A stretch of DNA of 64,000 bases, taken from contig CALGYR010000091.1 of the NCBI GenBank assembly GCA_937935355.1, positions 2,131-66,130 on the forward strand, in the 5' to 3' direction. The notes under the pieces were generated by a model, which saw nothing but the letters and a program-made list of their open reading frames with translations, ran no database searches and had not been told where the DNA came from. This stretch comes from an uncultured bacterium. GTDB taxonomy: Bacteria; Planctomycetota; SZUA-567; JAKLDR01. Below, piece by piece: positions 1 through 64,000 of this stretch. The translations under genes and the position numbers were made by a program. Numbering within the stretch: position 1 is the stretch's first letter; every line of letters starts with the position of its first letter.

Positions 1-1
1 G

Positions 2-187
2 GCGGGTGCTAAAAAACGCAGTCGGGGCCGACCTCGACGGGAGGTGCGCCTCGAGCAAGTGAATGCCCCAGAGTTCTCATCGGAGCAGAAACACGCGGTG
101 ATCCGCGCTCTGGCCAGGCTCGTCGTGGACGTGCTGCTGAGCGAGGAGGACGGACACAACGGAATAACAATGGGGGATGTGCAATGA
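2..187 (+). CDS. Small protein, 5'-truncated by the window edge, translationally coupled to the serine recombinase fragment
   Basis: Frame open from base 2 (AGAKKRSRGRPRREVRLEQVNAPEF...RALARLVVDVLL...) to TGA 185-187, which overlaps the ATG at 184 (ATGA). Confidence 0.5.
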   Translation, partial: AGAKKRSRGRPRREVRLEQVNAPEFSSEQKHAVIRALARLVVDVLLSEEDGHNGITMGDVQ

Positions 188-540
188 CGATAGCGATCTA
201 CTGCCGGACGGCCTCTAATAGCCAGGACAGCGCAGCCTCGATCAAGAGGCAGGAAGAAGTCTGCCGGGCGTGGCTTCAAGACAACAAGGACCCTCACAGC
301 GAGAGGGCAGTGGCCTTTAAGGATGCGGGCATTTCCGGGGTGCAGGTCTGCAACGGAGAAGCATTCAATGAGCTCCTGGAGCGGTGCCAGCATCGAGAGT
401 TCTCGCTGGTCGTCTGCTACAGCATGGACAGGCTCGGGCGGCACGCCTCCACGCTGGCGGGGGTAATTGGCAACCTCGGGGCGTACGGGGTCAGAGTGCG
501 CTCGGTGACCGAGCCGAACGGCGGAACCGCCCATGCGTAA
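184..540 (+). pseudogene. Serine recombinase/resolvase catalytic domain only, probably inactive
   Basis: YCRTAS (canonical YxRVS), RQ, DAGISG, FNELL, and SMDRLGR (DRLxR) motifs; stops after 118 aa. Confidence 0.8.
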
Positions 541-626
541 TCACCCACCACGTGGGCAGCGTCATGCGGCAGTCTTCCCGGGGTATAAGGTTATAGGATA
601 ACACGGGAGGGCTAATAGTCGAGCAG

Positions 627-905
627 TTGACCATGCTGCAATCCGTCAGGAAGGTGCGCAACCCGAAGGAGATTCTGGAGCGGGCGCGCGCCATCATCCA
701 GAACAAGGCTGAGTTGTTCGCGAAGATCCGGGCCCGCAAGGCCAAGGTGACCGAGGAATTCCGGACGGCTCTGGGCCGCCTAATGAAAAGCGCCCGCCTT
801 TTCAGGGACGGGCGCCTCTCAGTATCCTGGGACGTAACTGCCGCACTCGCTGGCGCAGGCAATTACTTGCCTGAAGTTGGTAGCGGGGGCTCGTTTCGAT
901 ACTGA
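627..905 (+). pseudogene. Possible C-terminal remnant of a large serine recombinase
   Basis: Helical basic segment, then LFRDGRLSVSW and a terminal VGSGG typical of integrases reading into a tRNA-derived att; inference. Confidence 0.4.
878..890 (-). other. Candidate att core resembling the 3' end of initiator tRNA-Met
   Basis: Minus strand reads GCCCCCGCTACCA (ends CCA); the adjacent sequence lacks a T-arm, so it is not an intact tRNA. Confidence 0.4.
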
Positions 906-1010
906 GAATCCGGCCTCGCTCGAGTGGCAGGAGGTCAGGTTGACTGCGTAACGAACTCCAGCACCGTCGTCTTGCATGGGGAAAGCTCCTGTTCACCAAG
1001 TGACGAACGA

Positions 1011-1034
1011 GGCGGGCCGATCAGCCGGCCCGCC
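1011..1034 (-). terminator. GC-rich hairpin after the leftward cargo operon
   Basis: GGCGGGCCG-ATCAGC-CGGCCCGCC perfect 9-bp stem just past the stop at 1060; weak U tract. Confidence 0.45.
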
Positions 1035-1059
1035 CCGCATCTACCAGAAGGCTGGCTGG

Positions 1060-2862
1060 CTACTCCGCAGCCTTTTTCTTAGCTGGCAGGGCGAAGGCTC
1101 CTTCCGCGAGCTTGGCGTCCGGCACACACTTGGAGTAGACGCAGGTTACGGTGGCTTTCTTGACGTCCGGTTCCTGAGCTGCCATCACCTGGCTCACGTC
1201 CGCGGCGAGCTTACGAATCAGCGGCTTCTCGCCCGACTCAATCCAGAGGTCGACGGCGTGCTTCTCGTAGACGAGCTTCAGGTGCTGGCACTTGGTGCCG
1301 CCAACGTCCTCTTCGCCGACAAGCTCGCCCGACTTGAGTCCATTGGCAAGGTGCTTGGCCGGGTCTTTGGAGACCACCGGCAACACGGCGACGGGCACGA
1401 AGGGGTTGAGGTTCTCCGCAGTGAACAACTCGGCCGCATCCGCAGGAGCCTCGCCCTTGTTGTTGGAGCCTTCGCCATCAATGCCAGCCCAAAACTGCTT
1501 GCCGTCAGAAACAAGCAGCACGGTGCCTTCCGCTTTGGCCGTCGGCCTCAAAGCTACAAGGCTCGGACGCTGGATGACCAGGGAGTAGGCATGTTTCAGT
1601 TCAACGCCCTCTTTGCCCTCCTTGGCTTCTATGCGGATGTCGAGCGCCACTTGTGCGGAAAGACTCTTCATCCCGGCATAGAAGGCTGACATTCTCTTGA
1701 TCAATGCCTCTGCGCCTGGCACATTCTCCGCCAACGGTCTCGGCTCGATTGCTCTAATGAGGGAGGTAACCGGATATTCATCGCCGACTACATGAGGACC
1801 AATCAGGTCGTCAAACGTAAATGGCCGCAACCCACACAGCTGGACGGCAGAAAGCCTGTCAGGCCTAAATTTGGCCAGTTCAGGCAAACTCAGGTATTTC
1901 CCTCTGGCATATAGGTGTTCTCCTTGCTTATCCTTCCACAGACAGACAATGGCAATACATGAGGTAATCGGCACCGTGCAGGATTCCACCTGCGAGCCAA
2001 TGTTGGTCTTCCTTGCGGTTTGTGGCTCAATCGACACAACGTCGCGTTTTACCATTCGGAAATGAGCATCAGTAGCGTATGCGGAATTGCGCGCCGGCAT
2101 TTTCAGGATGAACAGTCTGATGTTCTCGAGTTCTTCTCGCTCCGGTTGGTCAGCTAGGCGAATCCAACCACCAGTAAGTGGGTTGTTGTCCGAGTACGCC
2201 AGCAGCCAGCGCCGTTTCTCTGGTGGTCCATATGGGATCCCCATGATAGTATGGCAAAAAGTGTTCGCGCCGGATGGCTCGACATCGGTTGGAGACCATC
2301 GGTGAAGCGGAGCCTCGCTATTCACCCGCGTGATTTCCTGCGAATCTCCACATGGAATAATTTTGAAGGTGCAGTCCGCAACGCGCGATTGTGGCGTTGC
2401 TGACGTCCACTCCAGGTTCACGCGGCATTCCGTTGGCTCATTATGTTTACCAATGTCGTAATAGGTGCTCAACGGCAACACCTCAACGTAGGACTCGCCT
2501 CCCCCTAGCGACAGGGTCGTTCTGACCAATTCCCTTGCCACATAGAACCCGGGGCGGATTCCAATCGGTTTTCCGCCGATCTCCACACGGACAGCCGCAT
2601 TGGCCAACCACTCCCGGAACATTGGAGGAGACACATCGACGACATCGGTTCCTTTGTTAGTGATGTGTAGCTTCAATACGATGCGCTCACCCGAAAAGTA
2701 GGAGCCCCTTTCGGGCTCAAGGCGCACATCCAGAGAAGATACCTTTTCCCCTCCACAGCATTCTATGGCACTACTCCCAACAATGGCTACGATACACACC
2801 AGTCGAAGGAACGAAGACCTCATGCTGGTTGCCTGTCGCGCGGCATTCTTTTCATGCAACAT
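1060..2862 (-). CDS. Exported partner protein: N-terminal Ig-like domain plus C-terminal DUF2092/LolA-like domain
   Basis: GGAGG before ATG 2862; hydrophobic signal (MRSSFLRLVCIVAIVG); YFSGERIVLKLHITNKG Ig-type motif; IKRMSAFYAGMKSLS...IQRPS...LVSDGKQFW resembles DUF2092. Confidence 0.75.
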   Translation of the reverse strand: MLHEKNAARQATSMRSSFLRLVCIVAIVGSSAIECCGGEKVSSLDVRLEPERGSYFSGERIVLKLHITNKGTDVVDVSPPMFREWLANAAVRVEIGGKPIGIRPGFYVARELVRTTLSLGGGESYVEVLPLSTYYDIGKHNEPTECRVNLEWTSATPQSRVADCTFKIIPCGDSQEITRVNSEAPLHRWSPTDVEPSGANTFCHTIMGIPYGPPEKRRWLLAYSDNNPLTGGWIRLADQPEREELENIRLFILKMPARNSAYATDAHFRMVKRDVVSIEPQTARKTNIGSQVESCTVPITSCIAIVCLWKDKQGEHLYARGKYLSLPELAKFRPDRLSAVQLCGLRPFTFDDLIGPHVVGDEYPVTSLIRAIEPRPLAENVPGAEALIKRMSAFYAGMKSLSAQVALDIRIEAKEGKEGVELKHAYSLVIQRPSLVALRPTAKAEGTVLLVSDGKQFWAGIDGEGSNNKGEAPADAAELFTAENLNPFVPVAVLPVVSKDPAKHLANGLKSGELVGEEDVGGTKCQHLKLVYEKHAVDLWIESGEKPLIRKLAADVSQVMAAQEPDVKKATVTCVYSKCVPDAKLAEGAFALPAKKKAAE

Positions 2863-2874
2863 TGCCCCCTCCCT

Positions 2875-5800
2875 TCACTCGCCGCACAGCCCCTGTCCAT
2901 CAGCGGGCCACGCACGAAGCACCTTGGTTCTCAACTTGGCGACATGGCGAGGCGAAAAAGTCCCCACGCTACCCTTGAAACCGTCTTCCGACTCCACGCT
3001 ACCTGCGGCAACGTTCTTTTCGTAACCTTTGGATGCGTCCTTATGATAACTGTCCCCGTTAAGCTCCGTATCATGCCCAGCAGCATCTGTTCCCACGGTG
3101 TAGATCGTGTGCCCCACTTCATGAATTGCAGTGTGTGTAATGGCAGTTTCCTTGCCGCCCAACTCGAGGATTCGTTTCACGGACACGTACGCGTGAGGCG
3201 CAATCGTGCCGCCCAACTTACCAGGGTGGCTAGATCGCGCCCACCCCATGAGATGCACGGTGTGATTGGGGTGGGCGGATGGGTACCCCGTCCAGTACGT
3301 GGCAACTTCACTGACAGGGAGATCCGCTTCCAAGTCCGGCATCCGGTAGCTACTCCATCGGCGATTTCCTGCGACATTGTCGCCCCAAAGCCCCACGACC
3401 CAATCGCCGTAATCTCTCTGCTCCCAGTTGCTGGTTATCTCTATGCCTTTTGCGGCCTCCAGGATCACGCGTTTCCCGCCGTCCTCTAGCCGGGTGGTCA
3501 AACCTTGAATGCCCGCTGCATCGATTTCCGTCTTCAACTCCGCTGCGGTAGCAGCTCCCGCCGTAATGTTGTTGAATGTAACGGTCTTCTCCACACCGTC
3601 ATCAACTTTTAGTTTAAGGGTATCTCCCTTTTGGACGTTCCATCCACCCTCGGGTTGCCTTACACTGCCGACGCGGCAAATACCTGCGTGCTCCTCAATC
3701 TTCATATCAATATAGGGGTTGAGGTCTGGCTTCGTTATATCACCATAAGCGGCGCGGAACGTATCCGGTGATGGAATTGGGGCCAGCTCGCTTGCGTCTC
3801 CCGAGTAAACGGCAGCATTCGTGATTACTGTGTACTTTCTCCAAACGGTAAGCATACCAGAGCCATCGTCGGCAACGTCGCCCCAGTCTCCCTTGTCCGT
3901 CTTGGCAACCATAACCGCTCTAATTCTGAAGTTGTCGCCTCCGTCATCGGAGTAATAGAAGTGGATAGACGAGACATATTCTTCTCCTACTTTGGTAATC
4001 TTCGTTTTGGCCTCTCCAATCTTGGGCAGCAGCTTCGTCTTGTCCGCCTCGTAATTCAGCGGATCGCCGTCAAGGTCGTGGTCGGCACGGTCGAACCAAT
4101 GCTTCTGCCCGCCCGCTCCCGCAGGGGCGCTTTCGTATCTTGTACCAGTATTATCGCCGCCGTTTGGATCGTGCTCCAGCTTGTCTCCCACCTTCTTGCC
4201 GTCAATGTCGGGGTGGCTTGCGGGGTCATCGGGATCGTATACTTCCCACCTAACCCGTACTCGGTCGTTCAACTCTGCCTCGGTGAATCCCTCAGCATCC
4301 TTCAAGTCCACCTTCACCGTTATCTTGATTCGTTGTTTGTCGAGTGAGGCGTTGATCGTGCCATCATCCTCGGTGTCCGTGAAAAGCCGCCCGTCTTTGC
4401 GTGGATCGTTTTCCTGGCCGTAATCGTTCAGCACATTGGCTCTCATGCCGACTATCTTGGTCAATCCGGTCTTGACGAGACTGCCCTTCTTCTCCGTAAG
4501 CACATCCTGCTCTGCTTCGGCCCGGGTGACCTTGGCCGTTGGCTTGGCCGGGATTGCCGTCTTCTCAACAGCAGATGTCTTCCTATTATAGTAGACTTTA
4601 GAGAACTGGCCGTTCTCTTCCAAAACTCCAATGATGACCTCAGAGTCAGAAAGTGGATACATCCAGCCGTCAGGAAGCGCTTCAAGATCGAACTTGGTCT
4701 CGTCAAGGAACAGCAGATAGCCATCCGCGGCAGGCAGCCCCTTGACTCGGAGGGAAAGCGGCATATAGCTGCCGCCACTGGCATCCCCCTTCCTGGCATC
4801 GGACGCTATCCATCTGCCTTGGGGCTCTGGGGTGCCGTCCCCACCCGTGCCGCCGCCCACTACGCTCCACACGGCCCTGAATGTCTGGCTTTCGGAGGCC
4901 GTTTCAGAATAGGAGCTGCTGATAGGCAGTTCAACATTGCTGTAGAAGTCGAAAAGAACCAAGGCGGTGAAGGAGTCAACTTGAGGAGTCAACCCCTGGA
5001 ACGTACTCTTGTCAATGCTGACGCTTGTCCTCACTCCACCAACGAGGCCACGGAAAACGAGTGTGGCTTCGGATGCCAGCAACTTCTGCACACGGTTGCC
5101 CCCGCGCTCAACCACGAGCACATGACCCGAGGCCTCCGTCGATATGCCCCCTCCACCGGCGAAGCTGAATTGCCCACTCCCCGTGCCCGCAACGCCCCAT
5201 ACCATCTGGAATGTACCATTGGGATCGAAGCGCTGGAGGCGATTGTTACCAGCGTCACAAACATAGATGCGATTGGTGCCATCGACGGCGATTCCTCCCG
5301 GCGCAGAGAATTCGCAGGAGTCCGTCCCTTGAGTACCCCATTTTAGGAGGAATGTGCCGGCCGCGCTGAACTTCTGGATTCTGTGGTTGCCCGAATCGGC
5401 CACGAACACATTGCCCGCACCGTCCAGAGCCAAGCTGCCGGGCGAATTGAACTGCCCATCCCCAGCCCCCTGGCTTCCCCACTTGGCTGCAAATGAGCCG
5501 TCCGCAGAAAACTTCTGAATGCGGTTATTGTTCTGGTCAACCACATAGATGTTCCCGCTGGCGTCAATGGCCACATCTGCTGGTGCGTCAAATTGACCAT
5601 CCCCAGCTCCCTGGCTTCCGAACTTCGAGACGAAGGTGCCGGCCGGGGTGAACTTCTGGATGCGGTTGTTACCGGTATCGGCAACGTGGATGTTGCCGCT
5701 GGAGTCCATGCCCATGCCTTTCGGCTGGCTGAACTGACCATCACCAGCGCCTTCGCTACCCCATGCGAGGAGGAAAGCCCCGGCGGCATCAAACTTCTGC

Positions 5801-8745
5801 ACCCTATTGTTGCCGCTATCCAAAACGTAGACGTTGCCGGAGGAATCGGCGGCCACATCCGCCGGTTGGTTGAATTGGCCATTGCCACCACCAGCAGCGC
5901 CCCAGGCGGACTTGAAGGTAAGCGTGGCTTCGGAAACAATGAGCTTCTGAACGCGATTGTTGCCGGCATCGGCGATGTAGACGCGGCCTCGTGTCCCCAC
6001 CGCGAGACCACCGGCTTGCTCGAAGTCGAAAAGACCTTCCTCTGTGCCCTTGATGCCCCATGCCAGTTCAAAAGCTCCGGTTGCTGGATCAAAGCGTTGA
6101 ATACGGTGGTTGCCTCCATCGCATACATACACAGTAGTGCCATTGTCTACGGCGATGCCGAGAGGGCGATAGAGTTTCCCTTCTTCTGTACCCGCGCTGG
6201 CCCATTTCATCAAGACCGTTCCCGAGGTGTCGTACTTTACTATCCTGTCATTGTTCGTGTCGGTGACATAAAGCTTTCCGTCACTAGCCGCCGCGATGCT
6301 CGTTGGCGCATCCAGTTGTCCATCCCCCGCGCCCTGACTGCCCCACTTGGCCAGGAACGAGCCGTCCGAAGCACACTTCTGGATTCTGTGGTTGCATTGG
6401 TCAACCACATAAATGTTGCCGGTGCCGTCTACGGCCGCATCGGTGGGGGAACTGAACTGGCCATCCCCTGATCCCTGGGCGCCGAATTTCAAAGCGAAGA
6501 CGCCAGCCGATGTGAATTTCTGGACGCGATTGTTGCCAGTGTCGGCAACGTAGACATTGCCACTAGAATCAACCCCGATGCCCTTGGGTTGATTGAACTG
6601 GCCATCTTCCGTGCCAGCCGCACCCCAAGCAAGCAGAAATGTCCCGGACTTGTCAAACTTCTGAACGCGGCTGTTGCCGGAGTCAAGGACATAGACGTTA
6701 CCCGAGGCGTCCACGGCCACATCGGCGGGTGCGCTGAATTGACCATTGCCAGCGCCCGCTGTGCCCCAGGCAAGCGCAAAGCGCGCCTCGGCTGTCTTCT
6801 CGGTAAGGACCGAATCGCCATCCTGCGGACCGCGTTCTCCGTAGTAGAACTTGATGGTGTCCGCAACCCACGGGCTCGGATTGTTAGGCATGTAGATATT
6901 GGCGGTCAGAGTGCTCCCGCCGCCCGGAGTGCTGCCCGGTATCTCACGTTTCTCAAGCGTCAGCGCTACTTCGGCGTAACCGGTGTTGCCAGCAGCGTTC
7001 GCCGAGGTCTTCACGCGGATGGAGTGCGTTCCTTCAGTCAAGGGGACATTGACGCTGATGGGATCAAAGGTTCCCTTGTACGGATGTTGTCGCCAGAAGG
7101 CCGCGGAGCCGTCCTGTGTCCTAATGACGGTCTTGCTCGTGACAGGATACTCTCCTCCGTCAACAAACACGTCAACGGATGTTATGTCGGCTCCGGCCCC
7201 TGCTGGCGCATTGTCCGCAATGGGGTCCTTGACGTGCCCCTTGAGCGTGACCGTGGCGGTCTCGCCGTTGATGACCACATCCGAAGGCTTCACCTCCTCC
7301 AGCGTGACGGTCGGCCGAGGGTCACTGACCCCAACGAACTTGGTGGGGACGGGCGGCGCATTGGGATTAGCTCCGTTATTGTAGGTCGTGTCGGGGATGA
7401 CGAACTGGATTCTCGGGAAGATCGCTCCCATGTCGAGGCTATCGGAGGCGACATCTACGCCGGCCGACTCCTCTTGAAGTTGCCACGACTTCCGCAGCGT
7501 CATGTCCGTGCCGACATAGGTCGGCTGCCGGTCTGTGATGGAGGTCGCGTCCACCGGGATTTCCGGCACGGACTGGACAGTGTTGGGCAGCAGGCTCCAG
7601 CCAATCTGGCCGGCCAGCGTCAATCCGGTGGCCTTCTCGATGAAGATGCTCTTGCCGTAGCTGCCGCTCGCGCCCACCGGGTAGCCGAGGATGTTGTCGA
7701 TGAGCTTGACATTGCCGCCAGTGTAGTACTTCTGGTTCCAGTGGATGCCGTGCCCGCGCGTCTGCCCCGCGCTGTTCTTGCCCTGGTTGTTCCAGATCGT
7801 GTTGTGTTGGACTTTCACCAGGGTCGTGGAGTCGTTGTTCTGAAGCGCGTAGATGACGATGCCGCTGCCGCGATAGGCATTGTACTCGCAGCCGTAGAAG
7901 AAGTTATTGACGATGACGTTGTTGTAGAGCGTCATCGTGCCCGAGCACTTGTACAACTGGATGCCGGCGTCGCAGCGGTTGGCGGCGTGCTCCGGCAGCA
8001 TGTTGATGTCGTGGAAGAAATTCCCCCGCGCGGTCGTGCTGATGCAGTCCTGGAAGTAGATGCCGCCGTGGCCCAGCGTGTGCCGGCCCAGCGCGCCCCA
8101 TGCCTCGCAGTTCTCGATGAGGCCGTTGACGGTGTTGTCCATGTTGAAGGCGTCGCCGCCGGTGTCCGTGGCCTTGCAGCGGAGGTACTTCGGCCCGTCG
8201 GCGTACTTGAGCTGGATGCCCTCGTCGCCGGTGTCGTGGACGAAGACGTCCTCAATGACTATGCCGGTGTAACGATTGCTGCTGGTGCCCTCGGCGTAGA
8301 TGGTGTCGGAGGTGCCGCCGGCTACATCCAGGCGCTCAAGCCGGACGCCGTGGCCGGTGATCTTGATGACATTGACCGCGGTCTTGGGTTGGCCAGCGTC
8401 ATTGTCCCGCACCGATGGAAGCGGAGTGCCGGGCTCGCCCCTGAGCGTCCCGCCGGCCATCGTGATCCCGTTGGTGACCAGGAGCGCGGTCCCCGGGGGC
8501 AGCGTGACCGTGGAGCTGCTGACCAGCATGCTGGACAGCCGGGGAGGCGCTTCGTTCACCCGGCAGGTGGCAGCCACGATCACGTCGTCATTGGCCACGG
8601 GCTTCTGGCTGCTCGCCCAGTTGTCGGCCAGCGACCACTGGTCGTTCACCGTGCCCTCGAACGTGCAGGTTGCCGCCCGCGCGTCCAGCCCCCAGGCCAA
8701 CGCCAGAACCGCGACCACTCCGACCATCCACACTCGGCGCATCAT
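2875..8745 (-). CDS. Giant secreted protein (~1956 aa): right-handed beta-helix, two NHL beta-propellers, divergent C-terminus with HExxH zinc-peptidase motif
   Basis: GGAGGG before ATG 8745; signal peptide MMRRVWMVGVVAVLALAWGLDARA; parallel beta-helix repeats; NHL repeats; HEVGH at 3109-3123. The ORF track start at 8880 is an upstream extension. Confidence 0.88.
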   Translation of the reverse strand: MMRRVWMVGVVAVLALAWGLDARAATCTFEGTVNDQWSLADNWASSQKPVANDDVIVAATCRVNEAPPRLSSMLVSSSTVTLPPGTALLVTNGITMAGGTLRGEPGTPLPSVRDNDAGQPKTAVNVIKITGHGVRLERLDVAGGTSDTIYAEGTSSNRYTGIVIEDVFVHDTGDEGIQLKYADGPKYLRCKATDTGGDAFNMDNTVNGLIENCEAWGALGRHTLGHGGIYFQDCISTTARGNFFHDINMLPEHAANRCDAGIQLYKCSGTMTLYNNVIVNNFFYGCEYNAYRGSGIVIYALQNNDSTTLVKVQHNTIWNNQGKNSAGQTRGHGIHWNQKYYTGGNVKLIDNILGYPVGASGSYGKSIFIEKATGLTLAGQIGWSLLPNTVQSVPEIPVDATSITDRQPTYVGTDMTLRKSWQLQEESAGVDVASDSLDMGAIFPRIQFVIPDTTYNNGANPNAPPVPTKFVGVSDPRPTVTLEEVKPSDVVINGETATVTLKGHVKDPIADNAPAGAGADITSVDVFVDGGEYPVTSKTVIRTQDGSAAFWRQHPYKGTFDPISVNVPLTEGTHSIRVKTSANAAGNTGYAEVALTLEKREIPGSTPGGGSTLTANIYMPNNPSPWVADTIKFYYGERGPQDGDSVLTEKTAEARFALAWGTAGAGNGQFSAPADVAVDASGNVYVLDSGNSRVQKFDKSGTFLLAWGAAGTEDGQFNQPKGIGVDSSGNVYVADTGNNRVQKFTSAGVFALKFGAQGSGDGQFSSPTDAAVDGTGNIYVVDQCNHRIQKCASDGSFLAKWGSQGAGDGQLDAPTSIAAASDGKLYVTDTNNDRIVKYDTSGTVLMKWASAGTEEGKLYRPLGIAVDNGTTVYVCDGGNHRIQRFDPATGAFELAWGIKGTEEGLFDFEQAGGLAVGTRGRVYIADAGNNRVQKLIVSEATLTFKSAWGAAGGGNGQFNQPADVAADSSGNVYVLDSGNNRVQKFDAAGAFLLAWGSEGAGDGQFSQPKGMGMDSSGNIHVADTGNNRIQKFTPAGTFVSKFGSQGAGDGQFDAPADVAIDASGNIYVVDQNNNRIQKFSADGSFAAKWGSQGAGDGQFNSPGSLALDGAGNVFVADSGNHRIQKFSAAGTFLLKWGTQGTDSCEFSAPGGIAVDGTNRIYVCDAGNNRLQRFDPNGTFQMVWGVAGTGSGQFSFAGGGGISTEASGHVLVVERGGNRVQKLLASEATLVFRGLVGGVRTSVSIDKSTFQGLTPQVDSFTALVLFDFYSNVELPISSSYSETASESQTFRAVWSVVGGGTGGDGTPEPQGRWIASDARKGDASGGSYMPLSLRVKGLPAADGYLLFLDETKFDLEALPDGWMYPLSDSEVIIGVLEENGQFSKVYYNRKTSAVEKTAIPAKPTAKVTRAEAEQDVLTEKKGSLVKTGLTKIVGMRANVLNDYGQENDPRKDGRLFTDTEDDGTINASLDKQRIKITVKVDLKDAEGFTEAELNDRVRVRWEVYDPDDPASHPDIDGKKVGDKLEHDPNGGDNTGTRYESAPAGAGGQKHWFDRADHDLDGDPLNYEADKTKLLPKIGEAKTKITKVGEEYVSSIHFYYSDDGGDNFRIRAVMVAKTDKGDWGDVADDGSGMLTVWRKYTVITNAAVYSGDASELAPIPSPDTFRAAYGDITKPDLNPYIDMKIEEHAGICRVGSVRQPEGGWNVQKGDTLKLKVDDGVEKTVTFNNITAGAATAAELKTEIDAAGIQGLTTRLEDGGKRVILEAAKGIEITSNWEQRDYGDWVVGLWGDNVAGNRRWSSYRMPDLEADLPVSEVATYWTGYPSAHPNHTVHLMGWARSSHPGKLGGTIAPHAYVSVKRILELGGKETAITHTAIHEVGHTIYTVGTDAAGHDTELNGDSYHKDASKGYEKNVAAGSVESEDGFKGSVGTFSPRHVAKLRTKVLRAWPADGQGLCGE
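5080..6785 (-). repeat. Intragenic NHL repeats (~47 aa unit, two sets of about six blades)
   Basis: Repeated WGxxGxGDGQFxxPxxxAVDxSGNVYVADxGNNRIQKF. Confidence 0.9.
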
Positions 8746-8776
8746 CGTGCTGCCCTCCAGCCTTCCGTTCCTTCCT

Positions 8777-9397
8777 CTATCGCTTTGCGGCGGCGCGGGC
8801 CCTGGCCCACGCCTTCCACTTCTCGATGGCTTCCTTCTGGCCCTCCGGCTCTTTCGCGGCGTCGAACCCGAAGTTCTCACCCGCGAGCGCAGTCAGCCCT
8901 TTGATGCCGGGCTGTCGGAGCCGCGCATCCCCGTTTTCAAGCAGGGACACGAGGCAGCTCACAGGCGTCTGGTCGGCCGCGCCGCACTCGCCTATGATCT
9001 CCGCGGCTCTGATTCTGATCTCGATGTCCGTGGCGGGGTCTAGCGCAACGTGTGCCAGGGCCTTTACCGACTCCGGTTGCCGCGCCTTTTCAAGCGCCCG
9101 ATCCTTCTCCTCTTTGGAGTCCGCGCCGGAAAGCGCCGTAGCCATGTCGTCGAACAGCTCGCCTGACCTCGTGTCCGAGGCAGGAATGGTTTTCTCAGCG
9201 GGCTTCGGCTCTTCCTCACTATATGAAGAGGAAACGGCTCCGCCTGGGGAAATGGTCTTCGATGCCTGGCCATTGGCCGCCGATGGCTTGGTGCCCCCCG
9301 CATTTCCGTCGCGCACGGCGACGCGGTAAGTGAGGATTCCAGCGAGGACGATCAGAAGGAGGACAAGAACGGCGACAGCGATACCGCGACCACGCAT
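8777..9397 (-). CDS. Membrane-anchored protein with low-complexity linker and short HEAT-like C-terminus
   Basis: N-terminal hydrophobic helix; IRIRAAEIIGE, LRQPGIKGLTALAGENFGFD...QKEAIEKWKAW. Confidence 0.75.
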   Translation of the reverse strand: MRGRGIAVAVLVLLLIVLAGILTYRVAVRDGNAGGTKPSAANGQASKTISPGGAVSSSYSEEEPKPAEKTIPASDTRSGELFDDMATALSGADSKEEKDRALEKARQPESVKALAHVALDPATDIEIRIRAAEIIGECGAADQTPVSCLVSLLENGDARLRQPGIKGLTALAGENFGFDAAKEPEGQKEAIEKWKAWARARAAAKR

Positions 9398-9463
9398 GGA
9401 CTCTTCCCCCCAACGCCACGACCTGGGTTTTCCGTCCCGGATGCGCGTCCCGACATGGGCGCT

Positions 9464-9491
9464 ATCATGGCCGCGGAGAGGAAGTTGTCAA
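9464..9491 (-). promoter_or_regulatory. Sigma70-type promoter for the 9397-1060 operon
   Basis: TTGACA-N16-CATGAT on the minus strand. Confidence 0.55.
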
Positions 9492-9530
9492 GGAAAATCG
9501 CTCTCAAACCGCTTCGAAGAGCGCATTGGA

Positions 9531-9629
9531 CGTGGCCGGATGTTCCCGTTGGGGAAACGAACGCGCCCGAAGCGCACCAAGCTGGTGCGAGGTTGCACAA
9601 AAGACCCCTGTGCAGTGGTGCAATCGGCG
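9531..9629. promoter_or_regulatory. Conserved upstream element, copy A
   Basis: 54/68 ungapped identity to 17434-17501; contains the perfect palindrome CGCACCA-AGC-TGGTGCG (9573-9589). Confidence 0.75.
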
Positions 9630-9643
9630 GTGCTGACAGGCGC

Positions 9644-10993
9644 TCAAAAGACCTCCGGAGTCGGTTCCTTGGGCTGCAGAGGCGGCTTCGGTTTGCGCGC
9701 GGGGTCGTCAGGTGCCTTGACCTCCGGGTGCTTGGCGACGGGCACCGCCGGTTCGGCCTGGCTCCAGCGGCCGTCGAACCGGCCCTCGATCACCACCGAG
9801 TCGTATCGGATGCCTTCCTGCCCCTTGCAACCCAGGGCCACGGAGCCGGCGGTCAGCACCTCGTCGTCCGCAGTGAACAGGAGCTTGCCGTCCATCTTGA
9901 CGTAGATGGCCTTACCCTTCCGGCCCATGTTGATGGTGTAGAGCTTGCGGGGGTCGTAATCGCCCTGGAAGCTCCACATCTGATCGCCCTTGGCCCGGCG
10001 GCCGATCACCCGCCGCGCTTCCCAGTTCTTGCCGTAGTCCGAGTTCATCAGGAACGTGTAGGTCTGCTGCCGGCAGTAGTGGGCAATGTGAACGCTCAGG
10101 CAGTCGTTGTCCACGGGGATCAGTTTCACGGTCACGTCCACATCACCGGCGAAGCCCGCGCAGGTGGCCAGCACCAGGGCCATGTAGTCTTCGTTGTTGC
10201 TCTCGTTGCACTTCTGGACCAGCCAGCCGTCCTCGATTGCCCACTCGCCCAACGGGTTGATGGCGTACCAGTCCTTGAGTTCGTCGGCCTTGGCGAAATC
10301 GTAGGTCAGCCGGTACTTGCCGCCATCGAGCTTCTCGACCTTCGTCGCATGCAGCCGGGCGAGGATGTCCCCGTCGGTGAGCGTTTCGGGCAGAGAGAAG
10401 CCCGGCTTGCCACGGAAGGCTTTGCAGATGGCGCCCAGCGCCGCCCGGCGCTTCTGCGCGGCGGCCTCGGCCGAATCGGCGGGGAAGTCCATGAGCACCG
10501 GCAGGAAGCTGAGCCCGTCAGGGTTGGCACTGAGCGCGAAGACTCGCCCGCCGGCGACCTCGGCCTCCCACTTGGACTTGCCTTGGGCGGGCGTTTCCGT
10601 CCAGCCAATGGCGAACTTCTCCAGGAGGTCCTTCCCCTCGGCCACAGCCACCCAGGTCTTCAAGACCGAGCCACGGAGCACGTCGCCCTTGATGAGATCG
10701 TCCACAACCACCTGGCAGACCAACACGTAGTAGGTCTTGTTGGCCTGGACCTGCAGCTTGGCCTCCGGTTCCGGAGACAAGCGGCGGATGTTGCCGTCGG
10801 CGTTGACGGCCGTCGCCTCTTCGGCGCTGAACTTGACCTCCTCGATAGCCGTGCCCTTGACGCGGCCGGCGAAGGCGATGTCGGCTTTGTCGATCAGGGC
10901 TACCGTCGGGTCCGGGGCCGCTTCCCCGGCGAAGGCCACGGCAGAGAGCACCGAGCCGAAAAGTACACCCGACAACCGCAACGCTCGACGCAT
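9644..10993 (-). CDS. Exported protein with C-terminal LamG/DUF1080-like beta-sandwich
   Basis: Signal peptide MRRALRLSGVLFGSVLSAVAFA; WAIEDGWLVQ...DVDVTVKL...IYVKMDGKLLFTADD...GSVALG...IRYDSV. Confidence 0.7.
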   Translation of the reverse strand: MRRALRLSGVLFGSVLSAVAFAGEAAPDPTVALIDKADIAFAGRVKGTAIEEVKFSAEEATAVNADGNIRRLSPEPEAKLQVQANKTYYVLVCQVVVDDLIKGDVLRGSVLKTWVAVAEGKDLLEKFAIGWTETPAQGKSKWEAEVAGGRVFALSANPDGLSFLPVLMDFPADSAEAAAQKRRAALGAICKAFRGKPGFSLPETLTDGDILARLHATKVEKLDGGKYRLTYDFAKADELKDWYAINPLGEWAIEDGWLVQKCNESNNEDYMALVLATCAGFAGDVDVTVKLIPVDNDCLSVHIAHYCRQQTYTFLMNSDYGKNWEARRVIGRRAKGDQMWSFQGDYDPRKLYTINMGRKGKAIYVKMDGKLLFTADDEVLTAGSVALGCKGQEGIRYDSVVIEGRFDGRWSQAEPAVPVAKHPEVKAPDDPARKPKPPLQPKEPTPEVF

Positions 10994-11003
10994 CCTGATG
11001 CCC

Positions 11004-11948
11004 TTACGGCGCAGTTGGGGCCTGCGCCTTCTGGCCCCTGGCCTTGTCCAAGCGCTCCAGGGCCGCCTTGCCGGCGCGCTGGAGGCGCACAGAGGATAAC
11101 TTGGCGGCTTCCTCGAAGGCTGGCCGACTCTCCTCGTCGCCCCACTGGCTCAAAGCCACGATGGCTGCGATGCGAACGACCTCGTTTGAGGCGCGGATGT
11201 GCTTGCGAATCTCGGGCATGTATTCCCGCAAGTCCAACTCCTGGACGCAACGAATAGCAAGGTCGCGCACTGCGTCCGCTTCTGGCCCGGGAGCCGTCAA
11301 CCACGCGGCGGCGGTCTCCTGGCCCTTCTGGTCGCACATGCGCACCAGAGCCAATAGGGCCTCGCGGCGCACCTCAACGTGGCGGTCTGACAGCGATTGA
11401 TGCAGTACGGTGACGATCTTCTCGCGCTCGTCAGCGCCGGCCTTCTCCAGTTGCTGCCATAGATGCTGGATGCAGAAGGATCGGAAGCGCGGCCCCTCCG
11501 CGGGGTTCTTTAGAACGTTGATGAGGTCATCCGTCAGACCTGCATCGTCCGAACGCCGCAGGAGATTAGCGGCCTCGTTACGCACAGCGTCATCGTCTTG
11601 AGGATCCCGCAATACGTAACGCACAGCGTCCAGATCTTCTTGGTGTTGCACCCGAGGTAGGCGCTGCGCGAGATCGGGCACCATCCGTTCGCTAACGGAC
11701 TTTCGACGATCCACGAATGCCGCAACACCAGAAGTTGCCGCTTGCGGCGGCAAGGGTTGAGGCCCAATTCCTGAATTGCTTTGCTGCCCGTCCGTCTTGG
11801 TTGGCAAAATCGGACTCGAAACAGACGGGCTTTCGCCATCTCTTGGCTTAGTGCCCTGCGGGCACCCTTTTAGCATGAACAACCATGTCAGTGCGGCCGC
11901 CGCCAGGAGGACTGCAAGAGCTAACCCAAGAGCCGCACGATTCCTCAC
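11004..11948 (-). CDS. Membrane-anchored HEAT-repeat protein
   Basis: GTG start after AAGAGAGG; TM helix; repeats VRNEAANLL, VRREALLAL, VRIAAIVALSQWG. Confidence 0.75.
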   Translation of the reverse strand: MRNRAALGLALAVLLAAAALTWLFMLKGCPQGTKPRDGESPSVSSPILPTKTDGQQSNSGIGPQPLPPQAATSGVAAFVDRRKSVSERMVPDLAQRLPRVQHQEDLDAVRYVLRDPQDDDAVRNEAANLLRRSDDAGLTDDLINVLKNPAEGPRFRSFCIQHLWQQLEKAGADEREKIVTVLHQSLSDRHVEVRREALLALVRMCDQKGQETAAAWLTAPGPEADAVRDLAIRCVQELDLREYMPEIRKHIRASNEVVRIAAIVALSQWGDEESRPAFEEAAKLSSVRLQRAGKAALERLDKARGQKAQAPTAP

Positions 11949-11952
11949 GAGT

Positions 11953-13395
11953 CTAGGTCTCGCCTCTCTTATCCCACCACGAGCGTATTCTTTTCTTGGC
12001 CTCTGCCAGCTTCGTAAGCCATTCGCTGAACTCCTTCTTGTGCTTGTCGTCGGCCGAAATGTGTTCGCCAATCCGAGATACTGGCGTTGCATCTTCAGGC
12101 ACCTCGAATGACTTGCCAGAAATGCGCTCAATCGCCTTGGCCACTGCCCAAGAGACTTCTGTCGGGTTGCTATCCAGAAGACCGATGAGTGGAGCGAGGG
12201 CATTTTCAGAGCCAATATCTGCCAATGCCCCAGCGGCCAACCGACGCACGCCCGGCGTACTCTTCTCCTCCCCGACTATGCCGAGCAGAAGGGGAACAAA
12301 TTGGCGATCTCCTTTCTTCCCCAACAACTGTATTAGGCTGCTTTGCACGGCCGTGTCCTTTTCATCACGAACGGCGACGGTCACGGTATCATCTGCAAAC
12401 CCAAGCATAAAGATGGCCCGTGCCACATCGCGTCGCAGATCCTGGTCCTTGGCCGAGCTCAGCACCTTGCTCAACTTGCCATAGAGTTGCCGCTCGACCT
12501 GCGCCCAGTCCGCAGCCTGCCTAGCGTTCTTGAGCAGCGAATCCTCAGCCACCGCCTGAGCAGCTGCTCTGGCAACGTCGATCTTCTTGCTTTCGATGTG
12601 CGTGGCTATGTTCGATATGGCCGGCGCGTAGCCCATCTCTCCCAGAAAACGGAGCGCTGCAACCACCACCTCGTCTCTGGTGCTGGAAAGACAGCGCGCA
12701 ACCCGAGGCGCCGCTTGCGCTGCTTTCATATCCCTCAAGGCTTCGATGGCGGTATCCATCCTAGAAAGCTTGTCTTCTTCGTCGTCCAACATCTTCGCCA
12801 CTATCGCCTCAGCGCGCTTCCCGCCAACACTCCCGAGAGCCCTTACAACATCATGGCAGACAGAACCGTCATTCACGAGCTTTTCAAGTATGGGGACCTC
12901 ATCTTCGCCGCCGATCTTTCCTAGGGCAGCTACGGCAAGACGCCTCTTGTGTCGGATGGCGAAGTCCGGGCCCTTGACCTCGGTGCCCTCCGCTATTGCC
13001 GCCAACCCTTTCACCGCCGCAGCGCCTCGCACCTTCTCGATGACCTCTGCCAGCATCTGTGCTCTTGAGCAGGGAGGAGGATCATCACGAAGTGCTCTCA
13101 AGCACGGTTCCACGATCAGAGGCCCCATTTGGACCAGTGCGTCGGCTGCCACCTTTTGAACATTCCACGGATTACCAACCCCGAACGTCTCGATCAGTTT
13201 GGGAGCGCTGCCAGGCCCCATCGCTGCTATCTGACGCGCGATCTTGCCACATTCATCGGGTGATGTCTCGTCCGTGACTTTGGAGAGCAGAACGGCTGCC
13301 TTTGCAGTGCTGTCTTCCTCCGCTGCAATTACCCCCCCGTGCGCGGCGCTCAACGCGCAAAGGCTCAGAATAATGCTCTTCGCGGTCCGAGACAT
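11953..13395 (-). CDS. Exported HEAT-repeat protein (putative partner of the 1269-aa protein)
   Basis: ATG 13395 after GAAGGTG; signal MSRTAKSIILSLCALSAAHG; many HEAT/PBS-lyase repeats (AVAALGKIG, VRRLAAGALADIG). Confidence 0.82.
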   Translation of the reverse strand: MSRTAKSIILSLCALSAAHGGVIAAEEDSTAKAAVLLSKVTDETSPDECGKIARQIAAMGPGSAPKLIETFGVGNPWNVQKVAADALVQMGPLIVEPCLRALRDDPPPCSRAQMLAEVIEKVRGAAAVKGLAAIAEGTEVKGPDFAIRHKRRLAVAALGKIGGEDEVPILEKLVNDGSVCHDVVRALGSVGGKRAEAIVAKMLDDEEDKLSRMDTAIEALRDMKAAQAAPRVARCLSSTRDEVVVAALRFLGEMGYAPAISNIATHIESKKIDVARAAAQAVAEDSLLKNARQAADWAQVERQLYGKLSKVLSSAKDQDLRRDVARAIFMLGFADDTVTVAVRDEKDTAVQSSLIQLLGKKGDRQFVPLLLGIVGEEKSTPGVRRLAAGALADIGSENALAPLIGLLDSNPTEVSWAVAKAIERISGKSFEVPEDATPVSRIGEHISADDKHKKEFSEWLTKLAEAKKRIRSWWDKRGET

Positions 13396-13406
13396 GCTCA
13401 ACACCT

Positions 13407-16400
13407 TCAATTGTCCTTGACCTTGACAAGCGATAGACCGGTCCACGTCCGCTCAAACACCTTTCGCGACCCGTCCCAGATCGTGAGCTTGGCATGCATC
13501 TCGATAGTGTACGTTCCTGCCGAAAGAGGAGGTATGGGGGCCAATCCCAGGAAGGGGGCACGGGTTTGTGTTGAACTCCCAGGTGGAATTGCGGGATGAC
13601 TGGTTTCCGCGAAGGTCCTGGGTGAGGGCACGTTCGAGATCAACTGGACTACCATGTCGGATGTCAGTGCCCGGCCAGTGCAATTCAATATTTCTATCGT
13701 AGCATTCCCCTGCGCTCCTATCTCTTCGCCCACAACAAACTCAGCCTTGTTAGGAATCGGGGCGGCACTGATTGATGTAGCCTGAGCTTCTGCCTCCGAG
13801 GCAACTATTAGCCTTTCGGGGAACAGATGAGCATCTACGCGGATGTCGAACCGCCCGGCTTTTTCACCTGCCTGAACGTCGAACTTCTGAACAAGAGGGT
13901 TTTCCTTGGTCGTATTGGCTTTGCAGACTACCGCATCACGCAGGAACTGATTCTTCTGCCCTTTAACCAAGAAGCCTGGGAAGTCGGGCCCTACTCCTGC
14001 TGGGTGGATGCTAATGGTGTGTTTGCTATCCTTCTTCGCCGCCGTATGCACCTCAAGTTTACCTTGCGCATTCAAACAGAGGAGTTTATAGAAGACTCGC
14101 GCGAGGGACTTGTTGCCATTCACGTTTCCTTCGCGCGCGATCTCTACCCATCCTGAACCGTGCTGTTTGACCAAGATGTTGAGGCAGTAGGAATCTTCGT
14201 TCTCTGGGATTTCAAGTCCATAATCGTATTCGCCAACGGTCTCCCCGGTTTCGCTGTCAAGAACTTGAACAAAGTCATCTGATGCAATCTCGAAGGATGT
14301 AACCCCACCCGTGAAAGTAGATGTGGAAGCGAACATCTCGAATCGCACAGTCACGCCTTCGACAAAGGGGCGGATCGTCAGTTTTGATGTACCGGTGTTG
14401 CTATCCATGTCAACGATAGCTGACCAACGTGCCGGGACATCTAGCGTAAACTCATCTATCCCTTGCCCCGCCAAGGCCGGTCCATTGGCTCCTCCGATCC
14501 TCGCGGTGAGCACCGGCGTTCCGCGCAGCTTGGGCTTCAGATTGAGGTTCGCGCCGTTGGCGGTGTAGCTGGCAACGGAGGCGTCGAGCCAGAAGGTATC
14601 CGCCGGCTGGAACGTGACGTTGACGGCCTCGGCGGCCGGGCTGACCAAAACTTCCTTCGGCCGGGTGTAGTTCACCTGGCAGGCGATGGGCCCCTGCAAG
14701 TTGACGGACACCACCACAACTGTCATGGACCCGACCTCGCTGCCGTCAATCTTTGCCGTCACGGTGAAGCTACCGGCGGTGTTGTAGGCTTTGGCAAACT
14801 TGTCGCCGGGAGCACCGGACAACTCAAGCGTGCCGTCGCCATCGCCATCGATCAGAAGAGCAGTGCCCGATCCTGTCGCGGTCAGCAGCAAACTGTCGCC
14901 CTTGCGAATGCGGACGGTGTCCGTGCTCCAGGATTTGCCGGTGAGGTCGGTCGACGCCCAGGTGATGTTCTGGGTGGCAACGTTGGACTCGCTGAAAGCA
15001 TTCTGGGCGGTTACCTGGACGCTCGTCGCCGCGGTCGAGGAGAGGGTTACGCCGAGGGACGCCCCGCCGGAGGACGCATTGTCGGCAAACCACTTGACCG
15101 GCGTCCACCGCGTGGCCGCGAATGCCGTCCCGCCGTTTACGACCACGCTGACGCTGTTCACGTCGCCGCTGTTCGTGCCCTCCACCCACGCCGGGCTGGT
15201 GATACTCTCGGCCGGAGTCGTGATGGCCACCTGCGCCGGGGAAGTGAAGATGACGTTCTGGTTGTTGCCGGAGTCGGTCGAGTAGAGGGCGACCAGCGGC
15301 CGGCCCTCTGAGGCGTTGGCGTCCTTGATGTCCGCGTAGCGGGCGGTCTGGTAGTCGCCGGAAATCAGCCGCCAGGGCTGGCCGGTCGTGCTGGCGCGCA
15401 GACTGAGGAGGTTCCCCGCCGCGCCTTGAAGATTCAGAACCCCGGCGACCTGCTGAATCTTGCCGCTCTCGAAGGTGAGCGTGGCCGCGCTGGCGACGGT
15501 CTTGGTCAGGTTGCGGAAGGTGTTGTTGCCGCTGACGGTCTGGTTCCCGCCGTCGAGGATGACGGTGTTCAGGCCAGGCTGGAGCGTTCCGGCGTTCGAC
15601 CAGTTGCCGGCCACGGCGATGTTCTGGCCGGCACAGGCCAGGGTGCCCGCGCCGATGGCCAGGTTGCCGTTGACGTCGAGCGCCGCGGCATGGGTCCACT
15701 TGGCCGAAACGTAGCTCAGGTTGACCTTGACGACCTTGCCAGTCCAGTTGTCCGTGGCGAAATAGGCGAAGCCGGAGGCCGGGTCGATGCAGGCCGTGTC
15801 CAGGTATTTCTCATTGTAGCCGAAGGTCACCGAGTCGGTGCGCGTGAAGTCCGAGAGCTTAACCTTGATGACGCTGCCGGGATTGGTGTAGGTGCCGAAG
15901 TAGGCATAGCCGCCGGCCGCATCCATGACCGCCGAGTAGAGTTCGTTCTCGCCGGTGTTCATGGCCAGCGCCGCGTCGCGGGTGAAGTCCGAGAGCTTGA
16001 CGCGGACCACCTTGCCCGGCGATGTCCGGGTTCCGAAGTAGGCGAATCCGTTGGCGGCGTCGATGACCGCGTTGCGGATGCGGTCCTCGCCCGTGTTGAA
16101 GGTCAGCGTGCCGACCTTGGTGAAGTCGGACAGCCGGACCTTGACCACCTTGCCGGGGTAGGTCTGGAGGCCGAAGTAGGCGTAACCGGCCGCGGAGTCC
16201 GTGCAGGCACCGAGAACTTCGTTTTCGCCGGAGGCCAGGGTCAGCGCTGACTCGCGGGCGAAGTCGGACAGGCGCACCTTGACGACGATGCCCGGGGAGG
16301 TGCGGGAGCCGAAATAAGCGTAGCCATTGGCCGCGTCAAGCGTCGCCGCCCAGAGGTTGTTCTCGCCGGTGTTGAGGGTGATGGCGCCTACCCTGGTGAA

Positions 16401-17216
16401 GTCCGAGAGCCGGATCTTGACGACCCGCGCCGGCGAAGTACGGGTGCCCAGATACATGAAGCCGTTCGCGGAGTCCATCACGACCGCGGGGCCGACGTCG
16501 TTCTCCCCCGAGGCCAAGGTGAGCGAACCCACGCGGGTGTAATCCGAGAGCCGGACCTTGGCGATCTTGGCCGGGGAGTTCTTGCTCCCTATATAGAGGT
16601 AACCCGCGGCCTGGTCGATGGCGACCATGTCCGCGTACTGCTCGTCGGAGTTGCAGACGAAGACCGCCGAGCGGCTGAGGCCGCCAGGAGGAGTGAGGGT
16701 CAGGTTGTGGTAGGAGGCGACCGGCGCGCCTGCGGCCAGGGCCACATCGTCGCCGCCCTTGTACTCGACCGTGTTCGGCGTGTTGGTGGTGGTGTCGAGG
16801 GTGCCCGCCCCGGACAGCGGCTCGCCGGAGTCGGTCAGGAGCAGCTTGCCGTTGGCCCCCAGGCGGAACGTGCCGTCCAAGAGCAGGGAGCCGGTCATCG
16901 TGGTGACGCTGGCGGCCTGGACGACGACCCCACTATATGAGGAAGCAACCTCGATGCGGTCCACTGTGACGTTGGTGTCGAGGGTGCAGTTGCCGACACC
17001 GCCCCCATCGAAGAATGCCTTGTCGCCGCTCTCCGGGACCGTGGCCCCGCCGGCTCCGCCTGAAGTAGCCGACCAGTTGGCGGTGCTGCTCCAGTTCCCG
17101 GCGCTCGCCGCTACCCAGTAGCGGTCCGCCGCCTGGGCGACCGAGCCTCCGAACAACAAAGGCATCCCAACGAAAAGAGCAGCAACGATCACCACTGTCC
17201 GTTGAACACGGCTCAT
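13407..17216 (-). CDS. Giant secreted protein (~1269 aa): adhesin-like N-terminus, 7-blade beta-propeller, Ig/PKD-like domains, unrecognised C-terminus
   Basis: GGAGGAGGTG before ATG 17216; signal peptide ending AQA; YWVAASAGNWSSTANWS; 46-aa repeats. Confidence 0.85.
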   Translation of the reverse strand: MSRVQRTVVIVAALFVGMPLLFGGSVAQAADRYWVAASAGNWSSTANWSATSGGAGGATVPESGDKAFFDGGGVGNCTLDTNVTVDRIEVASSYSGVVVQAASVTTMTGSLLLDGTFRLGANGKLLLTDSGEPLSGAGTLDTTTNTPNTVEYKGGDDVALAAGAPVASYHNLTLTPPGGLSRSAVFVCNSDEQYADMVAIDQAAGYLYIGSKNSPAKIAKVRLSDYTRVGSLTLASGENDVGPAVVMDSANGFMYLGTRTSPARVVKIRLSDFTRVGAITLNTGENNLWAATLDAANGYAYFGSRTSPGIVVKVRLSDFARESALTLASGENEVLGACTDSAAGYAYFGLQTYPGKVVKVRLSDFTKVGTLTFNTGEDRIRNAVIDAANGFAYFGTRTSPGKVVRVKLSDFTRDAALAMNTGENELYSAVMDAAGGYAYFGTYTNPGSVIKVKLSDFTRTDSVTFGYNEKYLDTACIDPASGFAYFATDNWTGKVVKVNLSYVSAKWTHAAALDVNGNLAIGAGTLACAGQNIAVAGNWSNAGTLQPGLNTVILDGGNQTVSGNNTFRNLTKTVASAATLTFESGKIQQVAGVLNLQGAAGNLLSLRASTTGQPWRLISGDYQTARYADIKDANASEGRPLVALYSTDSGNNQNVIFTSPAQVAITTPAESITSPAWVEGTNSGDVNSVSVVVNGGTAFAATRWTPVKWFADNASSGGASLGVTLSSTAATSVQVTAQNAFSESNVATQNITWASTDLTGKSWSTDTVRIRKGDSLLLTATGSGTALLIDGDGDGTLELSGAPGDKFAKAYNTAGSFTVTAKIDGSEVGSMTVVVVSVNLQGPIACQVNYTRPKEVLVSPAAEAVNVTFQPADTFWLDASVASYTANGANLNLKPKLRGTPVLTARIGGANGPALAGQGIDEFTLDVPARWSAIVDMDSNTGTSKLTIRPFVEGVTVRFEMFASTSTFTGGVTSFEIASDDFVQVLDSETGETVGEYDYGLEIPENEDSYCLNILVKQHGSGWVEIAREGNVNGNKSLARVFYKLLCLNAQGKLEVHTAAKKDSKHTISIHPAGVGPDFPGFLVKGQKNQFLRDAVVCKANTTKENPLVQKFDVQAGEKAGRFDIRVDAHLFPERLIVASEAEAQATSISAAPIPNKAEFVVGEEIGAQGNATIEILNCTGRALTSDMVVQLISNVPSPRTFAETSHPAIPPGSSTQTRAPFLGLAPIPPLSAGTYTIEMHAKLTIWDGSRKVFERTWTGLSLVKVKDN
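15718..16640 (-). repeat. Seven 46-aa (138-bp) beta-propeller blade repeats
   Basis: YAYFGTxTxPGKVVKVRLSDFTRxxxLTLxxGENxxxxAxxDxAxG repeated seven times. Confidence 0.88.
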
Positions 17217-17355
17217 CCGGCACCTCCTCCAACAAGATGTCCCGCGAGTTGCGGCGGCCACGATTCTATTCGTCGCCTTTGGTTTGCGAGCCTGGGCTCC
17301 CATCGGCATCCCCCCGAGCCACCGCTCTGCACATCCCAAGGTGTTGAGTAGGCGG

Positions 17356-17383
17356 ATTGTACTTCCCGGCTGGCCGTCGTCAA
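17356..17383 (-). promoter_or_regulatory. Sigma70-type promoter for the 17216 operon
   Basis: TTGACG-N16-TACAAT on the minus strand. Confidence 0.6.
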
Positions 17384-17433
17384 ACGAAATCCCGGAGGAA
17401 ACCGAGAGAAAACGCTCCGAAAGACGTGCGGCG

Positions 17434-17542
17434 CGTGCCCGGATATTCCTGTTGTGGAAACCGGCGCGCTCGAACTGCACTACGTTGGTGCGAAGTTGCA
17501 CCGCAGTTGTGCAAAAAACCTTGTGCAGTGGTGCCGTCGGCG
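17434..17542. promoter_or_regulatory. Conserved upstream element, copy B
   Basis: Paralogue of 9531-9629; TGCACTA-CGT-TGGTGCG (17476-17492) and TGCACCG-CAG-TTGTGCA (17497-17513). Confidence 0.75.
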
Positions 17543-17790
17543 ATCTTTCGCGGTTCGAAAGCGCGCCTCGGAGGCACCTATCCGGGCGCCTACTTCCACC
17601 TGACGAACCATGTGGCGTCGTGGCAGTACCGCTCGCCATAGGGGCAAACGATGGGGCCGAACATCGTGTCCTGACGATGGGACGCGTGTTCCAAGTGGTA
17701 GGCTCATTCGGCCATCCGGGAGGTCATCCTGGCCATTTGGGGCTGCTCACCTGCCAAACAAGACGAGAGCCGAAAGCGGGCGAAAACGTC

Positions 17791-17818
17791 TTGCCTTGCG
17801 TGAGGCGGGACTTACAAT
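17791..17818 (+). promoter_or_regulatory. Possible sigma70-type promoter for 18003
   Basis: TTGCCT-N16-TACAAT. Confidence 0.45.
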
Positions 17819-18002
17819 TGCGCGCGTTGAGTTATCCGGCGCAGCACGCGCCGGATTCATGGGAACGTGCGAGGCGACCATCCATGCCAACCAGGTCGCT
17901 GTTTTCTGCCTGTGTGCGTGAGCCTTTCTGCCGTCCTGATTATGTCCAGGGCGGCCCCGTGAGTCCATCTCTTGACGAGAGCGTTGCCGGGAGGACAGAG
18001 AA

Positions 18003-21000
18003 ATGATCAGGATGTTTGGATGGCTGACCGGATTGGCGGTTCTTTGCGCCCTGTTCGCCGGGCAGGAGGCGAGGGCGGACTGGCAGGTGGCCTCCGGCTT
18101 CACCGACACGGAGGGCAAGTGGACCTCCAAGGAGAAGGCATCGGACGGCGACCCGGCGCTGTACGGAGTCGACCAGTCCAACCGCGCCGGGGATGGTGCG
18201 GTTCTCAGGATGACCTTCGGCGACGGCGTCTACGCCGACCAGTTCCGGTTCAACGCCGACCGTTGGACCGGGGCCGTTGACTATGTCGTCGTCAAGGTCT
18301 ACTACGGCGGCGCGAACCCGACCACGAGCGAGTTCACGTTCTACGCGCTGAAGAACGGGCAGCCGGTCGCGGAAACCGCCTCGGATGGGTATCCCAACGC
18401 GGCCTACAAGACCGTGGCCATCACGCCCGGGACCGTGACCGCGGTGGAGTTCAAGTTCCACTATACCCGCTCAGGTTACTACTTCTGGTTATACGAGTGC
18501 CAGCTCTTCAGGCAGGTCCCGCCGGTCCAGCCGCCCGCTGGGCTGACTCTTGACCCCACCTCCGTGAACAGCACCTCGGCGGTCTTCCAGGGCCAGGTAC
18601 AGTCGGATGGTGGCGGCGCCTGTAAGGCCCGGTTCGAGTACGGCCAGACTGCGGCCTACGGCAGTTTCACGCCCTGGGTGGAGAACCTGGGCACGGGCAG
18701 CAACATCACCGCCTACGTCTCCGGGCTTGAGACCGGCGAGCAGTACCACTTCCGCATCCAGGTGCAGAACTCGGCCGGCACCATCGCCGGCCAGGACAAG
18801 TTCTTCGTGGCCTGCCAGGAGGAGTCCGAGGACGGCGCCCTATGGGTGCGCCCGGCCGGCAACGCCTCCGACTACCACACCTATGACGGGGTGACCTATA
18901 GCTGGGAGACTCCGGAAGCCGCCTACGACGACTGGGACGCCAGCGCGGCGCGCTGCTACCATATGGTCCACGACGCCGAACTCTGGAGCCCCTACCTCTA
19001 CCTGCACCCCAAGCCGGGGCTCTACAACGGCCTCCGCTTCAAGGCGGCCAAGCCGGACAACTTCATAGACATGATCCAGGTCGAGATTCAGAAGAGTGAG
19101 GGGTGGGTGGAGGTCTACAAAGGTCCGTTTGCCCACAACGTCTTCGAGGTGAAGCCCTTCGACCTCTACCCGATCATGGACTGCCGCGTGCGGTTCCACA
19201 TGAGCCAGGCGGGTGTCGGCGCCTACTGGACGCTCTACGAGTTCGATTTCAGGCAGATTGGCGTCAACCTCATCTCTCCGGGAGTGCCCTATTATAAGGA
19301 GGAGAACCCCGGCGTCTTCATCGCCAAGGACGGGGCCGCCTCGCCGTTGGCCTTCCGGTTTGGTCCCGGCGTCGAGTTGCTGACCTCAGGCACGGTGACG
19401 GTGACCAAGAGCGAGAACCTCAAGCTCTTCGTCGATGAGGGTTGCACGACCGAGCTGGCCAAGCTGACCTATGACCTTGCGGTCACGGAGGACCGTGCGT
19501 CGTTTGTCGCAGCCCTGTTGAACAAGACGCTGTACGTAAAGCCGCTGGTGATTAGCGCCGCGGCCCGGGACGCATTCGTTGCATGCGAACTCAGCGAGTC
19601 GGGAAGTGCGGTGTTCGATAGGGTGAACTACACGATCATCCTGGCCGAGTTCCAGGACGTGGACTTCCAGCACACCGACATGCTCTACCCTGTCGACGTG
19701 GCGCTGATCGAGGACGCCGCCACCTATCGGTTCCTTTCCGACGTGTTCCCCGACGACCAGTATCTCGCCGAGGTGGCCGATTTCCTCGAGTACCTCATGT
19801 GGCTGAATTCGTTCTACTTCACGGTGTACGACGCCAGCCTCACGGATGCCACAGTCCCCTGTACGGTCACCGGCTTCGGGTTCGCTGGGCAGCAGACGGA
19901 CCAGGTGTCAACAACGCTCCACAAGAAAGTCGGCTATTATGAAACCAAGCCCATAGTTGCATATCGTGCGGCAGATGGGGCACCGCTTTCTGATTTTGCC
20001 AAGGACACCTACCCCGACTACATATTCATCGACCCGATTCAGCTCACAGGCACGTACGCCGAAGGTAGAAACAAGGCAGATGCCGGGACGGTCAACCTCT
20101 TTCTGGACGACCCGACGAACGGGGCGATAGACTTCACCAAGAACAAGCCGGAGAACGACGACGACCTGGACAAGTTCATGCCCGGCACGAAGGCATCCGA
20201 CAGGTCGCCGGCGATTACCGTGAACCAAGCAGGTGCCCTTGTCCCCCAGGAGCTGAAGCTGCGGATACCTTTCAAGGTCGATGCCGTGACCAATGCGGCC
20301 ATCAAGTTTGAGATGAAGGATATCAAGGACGGCGCAGGCAAAGTATTGAAGGCGGCCGTCAGCAAGCACCCCGGCTACGCGATGAACGCATCCTTCACCA
20401 ACACCGCCAACAACGAAGATGATTTCTCCTTTGCCAGCGCAAACGACCAACCCTCCGTCACGGTGGGCAAGACCGCCTGGGTCAATAGCGTCTTCGATGT
20501 CTCGCTGTTCTGCAAGGACTACGCCGCCAGTTGTGTGCTGCACATAACTGGCACCATCGCCTTTACGAAGGGCGGGAAGGCCGGGACGTTCACCATACCC
20601 GACGACAAGCCCGTCGTTTTCATCCTCCCCAGAGACAACGACTATGATGGCATTGCCGATGCGTGGGAAGAAGCCGAGGTGGGGAAGAAGACCGCCCAGG
20701 GTGTTTGGGCCGGAGGCAAGTGGGAACAACTCTATGGCAACGGCACCAAAGTCACCTATACGAACACCCAGGGCCAACAATTCACTCTGGACATTGACAA
20801 GGACAGGGATGTGCGTGGCGATGATGACGATGAGCCCGCAGACCCGGATGCCAACGACAAGGACGGCGGCACCGACTTGGGGCCGCATGGAGCATGGATG
20901 TTCACCGGTGTACCCGTGCCGTTTGACATGCAGACAGCCATGCGGGACTTCGAGAAGCACGGTTCTGGCGATTCCTACACCACCATGCAGGAATACCGGG

Positions 21001-21725
21001 GCTTCATTGGTATTGGCGCTGCAGGAGCGCATCGTAGGCTAAGTCCTTGCAGAAAAGAGGTGCTCCTCGAGGTGGACGTTATGAGCCTGCCCCAGGAATT
21101 GGCCAACAAGTTTGGCGCCACGGAGGTTGCTGCCCGCGCACGTGTCGCGAAGATTCTCGATGAAGTGGCCAAGATATATCGCGACACAGCAGGCATTGAT
21201 GTGTACTACGTCATTGATGACGTCTATAACAACAGGACTCCCCACAACCTGCTCGCCACTGAGGATGCTGCGAAGGCATGGAAGGGTGCGTGTCGTGATA
21301 GGGCGCGCCAGGGCGAAGACGACTACCGCTTATTCATCCACATGTGCTTTGTTGACGTGCTCACTTATGCAGAAACGCCCGCGGTTGTGTATGGGCAATG
21401 CAGGGAAGCTTTTGACGGCGGGTTCGTCGCTCTATCGAGGCATGACCTGCAAGGCGTCGATGCCGACCTTGTCCTGTCTCGTACTTTCGGCCACGAGCTT
21501 GGGCACGCAGGTGGCTGTACGCACTATCTTGGAACGGACGAGAAGTTTAAGAAATGGCTGATGTGTGGACAAGGACTGAGTTCTACGCGCGTCTTCTCCC
21601 AAGGCTACGATACCGATGCTCAAGGCAACGTCAAGGTGCCGCACAAGCTGTCGGAGGACTTCGATGCTGGCATACTCCGGATGGACTGGAAGAGTCATTA
21701 CGCCGTGAAGAGTGATCTTCCGTAG
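18003..21725 (+). CDS. Giant secreted protein (1240 aa): FN3-like and beta-sandwich domains, Ca-binding DxDxDG motif, C-terminal HExxH zinc-peptidase-like domain
   Basis: Signal MIRMFGWLTGLAVLCALFAGQEARA; FN3-like VSGLETGEQYHFRIQVQN; DNDYDGIADAWEE; QEYRGF; HELGH at 21492-21506. Confidence 0.88.
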   Translation: MIRMFGWLTGLAVLCALFAGQEARADWQVASGFTDTEGKWTSKEKASDGDPALYGVDQSNRAGDGAVLRMTFGDGVYADQFRFNADRWTGAVDYVVVKVYYGGANPTTSEFTFYALKNGQPVAETASDGYPNAAYKTVAITPGTVTAVEFKFHYTRSGYYFWLYECQLFRQVPPVQPPAGLTLDPTSVNSTSAVFQGQVQSDGGGACKARFEYGQTAAYGSFTPWVENLGTGSNITAYVSGLETGEQYHFRIQVQNSAGTIAGQDKFFVACQEESEDGALWVRPAGNASDYHTYDGVTYSWETPEAAYDDWDASAARCYHMVHDAELWSPYLYLHPKPGLYNGLRFKAAKPDNFIDMIQVEIQKSEGWVEVYKGPFAHNVFEVKPFDLYPIMDCRVRFHMSQAGVGAYWTLYEFDFRQIGVNLISPGVPYYKEENPGVFIAKDGAASPLAFRFGPGVELLTSGTVTVTKSENLKLFVDEGCTTELAKLTYDLAVTEDRASFVAALLNKTLYVKPLVISAAARDAFVACELSESGSAVFDRVNYTIILAEFQDVDFQHTDMLYPVDVALIEDAATYRFLSDVFPDDQYLAEVADFLEYLMWLNSFYFTVYDASLTDATVPCTVTGFGFAGQQTDQVSTTLHKKVGYYETKPIVAYRAADGAPLSDFAKDTYPDYIFIDPIQLTGTYAEGRNKADAGTVNLFLDDPTNGAIDFTKNKPENDDDLDKFMPGTKASDRSPAITVNQAGALVPQELKLRIPFKVDAVTNAAIKFEMKDIKDGAGKVLKAAVSKHPGYAMNASFTNTANNEDDFSFASANDQPSVTVGKTAWVNSVFDVSLFCKDYAASCVLHITGTIAFTKGGKAGTFTIPDDKPVVFILPRDNDYDGIADAWEEAEVGKKTAQGVWAGGKWEQLYGNGTKVTYTNTQGQQFTLDIDKDRDVRGDDDDEPADPDANDKDGGTDLGPHGAWMFTGVPVPFDMQTAMRDFEKHGSGDSYTTMQEYRGFIGIGAAGAHRRLSPCRKEVLLEVDVMSLPQELANKFGATEVAARARVAKILDEVAKIYRDTAGIDVYYVIDDVYNNRTPHNLLATEDAAKAWKGACRDRARQGEDDYRLFIHMCFVDVLTYAETPAVVYGQCREAFDGGFVALSRHDLQGVDADLVLSRTFGHELGHAGGCTHYLGTDEKFKKWLMCGQGLSSTRVFSQGYDTDAQGNVKVPHKLSEDFDAGILRMDWKSHYAVKSDLP

Positions 21726-21756
21726 TTGCGTTGGTTGCGATGAAAGGCGGTGGACC

Positions 21757-22731
21757 GTGAGATCATCAGGGTTGATACGATTGATCATGACGACACTGGT
21801 CGTATGCTTCCTGTGCTTGAATGCCTTCCTTGCCACGCCGGTAATGGCTGGCGAACCATCCACCGATCCGGCGACAAAACCGTCTCCTTCGGATGCTGAC
21901 GCATGGGTCTTACACAAGCTGGGGAAAGACGGGGATTCGCGCGGACTGGAGTTGACACTTTCTCTGGAGCAGAACGAATACGTGCCTGGAGAGCGAATCA
22001 ACTACAAGGTTGCGTTCAAGAACGTGGGAGACAAGGCAATCCTGCTGGATAGTCCGAGCTACAAGGACCAAGTCGGGCATTTGATGCTGTTCTTGTGGAA
22101 TGGCAAGCAGTGGTGTTCGAGAAATCCAGGTGCTCATGTTCCTGACCAGCGCGAAGAAACGTCACTTGCTCCTGGTAAGAGCATAGTCATCGAGGGAACA
22201 ATCCAGAGTGACGTTGAATTTGTCGGCTACGAGTGCGCCGACATCAACAACATGAAACTGCCTGCCATTAGTTGCGAACTGGTAGTCCGTTATAAGGACC
22301 AGTTCTCTCCGGAGAAGGAGGTGGCCAAGTCAAACAAGGCAACCTTTTCCGTCAAGCCCCGAGACATGGAAGAGGTCCGGGCAGCATACTATGTGAGGCA
22401 ATCGGCAGGCCCGGATGGCACCGGAGATGTACACGTTCGACGACATTATCGTTTGTTTGCCGCCGACAAGACCAACGATCTGTTCTTTGTGGCCAGTGGC
22501 TTTGGGACCAAGAGGCTGGGAACCACTGTGGACAGATCCCGAATCTGCATGCTGATTGGTGCCAACGAAGATGTGCACATACTCTTCATGGTGGGTGAGA
22601 AGGAATACGTGCATGCAATCTTCGGGAAGGGACTCCTCAATGACTTCAGGTCGGAACGTGTTGCGGCTGGTTTGGCCAAGTTGGTGGAATCCGTGAAGGG
22701 GGAGATTGCGGTGGCGGTTCAAGACGGCTGA
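21757..22731 (+). CDS. Exported Ig-like partner protein
   Basis: GTG after AAAGGCGG; signal MRSSGLIRLIMTTLVVCFLCLNAFLATPVMA; YVPGERINYKVAFKNVG motif homologous to 1060-2862. Confidence 0.8.
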   Translation: MRSSGLIRLIMTTLVVCFLCLNAFLATPVMAGEPSTDPATKPSPSDADAWVLHKLGKDGDSRGLELTLSLEQNEYVPGERINYKVAFKNVGDKAILLDSPSYKDQVGHLMLFLWNGKQWCSRNPGAHVPDQREETSLAPGKSIVIEGTIQSDVEFVGYECADINNMKLPAISCELVVRYKDQFSPEKEVAKSNKATFSVKPRDMEEVRAAYYVRQSAGPDGTGDVHVRRHYRLFAADKTNDLFFVASGFGTKRLGTTVDRSRICMLIGANEDVHILFMVGEKEYVHAIFGKGLLNDFRSERVAAGLAKLVESVKGEIAVAVQDG

Positions 22732-22867
22732 GCCGAAGGGCTTGCGCCACTACTGTAAGATTTCATCTCCGGTTTAGCCCCAGTACTCACACTCAGTTTC
22801 GTAGATCCCCACGGCGAGCCGCCGCCCGGTAAAATCCATTGAACTCGGCTCGCCCCGACCATCATGA

Positions 22868-22910
22868 AAGAAAGGCCGTTCGACCAGAAAGTCGAACGGC
22901 TTCTCTCTTT
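22868..22910. terminator. Bidirectional intrinsic terminator at the end of the tail operon
   Basis: GCCGTTCGAC-CAGAAA-GTCGAACGGC (22875-22900), flanked by an A-rich left side and a T-rich right side. Confidence 0.8.
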
Positions 22911-22981
22911 GTGGGGGTGGCGAGGTTACGTCGCTCACGAGGCGGTTCGAACGTAACTGGAAGCCCGAGAAGCGGTGATGG

Positions 22982-24370
22982 CTATGCTATGCCCCGGCCC
23001 CGGCAAGCATGCTGATTCGCCGGGCTCTCCGGCGCGACAGCATCCCACGGCAGTTCGATCTCCGCGACCGAGCCGATCTCGCCGTCAGTGAACGCCGCCA
23101 CTGCGACGTACTCCGGCGCGCTCTGGGCCCGGATGGTCTGGTACTCGCCCTGCCCCGCGGCGTAGGCCACGGTCTGGTCGGGCGGGCCGGAGGTGTCGAC
23201 CGGCGAAGTCGGCCCGAACCACAGGCCGAACTGGAACGCCCCCGGCTCATACTCGGCGACCACGTTCCACTTGATGACGCTCTGGAAGGAGACGATCTCC
23301 CGGCGCAGGTTCTGGATGGCAGGCAGTCCCTGGAGCGGCTCCCCGCCGCCGCCAATCTCGCCGGCGATAAGCGTGAGCACACTCCGGCCCCGGCACTCCT
23401 CCCAGTACCACTCGGCCGGCCGGACATCGATCTCCCACACACCGTCGGCCAGGGGCACGTCGGCGAGCCGCTTCGGCTCCGCGTCGGCCGGGATGAAGCC
23501 GAGCCGGACGACCTCGCCAGTGTCCGCGTTCCTGGCGTAGAGCGCCCAGCCCGGGGGCACATGGGCGTTGTTGCACGCCGGGACGATGCCTTCAACCCGG
23601 CCGAGCGCGCCGAACCTGGCCTGCACGAGGGCGTCCGTCAGTTGCCGCGCGTGGAAGCGCCCGGGCAGGACGAGCCCCTGGCCGGACCGCGCCGAGAAAC
23701 GCGCCCCGTGGCGCCCCTCGCGCGCCTGGCGGGCGCTATACCGGCCAGTCGAGACCACCACGGTCGCGACCTTGACGGCCTCGAACCGGCTGGCGCGGGC
23801 GTGTTCCCTGGCCTGGCGGGCCGAGACTCGGGCCGCGTTGCCGGTCTGCGCCGGGGCGTAGACGGAGAACCTGTCTCCGAAGCCCGCGGCGTTCTTCTCC
23901 CGGATGGCCTCGAAGCGGGCGGCCACGGCGGCATCGAGCGCGATCCTCGCGCCGAAACGCGCCGTCGAGCCGGCGAACACCCTGAAGGACTGCGGGGCCG
24001 GGACGGATTCCAGGATGTAGGAGCCATAGGAGCCAGAATAGAGGTAGATCACGATGTAGTACCAGCCCTCCTTGGTGGGCGTATAGGTGATCTTGGCCAT
24101 GCCGCCGCCGTCGTCGCCGGAGTTGTTGTCGTAGAGGAGATAGCTGCCGCTGGAGTCGTAGAGATAGATGTACGGATCGAACGCGGTCGGCAGCCGCGTC
24201 TGGAAGACGTAGGTCTTACCGGCCAGGAGGTAGAGCGCCCAATAGTCCTGGTAGTTGCCCCCGCCGCCGTAGGCCGTGAGCTTCCCGAACACCCGCGTCC
24301 CGCCCGGGTACTGGGTATGGTCCCAGCTGAAGGCGTTCTGGATGGAGGAGCCGTTCTCCAATCCCGGCAT
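22982..24370 (-). CDS. Tail fibre/tip-like protein: N-terminal PPC-like domain, 14-aa repeat shaft, C-terminal FN3-like domains
   Basis: ATG 24370 just after the stop of the upstream gene; DYWALYLLAGKTYVF...DPYIYLYDSSG...DNNSG (PPC); repeated xRFxA. Confidence 0.75.
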   Translation of the reverse strand: MPGLENGSSIQNAFSWDHTQYPGGTRVFGKLTAYGGGGNYQDYWALYLLAGKTYVFQTRLPTAFDPYIYLYDSSGSYLLYDNNSGDDGGGMAKITYTPTKEGWYYIVIYLYSGSYGSYILESVPAPQSFRVFAGSTARFGARIALDAAVAARFEAIREKNAAGFGDRFSVYAPAQTGNAARVSARQAREHARASRFEAVKVATVVVSTGRYSARQAREGRHGARFSARSGQGLVLPGRFHARQLTDALVQARFGALGRVEGIVPACNNAHVPPGWALYARNADTGEVVRLGFIPADAEPKRLADVPLADGVWEIDVRPAEWYWEECRGRSVLTLIAGEIGGGGEPLQGLPAIQNLRREIVSFQSVIKWNVVAEYEPGAFQFGLWFGPTSPVDTSGPPDQTVAYAAGQGEYQTIRAQSAPEYVAVAAFTDGEIGSVAEIELPWDAVAPESPANQHACRGRGIA

Positions 24371-24372
24371 GC

Positions 24373-25890
24373 TCAGCTCCAGGAGTACCTGGTGTCGGCG
24401 ACGATCCCGGCGCGGCCCTGATGCCCGTCCATGATCCACTCGCGCCGCCAGACGCCCTGGAGCTTGCCCGGGGCGAGGTTGCCGAGGTCGAGCGCGGTTG
24501 TCTTGTCCCAGGCGGCGCGGAAGGCGACGTTGGCCGGCTGGACGGTCTCCGCGGCCGGGTTCTCGTACTGGTTGGCGGCGGGCTTGTTCATGCCCAGGTC
24601 CACATCGGGCAGGGGCTCGATGGCGTTCCCCGCCGCCCAGGCGACCGCCGCGTAGCCCCGCAGGCCCAGCGCAGACGCCCCGGCTGCCCGGGCCATGTTG
24701 ACGCTGGAGACCCGGAGGTACTCGGCGTTCTGGAATGCCCCGACCACCTTGCGGAGGAGCAGCGTCCCAGCCGCGTCCCCTCCGGCCCAGGAGCCGCTCG
24801 CCAGCACGACCTGGTCCACCACCGCGGTCGCGCCGGAGGTCGCCCCGACGAGCACGTCGCCCTGCTTGATCTCGCTGGTGCCGGTGCCAAAGGCCAGGGT
24901 CGCCCAGTCCACGCCCAGGCAGTAGAGCGTGTTCCCGGAGCGGTAGTTGACGTAGCGGCAGTCGCCGACGCCGGCGTTGACCGTCTTGTTCCTGATCCAG
25001 AAGCCCTTGGTGGGCCAGTCCGCGGCGGCAGCCACGTCGAAGGAGCCGGCCCCGGTGCCCAGGCTCCCCGTGGAGATGGTCGTCGCCGCCCCGGAGGGCT
25101 TCCCCGCATAGACGGTGAGGTCCACCATCGAGTCGACCGCGTCGGCGTTCCGGACGCACTCCAGACGGTAACGGGTCTTCCCGCCCACGTCGTTCTTGGT
25201 CTCGTAACCTTCGTAGTCCGGCGTCAGCGTCCGCTCCGGGTAGGCCAGCGTCCAGGTATCGGCCTTGTCCGAGGTCGGCAGGCTCGCCGCATTCACATCC
25301 ACCTGGATGAAGGCCTGGCCGTCGGCGGCGAAGACGATGCCGTCAGTGACGCTGGCCGAGACGTCCAGCCCCACGCCCAGCGCCTGCGTGCCCATCTTGA
25401 TCCGGAGGATCTGCAGGCTCCGGGTGTACTGGACGGTGAGCGTGCCCTCGCCTAGGAGCGCCGAGGCCTTCTTGATGGTGAGGCCGGTGATGTTGACGCC
25501 GGAGACGGTCTTCAGCTCCGGCAGCACCCCGCCCATCAGCATCCCGAAGGTCTCGTGCGAGCTGCGCCAGTTGCCGCCCAGGACCAGCCGGAAGGTGTCG
25601 CCGGCCGCCGGCACCGCCGGCAATTCCCGCGAGAGCGTGAGCTTGTCGGTCGCCGCATCGAAGCTCTTCACGTGGAAGAACTGCCCCTGCAAGGCCACGG
25701 TCGGCGTGTTCCCCAGGAACCACCCGACCGCCCCGGCCCAGTAGCCGTCGGCCTGGGTGAGCGCAGCGTCCACGATGGCATTTAGTGCGCCCCCCGCGTC
25801 GGCCGTGTAGGTCGGCAGAGCGTCGCCATCGGCGGCCAGGTTCTTCGAGGGGAAGTGAACGCGAAGCTTGTCGGCAGTCGGGGTAGCCAT
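24373..25890 (-). CDS. Virion tail/tip structural protein
   Basis: GGAGGTG before ATG; beta-rich; located in the tail operon. Confidence 0.72.
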   Translation of the reverse strand: MATPTADKLRVHFPSKNLAADGDALPTYTADAGGALNAIVDAALTQADGYWAGAVGWFLGNTPTVALQGQFFHVKSFDAATDKLTLSRELPAVPAAGDTFRLVLGGNWRSSHETFGMLMGGVLPELKTVSGVNITGLTIKKASALLGEGTLTVQYTRSLQILRIKMGTQALGVGLDVSASVTDGIVFAADGQAFIQVDVNAASLPTSDKADTWTLAYPERTLTPDYEGYETKNDVGGKTRYRLECVRNADAVDSMVDLTVYAGKPSGAATTISTGSLGTGAGSFDVAAAADWPTKGFWIRNKTVNAGVGDCRYVNYRSGNTLYCLGVDWATLAFGTGTSEIKQGDVLVGATSGATAVVDQVVLASGSWAGGDAAGTLLLRKVVGAFQNAEYLRVSSVNMARAAGASALGLRGYAAVAWAAGNAIEPLPDVDLGMNKPAANQYENPAAETVQPANVAFRAAWDKTTALDLGNLAPGKLQGVWRREWIMDGHQGRAGIVADTRYSWS

Positions 25891-25892
25891 GA

Positions 25893-26471
25893 TCACACCT
25901 CCAATGCGAACGTGTAGGTTCCCGGCGTAGCGCCGTCGGCCACCGACAGGTGCGCCGGGACGCCGGGCAGATCGGTCACGAAGTAGACCCAGGCCTGGCG
26001 AGCGGACTCGTTGCCGTACTCGTCCACGGCCTCTACGCGGAAGAAGTGCCAGACGCCGCCCTTGCCGTCGAGCTCCATCGGGCAGGCGATCTCGCAGCGC
26101 TCCAGGCCCTGCAGCGCCGGCCGGTCGTAGACGATCTCCTCGGCCGTTTCGCCGAATCGGCGGTGATAGATGCGGTAGCGCGCCGCGTCCGGCACGGCGT
26201 TCCAGGCCAGGTTCGGCCGGGTGTTGGGCGCGACGTGGATCGGCTCCGGCCGGACCGAGTCGTCGGGGAAATCGTGGACCTCGACGGCGGCCATGCTGCC
26301 TGCGGCCAGCGGCACCTTGACCATCCGCTCGGCCGCGCCCGGGCAGAAGGGCCCCAGGACGTGCGCGCCGTCGATGAAGACCCAGGAGACCGACTCGGCC
26401 GACGGCGCGGTCCAGGAGAGATCGCAGCTGCGGTCGTCGCGCGGGGTGATCCGGAAGCTTGCGTTCAGCAT
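25893..26471 (-). CDS. Tail-associated protein with FN3-like domains
   Basis: LAWNAVPDAARYRIY...FRVEAVDEYGNES. Confidence 0.7.
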   Translation of the reverse strand: MLNASFRITPRDDRSCDLSWTAPSAESVSWVFIDGAHVLGPFCPGAAERMVKVPLAAGSMAAVEVHDFPDDSVRPEPIHVAPNTRPNLAWNAVPDAARYRIYHRRFGETAEEIVYDRPALQGLERCEIACPMELDGKGGVWHFFRVEAVDEYGNESARQAWVYFVTDLPGVPAHLSVADGATPGTYTFALEV

Positions 26472-26475
26472 GGCC

Positions 26476-26958
26476 TCAGACCTTCTGCCACTGGACGTAC
26501 CACATAGCGTCCGTGCAGTTGTAGGAGCCGTAGGGGCAGATGATGGGGCCGAACATGCGGTCCTCGCGATAGGGGCAGAAGCCGATGTAGTACTCGCCGA
26601 TGGTCTGATACCAGATCTCGAGGCCCTGCTCGTGGTCGTTCTCGTCGATCCACCGCCACTCGCCGATCATTCCGTTGCCCGGACCGCTGCAGACCTTGGT
26701 GATGAAGGGGTAGTACTGGTCCTCGTCCTTCTTCTTGGTCTTCAAGGCCACGACCACGCCGTCGGCCGCCAGGCCCCCGAAGCCCACGTCGTCCTGCTTC
26801 GTCATGGAGACCGCTTTCAGCCCCACCGGCACGGCGTCGGCGCCCAGGAGCGGCACGACCAGGTCCTCGGCCTTCTCCGGCCGGACCATCCGGTAGGCGG
26901 CCACTTGGCCGTCGGCGCCCATCACGGGCATGAGCAGGTTGCCGGCCTTGATGCTCAT
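26476..26958 (-). CDS. Tail-region hypothetical protein (160 aa)
   Basis: ATG overlaps the TGA of the upstream gene; MSIKAGNLLMPV...; the track ORF 26476-28260 is an off-frame extension. Confidence 0.65.
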   Translation of the reverse strand: MSIKAGNLLMPVMGADGQVAAYRMVRPEKAEDLVVPLLGADAVPVGLKAVSMTKQDDVGFGGLAADGVVVALKTKKKDEDQYYPFITKVCSGPGNGMIGEWRWIDENDHEQGLEIWYQTIGEYYIGFCPYREDRMFGPIICPYGSYNCTDAMWYVQWQKV

Positions 26959-27992
26959 GGCCCTTCCTCGTCGTCGGTGCCCGGGATGACCGCCAGGCTG
27001 AACTGGTCGCCCTGGCCGGCCCCGCCGCTCGTCGCCGCCTGGACCTCCACCTGGCCGCCGGAGGCGTCGTAGACGGCCTTCAAGACCGGCACCAGGCCGT
27101 TGAAGAAGACGTAGGCGAACTGGCCGGCCGGCGAGCCCTGCACCGCCAGGACCATGAAGCCGAACTTGGTCTTCCCGAGCGACCAGGAGCCGGAGACGGC
27201 ACCCACCATGTCGCCGGCCGCGAGCTCGTAGCCCTCGGCCAGGAAGCGCATCAGCGGCGCGAATCGCATCCGGCGGGACTTGCCGGGCGCCAGCGGCGGC
27301 CCAAGGAGCGGGATCACGTTCATCTGGCTGTCCCGGCTCGGCTTCGAGACCGTGAAGACGAACGGCGCCTCCGGATCGGCCCCGGTCAGGGCCATCGCGC
27401 CGCCCTCGGGGATGGTCTCTCCGGAGCCGTTCGTCACCTTGAGCCGGAAGCCGTCGTCCACCGGGAAATGGACCACGCCCCACTTGAGGCCGGTGCCCGG
27501 CTCCTTCCAGAGGATGCGCGCCGAGCCGGTCTGCGCCGTCTTGAGGCTCCCGGTGTCTCCGACCTCGAAGCCGGCGTACCCGTCGGCCTCGTCCTCGACG
27601 TAGAGATGCACGGGCGTCACTCCGAAGATCATCCCCCGGCCGAGGCCGTCCTTCCGCAGCGGCTCCTGGAGGACCGCGTACTTCATCTCGTGGTCGCCGT
27701 CTTCGGGAGAGTGCCCGTCCAGCGCGACCTTGCTCTGGAACTCGAGCTCGTTGTCCTGCGGCGAGATGATCGGGGCGCCCAGGGCCAGGACGGCGAACCG
27801 GTCCTGGTCGGCGCCCGAAAGGTTCCGCACCGGGACGATCCCGCTCTTGGCCTCCCGGCCGCCGAACTCGGCGCTCTGGCCCAGCGCCCGGCCGCGGTAG
27901 TCGTTGGCCGCGTCCACGAAGGCGTTGTAGGCCGCCGCGGGTATCCGCAGGCTCTCGCCTTTGACCGCCTTCTTGAGGACGTCCCCGGCCAC
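26955..27992 (-). CDS. Tail tip/baseplate-associated protein
   Basis: GTG start; MAGDVLKKAVKGESLRIPAAAYNAFVDAA; follows the hub-like gene. Confidence 0.72.
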   Translation of the reverse strand: MAGDVLKKAVKGESLRIPAAAYNAFVDAANDYRGRALGQSAEFGGREAKSGIVPVRNLSGADQDRFAVLALGAPIISPQDNELEFQSKVALDGHSPEDGDHEMKYAVLQEPLRKDGLGRGMIFGVTPVHLYVEDEADGYAGFEVGDTGSLKTAQTGSARILWKEPGTGLKWGVVHFPVDDGFRLKVTNGSGETIPEGGAMALTGADPEAPFVFTVSKPSRDSQMNVIPLLGPPLAPGKSRRMRFAPLMRFLAEGYELAAGDMVGAVSGSWSLGKTKFGFMVLAVQGSPAGQFAYVFFNGLVPVLKAVYDASGGQVEVQAATSGGAGQGDQFSLAVIPGTDDEEGP

Positions 27993-27995
27993 GGG

Positions 27996-28790
27996 TCAGC
28001 TCCCGATCCCCAGGGCGGCGAAGAACCCCGCCTGGTAGACCTTCTCCACGTAGACCGCGACCGGCTTCTTGATCAGCAGCTTCTTCTGGTTGTCGACGTC
28101 GTCGGCGTACTGCACCCACATGTAGTCCCATCCCTGCTTGGTGATGGGGCCGATGGTCCCGACCATAATGTCCGTCCGGTTGGGCTGCGCCGCGAACTTG
28201 TAGCTGATCTCCCAGTCCTCCGCGCCCTTCCTCGACCCCGAGGCGCCCAGGAACAGGCACTCGCCCGGCTGGAAGCCCCGGAACCAGTCCGCGTTCACCG
28301 TGCCCGTCAGCCTGAAGAGGTTCCCCCGGTAGGTCGCGGTCACCGCGACCGCCGGCAGGTAGTGCGTCTCGGAGAAGCTGTAGACGGGGACGGTGATGTC
28401 CACGCCGGCGACGTTCTCGCCGTCGAACCCGATGGCGCCCTCCAGCTTGTCCGAGGCCGCCGGGCCGTACTTCGCCCGCGTCTGGATGCTCTGCGTGATG
28501 TGCTGGCTGCCGCCGCCGGTGTCGAATGAAATCACCGGCTCGTTGCCGGACTGGACGTCCAGCGTCTCGTAGCGGACCGAGACCTTCCAGGTGGTCGCGT
28601 TGACTCGTTCGACCACCTCTATGGACTTCCGGGGCATACCGGCGTACCAGGACGGCGTGCCGGCCAGCGCCATCGCCTTGACCTGCGACTCGTCGGAGGC
28701 CCCGCGGACCGCATACGGAATCTCGGCCGAGGACTTCTCGGCGAGCGTCTCGCTACGGCCCTGGAAGAGTTCCTCGATCACTGCAGGCAT
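27996..28790 (-). CDS. Distal tail/hub-like protein
   Basis: Directly after the tape measure; beta-rich, NLFRLTGTVNADWFRGFQPGECLFLG. Confidence 0.72.
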   Translation of the reverse strand: MPAVIEELFQGRSETLAEKSSAEIPYAVRGASDESQVKAMALAGTPSWYAGMPRKSIEVVERVNATTWKVSVRYETLDVQSGNEPVISFDTGGGSQHITQSIQTRAKYGPAASDKLEGAIGFDGENVAGVDITVPVYSFSETHYLPAVAVTATYRGNLFRLTGTVNADWFRGFQPGECLFLGASGSRKGAEDWEISYKFAAQPNRTDIMVGTIGPITKQGWDYMWVQYADDVDNQKKLLIKKPVAVYVEKVYQAGFFAALGIGS

Positions 28791-28794
28791 GGCG

Positions 28795-31125
28795 TCACTC
28801 GAAGACCATCTCGTTCTCGAGCATCCGGTCGGCGATCTTCTTGGTGTTCTTGGCCGTCTCCTCGGTCGCCTTGGCCGTGCGATCCTCGGCCGCCGACGGG
28901 CCCACGCCCAGGCCCCAGGCCGCCTCGGCGCTGAACGTGCCCACCGCCTCGATCTTGACGGCCTTCTCGATGGCCGGCAGCGCCGCCTGCAGGGCCTCCT
29001 TGATCTTGGGGATTTCCGGAGCGGCAGGCGCTTCCGGCGCCTCGGGCTGCTTCTGCTCGGCCGCCTCGCGCTTGGCCTTGGCTTCGGCCAGCGAGGCCTT
29101 CCACTCCTCCCGGGCCTTCCGCAGCGCCTCCTCGGACTCGGCCAACTCCTTGTCGTGGCTCTCCTGTCGCTCCTTGTCCTTGGCGACCGACTCGTCCAGG
29201 ATCATGCCGATGACCGCCTTGCGCTCCTCCTCGATGGCGGCCAGTTCCTTGTCGCGCGCGTCCTGGGTGCTCGCGCTCCGGAGGTCGGCCTCGACGTTCA
29301 GCCGCTTGGTCTCCTCGTCGATGTTCTTGGAGACCGCCTCCACGTCGAAGGATTCGTCGAACGCGCCCACCACCTTGGCCATCTGCTTGGCGATCCACCC
29401 CGTGGCCTGGTTCCAGACCTTGATGATGGCCGTGGACAGGTTCGTCCAGAGGTTGAGCAGGAAGTTGATCGACGTCGCCCAGATCTTCCGGATGCCGTAC
29501 CACGCCTCGGCCACGACGATGGTCAGTCCGTCGAAGGCTTCCCCCGCGGTGTTCAGGAACCAGTACTTGAAGGCGATCCAGTAGCCCTTGAGCCAGTTGA
29601 TCCCGGTCTGCCAGGCGACCTTCAAAGACAGCCACAGGACCTTGGCGGCGAGCGCAATGTCCCCGGCCGCCAGCGCGTCCTTGATCCCCTGTATCGACTC
29701 CAGGGCGAAGCCCTTGAGGTCGTCGAACCGCTCGGAAAGCCAGGCCAGCGCCTTGCCCCCGGCCCCCGAGGCCCACAGGAAGTAGGCCCCCAGGCCGGCC
29801 AGCGCCGCGACCACCAGGCCGATGGGCGTCAGGAGCGCGCCGAGGACCGAGCCGATGAAGCTTAGGAGCGTCCCGACCAGGCTAAGGATGGTCCCGATCC
29901 CGCCGAAGATGTAGCCCAGTGCCGAGGCCGCCACGCCCAGGGTGATGAGCGCCGCGCCCACCAGGGCGACGATCCCCACCACCTTGGCCGCAGCAACCAC
30001 CAGCTCCTTGTGGCCGGCCAGGAAGTCCCGGATCATCCCGCCCCAGCGCTTCAGGGTGCCGGCCAGCTTCTCCAGCGGCTCGGCCAGCGCTTCCCCGATG
30101 ATCGAGAGCGACACCAGCGCCGACTGCTTCAGCTGTGCGAACGAATGGGCCATCGTCTTGGTCATCTTGCCGTAGGCGACCTCCGTCGCCCCGGCGCGGT
30201 CGGCCATCACCGCCATGTCCTGCGTGAAGCCTTCCATGTTCTTCAAGGCCGGCAGCACGCCCTTCAAGGCCCGGACGTTGGGGAAGAGCTTCGAAATCGC
30301 GTCCGGCGGCAGCTGCGAGATGCGCTTGAAGACCCCGGCCAGGCCCTCGGTCTTCAGCGTCGTCGAGGACATCTCGAAGCCGAGTTCCTTGGCGTACTCC
30401 TCGGCCTCGGCCGTCGGCTTGAGGAACGAGGAGATGATCGCGTTCAAGGCCGTGACGGCGTTCTCGGTCTGCACGCCGCTCCGGGTCATCGTGGCCAGCG
30501 CCGCGCCTACCTCCTCCAGCGACACCCCGGCCGTCGCCGCTATAGTGGCGACGTTGCCGATGGACGGCGCCAGCTGCGCGAAGGTCGTCTTGCCCCGCAT
30601 GACCACTTTGAAGAGCAGGTCCGAGACCGTGGCGGCGTAGTCGGCCGACAGGCCGTAGGAGTTGAGGACCGTGGTGATGGCGTCCGCGGCCGTCTTCGTG
30701 TCCGAGAGTCCTGCCTTGGCGGCCTTGGCCGCGACCGCCAGCACCTGGAGCGCCTTCTCGGGAGCGACCGACGCCGACAGGATGTCGTAGAGCCCGCCGG
30801 CCAGCGTGTCCGTGCTCTCGCCGAACTCGATGGCCATGTCCCGAATGCCCTGCCGGAACTTGTCCATGAACTTCTCGGGCTGCTCGAGCATCGTCGAGAC
30901 GTTGGCCATCTGCTGCTCGAAGTCCGCATAGACCTTCACACCGGCGACGAACGGCGTGGCGAAGGCGGCCGACAGGCCCACCATCTTGAGCCCGGCGGCC
31001 CGGACCGAAGCGCCGAAGGCGGTCAGCCGCGCCTGGGCGCGCTTCAGGCCCCGCGCCAGGAGCATGTCCCTGGCGTAGAGCTCGATGAACGCCGCACCGG
31101 CCCGGATGCCGCCCGCGTAGGCCAT
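28795..31125 (-). CDS. Tail tape measure protein (TP901-like)
   Basis: Ala-rich helical; DFEQQMANV, 11/22-residue periodicity, TM-like segment, charged coiled-coil C-terminus. Confidence 0.93.
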   Translation of the reverse strand: MAYAGGIRAGAAFIELYARDMLLARGLKRAQARLTAFGASVRAAGLKMVGLSAAFATPFVAGVKVYADFEQQMANVSTMLEQPEKFMDKFRQGIRDMAIEFGESTDTLAGGLYDILSASVAPEKALQVLAVAAKAAKAGLSDTKTAADAITTVLNSYGLSADYAATVSDLLFKVVMRGKTTFAQLAPSIGNVATIAATAGVSLEEVGAALATMTRSGVQTENAVTALNAIISSFLKPTAEAEEYAKELGFEMSSTTLKTEGLAGVFKRISQLPPDAISKLFPNVRALKGVLPALKNMEGFTQDMAVMADRAGATEVAYGKMTKTMAHSFAQLKQSALVSLSIIGEALAEPLEKLAGTLKRWGGMIRDFLAGHKELVVAAAKVVGIVALVGAALITLGVAASALGYIFGGIGTILSLVGTLLSFIGSVLGALLTPIGLVVAALAGLGAYFLWASGAGGKALAWLSERFDDLKGFALESIQGIKDALAAGDIALAAKVLWLSLKVAWQTGINWLKGYWIAFKYWFLNTAGEAFDGLTIVVAEAWYGIRKIWATSINFLLNLWTNLSTAIIKVWNQATGWIAKQMAKVVGAFDESFDVEAVSKNIDEETKRLNVEADLRSASTQDARDKELAAIEEERKAVIGMILDESVAKDKERQESHDKELAESEEALRKAREEWKASLAEAKAKREAAEQKQPEAPEAPAAPEIPKIKEALQAALPAIEKAVKIEAVGTFSAEAAWGLGVGPSAAEDRTAKATEETAKNTKKIADRMLENEMVFE

Positions 31126-31190
31126 CTGCTACTCCTTGCGCCCCATCAACTCACCGCTAGAATCGCTCGAAGAATGAAGGGAGGCGCCTT

Positions 31191-31415
31191 GTGGAACTGA
31201 GGACGGAGCACGGGATTGAGATTCCCAGCGATGTCTATGGCAATAACATCGCCTTCGCCTGCCCCTGCTGTGGCTTTCCCGTGCTTGCGACATCGAACGC
31301 GCCGAAGAACATCGCTAGGGGCGCTTCGCCCGACAAGCCGGTTCCCTGCCGACGATGCATGACCAAGTACTGGATCGAGACTGATCAATCTTGCTTCGTT
31401 CTCCACCGCGGGTAA
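31191..31415 (+). CDS. Small Zn-ribbon protein inserted antisense in the tail operon
   Basis: GGAGG then GTG; CPCC and CRRC pairs. Confidence 0.55.
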   Translation: MELRTEHGIEIPSDVYGNNIAFACPCCGFPVLATSNAPKNIARGASPDKPVPCRRCMTKYWIETDQSCFVLHRG

Positions 31416-31418
31416 CCC

Positions 31419-31658
31419 TCAGTTCTGGTCCGGCAAGCAGTACCATCCCTCAGGCAAGTCCACCACCGCCGGGATCTCCTTCCCCTGGCCGTCAGCCACC
31501 CAAACCTTCACCTGCCTGACCGTCTCCCGGAGGCGCACCGGTTCCCCCGGCGGCACGAGCACCGCTCGCGTCCCGCACCCGACGCAGAAGACGCTCGCGC
31601 AGATCGTCGCGGCGAGCGCCATCCTCCACGCTGTCCGAAAGGCCTTCTCGTATCGCAT
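31419..31658 (-). CDS. Lipoprotein, Rz1/o-spanin-like
   Basis: Lipobox-like FCVGC then GTRAVLVPPGEPV; Pro-rich; overlaps 31492-31743 in another frame. Confidence 0.65.
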   Translation of the reverse strand: MRYEKAFRTAWRMALAATICASVFCVGCGTRAVLVPPGEPVRLRETVRQVKVWVADGQGKEIPAVVDLPEGWYCLPDQN

Positions 31659-31743
31659 GGGCGAGGATCTCCACGAGCACCGGGGCGCACTCGGCCAAGA
31701 GGGCGCCGAGGAAGCGCCCCAGTGCGACTGCCAGTCCGCTCAC
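31492..31743 (-). CDS. Rz/i-spanin-like membrane protein
   Basis: GTG overlaps the holin stop; hydrophobic N-terminus then charged helix; overlaps the lipoprotein gene. Confidence 0.5.
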   Translation of the reverse strand: MSGLAVALGRFLGALLAECAPVLVEILAHAIREGLSDSVEDGARRDDLRERLLRRVRDASGARAAGGTGAPPGDGQAGEGLGG

Positions 31744-31937
31744 TTCGCGCCCACGTCCTCGGACGTGACCTTGTTGTCGCGCGCGGTGATCAGGCCGATC
31801 CCGGCCGCCACGGCCGCGCAGACCGCCGTCCAGTCCGGGTTCGTTGCCGGGTCGCCGTCGATGGCCAGCTTCACCGCCCCGGCCACGGCCACGAGGATCG
31901 CGCAGATGCCCATCACGGTCGTCTTCCAGCTCTTCAC
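31740..31937 (-). CDS. Holin-like two-TM protein
   Basis: AAGGAGG then GTG; MKSWKTT-TM-DGDPATNPDW-TM-charged tail. Confidence 0.7.
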   Translation of the reverse strand: MKSWKTTVMGICAILVAVAGAVKLAIDGDPATNPDWTAVCAAVAAGIGLITARDNKVTSEDVGAK

Positions 31938-31938
31938 G

Positions 31939-32375
31939 TCACGCCTCCTTCCGTCCCGCCTTGCCATCCACGAAGACCGCCTTCAGGATGGACAGGTCCT
32001 TGGTCTTGGGCGCCGGCCGCTCTTCATCCCCGTAGGGATTGAAGTCCGACGCCCCGTAGGCCCGGTGCTTCTTCGGGTCGCGGTTCACGTTGGCCAGCAA
32101 GGCCATCACCGAGGCCGTCCGGTTCCAGGCTTCCCGGCTCTTGCCCTCGGCCATCTGCGCCAGCTCGCGCAGCGTGAACGGCCCCGGCTCTACTCCGACG
32201 ATCCCGGCAAGCCGCCAGATAAGGTCCCAAGCTCGGCCAGCGCCGACTCGAACTTGGCGTCCAGCTCCGGACTCGAGAGCCGCTTCTCGGCGACCTCCAG
32301 CGCCTTCGCCTCGAAGGCGCCGTACTTGTCCATCGCCTTCCGGAGCACCTTCCGGCGGCCCTGGGGGAAAAAATC
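31939..32375 (-). CDS. Tail assembly chaperone C-terminal (G-T type) extension in the -1 frame
   Basis: -1 frame open from slippery T TTT TTC (32367-32373) to the stop at 31939; WDLIWRLAGIVGVEPGPFTLREL. Confidence 0.6.
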
Positions 32376-32657
32376 GACCAGCTCTCCCAGGAAGGCCGCG
32401 GTCGCGCCGTCCAATGCGTCGCCGCCCATCGCCCGGCCGAAGTCCTCGTCGGAAACCTTCTGCGCGTCGGCCTCCGGCTTCACCGCCGCAAAGAGCACGT
32501 CGCAGAGGAAGACCGGGTCGCCGGCCAACCGCTCGACCAGCTTGCCCTCGATGACCTCCAGCAAGTTCACGCCCAGGAGCGACTTCACCCGCTTGAGTGC
32601 ATCGACGTTGATCTGCACCGACCATGTCCGGCCGGCGTTGTCCTTGAAGGTCCGCAT
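32190..32657 (-). CDS. Tail assembly chaperone (gpG-like)
   Basis: Follows the tail tube gene; contains VDFF at the slippery site. Confidence 0.8.
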   Translation of the reverse strand: MRTFKDNAGRTWSVQINVDALKRVKSLLGVNLLEVIEGKLVERLAGDPVFLCDVLFAAVKPEADAQKVSDEDFGRAMGGDALDGATAAFLGELVDFFPQGRRKVLRKAMDKYGAFEAKALEVAEKRLSSPELDAKFESALAELGTLSGGLPGSSE

Positions 32658-32670
32658 CGCCAGCCCCTCC

Positions 32671-33111
32671 TCAGGTGACCTTCATCCACTCAGGCGCGTG
32701 CTCCGCGTAGGTCGGCTTCACCGACACCGACACGCTCATGGCCTCCTCGAGCGGCTCCTTCCGGCTGAAGCTGATCACCGACATCGTGGCCCGCAGCCCC
32801 TGGCTGCCGGAGGTCGCGATGGGCCCGTCCATCACCGCCATCTCGATGGGCGTGTCGCCGAACCAGGCGTTCTGGAGCGCCGCGAACCCCTCGTCCTCGG
32901 TGTCCCAGACCATCTCGAACTCGATGGAACCCTCCTTCAAGGTGCCCACCGTCGCCCGCCAGCCGGCGTTGCCGCGCGTGGTGACGTCGGCCTCGCCCTT
33001 CTCGAGGTTGAGCGTCACGTCCTTGGCGTTCTTGAGCTCCTTCCAATCCGGCGTCGCGTAGTCGCCGGCGTTGAAGTAGAGCTTGCCTTCCATCCCCAGC
33101 TTCTGACCCAT
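32671..33111 (-). CDS. Major tail tube protein
   Basis: KDVTLNLEKGEADVTTRGNAGWRATVGTLKEGSIEFEMVWD. Confidence 0.85.
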   Translation of the reverse strand: MGQKLGMEGKLYFNAGDYATPDWKELKNAKDVTLNLEKGEADVTTRGNAGWRATVGTLKEGSIEFEMVWDTEDEGFAALQNAWFGDTPIEMAVMDGPIATSGSQGLRATMSVISFSRKEPLEEAMSVSVSVKPTYAEHAPEWMKVT

Positions 33112-33123
33112 GACCGTCTCCTC

Positions 33124-33699
33124 CTAGCTTCTCACCGAGTCTCGCCACATCCGGGGCAATGCCGGCCGGCCGATGTCGAGCGCCGGCCCCATGAACGCGC
33201 GCCGCGGGTACTTCCGGGGCTTCTTGCTCTCGACCGGCCGCTCCTTGGGCGGGAGCTTCCGCGCCTCGTCCTTCGCCCGATCCACCTGCCGAGCCGTCTT
33301 CAGCTTCACCACCACGGCCCGGCCGCCCTCGACCGCGATGGGCCCGTGGCCGCCGACCTCCAGCTTCCAGTTGGCCTTCCGAGCCTTGCGCTTCTTGGGC
33401 GGCTCCGTGCCGCCGAACTCGTGGGTATGCCCGATCCGCCCCACCGCCGTCGCCGCCGGGCCGATCACCACCCCCTGCCGCCCCTTCTCCACCGCGAAGA
33501 GGATCGCGTTCTTGAGCCGGCCCTTGCGGCTGTGCGGCTGGTGCCCAGGCGGGGCCGGTTCCGCCGAGACCTTGATGCTCTTCCGGGCTATCCCGCGCAG
33601 ATACGCCCCGGCCTTGCCCAGGCTCTGCACCGAACCCTTCCGCGCGGCATCCCGCACCTTCCGGCCGTTCATCCGCACCCGCGCCCGCGCGCCGACCAT
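33124..33699 (-). CDS. Neck/tail-completion protein (HK97 gp10-like)
   Basis: Basic; HSRKGRLKNAI, HTHEFGG, YPRRAFMGPAL. Confidence 0.75.
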   Translation of the reverse strand: MVGARARVRMNGRKVRDAARKGSVQSLGKAGAYLRGIARKSIKVSAEPAPPGHQPHSRKGRLKNAILFAVEKGRQGVVIGPAATAVGRIGHTHEFGGTEPPKKRKARKANWKLEVGGHGPIAVEGGRAVVVKLKTARQVDRAKDEARKLPPKERPVESKKPRKYPRRAFMGPALDIGRPALPRMWRDSVRS

Positions 33700-33700
33700 C

Positions 33701-34117
33701 TCAGAGCCCCTGCGGCATCATCCCGCGCGGGAAGCGCAGGTAGTGCGCCGAGAGAATCCCCGTCCCGGCCTGCTGGCCGTTGCCGTTCTTGATGAAGGCC
33801 ACCAGCCGCCCGCCGCCGGGGATCAGCACGTTCCGCCCCAGGAGCGCGTTGACCAGGTCCGGGTCGGAGCCGTTGGCCAGGTTCTTGGTCATGGCTAGGT
33901 CCACCCAGCCGCGCCCCTCGCCCACGACCGGCTCCATCTGCAGCACCGCGTGGCAGGGGGCGTTGTTGGGCACGTAGACGGAGACCGCGATCAAGAGCCA
34001 GTTCTCGTCGAGCGGCACCGTCGATCCGTGGATCGTGACGCTGCCGGCCGTCGGCACCGTCGCCTCCTTCTCCTCGATGAGGAGCGGCGGCATCCGGCCG
34101 ATGTCCAGGTTCCACAT
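33701..34117 (-). CDS. Hypothetical virion-operon protein
   Basis: Tightly packed, codon-biased ORF. Confidence 0.6.
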   Translation of the reverse strand: MWNLDIGRMPPLLIEEKEATVPTAGSVTIHGSTVPLDENWLLIAVSVYVPNNAPCHAVLQMEPVVGEGRGWVDLAMTKNLANGSDPDLVNALLGRNVLIPGGGRLVAFIKNGNGQQAGTGILSAHYLRFPRGMMPQGL

Positions 34118-34121
34118 GGCG

Positions 34122-34553
34122 CTACTCCAAAAGCTGGAAGGTGAAAGTGAGGACGCTGGTGAACTGCCGCAGCTCGGACATGTGCTCCTGCGAGTAGACC
34201 GGCACGTTCTCGGTCTTGGCCCACACCGCCTGGTTGCACCCGGCCAGCCGCTTCAGCTTGAAGATCCCCGCGATCTCCTCGACCAGCTCCACCAGCGGGT
34301 CGATCTCCGCGGCATCGGCAGCCACGAGCTTCTTCTGGACCGCCACGTCGACCTTGACCTCGCGCGGCGTGCCGCTCCGCGAGCCGAGCTCCTGCTCGAC
34401 TCCCTTCGGCACCACCGTCACGTGCAGGTCCTTCATCTCGGCCAGGTCGAAGACCGGCTGGTAAGCCCGCGCCGCCGTAACCGGCATGGAGAGCGCCGCC
34501 GCGTTGATCTCGGCGACCACCGCATCGGCCACGCGCACGAGCGCCGCGGTCAT
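34122..34553 (-). CDS. Tail terminator-like protein
   Basis: Position; VTVVPKG...VDVAVQKK...RQFTSVLTFTF. Confidence 0.7.
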   Translation of the reverse strand: MTAALVRVADAVVAEINAAALSMPVTAARAYQPVFDLAEMKDLHVTVVPKGVEQELGSRSGTPREVKVDVAVQKKLVAADAAEIDPLVELVEEIAGIFKLKRLAGCNQAVWAKTENVPVYSQEHMSELRQFTSVLTFTFQLLE

Positions 34554-34560
34554 GACGGCC

Positions 34561-34665
34561 TCACCAGGCCAGCTTCACGAAGATGGGCAACAGCGTCAGC
34601 GCCAGGGCCAGCGCCGCGACCAGCACGGCCGCCCGGCATGCTCCGCAAGGGTGCTCGCAACTCAT
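34561..34665 (-). CDS. 34-aa membrane peptide
   Basis: ATGA overlap; MSCEHPCGACRAAVLVAALALALTLLPIFVKLAW. Confidence 0.45.
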   Translation of the reverse strand: MSCEHPCGACRAAVLVAALALALTLLPIFVKLAW

Positions 34666-34940
34666 CGGTTCTCCTTCCCGCGCGCCGCCCCGGCCGCCAT
34701 CTGCTCCAGGGCGCGCGTGTTCTTCTCCAGGGCCTCCAAGAGGGTCTCCCGGACCCACTTGTGGTCCCGCTCTATCGCCTCGCTCATCCGCTTCTCGCGC
34801 AGCCAGTCGCGCCAGAGGACGTAGCTGATCACCAGGCCCGCCAGGCCCCACTGGCACCACATCGTGCCGTCGCCGCCCACCGGCACGGAGACGGCCAGCA
34901 AGCCGCCCATCCCCGCCTTCATCGCCATGTCCGCGATCAC
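34662..34940 (-). CDS. Holin-like (BhlA/UviB-type architecture) TM plus coiled-coil protein
   Basis: GTGA overlap; WGLAGLVISYVLWRD then LEKNTRALEQ. Confidence 0.55.
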   Translation of the reverse strand: MIADMAMKAGMGGLLAVSVPVGGDGTMWCQWGLAGLVISYVLWRDWLREKRMSEAIERDHKWVRETLLEALEKNTRALEQMAAGAARGKENR

Positions 34941-35323
34941 GGCGCGTCCTCCACGCCGACCTGCTTGGTGTGAATCCGAAGCGTGTGGCGGTAGAGGTCG
35001 GAGTACCGCCACTCCGGCTCCTTGCCCGGGGCCATCACCTCGTAGACGAAGACTTTGTCGCCCTGGCGCTCGCGCACTTGGTCGCCACGCTTCGGCGTGG
35101 TCTGCACACCGCCGAGAACCAGCTCGCGGGCCAGGACCAGGAAGTCCCGCGTCTCCGTCCGCTCGGCCACGCCGTACTCGCCCGCGAGCTCGAAGACCGT
35201 CTTCCCCACCGTGGCCCGGACCCGGACGGACTCCCCGGCGCGGACGTAGTCGACCGGCCGCGTCGCGTGCTTCACGCGCTCGCGCTCCAGCCACTCCAGT
35301 CCGCGCCGAAGGAGATCCGCCAC
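34937..35323 (-). CDS. Head-tail adaptor/closure protein
   Basis: Position after DUF2190; PKRGDQVRE...WRYSDLYRHTLRIHTK. Confidence 0.75.
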   Translation of the reverse strand: MADLLRRGLEWLERERVKHATRPVDYVRAGESVRVRATVGKTVFELAGEYGVAERTETRDFLVLARELVLGGVQTTPKRGDQVRERQGDKVFVYEVMAPGKEPEWRYSDLYRHTLRIHTKQVGVEDAP

Positions 35324-35334
35324 GGCCGCACCCG

Positions 35335-35664
35335 CTACTGGCTGAGCCTGGCCCGCACAACGCCGTCGGCGTCGGCCGCGTCCTTCACGCTCTTGCCCAG
35401 GTACTTGTTGGCCCCGCCGCCGTCCGAGGTCGTGGCGACCTTGGCCGTCTCGTCCCAGTAGAGCCGGCTGCCCTTCGGGATCGCCCCCGCGCCCTTGGCG
35501 AAGTCGTAGACCCCGACCAGCGACAGCGCCCCCAGCACCCCGGCCTGGATCGCGCGCTTGGCCACGCCCACCATGTCGCCCAGGACGACCACGTCGCCGG
35601 CCGCCACGTCGGCCGCCGGGACGAAGTCCACCGCATCTCCCATCTGCACGTACTCGGCCATCAC
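35335..35664 (-). CDS. DUF2190 family capsid cement/decoration protein
   Basis: YVQMGDAVDF...VAAGDVVVLG...GALSLVGVYDFAK...LYWD. Confidence 0.85.
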   Translation of the reverse strand: MMAEYVQMGDAVDFVPAADVAAGDVVVLGDMVGVAKRAIQAGVLGALSLVGVYDFAKGAGAIPKGSRLYWDETAKVATTSDGGGANKYLGKSVKDAADADGVVRARLSQ

Positions 35665-35791
35665 GTTTTCACCCTCCGTTGCTCTTGCCCGCCGGGAATC
35701 CGGCCGCTACACTCGCGCTGCCTTCCCGCCGCCGGTTTCTGCACCTTGGTGGGACTCGCCCTTGGCGGCGGGAAGGCATCTCCTCTCCCGC

Positions 35792-38116
35792 TTACGCCTC
35801 GCCCTTGCTCTTGAGCCCGCCGCGCGGGTCCTGCAGCGCCACGCCGAAGTCGTGGTAGCCGCGCATCCGCACCCCGAGCACGTTGAAGTCGGCCTCGGCC
35901 GTCTCGATCACCGGCGACTCCTGGCCGTTCAGAAACGCGACCTCGATCACCGGCAGGTCGTTCGCGTCGGAGAGCAAGTACCACGCCTTCGCCGAGTTCC
36001 CCGCGTACTGCGGGTTCGAGAGGTAGCGGCTGACCTCCGAGCGGAACTTGCCCTGGTGTGGGTTCGAGACCGGGTACTTCACCCCCGCCGAGGTGTCCCG
36101 CAGCTCCAGGCTCTTGTTCAGCTGCGTCGCGATGGCCGAGAGCGCCGGCGGCACCAGCAGCACGGCCGGCATCACCCCGATGGGCTTGCCGTCGGAGTCC
36201 ACCTGCTCCATGAACGCCGTCTCGGCCTTGGTCAGCCCGTCGATCCCGAGCAGGGTGTCGGCGCCGACCAGGTAGTTCTTGTTGGCCGCCACGAAGAAGG
36301 CGGCGTTGTCCATGAACGCCTTCCAGAAGACGTCGTTGATCTTGAGCCCCGACCCGCGGCCGAGCTTCCGCGGCACCAGCGTGATCGCCCCCAGGTCGTC
36401 GTTGATGATGTCCCGGCGGTCGATGGAGAGCAGCAGCCCGTAGGTGTCGGCCTTGTTGGTGAAGCTCTCGTTGCCAAGGGTGCCGTGCTTGAGCTCACCG
36501 CCAGGGGCGACCTGCTCGTACTGGTCGCGCCCCACCAGCCGGTAGCTGGTCACCGTCTTGAAGTCCGGGACGTTCCGCACCGCGCAGATGTTCCGCCAGG
36601 TGCGCTCGACCGAGAAGAAACCCTCCAGCAGGAACTTGTTGGCCACGTTGGAGAGAATCCCGCCCAGGTCCACCGCCGAGAACCCGGCCTGCACGTCCCG
36701 CCCGAAGGCGTAGCGCAGCACCTCGCGGCTGTCCCGGAACGTCCGCTCCGGGTAGCCGTTGGCCCAGGCCGCCTCGAGGAAGAGCTCCTGCAGCCCGATC
36801 CCGCCGCGGAACCGCCGGCCGGCCTCGTCCAGGACCGCCTCGTCGTAGTGGTCCTCGGGCGCCGAGAGCCCCGCGGCCAGCGAGCAGGCCGCCTCCAGCA
36901 TCGCCGTGCTGCAGCTCCGCGCGCGCTCCCGGCCCGCCGAGATGCGCACGTCGGCCTGCGGCCGGCCCTCGCGCATCGCCTTCAGCACCTTCTGGCTCGT
37001 CTCCTCGACGTTCCAGCCGGAGCGGATCGCCTCCCGCTCGATCTTCGGGAACTCCCCGGCGCAGACCTCCTGGATCGCCGCCACGCGCTCGCGCTCGGCA
37101 GCCACCGCGCCCTCGGCCGCCTCCACGGCGGAAGGCGCCGCCGCGGTGACGGTCCGCGCCCCGGCCGGCCCCTCGGCCGCGCCGTCGCCGGCCTTGGCCG
37201 TCTTCTCCGGGGGCTTGGGCGCCGGCGCCTCCTTCTCGCCCAGGTCCGGGGGCTCCTCGCCCTTCTCGAAGGCCGCCTTGAGCAAAGCCAGCTTCTCCTC
37301 GCCCAGGCCCTCGGCCTCGATCCCGTGCTCCTTCAGCCACTTCTCGAACTCCATCGCATTCCCTCCGTACAGGTTGAACTTCGCCGCGAGCTTGAGCCGC
37401 GTGGAGGCGTCCGCGCCCACGGCGACGACCGACACCTCCCGCAAAACCGACTTCTTCACGTGGTAGAAAGGCCCCTCGTGTATCCGGCCGTTGATCGAAC
37501 AGCGGCCCCGCACGAGCTCCGAATCGATGACCTCGGCCCCGATGGATAGCTGCCAGTCCGCGCCGGCCCGGGCCTGCTCCACGATCCCCTGCGCCTGGCC
37601 GCTCGAGGAGAGGATCTCTCCCTCGACCACGAGCGCCCGCTCCTCGATCCGCGCCCGAACCATCCCCACCCGGCTGCCGGTGCGGTTGTCGTGGTTGGTC
37701 AAGAGCGGCACGCTCTCGGGGATGGCCATCCCGGCCAGGTTCACCACCACCGGGTGCCGCCAGCCGGGCAACCGCATCTTGCCGCCCGAATAGGCCACGC
37801 CCATCACGCGGAGCCGACCGGCCTCGCCTTCGCCGGCCGCCTCCACCATCACGAACTCGTCCGCGGCGCCCTCGGCCCGGTCGACCGCGGGCTCGAAGAG
37901 GATGGGCTCGGGCCCGTGCTCCTTGAGCCACGCCTTCGCCTCGGCCGCCGTGAACTTCTCCGCGTCGAACCGGATCGCCTGCAGCTCCACCGTGCCGCCG
38001 CGGGTGATGCCCCACACCGCGTCGATCCCAGGACCGAACTTGTCGTTCTCCCGGCGGAACCGGACGTACTTGTCCGGACTCTCGATCCGCGCGGCGTGCT
38101 CACCCGGGTAGGGCAT
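35792..38116 (-). CDS. Prohead protease-scaffold-major capsid fusion, with an extra N-terminal domain
   Basis: GVAYSGG...PLLTNHD...LSIGA protease; acidic linker; ILSNVANKFLL...VPDFK...GVRMRGYHDFG capsid. Confidence 0.9.
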   Translation of the reverse strand: MPYPGEHAARIESPDKYVRFRRENDKFGPGIDAVWGITRGGTVELQAIRFDAEKFTAAEAKAWLKEHGPEPILFEPAVDRAEGAADEFVMVEAAGEGEAGRLRVMGVAYSGGKMRLPGWRHPVVVNLAGMAIPESVPLLTNHDNRTGSRVGMVRARIEERALVVEGEILSSSGQAQGIVEQARAGADWQLSIGAEVIDSELVRGRCSINGRIHEGPFYHVKKSVLREVSVVAVGADASTRLKLAAKFNLYGGNAMEFEKWLKEHGIEAEGLGEEKLALLKAAFEKGEEPPDLGEKEAPAPKPPEKTAKAGDGAAEGPAGARTVTAAAPSAVEAAEGAVAAERERVAAIQEVCAGEFPKIEREAIRSGWNVEETSQKVLKAMREGRPQADVRISAGRERARSCSTAMLEAACSLAAGLSAPEDHYDEAVLDEAGRRFRGGIGLQELFLEAAWANGYPERTFRDSREVLRYAFGRDVQAGFSAVDLGGILSNVANKFLLEGFFSVERTWRNICAVRNVPDFKTVTSYRLVGRDQYEQVAPGGELKHGTLGNESFTNKADTYGLLLSIDRRDIINDDLGAITLVPRKLGRGSGLKINDVFWKAFMDNAAFFVAANKNYLVGADTLLGIDGLTKAETAFMEQVDSDGKPIGVMPAVLLVPPALSAIATQLNKSLELRDTSAGVKYPVSNPHQGKFRSEVSRYLSNPQYAGNSAKAWYLLSDANDLPVIEVAFLNGQESPVIETAEADFNVLGVRMRGYHDFGVALQDPRGGLKSKGEA

Positions 38117-39536
38117 CGCTCCCCCTCCCGGCCGGCAACGCCGCGGCCTCGCTCAGGCCCAGCTCCTTCATCAGCGCCTTCTCCCGAGAGCGCTGCCGGA
38201 GCTCGGCCTCCCAGTCCTTCCCCTGCCGCGCGTACTCGTGCGCCAGCGTAGTCGTGTAGTTCTTGAGGCGCGTCTCCTGCGCCGAGGCCTCCTTCGCCGG
38301 GTCCACGTGCTCGTGGCCGTCCCAGAACCACTGGTGGTCGGGCAGAATCCGCTCCAGTCCCTGCGCCGGGACGTAGTCCACCGCGCCCACCGCCAGGGCA
38401 TACTCCCACAGCCAGGCAGCCAGGATGCGGTCGAGCACGCACGAGGCCGTGAAGGCCTGGTCCACGCGGATCGACTTGAAGTAGGTCTGGTGGTCGAGAC
38501 GGCCGGAGGCGTAGTTGTAGCCCGAGGAGTTCCCCGCGGCGACGTTGAACGGGATGTTCAGGCACCGCGCGATCTCGTTCAGGATCTCCTTCTTGAACTC
38601 CGCATAGGTCGTCGCCGGCTGCATCGGCTCGACCTGAGCCATCTTCCAGCCGCCGGGCATGGTCAGCAGCATGTTGCGCTCGAGCTCGATGCTGTCCATC
38701 GGCTCGACCGCGTCGGCCTCGCCGTTGGCCGGCGCGTCGGTGTATAGCACCCCCGCGAAGTCGGCAGCCGCCTCGGCCGCCGCGATCACCGCGAGCGTGA
38801 AACGCCGCAGCTGCGCGAAGAGCGGCAAAGCCGGCATGATCTCGGGCAACCCGCGGTGCTGCCCGGGGCGGTCCTGCCGGAAGACGTGGATCATGTGCGA
38901 CGCCGGGATCGCGAGGTACTCCACCCGGAGCCGGCGCGAGAGCGCCCCCGGATGCTCGGCCATCACCCGGTAGGCGACCGGGTTCCCGAAGTCGTCCAGC
39001 TGGATGCCGTCGACCTCGCCGTCGTCCAGGAGCCCGAAGAACGGGCTAGTCACCTGGTCGGCCTCCACCAGACGCAGGTCGAGCTTCACCGGATGGTCCA
39101 GGGCGGGGTTGTTGGCCAGGATCGCGAAAGACTCGCCGTCCTGGCACCGCGCCATCCGCATGGTCCGGAGCTTCTCGGCAAGCCCCACAGTCCGCGCCCA
39201 GCGGTCGAACTCCCGCTCCACCTCGCGGTTGGCGGCGTCGTTCTCCGTGAGCATCTGCAGCCGCGGGCCCGTCCCCACCGTGTCGTTGGCCAGCGTCAGC
39301 ACGATCCCGCGCGCATAGCTGTTGTTCGCGACCTCGTAGCGGCAGCGCATCCGCAGAATCCGCCGCACCTCGGGGCTCGCCGCCGAGTCGGCCGAAAGCG
39401 CGTCGGCGTTCGCCCAGTGGCGGCGGTTGTCGTCGGTGGTGACGGCGGAATCGAAACGGCCGCGCACGCGCCGCACCGGCACCGCCCGCAGGCGCGAGAG
39501 CACCACCGACTTCCGGTCCGCGGCCGTGGCGACCAT
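38100..39536 (-). CDS. Portal protein, lambda family
   Basis: ATG overlapping the gpW stop; RYEVANNSYARG, QDRPGQHRGLP, NYASGRLD, WDGHEHVDPAKE. Confidence 0.93.
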   Translation of the reverse strand: MVATAADRKSVVLSRLRAVPVRRVRGRFDSAVTTDDNRRHWANADALSADSAASPEVRRILRMRCRYEVANNSYARGIVLTLANDTVGTGPRLQMLTENDAANREVEREFDRWARTVGLAEKLRTMRMARCQDGESFAILANNPALDHPVKLDLRLVEADQVTSPFFGLLDDGEVDGIQLDDFGNPVAYRVMAEHPGALSRRLRVEYLAIPASHMIHVFRQDRPGQHRGLPEIMPALPLFAQLRRFTLAVIAAAEAAADFAGVLYTDAPANGEADAVEPMDSIELERNMLLTMPGGWKMAQVEPMQPATTYAEFKKEILNEIARCLNIPFNVAAGNSSGYNYASGRLDHQTYFKSIRVDQAFTASCVLDRILAAWLWEYALAVGAVDYVPAQGLERILPDHQWFWDGHEHVDPAKEASAQETRLKNYTTTLAHEYARQGKDWEAELRQRSREKALMKELGLSEAAALPAGRGSDALPG

Positions 39537-39730
39537 CAGCAAGCCCCCGGCGGGACCATCTTGGTGCGCCGCACGCCCAGGCCCTTCCGGGCCGCGTCCT
39601 TCGAGGCCAAGTACCGGTCGGCCTCGATCTGCTCGCGCAGCGAGTGCTGCTCCATCTCGCCCGAGTCGCCCTTGGCCCGGCGAGGGCCCTTTGCGTTCCG
39701 GCGGATGGTGTTGGCGAGATCTCTGGCCAT
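39536..39730 (-). CDS. Head-tail joining protein (gpW-like)
   Basis: GDSGEMEQHSLREQIEADRYL; lies between terminase and portal. Confidence 0.75.
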   Translation of the reverse strand: MARDLANTIRRNAKGPRRAKGDSGEMEQHSLREQIEADRYLASKDAARKGLGVRRTKMVPPGAC

Positions 39731-39788
39731 CACTCGGCTTTCCCGTGCTCTCAGGCCCAAGAAGATGCGCCGAACATCGGCACATGCC

Positions 39789-39832
39789 CCTATTGGATTT
39801 CTACCCGGCCGAATCGGGAGTTAGCGGAGGGG
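39789..39832 (-). promoter_or_regulatory. 44-bp conserved motif upstream of the structural operon
   Basis: 40/44 identical to 60083-60126. Confidence 0.7.
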
Positions 39833-39944
39833 GACAATAGGAACTGCCGCCAAGTTCTACCGGCAGAACTTCCAGTGCGGACTTTGATCGGCGAGTTGTT
39901 TCCGCTACTATGTGTGGCAGGTCCGGAAGACGAAGGAGCCGCTA

Positions 39945-40226
39945 ATGAGCGCTAACGATCCATTCACGCTGCGCGACGAAGCGAACGCGATTACCGCCTT
40001 CGCCTTCCGAAACGGGCTACTCGAGAAGCTGCACGCCGGCGAGCCGTCCGAGTTGACCGCATCCGACAAGTACAGCCGCATCACCGATCCGGAAATGAAA
40101 GCGCTCATGATCGAAGCATCCAAGAAGATAGCCGACCTGCTGTACTTCCAGCGCAAAGACCCCGAAGGCTACAAGGCGTTTATCGAGGATTACGGGCGCA
40201 AGTACTGCGGCAAGTGGGAGAAATAG
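39945..40226 (+). CDS. Hypothetical protein (93 aa), first gene of the island
   Basis: AAGGAG before ATG 39945; helical. Confidence 0.65.
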   Translation: MSANDPFTLRDEANAITAFAFRNGLLEKLHAGEPSELTASDKYSRITDPEMKALMIEASKKIADLLYFQRKDPEGYKAFIEDYGRKYCGKWEK

Positions 40227-40287
40227 GGGACAAAGAACGGTCTGGACAAAGTCTGAACGGGGTGGCGTTCATCGCTCGGCGCTCATC

Positions 40288-40345
40288 GGGCTCACGAAAA
40301 TGAGCCCGGGCTCACGGCCGGGCACATTTTCAGGCGCATGAGCCC
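40288..40345. promoter_or_regulatory. Operator-like repeats upstream of the XRE gene
   Basis: GGGCTCA-CGAAAA-TGAGCCC palindrome, plus further GGGCTCA (40308) and TGAGCCC (40339). Confidence 0.5.
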
Positions 40346-40383
40346 GCCGTCGTTCCCCGAGAACGTTTCTTCGGAAATTGGCC

Positions 40384-40411
40384 TTGACGAAGGGGCATCA
40401 TATGATAAGAT
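40384..40411 (+). promoter_or_regulatory. Sigma70 promoter for the XRE/peptidase/toxin island
   Basis: TTGACG-N16-TAAGAT with extended TG. Confidence 0.6.
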
Positions 40412-40439
40412 ATTCCTCGCATTGAAAGGAGCCATTCTC

Positions 40440-41123
40440 ATGTCCCCTCGAGAGTTGCGCGCCTTTCGGGAAAGCATAGGTCTGAGCAGGCGCGAATTTG
40501 CACCCAAGCTCTTCATCTCGGAGCCCACACTCGAGCGGTGGGAGCGCGGCCAGGGCGGTCCTCGCGAGGTTCATCTGCGCATACTCCGCCGAATGCGAGA
40601 GCACCTTGGCGCCGGACACACCCTCACGTACTTTCAGTACGATGCCGGCAATGAGGTGCCCGCCGAATTGCTGCACGAAGAGCGGCAACTCATTATCGAT
40701 ACACTTAAGAGTCGGACGGTCGTCCTGCTGACCGAGGAGGGGCCGGATGACCAAGGTGACTGGTTTCTCCGCTTCGGCCTCGGATGGGCTGCAGGTAAGT
40801 CGGCAGAACTATCCCTCATTTGCGAAGGATCTGATGCGCCGACACGGCCCACCATTGATTTCACCGTGAACGCGACGACAAAGTCTGCTAACACTGAAGA
40901 GGTTTCCGGGATACTCCAGGAGGCTTGCTTCAATCACGGCATTTCCTGGAAGATGACGGACAAGGGCAAACGCATGACGGTTGAAATCCGCCAGCGACTG
41001 TTCAGCACCGGATGCAACCCTGAGACGATTAAACACGTCCTCGGCAATTTTCAGTCCTGCTGGAACCGACTGACCAAGGTCCTGCTCCGCGCGGAGCGGC
41101 CTCTCATGGTAGCCAACAGGTAG
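40440..41123 (+). CDS. XRE-family HTH protein with a C-terminal alpha/beta domain
   Basis: AAAGGAG before ATG; LRAFRESIGLSRREFAPKLFISEPTLERWERG. Confidence 0.82.
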   Translation: MSPRELRAFRESIGLSRREFAPKLFISEPTLERWERGQGGPREVHLRILRRMREHLGAGHTLTYFQYDAGNEVPAELLHEERQLIIDTLKSRTVVLLTEEGPDDQGDWFLRFGLGWAAGKSAELSLICEGSDAPTRPTIDFTVNATTKSANTEEVSGILQEACFNHGISWKMTDKGKRMTVEIRQRLFSTGCNPETIKHVLGNFQSCWNRLTKVLLRAERPLMVANR

Positions 41124-41133
41124 GGCTAGAACT

Positions 41134-42615
41134 GTGCACGTAGTCGTTTGCAGAAACAACTTCAAGTTTGGCCCCTTCTGCATAGGTGTCGGCCAGCTCC
41201 ATGACGTGTCTCCTCGACTACGAGCGTTTGTCGAGGAAACAGAGCAACTCATTCGCCCCAAAGAGTTGCTGTTCTGCAACCTGGATAGCCATCCCGATTT
41301 GGCCAGTAGTCCAGAGTATGCTGACTGTCTAGCCTGCGTGCACGACTACCCATTCTACAAGGTCGTTTATCTCCGCCTCAGCCAGAATCCGGAACTGATC
41401 GTGGCCCATGAACTGGGGCACATCTGTGTGGCTGGTGGCGAGGCCGAGTCTTGGAGCATTGCAGACCTCGGCTTCACCAATGGTTGGATGCCTCCTCCTC
41501 TTAAACAGTTCCTGACCAGAACAGCCAATCTGATCAGTGATGTGGCTGCCAACAAACGAGCCCATACCCGCGGATTCGATACGCGGCCACTTCTTCTTCT
41601 CCAACTGCATTGCCATGTCGAGGACTGCCGCGCTTTGGACAGGGGCACCCATCCTTCCCGGCTGGATATAGTTCACCGGGCAGCTCAATTAGCATCCACA
41701 GCCATCTTTCAAGAGTTCTGCCCGTTGACCGCGGAAGAGAACCGCTGCCTTGCCGCGGTGTGCGACTATTACGACAGCTGGCATCCCGGGATACGTCGGC
41801 TTGCCCGACAGGTGCGGGATGCCATCCGAGGGCACGGCTACGAGAAGCGAGACCAAGTGGTAAAGAGCGTCAAGACGGTGCTCGAACTCCTTATCGACAC
41901 CTTCGAGTTGGAACTGACGGATGGCCCCGACACTGCCGGCAGTAAGGCGGCAGTGAGATACGACCCGCAAGTGCTCTGCATACCAGAAGAGGTGAGAGCA
42001 AGGGAGCAAGCCAACCCTTACGCCTACATTCGTCCATTCCTGAATGATGACGTTCGCCGCAGGGTAGCTGTTGCTGAGGCTGCTCAGAACCGATTCGCGC
42101 AGGGCTTTATCAAGGGAGCCGAGGCCGAGAAGCTATGCTGTGAGGCTGCAGAGAAATTCCGGCAAGGCCTTCTCGAAGATGCGGAGGCCAAAGCCGTAGC
42201 CGTTTTGCAGTACGAGCACCGACATCCAGCGGCCTATCACCTCTTGGGGCGAATCAGCAAGCAGAAAGGCAAACTCGATATTGCCAAGCAGTGTTTTCTG
42301 GTAGCGCTGGAGAAATCAGCGGAGTTCAGTCGTGGCTATGAGGATTTCGCAGTTACCGCGCTCGAGGCTGGTGATCACGAATACGCCATCGCCAAACTGA
42401 CGTTCCTTCTCAATGAACGCCCTGCGCTGTGGGGAAATGCCCGAATCCACGAGTACCTCGGGAGGTCTTTCCTCGAGACCGGCGATATTAAGAATGCCGT
42501 CAACGCGTTCAAGAACGCGTTGCGGTTGGAGCCAACAAGTCAGGTGGCGAAACGGCTTCTCTACAGTGCGGAGAGGCGGCTAGAGCATAAGGAACCAACG
42601 CAAGCGACACGGTGA
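41134..42615 (+). CDS. ImmA/IrrE-like HExxH metallopeptidase fused to TPR repeats
   Basis: IVAHELGHI (41407-41421); C-terminal TPRs (AYHLLGRI...F..AL, HEYLGRSFL...FKNALRLEP). Confidence 0.75.
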   Translation: MHVVVCRNNFKFGPFCIGVGQLHDVSPRLRAFVEETEQLIRPKELLFCNLDSHPDLASSPEYADCLACVHDYPFYKVVYLRLSQNPELIVAHELGHICVAGGEAESWSIADLGFTNGWMPPPLKQFLTRTANLISDVAANKRAHTRGFDTRPLLLLQLHCHVEDCRALDRGTHPSRLDIVHRAAQLASTAIFQEFCPLTAEENRCLAAVCDYYDSWHPGIRRLARQVRDAIRGHGYEKRDQVVKSVKTVLELLIDTFELELTDGPDTAGSKAAVRYDPQVLCIPEEVRAREQANPYAYIRPFLNDDVRRRVAVAEAAQNRFAQGFIKGAEAEKLCCEAAEKFRQGLLEDAEAKAVAVLQYEHRHPAAYHLLGRISKQKGKLDIAKQCFLVALEKSAEFSRGYEDFAVTALEAGDHEYAIAKLTFLLNERPALWGNARIHEYLGRSFLETGDIKNAVNAFKNALRLEPTSQVAKRLLYSAERRLEHKEPTQATR

Positions 42616-42631
42616 AGGGGAGGAGATACGC

Positions 42632-43426
42632 ATGCCTACGGCAGACGATGTGAAGAGGCAGGTTCTTGGCAGAGGTACGGGCGGGTACAATTGCTGTGGC
42701 AATAACCCCGTGAGTCGTGTGGACCCCGACGGAAGACAGCCTATTCCGGGAACCAATCCGCTTCTTCCTGGACCTCATGATGGTTGGTATTTCGAACCCG
42801 AAAGAGGAAGATGGTATTGTCCGACGACCGGGCAATATGCGGGCACACTGACTTCTCCACCGCGTGGGCGGTGTCCGGAGCAACAGCCCACTCCGCCTGC
42901 ACCTCGCCCACGGCCCGCGCCTGCGCCGCAACAGACCGGAAGGCAGGTGGGGAGGTCGCTTGGCACATTCATGGTTACAGCTTACAATATTGCCAATGAA
43001 GGTGACCATGCTGCAACGCCAAGTGTGACCGCAAGGGGATTGAACCACCAATACAGTCGCGCGTTCCTGCGCGACATCATCATGCAAGGAAGTGGCGTGG
43101 ATAATGGGGGCCGCTTTATCCAAATAGACTGGTCGCACGGAGCTCCCAGCACCCCAGAGAACACGCGCTTCCGCTACGTAGATGCTATCGTAGGTGGAGC
43201 GGGGCGACGCGTCGAGAATGGTGTATCCATCGCTGTGGATCCTGCGGTGATACCTCTGGGATCATGGGTTTGGATTGAGACGGTTGGCTGGCGACGGGCT
43301 GATGATACTGGAGGCAGAATTCACGGACGCCATATTGATCTCTTCATGGTTGTGCGTCGAAGGGATGCTGTAGCTTGGGGAACTCGACATCTTGGGGTGT
43401 GCGCAGAGGCCGCTCCGGCCAGGTGA
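42632..43426 (+). CDS. Leader-tagged putative toxin 1: Rhs-like cleavage motif, Pro-rich linker, 3D (MltA-type) cell-wall enzyme domain
   Basis: AGGAG RBS; NNPVSRVDPDG; IAVDPAVIPLGS...ADDTGGRIHGRHIDLF (three Asp). Confidence 0.82.
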   Translation: MPTADDVKRQVLGRGTGGYNCCGNNPVSRVDPDGRQPIPGTNPLLPGPHDGWYFEPERGRWYCPTTGQYAGTLTSPPRGRCPEQQPTPPAPRPRPAPAPQQTGRQVGRSLGTFMVTAYNIANEGDHAATPSVTARGLNHQYSRAFLRDIIMQGSGVDNGGRFIQIDWSHGAPSTPENTRFRYVDAIVGGAGRRVENGVSIAVDPAVIPLGSWVWIETVGWRRADDTGGRIHGRHIDLFMVVRRRDAVAWGTRHLGVCAEAAPAR

Positions 43427-43431
43427 CACAA

Positions 43432-44160
43432 ATGCAACGCGCAAGGCGGTTCCTCTTGGTGATAGTTCTCTTGGCATTGCTGGGGGGCACATATCTCATC
43501 GTCAGGATGCAATCTTCTCTGACGGCCCATGACGGGAAGCTTGTTAAGATGTGGGGGCCATTCTCGGTCCGCACAATCGCTGAAGATGGTCATTTCGTGG
43601 AAGCCAAGGGGGTTGGGCGGCGCGCCTTTCTCACCTATCCATCTGTACTGGGCGACACTCTCAGCCAGTCTCTGGATGTCTGGGTATGTTCGGCGGATGG
43701 CATCATTATCAAGCGCATGCACTTTGAAGGGCAACTCTTTGATTCGGCAACCTCGATGGTGAGGGCGCAATGGTCTGGAGAGAACTCTCTCGTAGCGGAA
43801 GGCCACATCAACCCAACGACAAGCAGATACTTTGTCGTTTCCGTCAGGGACGGGGCAATCTCCGGCTATACTGGATCAGAGTTTGCTTTGAGCCCAGACG
43901 GGAACACGGCCGCATATGTCCAAAGACCTGCACATTTCTCGCCCAACGCCAGAGATTGCAGACTTCTTGTCGGGCATAAGGTTCTCATTGCTATGACTGA
44001 GCCGCCTAATTCGAGTGCCACGATCTATTGGGCAGAGGACAGCAGCAGTTTCGTAGTTGTTTTTAGCTCCCCAAGTGAGAGACGGAGCTTTGTGGCAAGC
44101 GTAAACCAGCAGGGGGAATGGCAAGGACAATTGTACTTGCTTGGGGGGATACAACCTTGA
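43432..44160 (+). CDS. Putative immunity 1: membrane-anchored/exported protein with TolB/WD40-like segments
   Basis: Starts 5 nt after the toxin stop; N-terminal TM; FALSPDGNTAAYV. Confidence 0.7.
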   Translation: MQRARRFLLVIVLLALLGGTYLIVRMQSSLTAHDGKLVKMWGPFSVRTIAEDGHFVEAKGVGRRAFLTYPSVLGDTLSQSLDVWVCSADGIIIKRMHFEGQLFDSATSMVRAQWSGENSLVAEGHINPTTSRYFVVSVRDGAISGYTGSEFALSPDGNTAAYVQRPAHFSPNARDCRLLVGHKVLIAMTEPPNSSATIYWAEDSSSFVVVFSSPSERRSFVASVNQQGEWQGQLYLLGGIQP

Positions 44161-44229
44161 GGCGTTGACATGTTCGCACCCAGCTCTAGCCCTTGTCGGT
44201 AGGGGCTGAACAAAAAGAAGGAGGGGCCC

Positions 44230-45045
44230 ATGCCCACGGCAGATGATGTCAAGCGATCAGTTCTGGCTCACGGCTCAGGAGGATACACCTTCTGCAACAA
44301 CAACCCCGTAAATTTCGTTGATCCTCATGGTTGCCAGCCGGTGCCAATAGGCGGAGTGCTGCCCGGCTTGGCAGCTGTTGCGGCTCCGCCCGCAACGTTC
44401 GGGTCGAATCTGTCGGTTGCAAAGCTTGGCGCCAAGGACGAGACGGACGACAACGCGGGCACCAACAAGAACTGGTACATCTTCAGGGAGTACCAATTCA
44501 CGCCTTCCGGCAGAGGCGCTTCAGTGGTCTGGCAGGAAGTAGAGTTTGACTTTCTTTACTTCGACAAGGCAGGAGCCAGATATCGTTTTCCCGGAGGAGC
44601 GCGCAAGTTTGAGGAGTTCTTTGTGATCGAAGAAGACCAGAGAATAGGCATTACACCGCCTGGTGGCAAGCCCATTTATCGCGAGCATGTCCCAACTACA
44701 GACTGGCACGCATTACCCAAACCCGGCGGAGCGCACAAGCAGAAGTCAGCGGTCAACATACCCGCAAACGCGGACTATTGCGAATTCAGGATGGTGTTCA
44801 AGGCATTCGAAGTCATGGACTTGCTGGAAAACGGCGTCAAAGTGGACAGGAGCAAGATCCTGGTACAAGGCGGTCACTCGGAGGCCGGGACTAAGTATTC
44901 CTATAGGAACCCCCTGAAAGACTCCGTGTGGACGCTGGAGGTCACCTATTACTGGTGCCGGTGCCTTGGCATCAAGCCGTGCTGCAAAGATCAGCGTGTC
45001 GGCCTCCTAAAGCCTCGGACTGACATCTACGTCAAGTCACCCTAG
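44230..45045 (+). CDS. Leader-tagged putative toxin 2 with an unrecognised C-terminal domain
   Basis: AAGGAGG RBS; same MPTADDVKR leader; NNPVNFVDPHG. Confidence 0.78.
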   Translation: MPTADDVKRSVLAHGSGGYTFCNNNPVNFVDPHGCQPVPIGGVLPGLAAVAAPPATFGSNLSVAKLGAKDETDDNAGTNKNWYIFREYQFTPSGRGASVVWQEVEFDFLYFDKAGARYRFPGGARKFEEFFVIEEDQRIGITPPGGKPIYREHVPTTDWHALPKPGGAHKQKSAVNIPANADYCEFRMVFKAFEVMDLLENGVKVDRSKILVQGGHSEAGTKYSYRNPLKDSVWTLEVTYYWCRCLGIKPCCKDQRVGLLKPRTDIYVKSP

Positions 45046-45131
45046 TAGACGCACAGGTGATCTTCCAAGTTATGGTGAACCTCAGGTCCGAGGTCGCGTT
45101 CTATGCGTGTAGAACGCTGTGGAGATCGCAA

Positions 45132-46442
45132 ATGCGTGTGTCGGCAATTCTCGTCCCGATCATGATCATATGCATCGCGGGGACTGCACGCGGTGGCGAT
45201 GCAGGCTCCTTGGAAGATACAACGGTGCTTGCGGCGGATACTGCTATACGGCTGACCGAGCTGAAAAAGCAACTGACCGACGAGAACCAACAGAAGCGCC
45301 TCCTAGCCATTACCCACTTGAAGCTCATGGGCAAGGCGGGAGCACGCGCTATTATCGAAGCCATCGAACATGCTGATCCCCAAGTGAGGGACAAAGCGAT
45401 TACCAGCATCGATGCCTCTTGGGGCGAAGCTGTACCGGCTCTCATCAAGGCAACAAACGATCCGGATGCTACAGTCCGCGCATCTGCATATGGCGCGATG
45501 GCAAGAATCAGGCCGCGTCCAAGAGAGGCCGTCGGTTTGCTGACCAAGGCGCTACAGGACAAGGACGCCGGGGTGCGCCTGACAGCAGCCAGGGTCCTGT
45601 ACTATTGCGACCCAGAGAATGCTACGGCGGTGCCAGCGCTCACAGATGCGCTTGCTGATGCTGATCGCTATGTGCGTTACGAATCGGCACGCACATTAGG
45701 GAGTATCGGTCCAGCAGCAAGGGCGGCCATTCCTGCACTGCTGAAGATCGCCAAGAACCAAGGTGACCACGCGCGGGAAGCTGCACTCTGGGCGCTGGCG
45801 GGGATCTCACCAGAATCCAAAGATGTCCTCGGCGTACTCACGGATGGCCTGCAAGATCACGATCCCTGCATTCGCACCTGTGCAGCTGCAAGCGTTGGCC
45901 GAATGGGACCGCGGGCGAAAGAAGCAGTTGATCTATTGCTTGAGCGGCTCAGTGATGAAGATGCTACAGTATGCGCAACAATCGCCGGGACGCTGAAGGC
46001 CATAGGCACAGAATCAGAACGCAAGGCGACCACGGTTCTAAAGGGATTAATGGTGGACAAGAATGTCTCTGTTCGGGTCAACGCGGCCTATGCTCTGTGG
46101 TCCATCACGAAAGAGGCAGAGCCATCGGTTGATGCGCTCATCCGCGCACTGGACACTGGAGATGCCAGTGTCCGCGCGGCCCAAGTACTGTCGCTCATGG
46201 GCGCTGATGCCAAGAAGGCTGTGCCGGCGCTGACCAAAAAGCTGAGAGTTGGTAACCCGGTGATGCAGCAGAATGTGGCGCGCGCTCTGGGTGAGATCGG
46301 ATTTGCTGCCAAGACAGCCATCCCTGATCTAAGGGTAGTTGCCCAGAATGCTGATGATAAGGATGCGGAAGTCCGAAGTGCTGCCTTTTGTGCAAGTTCG
46401 GCTATTTCTAGAATCGAGAGCTCGCGTGCAGACGGCAAGTAA
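45132..46442 (+). CDS. Putative immunity 2: exported HEAT-repeat protein
   Basis: GGAGA then ATG; signal MRVSAILVPIMIICIAGTARG; about ten HEAT repeats (VRxxAAxxLGxIGPAA). Confidence 0.82.
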   Translation: MRVSAILVPIMIICIAGTARGGDAGSLEDTTVLAADTAIRLTELKKQLTDENQQKRLLAITHLKLMGKAGARAIIEAIEHADPQVRDKAITSIDASWGEAVPALIKATNDPDATVRASAYGAMARIRPRPREAVGLLTKALQDKDAGVRLTAARVLYYCDPENATAVPALTDALADADRYVRYESARTLGSIGPAARAAIPALLKIAKNQGDHAREAALWALAGISPESKDVLGVLTDGLQDHDPCIRTCAAASVGRMGPRAKEAVDLLLERLSDEDATVCATIAGTLKAIGTESERKATTVLKGLMVDKNVSVRVNAAYALWSITKEAEPSVDALIRALDTGDASVRAAQVLSLMGADAKKAVPALTKKLRVGNPVMQQNVARALGEIGFAAKTAIPDLRVVAQNADDKDAEVRSAAFCASSAISRIESSRADGK

Positions 46443-46458
46443 CCGTACAGATTGAGCG

Positions 46459-46650
46459 CTAGGCGATGGTAATATCGACCTCATGTGTCGTAATCCGTCG
46501 TCCACAATATCTACACTCGCGCCTCCGACGAATCCGCCCACCAGCCACCGGCCGTGTGTAAAGAACATGGAAATGCCTACATCCGCAGCGCGGACACTCC
46601 AGCCCCCGTTTCTCCTCAGGCTTCTCGGTCATGCCCGGCTCGCCAGTCAT
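46459..46650 (-). CDS. Small Zn-ribbon protein (NrdR-N/Ogr-like)
   Basis: ATGA overlap with the terminase stop; CPRC...IRRRRECRYC. Confidence 0.75.
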   Translation of the reverse strand: MTGEPGMTEKPEEKRGLECPRCGCRHFHVLYTRPVAGGRIRRRRECRYCGRRITTHEVDITIA

Positions 46651-48911
46651 CGTCTGCCTCGCTGCAGGGTTGACAGCTTCACCCGCTCGCGCCGGACGGT
46701 CTCCCGAACATCGGTGCCTGGCAGTACCGATCCCTGGACCGACGCGGCCACGGCGCAGCCCACCAGACAGTCGAGCCAGTGGTTCTCTACGGCCTCGGGC
46801 CGCATCTTCCATTCATCCACGACCCGCCCGCGGCCCTCGGTCTTGACCCGGTACTCCGCCGTCAGGTGCTCGGCCATCAACCGGTGCACTTCAGGGTCTC
46901 GGCCGTAGATCGACAGGCAGCCCTTGTCGCCCATCGGCACGGCCAGCCGGGCGTGGATGAAGGTCTTCCAGTAGTTGGAGTCGAAAACCACGTGCCGCAC
47001 CGCCCGCCGGCCCTGGACGTTGGGGATGCGCCAGTTGAGACCGACGCGGTCGCCGCGCTTCCGGCGGTACTCGCTGAACGGGATCGACGAGGCCCCCACG
47101 AACCGTCCGTGGCTGGGCAGCAGCACCGCCGCGTGTGTGCTCTGCCGGCAGAATTGGTAGACCACGTCGGTGGACGTGCCCCAGTTGGCATCCACTAGGC
47201 ACCGCTCGATCTTCAGATGGGCCCCGTCATCCCGTTTCCACTCCCGGCCGAGCAGTTCCCCGGCCAGGGTCTCCAGGCCGGCGTAGATCGCGCCCTCTAG
47301 CCCGGCGCCCTTCGCCGCCCACTGCAGCGTCCGCTGGGCGTCCCGGAGCGTGAAGTACGGCCGACGCTGGTCCGGATAGGCTCCGTATTCGAGGACGTAG
47401 CCTGTGAAGTCGTCCTCCCAGGCCACCACCGCGAAGAAGAGCAGCTTGCCCTGGACGTCCACGAAGGCGGTCAGACGGCTGGCGCCGATGGGCACCTCGG
47501 CGCGCTTCATACCGTTCGTCTTTTGGGCGATCTGGTCGGCGGTGAGCAGCCCCTCGTCCTCGGCGGCCTTTTCCGGCAACGGCTCGTTCTGGTACTCCGC
47601 GAAGAAGGCGGCCTCATCCTGGAGCTTGAGGTTCATGGCGTGCTGGACGGCGCTGGTCTCGTCGTAGTTGAACCGCTCCGGCCAGGCGACCACCGCGCCC
47701 TCGTCGAGGGCGGCCTGGTTGGCCTCGTAGAACGCCGTCGCCTCGCGCAGGTCGCCGTGGACCCGTAGGCTTTCGGCACGGACCTCCGCGTACCTGGCCC
47801 ATAACTTCTCGTTGGCCGGGAACGAATAGACCATCTTCGTCCGCTCGCCGTTCCACTCCGGGTGCTTTTCTCGGTCGAGGATGTTGTCGGCCATGTCGCC
47901 CGGGCGGATCACCGTGCAGGGCATGATGCCGGCGATCTTCTTGCCCGGGCCGGCCAGGCCGAGGACCGCACCCGCCAAGATGCGCTCCCGCGTGTTGCAC
48001 TGAGAGAGTGACCGCGCCGACTCGTCGGTCTGGGGGTCGTCGAGCACCACCAGCGTCGGCCGGACCGTGCGGCCATCGGCGCGCTTGTACTTCATGCCCC
48101 GGATACGGCCGGTGATCCCTGCGACCTTGATGATGGCACCCGACGCATTCGAGTCTGGTATGGTCGGCAGGACCACCTCGTTCGCCGTCCAGCCGATGTG
48201 CGTCCGTTCGCCTTTGTAGAGTTGGCCCGAGCAGCGGTTGGCGATCCCGTCGAGGCACCTGATCGGGTAGGCGACCTCGGGGAAGTCGGCCTCCAGGAAG
48301 TCGTTCCCGTCGAGTTCCATCTTGATGCTTTCCAGCATCTCCAGGCCGTGGACCTCGGAGGCGCCGATCAGGCAGACGAAGTCCCGGTGCCCGTAGAGCA
48401 CCGCCCAGAGGCAGGCGCACTCGGCGATGGACGTCTTCCCCGACCCGCGCGGCATGGCCAGGGCGAAGAGGCCCCCGTGAAGCACGGCCTGCTCCACCTT
48501 GGCGATCACCTTCAGGTGGTCGGGCGACCAGGGCAGGTGGAAGGTCTGCGGGAAATACGCCTCGCAGAAGAACCGGAAGTCACCGCCGGCCTTCTCCCTG
48601 CGCTCCAAGTCGACCACGGCCGGCAGCTCGCCGATGTCCCGGCCGGCCTCGGATAGCGCCCGATTCCGAGCCGCGGCAGCCTCCTTGACCGCCTCGTAGT
48701 CCCGGACCTTCTCGACCTTGGGCTTTGCCAGTTCCTCGATCAGCCAGGCCACGTAGCGGAAGAGGTCCACCCGGCGGCCGTCGCCGATCCGGAACCCGGC
48801 GCGCATCCGATGCCGGTAGAGCTGGCGCTCGTCGAGCACCGTGCCGACTGGCGTCGAGTTCAGCAGCCGCGCCAGGTCGGCCGGCTTCAGATTCCGCGGG
48901 TCAATCGCCAC
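46647..48911 (-). CDS. terL: Terminase large subunit (lambda gpA-like)
   Basis: Walker A MPRGSGKT; VVLDDPQTD; nuclease region FVDVQ, CLVDANWG, NHWLDC. Confidence 0.93.
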   Translation of the reverse strand: MAIDPRNLKPADLARLLNSTPVGTVLDERQLYRHRMRAGFRIGDGRRVDLFRYVAWLIEELAKPKVEKVRDYEAVKEAAAARNRALSEAGRDIGELPAVVDLERREKAGGDFRFFCEAYFPQTFHLPWSPDHLKVIAKVEQAVLHGGLFALAMPRGSGKTSIAECACLWAVLYGHRDFVCLIGASEVHGLEMLESIKMELDGNDFLEADFPEVAYPIRCLDGIANRCSGQLYKGERTHIGWTANEVVLPTIPDSNASGAIIKVAGITGRIRGMKYKRADGRTVRPTLVVLDDPQTDESARSLSQCNTRERILAGAVLGLAGPGKKIAGIMPCTVIRPGDMADNILDREKHPEWNGERTKMVYSFPANEKLWARYAEVRAESLRVHGDLREATAFYEANQAALDEGAVVAWPERFNYDETSAVQHAMNLKLQDEAAFFAEYQNEPLPEKAAEDEGLLTADQIAQKTNGMKRAEVPIGASRLTAFVDVQGKLLFFAVVAWEDDFTGYVLEYGAYPDQRRPYFTLRDAQRTLQWAAKGAGLEGAIYAGLETLAGELLGREWKRDDGAHLKIERCLVDANWGTSTDVVYQFCRQSTHAAVLLPSHGRFVGASSIPFSEYRRKRGDRVGLNWRIPNVQGRRAVRHVVFDSNYWKTFIHARLAVPMGDKGCLSIYGRDPEVHRLMAEHLTAEYRVKTEGRGRVVDEWKMRPEAVENHWLDCLVGCAVAASVQGSVLPGTDVRETVRRERVKLSTLQRGRR

Positions 48912-49116
48912 GTTTGGATAGCTCCTTCACCAGCCAGGCGGCGAAGTGGACGAGGTTGACCGTCCCGTCGGCGTTGGTGGGCGCGCCGGCCGCGATATAG
49001 GCCCGTAGCGCCTCCTCCGAAACGTTCCGCACCCCGGCCTTCCGAAGGACCGCCAGGAGGTCCGAAACCGCCAAATGGGCGGCCGTAAGCGGCGCATTAT
49101 GGCCGGATGCGGACAT
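48901..49116 (-). CDS. Terminase small subunit-like HTH protein
   Basis: GAPTNADGTVNLVHFAAWL; overlaps the terL start. Confidence 0.7.
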   Translation of the reverse strand: MSASGHNAPLTAAHLAVSDLLAVLRKAGVRNVSEEALRAYIAAGAPTNADGTVNLVHFAAWLVKELSKRGD

Positions 49117-49234
49117 GCGGATTCTCTCCGATTACTGGCGAATTCCCTTGATGTTTGCGCATGGTCATGGCAATGATGTGTGTGACGATACCAAGAGCGC
49201 ATTGGGCGCCTGGAAAGAACGGAGGAGGAGAACG

Positions 49235-49513
49235 ATGGACGCCAAGACCGCGAAGAAGAACGAACGCCGCGACCTGGAACGCCTGGCCCAGGCCATCGCC
49301 CGGTGGGAACGCCAGGGCGAGGAATGGGCCGCCGAAGGCGACGCCGAGATGGCCCGGGTCCACGCCAAGGACGCCGCCGACCTGCGCAAGGTCGCCGAGG
49401 CGGTCAAGAACGGCGACTACGCCATCGCCCGGGCGCGGGTCCAGCGGCTCGACACCATCGTGCGCGGCCAGGTGCCCTGCCGCCTCTACAACCGGCTCTT
49501 CGACCTCGGCTGA
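49235..49513 (+). CDS. Small hypothetical protein
   Basis: GGAGGAGGAG RBS; helical. Confidence 0.7.
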   Translation: MDAKTAKKNERRDLERLAQAIARWERQGEEWAAEGDAEMARVHAKDAADLRKVAEAVKNGDYAIARARVQRLDTIVRGQVPCRLYNRLFDLG

Positions 49514-49534
49514 CGGAACGGAAAGGACGCGACC

Positions 49535-49912
49535 ATGAAGACCGCCAAGAACGACCAGGCCCTGCCCCGCTTCATCCACCTGAAGCGGGCCTGGTACGCC
49601 GACGCCAACCTTCCGCACCTGCGGAAGGACGGCATCGTCGACCAGGTGACCTTCGGGCTCTACTTCGCCGACGGCGGCTGCTCCGGCGAGATGTGCATGA
49701 GCTGGCATTGGCTGGTCGGCAACGAGGACGGCGTCGCCCGGCTCGAAGCCTTCTCCGACAGCTTCGCAACCCTCGGCCGGCCGGAATTCAAGCGGCTGCT
49801 CGGCCGGCTGGCCAAGATGCCCAAAGACGCCGCCGACCGGATGGACCCGGCCCGGTTCTGCGCGCTCCTCGCGGAGTGCGGATTCACCGACGCCACCCCG
49901 GTCAAGCAGTAA
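49535..49912 (+). CDS. Small hypothetical protein
   Basis: GGAAAGGA RBS; codon-biased. Confidence 0.7.
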   Translation: MKTAKNDQALPRFIHLKRAWYADANLPHLRKDGIVDQVTFGLYFADGGCSGEMCMSWHWLVGNEDGVARLEAFSDSFATLGRPEFKRLLGRLAKMPKDAADRMDPARFCALLAECGFTDATPVKQ

Positions 49913-49924
49913 AGGAGGTCGACC

Positions 49925-50476
49925 ATGAAGAAACACACCATTGAACGCCAGGCCGCGACGGAGGCCGCCGCCAAGGCGGCCTCCGCACCCGGCCGCGTGA
50001 CCATCCTGCTCCAGGGCCGGCGCGTCGAGGTCTCCAAAGCCGACGCCGACCGGATGGCCGAGACCGGCATCCGGTTCGCCTACCTCTGCAAGAAGGGCCA
50101 CCTGACCATGACGGTGCCGGTGAACGACGACCGGAGCGACCTCGCCGAGGTCGCCGACGAGCTGCTCCTGGCCGCCTACGGCGCGGCCAACCAGCTGCCC
50201 GGCGGCAACCGCTACCGCGCTCAATGCGTGGCCGCCTGTGAGAAGGTCAAGACGGTCCTCGGCCGCCGCGACGCCGCCGAGCGTGCCAAAGGCGAACCGA
50301 TGGCCGGCGTAACGGCCCAGCCGCTCCAGACCAAGGGCATCTGTCAGATGCACCGGGACGGCCACATTTGCGGCCGGCTCGGCCAGCCGGCCAACCTCTG
50401 GCGCGTCACCTGGGGCGACGGCGTGGCGATGGACCTCTGCACCATCTGCATGGCCTCGCTGGTCTTCGAGGAGTAA
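49925..50476 (+). CDS. Hypothetical protein with a C-terminal Cys cluster
   Basis: AAAGGAGG RBS; CQMH...C, CTIC. Confidence 0.65.
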   Translation: MKKHTIERQAATEAAAKAASAPGRVTILLQGRRVEVSKADADRMAETGIRFAYLCKKGHLTMTVPVNDDRSDLAEVADELLLAAYGAANQLPGGNRYRAQCVAACEKVKTVLGRRDAAERAKGEPMAGVTAQPLQTKGICQMHRDGHICGRLGQPANLWRVTWGDGVAMDLCTICMASLVFEE

Positions 50477-50479
50477 CCG

Positions 50480-50773
50480 ATGGAACTGCGCGAATTCACC
50501 CGTCACGACTTCGACGCTTTCGGCGGCGCCGAGCGCTGGCCGGACGCCGAACCCCTCATCGCCGACGGCGCCTTCGCCAACGGCATGGGCTGGGTCCTGG
50601 TGCTGGACCGCCAGGGCGCCTGCCTGGTGTGCGACGACGACCAGAGCGCCTTTGGCGGCTACGCCATCGCCCGGCCGTTCCTCTCGCCGGCCGATGCGCG
50701 CGCCTTCGCCGCGACCCTGGGCGAGCCCAAGACGCGCGGCGAGTTCTTCCTGGCCGGCTTCACGCCGATCTAG
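50480..50773 (+). CDS. Small hypothetical protein
   Basis: GAGGAG RBS; codon-biased. Confidence 0.65.
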   Translation: MELREFTRHDFDAFGGAERWPDAEPLIADGAFANGMGWVLVLDRQGACLVCDDDQSAFGGYAIARPFLSPADARAFAATLGEPKTRGEFFLAGFTPI

Positions 50774-50833
50774 GAAATCACACGGATTGAACCGCGGCCT
50801 GTCGCCGCGGACGGGAAAGGAAGGAGACGAGAC

Positions 50834-51166
50834 ATGTCGAGCAGCAAGAAGAACGCCAAGACCAAGGGCCACGCCAAGAAGTCCAAGGCAGCGAAGCCGG
50901 AGGCGGCGGCTGCGCCGGCCACGGCGAAGCCGGCCGGCGACGGCCGGATGTCCGGTCTCGATGCGGCGGCCAAGGTGCTGGCCGAGGCCAAGGAGCCCAT
51001 GAACGCCAAGGCCATCGTCGAGGCGATGCTGGCCAAGGGGCTCTGGAAGACCGACGGCAAGACGCCTGCGGCCACCATCTACTCGGCCATGTTCCGGGAG
51101 ATTCGCCAGAAGGGCGACGCCGCCCGGTTCAAGATGGTCGAGCGGGGCAAGTTCACCGCGAAGTAG
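50834..51166 (+). CDS. HARE-type winged-helix protein with a Lys/Ala-rich N-terminus
   Basis: [17 protein letters not shown]...[16 protein letters not shown]...RGKF. Confidence 0.8.
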
Positions 51167-51168
51167 CA

Positions 51169-52527
51169 CTAGCCCACCTCCCCCGGAGCCACCCCGGCCG
51201 CCACGGCTGGGGTGGTCTCAGTCATGGCAATCCGCTCGGCCTTCTTCCCGGTGAACTCCTCCCAACGCTTCACGATGACATCGCAATAGAGGGCGTCGAT
51301 CTCCACCAGGAACGCCTTCCGGCCGGTCTTCTCTGCGGCGATGAGCGTGGAGCCCGAGCCGCCGAAGAGGTCGAGCACGTTCTGCCCGGGCAGCGACGAG
51401 TACTGCATCGCCCGCGCGGCAAGCTCCACCGGCTTCTCGGTCAGGTGCACCATCGATTGCGGGTTGACCTTCTTCACCGCCCAGATGTCGGGCACATTGT
51501 TGGGCCCGTAGAAGTTGTGGCCAGCGCCCTCCCGCCAACCATAGAAGCAGATCTCATGCGCACCCATGAAGTCCTTGCGGGTCAGCACCGGGTGCTGCTT
51601 GTCCCAGACGATGCACTGGCTGAAGTAGAGCTCGGACTTCGCCAGCGGCCCCGGGTAGTTACCGATGTTGGCGTAGCCGCCCCAGATGTAGTATGACCCG
51701 CCGGGCTTGAGCACCCGCGCCGCGTTGCCGAACCAGGCCAGGAGCATCCGCTGGAAGTCCTCGTCGGAGATGAAGTCGTTCTCCAGCGGCCGGTCCTTCG
51801 CCCGCAGTTTCGCATGCGTCGGATGCGCTGTGTTCGGGTTCCTGTGGACGTCCCGGCCCGGGTCGGTGTTGCCGTAGGCCACGAAGGAACTCAGCCCCGC
51901 GGCGATGGCGTTGTTGCTGCGGGGCTCGACCTTCACGTTGTACGGCGGGTCCATGTTGACCAGGTCGATGACCGTTCCGCCGAGCAGCCGGTCCACGTCC
52001 TCGGCCTTGCTCGAGTCGCCGCAGAGCAGCCGGTGGTCGCCGAGCACCCACAGATCGCCCGGCCGGGTCACCGGCTCGTCCGGCGGCTCGGGGATCGCGT
52101 CCGGATCGGTCAGCCCCTCGTTGCCGTGGATGCCGGCGCCGAGCAGCTTCTCCAGGTCCTCCGGCGCGAAACCGAGCATGCCCAGATCCACGTCCATGCC
52201 CCGCAGCTCGGAAAGCTCGATGGGCAGGAGGTCCAGGTCCCACTCGGCCAGCTCGGCGATCTTGTTGTCGGCGATACGGTAGGCCTTGGCCTTCTCCGGG
52301 CTCAGCCCCTCAGCCACGTGGACCGGGACCTCGGCCAGGCTCAGCACCTTCGCCGCCTTCCAGCGCGTGTGCCCGACGATGATCACGCCCGCCTCGTCAA
52401 CCACGATGGGCTGCCGGAAGCCGAACTCCCGGATGCTCCGGGCCACGGCCTCCACCGCCGCATCGTTATCGCGCGGGTTCTGCTCGTAGGGCTTGACCTC
52501 GTCTGTCTTGCGCATCTCGATCTTCAC
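51169..52527 (-). CDS. ParB-N domain fused to an N6-adenine/N4-cytosine DNA methyltransferase
   Basis: PYEQNPRDND...GFRQPIVVD...GHTR; DPPY; HLTEKPVEL; LDLFGGSGSTLIA. Confidence 0.92.
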   Translation of the reverse strand: MKIEMRKTDEVKPYEQNPRDNDAAVEAVARSIREFGFRQPIVVDEAGVIIVGHTRWKAAKVLSLAEVPVHVAEGLSPEKAKAYRIADNKIAELAEWDLDLLPIELSELRGMDVDLGMLGFAPEDLEKLLGAGIHGNEGLTDPDAIPEPPDEPVTRPGDLWVLGDHRLLCGDSSKAEDVDRLLGGTVIDLVNMDPPYNVKVEPRSNNAIAAGLSSFVAYGNTDPGRDVHRNPNTAHPTHAKLRAKDRPLENDFISDEDFQRMLLAWFGNAARVLKPGGSYYIWGGYANIGNYPGPLAKSELYFSQCIVWDKQHPVLTRKDFMGAHEICFYGWREGAGHNFYGPNNVPDIWAVKKVNPQSMVHLTEKPVELAARAMQYSSLPGQNVLDLFGGSGSTLIAAEKTGRKAFLVEIDALYCDVIVKRWEEFTGKKAERIAMTETTPAVAAGVAPGEVG

Positions 52528-52817
52528 CGCCGCGCCTCCTTCCGCTGCCGGGCCGCCCGGTCCTCGCGCGCGATGAGCAGGAGCACCAGGTAGCCGATCA
52601 GGTCCACGACCTCGTTCTCGCCGAACGCGCCCGGCGCGTTCTTCACGCGGGCGAGCTTGTCGTCCAGCCGCGCTGCGATGTTGGCCTCGGCGTCGCCCCG
52701 GCCGAAGATGTTCAGCGGCTCCAGCGCCGAGTTGCCGTAGGCCCGGTTCTTGGCGACCAGCATGCCGGCGATCTCAGTGCACTTTGTGCGTATGCGGCCC
52801 GCGGTATCCCGTTTCAT
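52524..52817 (-). CDS. DUF1599 / nucleotide-modification-associated domain 1-like protein
   Basis: GGAGGTGA RBS; KNRAYGNS...RLDDKLARV...DLIGY. Confidence 0.72.
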   Translation of the reverse strand: MKRDTAGRIRTKCTEIAGMLVAKNRAYGNSALEPLNIFGRGDAEANIAARLDDKLARVKNAPGAFGENEVVDLIGYLVLLLIAREDRAARQRKEARR

Positions 52818-52970
52818 GGCGTCACCTCCAGGTTCTGGCCCAAGGGTTGGCCGCGGGGCGCGCACAGGCGGCCCACGGGCGAGATTTCGGCCGGATCGCC
52901 GCCTGGCCCGGCCGGGCGGCCAGGGTGCGCCCAGGGCGGCGGAAACCGGACCGGGGAAACAAACTGTGGT

Positions 52971-53025
52971 CAATAGCGCGACCGTTCCGCCGCCCGTCTC
53001 GGCGGCCCGCGGCCAGGGAGGAACC
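52971..53025 (-). other. Candidate lambda-like cos site (cosQ-cosN)
   Basis: GGTTCCT-N23-GGGCGGCGGAAC...CGCTATT versus lambda GGGTCCT-N23-GGGCGGCGACCT...CGCTATT. Confidence 0.6.
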
Positions 53026-53060
53026 GTGCCGGGAACATGCGCTTCGGTTCCGTAGCGCCG

Positions 53061-53349
53061 GCGAACGCGAACAGCGAACGGGTGTCCAAGCGAAATGAAA
53101 AACTACTCGAACCCCTCGCGCGCGGGCCTTCAGGCCCCGCGCGTATAGGGGGGTATGGGGGGATTTCGGACTTGGAGACCCGCATTCTGTTCGCCTCGGC
53201 ATGTAAGCCATTGCGGCAGCGGCGGTTAGCAGGCGAACAGACCCGCGAACTGGACGCGAACAGTTCGCCGCGAACAACCCCCTCAGTTCGCCCCTGTTTG
53301 TTCGCGAACTACCCCTCATTGTTCGCCTCCTTGTTCGCGGTCAGTTCGC
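53061..53349. repeat. GCGAAC/GTTCGC iteron-like array (candidate replication origin)
   Basis: 15 copies in 289 bp, overlapping the primase 3' end. Confidence 0.75.
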
Positions 53350-55318
53350 GTCGAATCCGCTGCACGTAGCGCAGAGAAACGCCGCACTGGTCGGCCGCTT
53401 CGCGATTGCTCAGGTCGGGGGATTGGGCCAGCAGCCCGGCCACGGCCTCGCGCTTGGAAGGCTCGTCCTCGGCGTCGCCCTGAAGGTCCAGCTCGGGCTG
53501 CGGCTCGGTTGCATAGCCGATGCGGTTGTGGTCGAGCGCCCAGCGATGGACGAGGCCTTTAGCCTCGGCGCGCTCCAGGAACTTCCCGGCGCGGTAGTCG
53601 CTGAGGTCGTGCTCGTTGGCGGCCAGCAGGATCGCCGGCCTGGACCTGGGCTCGGGGGCCAGGAAGGCTTCGACGAACTGCTCCGGCGTCCAGTCCGGCA
53701 GCGGCTCGTCTGGTGCGCCCTCCGGGCTCGGCTTCGGCTGCTTCCTGTTGGGCTTCTTGAGGCTCTTGGGATCGAGCGTGTGGTCCGGCACCCACAGCGG
53801 GAACTGCTGGCGCAGGACGAAGGACGGCGGCGACGGCCAGGAGCGCGCCACGGCGTCGACCGACAGGCAGCCGTCCTGCTCGTGCGGCCGGAGGATGAAG
53901 TGGCAGTCGGCCGCGCGCGACTGGCTGCCTGCGCCGGCGCCCACGTCGGTCACGCCCTTCTCCGACTGCAGGCCCTTGGTGGTGTGGTGGATGAGGACGA
54001 AGGCTGCCTCCAGGCGCGCGGCCCAGCGGTCCAGGAGGTTGTAGAGGTTGGCCATCGTGCCGTTGTCGTTCTCGTCCATGTCCCGCGGCATGAAGCGATA
54101 GAAGGCGTCCAGGATGATCAGCTTGAAGTGCCCGGGCGGCAGCGCCTTGAAGTAGTCCTCCATCTTGAAGAGGTCCTGGAGCTGGCCGCGCAGGGTCTTC
54201 ACGCAGAAGTCATGGCCCCACGGCCCGGGCGACAGCCCCATCGCCTCGGCCACACGCGGGATGCGGTTGGCGAGCGTTTGAGGGTGGAGCTCGTTGTCGA
54301 GGAGGAGGACGCGGCCCTTCTCGGTCGGGAAGTCGAGCCACGCTCGGCCGGAGACGACCGACAGGGCCAGGTCGAGAACGAGCCACGACTTGCCCGTCTT
54401 GGGGGCGGCGATCACGTTCATGATCTCGCCCTCGCGCAGAAGGCCGTGGATGATGGGCTTGCACATTGTCTTGTAGTCCTCCAGAAGCTGGGCCACGGCC
54501 AGGTAGGCGGCTGCCGGACTGCGCGCGAAGTCCTGGCCGAAGTGGTCCTCGGCCAGCGCCACGGAGATCTGGTCGGGCGGATAGCGCGCGACGCTGGTCG
54601 CGATGTGGCGGATCTCGCTCGCCGGCAGCGGCGGCTGGCAGCGGTCGGCGTTGACGCGCTCGATGGCCGCCAGGAGTTCGGCCTCGGTCATGCCCACGCG
54701 ACGCATTGCGCCGGCGAGACGCGCGACGGCCACGTTGCGCTGGCCCGATGGGATGGGGTTGCCGGCGGTGGAGGCGACCGGCTGCGGGCGTTCGAGGTCG
54801 TCCAAGAGCGCCGCCAGCCATGCCGGAGGCTCGGGCAGCCGGTCCGGCGGTACATCCAGCTCGAACGTCTCGGCCCAGGCGTAGGCGCCGTCCTCCGTCA
54901 CGGAGGGCGGGGCCACGATGTATCCGCCGTTCGCCCGAACGTCCACCTTGGGCGCGAGCTTGCCGGAGCTGGAGCCCCAGGATCGGCCGGCCGGTTGCCG
55001 GAAGACATGGTGCCGCCCGCCACGGGGCGTCAGCGACATGGGCCCGCAGGCGAGCGACTCGGCCTTCTCCGGATCGTCAGCCAGCCAGGCGTTGCTCGCG
55101 CCGTCGATGTCGATGACCGCCAGGTCGGCCGTGGCGATGCCGACGTTGGCGTCAGGCCACTGCGTCCACCACGCCTCGATCTGGGCCGGGTCGGTCGTGG
55201 CGTCCTTGAAGCCGTGCTCGGTGAGCGGCTTCTTCGTCCCCGGCACGCAGGGGAAGACGGGGTAACCCAGCTCCGCGTAGTGGATGGCCGCGGAGAGGTA
55301 GCGGTTGCGGTCGGCCAT
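53309..55318 (-). CDS. Bifunctional primase-polymerase, PriCT, AAA (RepA-like) helicase and C-terminal HTH
   Basis: PVFPC...KKPL...ANVGIAT...IDID; GQRNVAVARLAG; APKTGKS; LDNEL; HHTTKG. Confidence 0.92.
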   Translation of the reverse strand: MADRNRYLSAAIHYAELGYPVFPCVPGTKKPLTEHGFKDATTDPAQIEAWWTQWPDANVGIATADLAVIDIDGASNAWLADDPEKAESLACGPMSLTPRGGRHHVFRQPAGRSWGSSSGKLAPKVDVRANGGYIVAPPSVTEDGAYAWAETFELDVPPDRLPEPPAWLAALLDDLERPQPVASTAGNPIPSGQRNVAVARLAGAMRRVGMTEAELLAAIERVNADRCQPPLPASEIRHIATSVARYPPDQISVALAEDHFGQDFARSPAAAYLAVAQLLEDYKTMCKPIIHGLLREGEIMNVIAAPKTGKSWLVLDLALSVVSGRAWLDFPTEKGRVLLLDNELHPQTLANRIPRVAEAMGLSPGPWGHDFCVKTLRGQLQDLFKMEDYFKALPPGHFKLIILDAFYRFMPRDMDENDNGTMANLYNLLDRWAARLEAAFVLIHHTTKGLQSEKGVTDVGAGAGSQSRAADCHFILRPHEQDGCLSVDAVARSWPSPPSFVLRQQFPLWVPDHTLDPKSLKKPNRKQPKPSPEGAPDEPLPDWTPEQFVEAFLAPEPRSRPAILLAANEHDLSDYRAGKFLERAEAKGLVHRWALDHNRIGYATEPQPELDLQGDAEDEPSKREAVAGLLAQSPDLSNREAADQCGVSLRYVQRIRRELTANKEANNEG

Positions 55319-57006
55319 CAGAAGGGCACCTCGTCGTCGGCCGCCGCATACGCCTCCTCGACGGGTTCGCCATCGTTCCAGCCGGGCTCGGGGCACTCGG
55401 GCACGTCGCCCAGTTCGTGACCGACGACCTGGTCATACTTCTCGCCGGCGACGGACCGCACGGTGATGGACCTGGTCTCGGCCAGCGCGCCGGATTGGGC
55501 CAGGTAGACGGCGTCCTCGGCCGAGTCGGGCACTGGCAGCTTCGAGCGCCGCTTCCACCACTCTTCGGCCTTGTGGCGCGCGTAGCCGCTGTGCTCGAAG
55601 CAGATCCACTCCGACTGGTACTTGTTCCAGCCGAGCTGGTACTCGACCCGCATGGACCGCGGAGCGCCCTCCGGCGCGTCGCGCTTCACGTGGACGGTAT
55701 AGGTGACATCCTCGACCGGGTAGGTGGAGAGGGTGACTTGGCCCGAGAGGATGCCTTCCGAGCCCGCGCTGGCGTCGTGCTTGACCTCCCGCGGCGGGAA
55801 CTCATGACCGCAGTCGGGGCACTTGGCGTAGCCGGCGTGGATGACCGACCGGCACTCCGGGCACTCCTTGGCCGGCGGCTCGCCGCCCGAGCCCACCTTC
55901 GGGTCATGGATGCGGATCGCGTCAACCGGCCCATGGCGCAGGATGTTGCCGCCGAAGTCGAGGACCAGGCAGTTCTTCTTGCCTTCGCAGAGGCGGAAGC
56001 CCCTCCCGACCATTTGATAATAAAGCCCCGGCGAGAGCGTCGGCCGGAGCAAGGCGATGCAGTCGATGTTGGGCGCGTCAAAGCCGGTCGTGAGGACGTT
56101 GACGTTGGCCAGGTACTTGAGGCCGCCGCTACGGAACTCGGCGAGCAACCGGTCGCGATCCTGGTCAGATGTTTCGCCGAAGACTGCACCGCAGCGCTGG
56201 CCCATGCGTTCGAGCGTCGCGGCCACATGCTTGGCGTGCTCAACGCCGCTCGTGAAGATCAGGCAGGCCTTGCGGTCGCCGGTGTACTCGACGATCTCTT
56301 TGCAGGCCGACTCCACGAGCCTGGCCTCGTCCATCAACGCCTCGACCTCGGCGGCGATGTACTCGCCGGCCCGGACGTGGAGGCCGTCGATGTCGGCCTT
56401 CTCCTTGCCGGCCTTGCTCACCAGCGGGCACAAGTAGCCTTGGAGGATGAGTTCCTTGACGCCGACCTCGTAGCACACGGCGTTCAGGATGTTCTCCGGG
56501 CCGCAGATGGGTCCCGAGGACATGCGGAAGGGCGTGGCGGTAAGGCCGATGACGCGGAGCCGCGGGTTCACCTCCTTCAGCCCGGCCAAGAGCGTCCTGT
56601 ACATCCCGTCGCCCTCCGGCGGGATCAGATGGGCCTCGTCGACTATAGCGATGTCGAAGTGCCCGAGTTCGGCCGCGCGCCGGTAGACGCTCTGGATGCC
56701 GGCCACGACGATGGCCTTGTCTTTGTCACGACAGCCCAACCCGGCCGAGTAGATGCCGATCTGGTGCCAGAGCTCGGGCGCGACCTGATGCAGCTTGTCC
56801 GCAGCCTGCTCGAGAAGCTCTTTCACATGCGCAAGGACCAGCACGCGGCCGTTCCATTGACCGACAGCATCCTTGCAGATCGTGGCGAGGCACGGCGTCT
56901 TGCCGCCGGCCGTCGGGATCACGATGCAGGAGTTGTCGTCATGCTCGCGGAGGTAGCGGTAGACCGCATCTACTGCCTCTCGTTGGTAGGGCCGGAGTTG
57001 GATCAT
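55318..57006 (-). CDS. Superfamily II DEAD/DEAH helicase with Zn ribbon (RadD/UvsW-like)
   Basis: LRPYQ, PTAGGKT, DEAH, LTATP, QMVGRGFR, CPEC/CPDC. Confidence 0.92.
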   Translation of the reverse strand: MIQLRPYQREAVDAVYRYLREHDDNSCIVIPTAGGKTPCLATICKDAVGQWNGRVLVLAHVKELLEQAADKLHQVAPELWHQIGIYSAGLGCRDKDKAIVVAGIQSVYRRAAELGHFDIAIVDEAHLIPPEGDGMYRTLLAGLKEVNPRLRVIGLTATPFRMSSGPICGPENILNAVCYEVGVKELILQGYLCPLVSKAGKEKADIDGLHVRAGEYIAAEVEALMDEARLVESACKEIVEYTGDRKACLIFTSGVEHAKHVAATLERMGQRCGAVFGETSDQDRDRLLAEFRSGGLKYLANVNVLTTGFDAPNIDCIALLRPTLSPGLYYQMVGRGFRLCEGKKNCLVLDFGGNILRHGPVDAIRIHDPKVGSGGEPPAKECPECRSVIHAGYAKCPDCGHEFPPREVKHDASAGSEGILSGQVTLSTYPVEDVTYTVHVKRDAPEGAPRSMRVEYQLGWNKYQSEWICFEHSGYARHKAEEWWKRRSKLPVPDSAEDAVYLAQSGALAETRSITVRSVAGEKYDQVVGHELGDVPECPEPGWNDGEPVEEAYAAADDEVPF

Positions 57007-57266
57007 GCGGTCCACCGGCCTGGCGTTCTGAAGAGCGTCGTCTGCAGTGGGCTCGAACTCCCGGCGTCCTCCAGCAGCTTCGTCAGCGGCTTGCCGCCGT
57101 ATTTTCGGTCCCACTCCTCGACCAGCTCCGGACGGAGAATGGGTCGCGACGAGGCCTCCAGCGCCTTGCCGAAGCGCCTGAACGGATCGACCACGTTCCG
57201 AAATGAGCGCGTGTAGTAGATGTGAAAGGCCCAGACCCTGAAACGGGCTTCGAGTTCGGCGGTCAT
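57003..57266 (-). CDS. Small hypothetical protein
   Basis: ATGA overlaps on both sides. Confidence 0.55.
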   Translation of the reverse strand: MTAELEARFRVWAFHIYYTRSFRNVVDPFRRFGKALEASSRPILRPELVEEWDRKYGGKPLTKLLEDAGSSSPLQTTLFRTPGRWTA

Positions 57267-57727
57267 GCGAAGCGCCTCCGGCCGTGCTCCGCGATCAGTG
57301 CGGCGTCGACGAGACCGTCATGGGGCTTCGAGGAGTGCTCCGATGCGCGCCAGTCGGCGCTCGGCCACAGGCGGCTCGCGCCCAGGTACTCCGAGCCCCT
57401 GGGCTGGCCGGCCAGCATCGTCTTCTGCCACTCCTGCGGCCGGACCAGTTCATAGGGCAGCGCCAATCCCGCGCAGATCCCGCGGACGAGTCCCCATCCG
57501 GTGCCGAAAGTGAACATGGAGACGACGCCCTGGCCGGGCCGGGCGCCGACGTGTTCGATGAAGACGTGCGCCAACCGATGCCGAAGCAGCCAGCTCACCA
57601 CCGCCTGCTCGTCGATCTGCCGGCGCTTGCCGACCGCCACGGTCGGCATGACCGCCAGCTCCAGCCCCTCGGGGCCGATGGCGGCCAGGCCGCCATCGAG
57701 CCCCGGATCGATACCCACGCAGATCAT
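57263..57727 (-). CDS. RuvC-like Holliday junction resolvase
   Basis: GIDPGLDGG, FIEHV, FTFGTGWG, VRPQEWQK, DGLVDAALIA. Confidence 0.88.
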   Translation of the reverse strand: MICVGIDPGLDGGLAAIGPEGLELAVMPTVAVGKRRQIDEQAVVSWLLRHRLAHVFIEHVGARPGQGVVSMFTFGTGWGLVRGICAGLALPYELVRPQEWQKTMLAGQPRGSEYLGASRLWPSADWRASEHSSKPHDGLVDAALIAEHGRRRFA

Positions 57728-57731
57728 GGCT

Positions 57732-57908
57732 TCAGTCCCGGCAGTTACGGCAGACCTGATAGCCGTACTGCTCCTCGATGCAGCTCTGGCAGCACTGCGC
57801 ACCGCAGAGATCGCACTCGGCAGTCTCCTCGTGACACTCCGTGCCGCACGCCTCGCACCGCGCTATGAGATCGCGGGAGGTGACTGATTCATCGAGGTCG
57901 ATCAACAT
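57732..57908 (-). CDS. 58-aa Cys-rich zinc-finger protein (not in the ORF track)
   Basis: Hand translation: MLIDLDESVTSRDLIARCEACGTECHEETAECDLCGAQCCQSCIEEQYGYQVCRNCRD; fills the gap exactly. Confidence 0.65.
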   Translation of the reverse strand: MLIDLDESVTSRDLIARCEACGTECHEETAECDLCGAQCCQSCIEEQYGYQVCRNCRD

Positions 57909-57915
57909 GGCCGGT

Positions 57916-58365
57916 CTACCTGCGCCAGGGAGGCGTGGAGTTCGCGGCCTGCGCCGGGCGGTCGGCGGCCGTCTCGCGCCTGGCGTAGCCCTTGATGACG
58001 TTGCGGATCACGCCGTCGCTGCCCTTCTTCATGGCCACGGAGATCAGGATGGGGACGTTGTGCAGCTCGCAGCTGTCGGCCGGCGTCAGGATGCCTACCG
58101 CCCGGCAGACCGCTGAGAGCTCCGACCGGGCGATCTTCACGGTCAGCTGGTTGGGGTGCTCGAGGTTCAGGCGCGCCCACACCAGCCGCCCCTTGAACTC
58201 GCCGTCGACCACCTGGAAGGTCAGCTCCAGGAACTTGCCCTGCCCGTTCTTGGTGGGCCGCTCCTCCGACTTGGTGATGACCGCGAGGTACTTGGCGGCC
58301 GGGATCGGCTCGAACTCGGCCATCGGCTCGACGTTGTTGGCGTTGAATCCTGCGAGGTTAGCCAT
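57916..58365 (-). CDS. DUF669 family (SSB-like) protein
   Basis: FEPIPAAKYLAVITKSEERPTKNGQGKFLELTFQV. Confidence 0.88.
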   Translation of the reverse strand: MANLAGFNANNVEPMAEFEPIPAAKYLAVITKSEERPTKNGQGKFLELTFQVVDGEFKGRLVWARLNLEHPNQLTVKIARSELSAVCRAVGILTPADSCELHNVPILISVAMKKGSDGVIRNVIKGYARRETAADRPAQAANSTPPWRR

Positions 58366-59149
58366 TGGACTCTGCTCCCTTCTGCTCCATGTCCTTGCCC
58401 ACGAGCGCCGCGAGCAACGCCGGCCAGGACAGCGGCAGCTCCGCGGGCAGCCCGTAACGGTTCTTGGCCACGCACGACGGACCGCCCACCGTGCGGAGGA
58501 TGCGCTCGCCGCCGTCCTTGCCGATGCCCACCGCGATGGTGCGGGCGCGGCCGAACCCGGCGTCCTGGGTCTCCGTCCGAATCTTGCGAGTCGCGAAAAG
58601 CACCGCGTCGGACCACTCGGTCAAGAGCGCACTGGCGTGCTTGTGCAGCCGCGGGCTGTAGCGGTCGTAAGGCGCCGACTCCGGGTCCTCGAACTTCTCC
58701 ACCTTGGCGTGGGCCAGGGCGATGACCAGCATTCCGCGCTTGTTGCGGAGCAGGTCCAGCCCGTCCACCACCTTGCGCCAGTAGGCCATCGCGTGCATGT
58801 AGCCGCGCTGATAGCCGCCGTCGGCCTTCTCGATGGAGTCCACGCCGTACTGCCGGCAGACCGCGTCCCAGATCAGCCGCTCCAGCCAGTCGAGGCTGTC
58901 CACGACCGCGGTGCCGTAGCCGTGCTTCTCGGCATCAAGCTCGGCCAGCGCGGCCAGGACGTCGTCCACCGTCTTGGCCAGCGGGAAGCGGTCGCAGGCG
59001 ATCTCCGAGAGCCCGTCCTCGGTCTGCAGGAAGATGGGCTTGGGAGCGCCGGCCGCCAGGGTGCTCTTCCCGATCCCTTCCGTTCCGTAGACCAGCAGGC
59101 GCGGCGGCAACACCTGCCTCCCGGTTTGGATTTGCTGCATCAGTCCCAC
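58358..59149 (-). CDS. AAA_24/Sak4-like ATPase (recombination)
   Basis: GAAGGAGAG then GTG; YGTEGIGKST; VDSLDWLE; AKNRY. Confidence 0.88.
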   Translation of the reverse strand: MGLMQQIQTGRQVLPPRLLVYGTEGIGKSTLAAGAPKPIFLQTEDGLSEIACDRFPLAKTVDDVLAALAELDAEKHGYGTAVVDSLDWLERLIWDAVCRQYGVDSIEKADGGYQRGYMHAMAYWRKVVDGLDLLRNKRGMLVIALAHAKVEKFEDPESAPYDRYSPRLHKHASALLTEWSDAVLFATRKIRTETQDAGFGRARTIAVGIGKDGGERILRTVGGPSCVAKNRYGLPAELPLSWPALLAALVGKDMEQKGAESNG

Positions 59150-59247
59150 GTTTCGCTCTCCTTCCTCAAAGGCGGGCAGGCGGGCTCGGGGAGTCTGAGC
59201 CGGTTGGCCCCAGGTCCGGCTACGCCATCCCGCCTGCCCTTCGGTGA

Positions 59248-60060
59248 TCAGATGGAATCGATGACCAGCGGCGACTCGTAGCCGGTCGGCCATTCGTTGG
59301 CCGCCGCGTAGCGCTTCAGGCGCTCGATGGCCGCCTCGTTCTCCTTGCGGGCGTGCGCCAGGATGCCGTCGTCCACCCGCCACACGCCGCAGCGGAACGG
59401 CTCCTGCTTCTCGATGGCGATGAGCCAGGCCGGGAGCTTCTCGCCGGCGATCACGTGGAGGACCGCCGCGTAGAAGGCGACCTGGTGGACGTAGCCGTAG
59501 CGCCGCGCGTCGGCCGTGAAGTAGTCCAAGTTGTCGGCGGTCTTGAGGTCGACGATCCCGCGGGAGATGTTCAGCCAGTCGAGCCTCGCCTGGGCGGGAA
59601 GCCCGCAGTACTTGCCGCGGACTACGCCCTCGGCCACGCCCTCGTGGAGCAGCTCGCAGGCGACCTGGTGCGCCTTGACGCCCTCGGCCATCCTGCCGAT
59701 CAGCTCAAACTGCTCGCCGGTCAGGACGGGCTTGCGCTGGGCTTTGGCCCACTCCGCCCAGGTCAGCGTGTTTGCCCCGTAGGGCCTCCCGGTCTTCTGG
59801 TTGATGGGGCCGCCGACGGCGTATTCCGCGGCGAACTTGTCCTGGCCCTCCAGGATCAGCGCGTGCGTGGCCCGGCCCACCAAGTACGCCGGCCGGTCCT
59901 CGTCCGGGATCAGCCCCTGCTTCTTCTTCCAGTACAGCAACGGACACCGGCGGAAGTCGCCCAAGGCGTGGCTCGTGAGGTGGGTTCTGGCCTTCTCTCG
60001 ATACTCCTCGAACGATTCGCGGATCAACATCTCCATCGGGTCAGACATCATGGCGATCAT
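59248..60060 (-). CDS. PD-(D/E)XK exonuclease-like protein (DUF3799/RecE-like)
   Basis: GRATHALILE, ARLDWL, IVDLKT, YVHQVAFY. Confidence 0.85.
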   Translation of the reverse strand: MIAMMSDPMEMLIRESFEEYREKARTHLTSHALGDFRRCPLLYWKKKQGLIPDEDRPAYLVGRATHALILEGQDKFAAEYAVGGPINQKTGRPYGANTLTWAEWAKAQRKPVLTGEQFELIGRMAEGVKAHQVACELLHEGVAEGVVRGKYCGLPAQARLDWLNISRGIVDLKTADNLDYFTADARRYGYVHQVAFYAAVLHVIAGEKLPAWLIAIEKQEPFRCGVWRVDDGILAHARKENEAAIERLKRYAAANEWPTGYESPLVIDSI

Positions 60061-60082
60061 CCTTCTCTCCGTTCGCAAGGTG

Positions 60083-60126
60083 CCTATTGGATTTCTACCC
60101 GGCCGAAGACCGAGTTAGCGGAGGGG
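60083..60126 (-). promoter_or_regulatory. 44-bp conserved motif upstream of the replication operon
   Basis: 40/44 identical to 39789-39832; overlaps the sigma gene stop. Confidence 0.7.
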
Positions 60127-60706
60127 CGCCCGCGCAGTCGCGCAGGCCGGCCGCTTCGAAGATGGCGCGGAGCTTCTTCAAACGGTCGTTCAGCGTTGAA
60201 CGAGGCAGGCCCAACTGGCGGGCCACTTCTGCCGGCGTGAATTTGGGCAGAAGCTCGCATATGCGGCGCAGTTCTTCGGGAAGCTGCGAAACCACCGCGT
60301 TGATGTCGTCGCCCAGCAGACAGGCGCTTCCGTCCGCGCCAGGCTGACCCTTGGTAGCCGGCGCCGCTATCGTTTCGGAGCGCGGGATCAGGGCCGAGTC
60401 ACCGTTGGGAATGCACTCGTTGAGCGAGCACTCCTCGCGGCTGGGATTGCGCATTTCCTGATCGCGATGCCGGATCAGGTTGCAGATCTTCCTCTTGATG
60501 AGCATCGATACGAAGGTCTTGGGCTTCATGCCCTTCTCGGCGTCGTATCGGGGAAGCCGGTCGAGGACATCGAGCATGATCTCCTGCTCCAGATCCTCGG
60601 CATCCGATTCGAGGAACTCCTCGTCTTCGATGAGACGCCTGACCTTATGGGCAATGACCCTCATGGCGTACTTGTGGATCTTCTCAAGCTCTCTGTCGGG
60701 CTCCAT
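60095..60706 (-). CDS. Sigma-70 family (ECF-like) sigma factor
   Basis: GAGGAGG RBS; DAEDLEQE...YD...TF; region-4 HTH AEVARQLGLPRSTL. Confidence 0.85.
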   Translation of the reverse strand: MEPDRELEKIHKYAMRVIAHKVRRLIEDEEFLESDAEDLEQEIMLDVLDRLPRYDAEKGMKPKTFVSMLIKRKICNLIRHRDQEMRNPSREECSLNECIPNGDSALIPRSETIAAPATKGQPGADGSACLLGDDINAVVSQLPEELRRICELLPKFTPAEVARQLGLPRSTLNDRLKKLRAIFEAAGLRDCAGAPPLTRSSAG

Positions 60707-60726
60707 CTGTGCCTCCTCGCGACCGG

Positions 60727-60816
60727 GGAGGCGTCGTGGGCACCGACCGAGGCAGCGACCGGGACTGGTGAAGGCATCGTGAGTTCGCCGTTTCGGCGGC
60801 ACCCACGACTGCCTCC
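60727..60816 (-). ncRNA. Structured leader upstream of the sigma gene
   Basis: GGAGGCGTCGTGGGCACC (60727-60744) pairs with GGCACCCACGACTGCCTCC (60798-60816); inner hairpin GCCG-TTT-CGGC. Confidence 0.45.
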
Positions 60817-60890
60817 ACCCTGTGGTCGGTCAATCGTCTGGTTCCGAAAAACTCGCTTGTTGACGGGATTGCGGGGGCCGAGCCCGCCGG

Positions 60891-61226
60891 TCAGGCAACA
60901 CCCTCCTCAAAGGTCATCACGAAAGGCAAGCCATGCCGGACTTCGAGGGAAAGGACCGTCCCGTCGCCCATTTCCTCGATCCTGGCCAGTAGCTGCCGTA
61001 CTTCCGCCTTGAGCACGAAGTCCGATATGCCAGACTCGGGCCTGAAGCAGCCGTAGCCGCTGCCGAACTTGGCCTGCAGGACAACGTGCGGCTTCGGCTC
61101 CATGACCGGTTCGCCCTGCCGAACGGTCAGGCGTTCGACGAAGCCGAAGCCGATCTCCTGCATGAGCCTGACCAACAGCTGTCTTGCGGGGGAGAGTGAT
61201 GCCAGTGTCGTCGCGGTATGGACCAT
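60891..61226 (-). CDS. Conserved hypothetical protein
   Basis: LSPARQLLVRLMQEIGFG...DFVLKAEV...LEVRHGLP. Confidence 0.7.
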   Translation of the reverse strand: MVHTATTLASLSPARQLLVRLMQEIGFGFVERLTVRQGEPVMEPKPHVVLQAKFGSGYGCFRPESGISDFVLKAEVRQLLARIEEMGDGTVLSLEVRHGLPFVMTFEEGVA

Positions 61227-61372
61227 GCCGAGCCTCGCTTTCCGCGCCCAGAGGGCGCAAGGAATTCCGAGAGGCCGGCCCGGCAAGCTCTTCACAGGGG
61301 GTCGCGTTGGCATCCATCCGGATGCCTCGGCTGCAGACCCCGAAAGCCGGACTCGCGCCTCACCGGGGAGGC

Positions 61373-61409
61373 GCTACTTCCGGGGTAGCAGTGCTACTTT
61401 CGGGGTAGC
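61373..61409. promoter_or_regulatory. Tandem palindromic operator-like sites
   Basis: GCTAC-TTCCGGG-GTAGC and GCTAC-TTTCGGG-GTAGC, 20-bp period. Confidence 0.6.
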
Positions 61410-61419
61410 AAACGCAGGA

Positions 61420-62634
61420 CTATGCGGTAGACCAGGCTATATGCTGCTGCGGGGCGTAGGAGAAGGTGCTCCCCATCTTCACGCTGTTGCTGAGATGCCG
61501 CCACAATTCCATGTCGTGCTTCTTGATTGCCTTGTAGGCGCCCTTGATGGCCTTGGACACTGCCTTTCGAAGGCGGTCTGCGTCGGTGTTCTTGCGAAGC
61601 TTACCTCCGCGCCCCGCCGCGCTTGCCAATGTCGCCTCGACCTTGGACAGCTCCTCCGCGATTGCCGCCTGCCGGCCGATATCGCGGTTCTTCTTGGCCT
61701 CGGCGAGCTCTTCACGCAGGTCGGCGGCCTCCGATCTGAGCTTTCGCGTGGCCTCAGGAGTTTGGAGTTCTCCAGTCGAGCCCATCGCAACCTTTTCCCC
61801 TGAGCTCGCCTCGACCATCTCGGCCACAAAGAACGTCTTATGCGGCTGCGAGAGCAGGAAAGCGACATAGGCCAGGCCCTTCGAGTCCGGCAAGTGGAAC
61901 CTGTCTCCCTCAAAGGCGATTTCCCACGCCTCGCCGGATTTCCGAAACACATGGGTAAGGTCGTCTGCGCCGGCGATGGACTCCCGGAAGATGGCCGCGA
62001 CATCCTGAAGCGGAGCGAGCCGGCCGGAATCGTCTGCGCCTATGGTCTCCTCCAGCGCCACAAAGGTTACCTTGCCCCCGTAGAGGGGGTCCTCCGGGGC
62101 GCTCCCGAAATGCTCGCGGGTAGGCGCCAGCAACGCAATCGGACCGCTTGCCGAAGCGACCAGCCGCGCCGAAACCGACATGAACCGCTCTGGTTCACAC
62201 TGGATCGTCAGATAGACGGGGACATTCTTCCCGGCGGCAGAAACGAAGGCTCCCACCCGGTACGTCTGATGGTCCGGCATCCTTGTTGGATTGGCCTCCA
62301 ACCCCATCGCGCCCGCCAGGGACTTCAGCAGCGCATCGACGTCCAAGCGCCAGACGACCCGATCCGCCTTGGCGATCTTCCTGACTGTACCGCAGTCCTC
62401 GCAGACGGCGACGATGTCGCCGGGGCCGTGCTCCACCACGCGGCACGCACCGCCACATCCTCCCTGCCCGACACACGGATAACCCGACGCCAAGTCACTG
62501 GTCGGTTGCAGGAGCCCCTTGGCCGCGTCGTACTCCGGGCCGAGCCGCTCGCGCCACTCGTCCGCTACCGCCGAGAGCCCCGGCAGCGCCTCAAGCGTTG
62601 GCCACAGCCGCAGCAACTTCTTTGTGCTCACCAT
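61420..62634 (-). CDS. Hypothetical regulator with Cys-containing N-terminus and C-terminal DNA-binding-like domain
   Basis: WEIAFEG...SKGLAYVAFLLSQP...ADRLRKAVSKAI...HLSNSV; CEDC. Confidence 0.72.
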   Translation of the reverse strand: MVSTKKLLRLWPTLEALPGLSAVADEWRERLGPEYDAAKGLLQPTSDLASGYPCVGQGGCGGACRVVEHGPGDIVAVCEDCGTVRKIAKADRVVWRLDVDALLKSLAGAMGLEANPTRMPDHQTYRVGAFVSAAGKNVPVYLTIQCEPERFMSVSARLVASASGPIALLAPTREHFGSAPEDPLYGGKVTFVALEETIGADDSGRLAPLQDVAAIFRESIAGADDLTHVFRKSGEAWEIAFEGDRFHLPDSKGLAYVAFLLSQPHKTFFVAEMVEASSGEKVAMGSTGELQTPEATRKLRSEAADLREELAEAKKNRDIGRQAAIAEELSKVEATLASAAGRGGKLRKNTDADRLRKAVSKAIKGAYKAIKKHDMELWRHLSNSVKMGSTFSYAPQQHIAWSTA

Positions 62635-63790
62635 CTGCTTGCTCCACGCTCCCAATGAACCCGCGCGCCGTCAGCCATGCCTCGACCAGGGCCGAATCGC
62701 TGTCGCGTCCGTAGAGGACCACGTTCGGAGGCTTGACCGTGACGGTCCGCGGAGTCTTGGATGCCGTGAACTTGACCCGGAACTTGGCCTTGGTCAGCCG
62801 CGCCTTCTCATGGATCGACCTGCCGCGGGCCTCAAGGACAGCGAAGAGGTCGGTGGCCTTGCGAATCTCGATCTCCTGATGCGGACCGCCGCGGGCTATC
62901 TGCAGTTCGACCAGCCGCACATCATCGATCCCCTCGATGTCGCCGCAGGTCAAGGAGTCCTTCCCAAGTGCAATCAGCGGCTTCAGAGTGTACTTGGCCT
63001 GCCCGGGGAAGAAATCCTCGCGCCCGAACAGGTGCAGGCCGAACTTGGCCCGATACAGAGACTTCTCGCCCTTGGTGTCGGCATGGATGCGCAGCTCACC
63101 CAGTTGCTGGTTGTAGACCAGCACATCGTACTTCTCCGGCCGGTAGACGAAGGTGCTCGATTCTCCGTGCTCGTACTTCCCCTCGCGCTTGAGCAGGTCG
63201 CCGTGTCGGACCAGGAACCACACCTCGTCACCCTTCGGGAAGGTGATCACCTTGGCGCCGCGCCCACGCTTCTTCTCCTCGAACCAATCGTCAAGGCTCT
63301 TCTCCAGCGCCCGCTGGACCGCGGCCGTCGGGCGCTTGATCCGCGGTGGAGTCGCGACATTGGACTGGAAGTACTCGAAGGACCGCGTGTGCTCCACGGA
63401 CTGCTCCGCGTGCTTGCGCTCCAGGTACTCCGGTGCGCTCAGCCACACCTGCACGGCAACGTCCGCGGGCGTGAGTTCGGTGGAGTCGTCGATCTTGACG
63501 TCGCCGGCCTTGACGCCCTCCAAGATCGAGTCCATGCCCTCCTTGGTGGACATCTCGTGGATGAGGTAGAGCGCCTCGGCCAGCTCCGGAGGGGTGTCGT
63601 CCTCGGGCGACATCAGGATGGCTACCAGACGCTCGTAGTCCAAGGTCTCGGCCGCCGCGGGCGCCGGCAGTGCGAGGCCGCGCTGCACGAAGAAGGCCTT
63701 GTGCCGGGTCAGGAACTCGATCATGTGGTTGGGTGCAATGGTCCGTAGCGCCTCCTGGGACGAGAACCGACGAAGATTGAATGTCGCCAT
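62591..63790 (-). CDS. Conserved hypothetical protein, first gene of the leftward early operon
   Basis: AAAGGAG RBS; long codon-biased ORF. Confidence 0.8.
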   Translation of the reverse strand: MATFNLRRFSSQEALRTIAPNHMIEFLTRHKAFFVQRGLALPAPAAAETLDYERLVAILMSPEDDTPPELAEALYLIHEMSTKEGMDSILEGVKAGDVKIDDSTELTPADVAVQVWLSAPEYLERKHAEQSVEHTRSFEYFQSNVATPPRIKRPTAAVQRALEKSLDDWFEEKKRGRGAKVITFPKGDEVWFLVRHGDLLKREGKYEHGESSTFVYRPEKYDVLVYNQQLGELRIHADTKGEKSLYRAKFGLHLFGREDFFPGQAKYTLKPLIALGKDSLTCGDIEGIDDVRLVELQIARGGPHQEIEIRKATDLFAVLEARGRSIHEKARLTKAKFRVKFTASKTPRTVTVKPPNVVLYGRDSDSALVEAWLTARGFIGSVEQADGEHKEVAAAVANA

Positions 63791-63814
63791 GCCTCTACTC
63801 CTTTCCGCACGCCC

Positions 63815-63862
63815 AAAAAAGAAAGGCCCGCCGTCCCGCAGCTCTCGCTCGGACGCGGACCT
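63815..63862 (-). terminator. Intrinsic terminator inside the 5' leader of 63790 (attenuator-like)
   Basis: Minus strand AGGTCCGC-GTCC...GGAC-G-GCGGGCCT followed by TTCTTTTTT. Confidence 0.7.
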
Positions 63863-63963
63863 TAGTTCCCTCTAACGACAAGGGGTGAAGGTATCGCTTA
63901 CCCTTCAGGTGAGGATGTCTCTACCGGCAAAAGACTCCTTATCCCCCCGTTTGGCAACCGCAT

Positions 63964-63991
63964 ATTTTAGCCTCGGACATGTCGTAGTCAA
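63964..63991 (-). promoter_or_regulatory. Sigma70 promoter of the leftward early operon
   Basis: TTGACT-N16-TAAAAT. Confidence 0.7.
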
Positions 63992-64000
63992 TACTGAAAA

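Follow-up and report, generated by a model that had tools for sequence, protein, structure and literature searches.

Polymorphic toxins exported by the Sec pathway were catalogued by Zhang et al. (2012; PMC3482391) under the name 'T2SS', together with zincin-type peptidase tails and with HEAT repeats, which are listed as immunity proteins in planctomycetes. Toxins of this kind, such as Neisseria MafB/MafI, combine a signal peptide and a family-specific conserved N-terminal region with an abrupt switch to a variable C-terminal module; the downstream gene is replaced together with the tail, and GC content is lower in the cassettes than elsewhere in the gene. These traits recur in the gene cluster described here. 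Unlike the MafB/MafI class, its giant proteins lack DUF1020 and any recognised domain of the toxin, pre-toxin or releasing-peptidase kind, the tails in its families range from 230 to about 1500 aa and are multidomain, the partners are large exported proteins, and no orphan tail/partner cassettes, singly or in arrays, lie behind the giants within the window (the whole 64,000-nt stretch analysed). We put at about one half the probability that this is an accessory cluster on a temperate-phage-like element, with three exported scaffolds whose replaceable tail-partner cassettes act on an envelope or extracellular target. A first-pass annotation of this DNA had called the system possibly undescribed. 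This was too strong, as both Sec-dependent polymorphic toxins and planctomycete HEAT-repeat immunity proteins were already in the catalogue (PMC3482391).

The window contains three giant open reading frames, A, B and C, each beginning with a Sec-type leader and followed after a gap of 11-61 nt by a partner gene whose product also carries a leader. The leaders on A, B and C were read directly from the sequence, with no dedicated predictor. C and its partner are convergent with the phage tail genes, and B and A are divergent from C. The cluster is laid out as follows.

875..889, unstranded: candidate attachment core, CCCCCGCTACCA plus ACT, repeating in direct orientation the final 12 nt of tRNA-Met
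1060..2862, minus strand: pA, 600-aa exported lipoprotein-like partner of A, in the gene after A
2875..8745, minus strand: giant A, 1956 aa, leader MMRRVWMVGVVAVLALAWGLDARA/A
8777..9397, minus strand: g206, 206-aa membrane-anchored protein whose C-terminal part is HEAT-like; its gene opens the g206-A-pA unit
9531..9629, minus strand: copy 1 of an element of ~100 nt, upstream of g206-A-pA
9644..10993, minus strand: g449, 449-aa exported protein, conserved member of the B operon
11004..11948, minus strand: HEAT-TM, membrane-anchored HEAT-repeat protein of about 314 aa, start codon inferred from homologues
11953..13395, minus strand: H480, 480-aa exported HEAT-repeat protein, variable partner of B
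13407..17216, minus strand: giant B, 1269 aa, leader MSRVQRTVVIVAALFVGMPLLFGGSVAQA/A
17434..17542, minus strand: copy 2 of the ~100-nt element, upstream of B in the divergent B/C intergenic region
18003..21725, plus strand: giant C, 1240 aa, leader MIRMFGWLTGLAVLCALFAGQEARA/D
21787..22731, plus strand: pC, 314-aa exported partner of C

Sequence comparison detected no mutual similarity among A, B and C. The constancy of a 'constant part' is, on sequence evidence, a matter of each family across genomes and not of the window. In giant A, the leader is followed by a right-handed beta-helix (aa 128-291), an Ig-like region, two blocks of NHL propeller (aa about 660-1290, at least 11 NHL repeats) and a unique tail of 660 aa, in which HEVGH at aa 1875 is a motif taken from the A sequence alone. 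In the partner pA, a variable beta-sandwich near the N-terminus (aa about 43-125) is the homologue of the N-terminal beta-sandwich of pC (pA-pC E 2e-4), and the C-terminal domain is DUF2092 (LolA-like; E 6e-19). Giant B is built from a leader, a beta-strand N-terminal region, seven propeller-like repeats of 46 aa (138-nt period), an Ig-like region and a variable beta-rich tail, which contains no HExxH or other catalytic motif. A start for B at 17639 (1410-aa ORF) was rejected as too long; public gene calls and homologues start at 17216. The C-terminal 200 aa of HEAT-TM have high GC3 and are 63-73% identical to the equivalent genes of three B-family relatives (L018, L029 and L031), and its N-terminal part, variable and low in GC3, forms the distal edge of cassette B. 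Both pA and HEAT-TM are thus half variable and half conserved, unlike compact immunity proteins, a point against an effector reading.

The constant part of giant C (aa 1 to about 550) consists of jelly-roll, FN3 and jelly-roll modules and an Ig-like domain. A model of aa 1-556 is all-beta (pLDDT 77). Among secreted glycan-active enzymes, Foldseek searches with it returned CBM32, discoidin and FN3 modules; the peptidase ZmpB was matched as well. The TM-scores are low (0.13-0.25), as the model contains several domains. Pfam gave no match for C itself; two distant family members carry PF00754. Judged from the model, the constant part resembles carbohydrate-binding domains at the fold level. The middle part (aa 555-880) is common only to L002, a close relative from a different sample, and the last module starts at DNDYDGIADAWEE (aa about 880) and ends in a zincin-like domain with HELGHAGGCTH at aa 1164. 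The tail belongs to a rare, uncharacterised HExxH zincin family in which H/E/H is nearly invariant across 43 sequences. Metzincin metallopeptidases are defined by the zinc site HExxHxxGxxH/D and a Met-turn on the metzincin fold. This extended motif fits only 2 of 44 family representatives, most having HExxH and then GEH about 15 residues on. The match to Reprolysin_5 is weak (E 1e-3, below cut-off), and the AF2 model of the tail (pLDDT 35) is unusable. Relatives of the tail are fused to SdrD_B, Big_9, cadherin, RCC1, NHL and PA14 domains, all of adhesin type; among them no fusion to RHS, haemagglutinin, LXG or PAAR was found. Such fusions fit ordinary secreted peptidases as well as effectors.

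The first-pass annotation had described three giant signal-peptide proteins of 1240-1956 aa with adhesin-like N-terminal repeats, two of them bearing HExxH, and each followed by a small exported partner. The three proteins with their Sec-like leaders are present, their N-terminal parts are repeat- or beta-rich, and the two motifs are those given above for A and C. The partners are exported and lie directly downstream, but they are not small, being multidomain proteins of 314-600 aa.

That annotation had also seen the base composition shift inside the genes, near 14470 and 19900. Plotting GC3 along the genes placed these shifts at ~14580 in B and ~19800 in C and located them in the third codon position, as GC1+2 is flat at about 0.5 throughout the cluster. 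GC3 is 0.86-0.95 at the starts of A, B and C, about 0.90 over the N-terminal parts of the giants and 0.88-0.97 in most of the surrounding phage-like genes. It is about 0.55-0.70 in the giant tails and 0.55-0.65 in the partners, staying low from each tail on through the downstream exported gene. In A, GC3 is 0.9 up to about aa 450 and then about 0.65 (0.55-0.70 from about aa 450-500, about window position 7300), and pA has 0.54-0.65 up to about aa 400 and 0.71-0.79 thereafter. The drop begins at about aa 880 in B and proceeds in steps in C, at about aa 600 and again at about aa 1000. The same drop is seen in equivalent cassettes of six relatives (L018, L002, L003, L019, L029 and L031), five of the loci being unrelated. 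By their composition, the cassettes are drawn from a lower-GC gene pool. The following blocks were delimited.

1660..7320, minus strand: low-GC3 block A, the part of A beyond about aa 475 together with pA aa 1 to about 400, with approximate boundaries set by GC3 only
11620..14600, minus strand: low-GC3 cassette B, which spans the tail of B, H480 and the 5' portion of HEAT-TM, with both edges inside genes
20650..22997, plus strand: cassette C in its most recent replacement, which takes in C aa 883-1240 with pC and the intergenic DNA to the stop of the last tail gene

Comparison with relatives, which covers the B and C families, revealed how these blocks are exchanged. L002 has 93.6% DNA identity to window positions 17486-20650, is unalignable from there to 22997, and is then 85% identical in the phage tail gene. 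The C proteins are 96-100% identical up to aa 850 and less than 30% identical beyond; in L002 the tail, again zincin-like, is a different one (HELCHLLGAGH), and the place of pC is taken by a lipoprotein-like gene (255 aa) unrelated to it. At about 19650-19800 there is an older boundary: here other C-family members diverge and GC3 starts falling. Three of these (P0005, P0007 and P0011) have N-termini at 64-67% identity, with unrelated tails and downstream genes, and P0007 has no same-strand partner. In the B family (four loci), about 1040 N-terminal residues and the distal HEAT genes are kept, and the sequence between them, namely the tail and one or two genes ahead of the conserved HEAT-TM, differs. 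Identity of B to its homologues is about 75% to aa 850 and about 50% to aa 1000, and is gone after about aa 1040-1150. The position of H480 is taken by unrelated genes in L018, L029 and L031. A g449 homologue (60% identical, same position) follows HEAT-TM in L029 and is absent at L018, and the L031 contig ends inside the HEAT-TM gene. Between the B-family proteins P0047 and P0048, identity is 84% as far as aa about 1037; their tails beyond this point are unrelated, as are their partners.

Tail and partner were co-replaced in three near-isogenic comparisons. P0006 and P0009 are the sole pair with related tails, and their partners are related too (29% identical, E 1e-67), a linkage which could reflect orthology of the whole locus. 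The expectation that relatives would share N-termini and differ in their tail-partner pairs was borne out for B and C. On these alignments, cassette replacement of the tail with its downstream exported gene is real in both families, the exchange is one of homologous recombination in conserved sequence on both sides, and the cluster evolves like a toxin/immunity system. For A, tail exchange may have occurred, GC3 being the evidence. No tail matched a toxin family in Pfam or NCBIfam, and no solved structure was related by sequence. Of the earlier polymorphic effector/partner reading, the evolutionary pattern thus holds up, but not a toxin match, partners of the typical compact immunity type or orphan arrays behind the giants.

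Rhs/YD-repeat toxins resemble the giants in having a GC-rich conserved part with a GC-poorer tip and downstream gene, and in replacement by recombination in conserved flanks. Unlike them, the giants have no YD repeats, RHS core, TIGR03696 match or DPxGL boundary, and their distal recombination flank lies inside a downstream gene (HEAT-TM and probably pA) and not after the immunity gene. Pfam searches gave no matches to the CDI features (TPS domain, FHA repeats, VENN, CdiB), and the cluster contains no transporter gene. The domain searches agree with the earlier statement that the giants have no Rhs, haemagglutinin, LXG or MuF marker. Genuine Rhs-tip fragments are found elsewhere on the element, at 42632-45045, in a second low-GC3 island (42632..46442, plus strand).

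42632-43426, plus strand: Rhs-tip ORF with a 3D domain, beginning with the last ~20 residues of the RHS core
43375-44160, plus strand: exported or membrane protein
44230-45045, plus strand: second Rhs-tip ORF, beginning with the last ~20 residues of the RHS core
45057-46442, plus strand: HEAT-repeat protein, likewise exported or in the membrane

Both tip ORFs contain the RHS core end GGY..C.NNPV..VDP.G. They score below cut-off against TIGR03696 positions 57-75 (E 0.002 and 0.02) because only the tip is present. From their sequences, these four genes look like orphan Rhs-tip/immunity modules.

In the reading we favour, the cluster would be a set of accessory genes on a temperate-phage-like element of ~65 kb in a Planctomycetota host, placed between one end of this element and its tail module. 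The scaffolds (a beta-helix in A, a beta-propeller in B, glycan-binding-like jelly-rolls with FN3 in C) would present the tail module on the surface of the cell or beyond it, where it would act on an extracellular or envelope target, in C and A by proteolysis. Each 3' cassette would join the functional module of the C-terminus to one or two closely linked genes for exported proteins: in C a zincin-type Zn-peptidase-like domain and the beta-sandwich protein pC, in A the HExxH-bearing tail and pA with the same beta-sandwich domain, and in B the beta-rich tail and the HEAT-repeat protein H480. Whether as an inhibitor, an immunity protein or a maturation factor, the co-inherited partner would bind its cognate tail, either at the surface or in the periplasm, and such binding would explain why tail and partner have to be replaced together. 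Lysogens would gain a new surface or competition phenotype from carrying the cluster on a prophage. A parallel for C/pC is offered by the serralysin/Inh and alkaline protease/AprI operons, in which the gene after that of a zinc peptidase encodes an exported protein that could shield the producing cell; such protection would explain the joint replacement. These inhibitors are small beta-barrels of about 100 aa. Neither pA nor pC shows similarity to them, and we know of no cassette polymorphism described for their operons.

The most substantial rival, which we regard as doubtful yet quite possible, takes the giants for secreted enzymes or adhesins of the ordinary modular type, made by a Planctomycete, with fast-evolving, shuffled tips and no role in inter-bacterial antagonism. 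CBM-like, propeller or beta-helix scaffolds would then carry interchangeable catalytic or binding domains, and the downstream genes (DUF2092, HEAT scaffolds) would be anchoring, maturation or substrate-handling factors and not inhibitors or immunity proteins. The CBM32/FN3-like model of the C N-terminus, the adhesin-type fusions of its tail family, the LolA-like domain of pA and the lack of a toxin domain in Pfam and NCBIfam searches all fit this account, and the conserved HEAT-TM and g449 in the B operon suggest a stable multiprotein function. The setting of homologous loci (L003, L018 and L019), which lie in apparently chromosomal contexts with sulfatases and glycosyltransferases, fits the account too. 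CBM32-bearing metallopeptidases such as Clostridium perfringens ZmpB (PDB 7jnb, 7jnd) share the module order of C: within a single exported protein, carbohydrate-binding-like jelly-rolls are combined with FN3 or Ig spacers and with a peptidase-like domain bearing HExxH. The likeness is at the fold level, is confined to the N-terminal modules and comes with no sequence similarity, and the peptidase-like domain of C is from a different, uncharacterised family. In ZmpB-type enzymes, no exchange of the catalytic domain jointly with a downstream partner gene is known. Against ordinary enzymes or adhesins stand the abrupt replacement of tail plus partner in sequences that are otherwise 94% identical, its recurrence in two unrelated families, the consistently lower GC3 of the cassettes, which is typical of a horizontally circulating, conflict-type gene pool, and the Rhs-tip modules on the same element. 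At the opposite extreme, the cluster would represent Sec-dependent polymorphic effector/immunity systems of a class that has so far gone unrecognised in Planctomycetota (PVC bacteria), moved by phages as lysogenic-conversion weapons. We think this unlikely. If true, glycan-binding or propeller-type surface scaffolds would carry swappable effector modules, including a new zincin family, exported beta-sandwich or HEAT-repeat proteins would be the cognate periplasmic immunity, and temperate phages would move whole scaffold-cassette sets and orphan Rhs tips between hosts.

The remaining alternatives concern what the cluster belongs to. It adjoins the tail module of a ~65 kb prophage-like element with genes for terminase, portal, capsid, tape measure, primase, helicase and methylase; just outside the window, on its right, are a 603-aa serine recombinase (integrase) and an adjacent tRNA-Met. 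The 3' 12-mer of this tRNA recurs in direct orientation at 878-889, the only tRNA 12-mer to do so in the window, between pA and a small resolvase (a small serine recombinase gene, 184-540). Positions 875-889 are a candidate prophage boundary, with the 12-nt repeat as its sole evidence. The cluster is probably cargo of this prophage, and the host is a probable Planctomycete. It is possible, although rather improbable, that the cluster is instead host chromosome abutting a prophage that ends at about 22,990, a matter of location that fits either function. B- and C-family loci are chromosomal in L018, L003 and L019, the related IMG/VR phages are colinear only down to about window position 23005, and a serine integrase needs a very short core, so that the true junction need not show a repeat. 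Set against this are the tRNA repeat beyond the cluster and L002, in which C is kept beside the same tail gene, though the two parts have diverged unequally. Moreover, the region between tail module and att site is a typical cargo slot; in the related phages it holds the recombinase or restriction-modification-like genes, the latter called from N-terminal sequences only. That the giants are virion host-range proteins (tail fibres or spikes) with exchangeable receptor-binding tips and assembly chaperones, as in Mu, P1 and T-even phages, is very improbable. The cassettes of the Mu G segment and P1 C segment likewise pair a conserved N-terminal part with an exchangeable C-terminal part and a co-varying downstream gene, the giants lie directly beside the tail module with a small serine recombinase nearby, and the FN3 segment of C weakly matches a PHROG 'minor tail protein' (E 5e-4). 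Unlike such cassettes, all three giants and their partners have cleavable Sec-type leaders, the gene orientation differs, no inverted repeats of an invertible segment were found, no PHROG structural match extends beyond the FN3 segment, related phages lack the giants and homologues occupy non-phage chromosomal loci. As the source is a metagenome assembly, the composition shifts might be assembly chimeras or another artefact, but the chance of this is negligible: independent assemblies are identical in sequence across the junctions, with Logan SRR6007447 contigs covering 9836-26546 and the A/pA region and ENA ERZ724101 NODE_580 covering them as well, reading frames are intact across the shifts, and the same pattern occurs at unrelated loci.

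Finally, the two copies of the ~100-nt element, upstream of g206-A-pA and of B, are 72% identical to each other, and a shared promoter or operator is possible.

The giant-gene cluster comprises eleven genes in three transcription units. The genes considered here include the giant exported proteins A, B and C, and pA, H480 and pC, their respective downstream partners.

1060-2862, minus strand: pA, with a C-terminal DUF2092 domain (LolA-like; Pfam)
2875-8745, minus strand: A, 1956 aa
8777-9397, minus strand: g206
9644-10993, minus strand: g449
11004 to about 11948, minus strand: HEAT-TM, membrane-anchored, with HEAT repeats (Pfam)
11953-13395, minus strand: H480, with HEAT repeats (Pfam)
13407-17216, minus strand: B, 1269 aa
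18003-21725, plus strand: C, 1240 aa, divergent from B
21787-22731, plus strand: pC

The first-pass annotation described each giant as directly trailed by an exported gene, and we find the same: the gaps are 11-61 nt, and pA, H480 and pC carry Sec leaders. Typical leaders are also present on A, B, C and g449; that of pA is lipoprotein-like and contains a cysteine, and g206 and HEAT-TM have N-terminal membrane anchors. Few domains were recognised by Pfam, namely a beta-helix and at least 11 NHL repeats in A, the HEAT repeats of H480 and HEAT-TM, and DUF2092 in pA. The HExxH motifs reported in two C-termini lie at aa 1875 of A and aa 1164 of C; the B tail (tail denoting the variable C-terminal part of a giant) is beta-rich and without a catalytic motif. 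BLASTP detected no similarity of A, B and C to one another, nor among the partners compared in the same way. Thus, the giants are not paralogues that exchanged tails within the window, and we rejected this possibility. By phmmer, the sole similarity among giants and partners was an N-terminal beta-sandwich common to pA and pC (E 2e-4). A TGCAC/GTGCA-rich element of ~100 nt occurs in two copies that are 72% identical, one 5' of the g206-A-pA unit (9531-9629) and one 5' of the B unit (17434-17542), and could be a shared promoter/operator co-regulating the two units.

The shift in base composition previously noticed within the giants is real and resides at synonymous sites, as revealed by following GC at third codon positions (GC3) along the genes. 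Each giant starts at a GC3 of 0.86-0.95, the level of most surrounding genes (0.88-0.97). GC3 falls to 0.55-0.70 in A from about aa 450-500, in B from about aa 880 and in C stepwise, at about aa 600 and again at about aa 1000, with GC1+2 staying near 0.5 throughout the giants despite this fall. The genes downstream of the giants have GC3 as low as the giants' low-GC3 parts, and recovery begins partway along the next gene, past about aa 400 of pA and past about aa 200 of the long HEAT-TM ORF, so both edges of the low-GC3 blocks are intragenic. The variable piece has lower GC3 than its flanks in every C- and B-family locus compared; the cassettes, each a tail with its linked downstream gene or genes, bear a foreign, lower-GC signature. 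Since the junctions of all shifts are spanned by identical sequence in independent assemblies, the mosaic is not an assembly artefact, and we rejected an artefactual origin of the composition shifts as having practically no chance of being correct.

Relatives of C were found in genome records of Planctomycetota MAGs, and a scan of IMG/VR with the C-family alignment returned none. The closest is Logan contig L002, which is 93.6% identical at the DNA level to 17486-20650, cannot be aligned for ~2.2 kb past 20650, and resumes at 22997, within the neighbouring tail gene, at 85% identity. The encoded protein is 96-100% identical to C up to aa 850 and less than 30% identical beyond. The replaced piece of L002 codes for another zincin-like module (HELCHLLGAGH), whose relationship to that of C is very distant, together with an extra Big_5-like domain, and its 255-aa, lipoprotein-like partner is unrelated to pC. 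In ten more C-family members, 771-2112 aa in length, the common part covers only aa 1 to about 550, at 41-50% identity. Three of these ten combine N-termini that are 64-67% identical with unrelated tails, followed by two small lipoproteins, by nothing on the same strand, or by a 427-aa exported protein. P0006 and P0009, also of the C family, carry related tails, then related partners of ~650 aa (E 1e-67). One of the three, P0005 (1737 aa; locus L023, 4087-7089 and 13194-14421), has two lipoprotein genes of ~200 aa in tandem behind it; they resemble each other and have the appearance of a mini immunity array. Upstream in this locus, a Cas3-like HD gene was recognised by eye.

Four relatives of B are 61-68% identical to it across about 1040 residues and then diverge, and two B-family proteins, P0047 and P0048, are 84% identical up to about aa 1037 and unrelated after. 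Downstream of the variable tail, three B-family loci (L018, L029 and L031) have one or two unrelated genes, all of which encode a leader or membrane anchor except a 222-aa gene of L018. Next comes a HEAT-TM gene, and over the C-terminal 200 aa its product is 63-73% identical to HEAT-TM of the window. A g449 homologue (60% identical) comes after HEAT-TM in L029, and g449 is present in two of the four B loci. With the B N-terminal part and HEAT-TM conserved and the middle variable, the B operon is, as judged from these alignments, a conserved frame round a hypervariable centre. In both families, common N-termini are therefore joined to different tail-partner pairs, as the first-pass annotation had expected: in the C family for L002 and the three members with 64-67% identical N-termini, and in the B family for P0047/P0048 and the three loci. 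These comparisons establish, for modular exported proteins, a family-specific constant scaffold with a cassette of tail and downstream exported gene(s), and replacement of the cassette via recombination in conserved intragenic flanks. For A, the evidence for tail exchange is GC3 alone: no A homologue was found in the C- and B-family loci compared, the A tail and pA have no relatives in IMG/VR, and INPHARED phages match A through NHL repeats only. Several partners in other loci appear rich in HEAT-like helical repeats (by eye). Exported HEAT-repeat proteins recur near these loci, and the divergent neighbour of the B-family gene in L029 (386-1996) is an exported protein of 536 aa, HEAT-like by eye.

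The constant part of C was modelled with AlphaFold2 (aa 1-556, 11-sequence alignment), giving an all-beta structure with a mean pLDDT of 77. Foldseek matched this model to CBM32/discoidin jelly-rolls and FN3 modules of secreted glycan-active enzymes; the matches listed were Akkermansia sialidase/fucosidase, the C. perfringens ZmpB CBM32 pair, neuropilin b1b2 and galactose oxidase, with low TM-scores, as expected for a multidomain query. PDB sequence/profile searches with the C N-terminal part returned FN3 only, and Pfam F5/8-type-C domains are present in two distant C-family members. From the Foldseek matches and these F5/8-type-C domains, the constant part of C looks like a glycan- or surface-binding scaffold. 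The C tail (aa 957-1240) has 44 relatives at E<=1e-3 among 1.84 billion cluster representatives. The motif residues H, E and H are nearly invariant in this family; most members have HExxH and then GEH about 15 residues on, and the subgroup nearest to C has HExxHxxxCxH. Those relatives that have further domains carry SdrD_B, Big_9, cadherin-like, RCC1, NHL, PA14, Calx-beta, PKD or FN3 domains, and RHS, haemagglutinin, LXG and PAAR were never seen on any of the 44. PDB sequence/profile searches with the C tail, its family profile and the A tail gave no related structure, the sole Pfam hint for the C tail was a sub-threshold Reprolysin_5 match, and an AlphaFold2 model of this tail on a 3-sequence alignment reached a pLDDT of 35. 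The C tails possibly form a new, rare zincin family. No known boundary motif of the VENN/DPxGL type was found at the cassette starts: the C cassette begins at a calcium-site-like DxDYDG(I/L)AD.WE and the B cassette just after an ELP..ED.YC.N motif, neither being a known pre-toxin motif.

The remainder of the window (22982-64000), with about 2.5 kb past its right end (locus L015), is a tailed-phage genome.

22982-28790: last tail genes
28795-31125: tape measure
35792-38116: capsid
38100-39785: portal
46647-48911: terminase
51169-52527: ParB-N6 methylase
53309-55396: primase
55318-57114: helicase
59248-60078: exonuclease
60095-60802: sigma factor
Just beyond the right end (L015): large serine recombinase (integrase), 603 aa

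The terminase is at most about 30% identical to those of INPHARED phages. Six IMG/VR contigs have the tail module in common (69-83% protein identity) and are colinear with the window only down to about 23005, beyond which a serine recombinase is present in one and, to judge by N-terminal sequences only, a restriction-modification set in another. A tRNA-Met (L015 119-195) adjoins the 3' end of the integrase gene with an overlap of 44 nt. A single copy of the 12 nt at its 3' end, CCCCCGCTACCA, is present in the window as a direct repeat at 878-889 (within 875-889), between pA and a truncated resolvase; no other 12-mer of the tRNA recurs there. The tRNA-Met end and 875-889 are candidate attL/attR cores of a ~65 kb prophage. 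Taken together, the recombinase, the tRNA-Met and the direct repeat suggest an element of this size, and the cluster probably belongs to it, at the customary place for cargo, with tail genes on one side and the att site on the other. Less probably, the cluster is host DNA abutting the prophage, a reading for which the chromosomal contexts of homologous loci leave room. The truncated resolvase (184-540) consists of a serine-recombinase catalytic domain of 118 aa that lacks a DNA-binding domain, and a 92-aa ORF comes next (627-905); the resolvase is probably what is left of another mobile element next to the att site. Contigs from ENA (ERZ724101 NODE_580) and Logan (SRR6007447) end at most about 300 bp to its left. 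An invertible segment or shufflon worked by this small resolvase was considered and rejected, as there are no suitable inverted repeats and no opposite-strand ORF was judged credible as an alternative tail.

A second low-GC3 island (42632-46442) contains two Rhs-tip ORFs.

42632-43426: Rhs-tip ORF 1, ending in a cell-wall-related 3D domain
44230-45045: Rhs-tip ORF 2

Both open with MPTADDVKR.VL..G.GGY..C.NNPV..VDP.G.QP, and their starts match the last 19 positions of TIGR03696, the RHS-associated core model (E 0.002 and 0.02). Downstream of each ORF is a gene for an exported or membrane protein; the one behind Rhs-tip ORF 2 encodes a 461-aa HEAT-repeat protein with a leader. The first 120 nt of the two ORFs are about 63% identical, and this similarity could provide a recombination handle. 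Judging by these features, the island looks like orphan Rhs-tip/immunity modules on a phage, and it supports a conflict-system flavour of the element.

In the account we favour, the scaffold would present the tail on the cell surface or outside it, the C tail and perhaps the A tail would be zinc peptidases, and the partner, by binding its cognate tail, would inhibit it, confer immunity to it or help it mature. Such binding is our proposed reason for the joint replacement of tail and partner, and the phage would spread the scaffold-cassette set. We assign the combined account, with its observed and conditional steps together, a probability of about 0.5. Its main rival takes the giants for ordinary secreted enzymes or adhesins of modular build, accompanied by accessory genes. 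This rival is just as good at explaining the domain content but less good at explaining the repeated co-replacement of tails and partners; we regard it as possible, with the odds against it. A tail-fibre reading was rejected as very improbable. We also rejected assignment to a defence system or the virion, as PADLOC and PHROGs searches with all cluster proteins gave repeat-level matches only (NHL, HEAT, FN3). The loci behave like polymorphic toxin loci and share with them the leader and the constant/variable split; the downstream gene replaced along with the tail may be the counterpart of their co-varying gene. They differ in the absence of a recognised toxin domain and of orphan cassettes downstream of the giants, and immunity is only putative. 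The giant-gene system is neither Rhs, CDI nor MafB. Sec-exported ('T2SS') polymorphic toxins are an established class, and HEAT repeats have been listed as planctomycete immunity proteins (Zhang et al., PMC3482391). What is possibly new here is the zincin tail family and the exported partner families, on a Planctomycete prophage.

To our knowledge, many giant exported genes of Planctomycetes are unexplained, and competition and temperate phages are almost uncharted in this group. If the favoured account is true, part of this repertoire consists of cassette-based, fast-diversifying extracellular effectors with cognate exported partners, polymorphic-toxin logic reaches scaffolds and tails missed by marker-based searches (Rhs, FHA, LXG, MuF), and one prophage could bring about 22 kb of such genes together. 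Even conservatively, the loci are clean natural examples of intragenic recombination breakpoints. They also define a rare and apparently new zincin family, and the conserved operon of B and HEAT-TM could be studied in culturable Planctomycetes.

Two further features of the phage genome were observed. At an unusual site, with the terminase gene on one side and the portal gene on the other, an Xre-type HTH gene is followed by a gene for a 493-aa protein with AHELGH and TPR repeats (40338-42615). Both are encoded on the opposite strand, in DNA of low GC3; by analogy, the pair resembles an ImmR/ImmA-like repressor/anti-repressor. Related phages align to 31657-33792 in the minus-strand orientation of the tail module, so the 711-aa plus-strand ORF there (GC1 0.77, GC3 0.74) is probably a shadow ORF.
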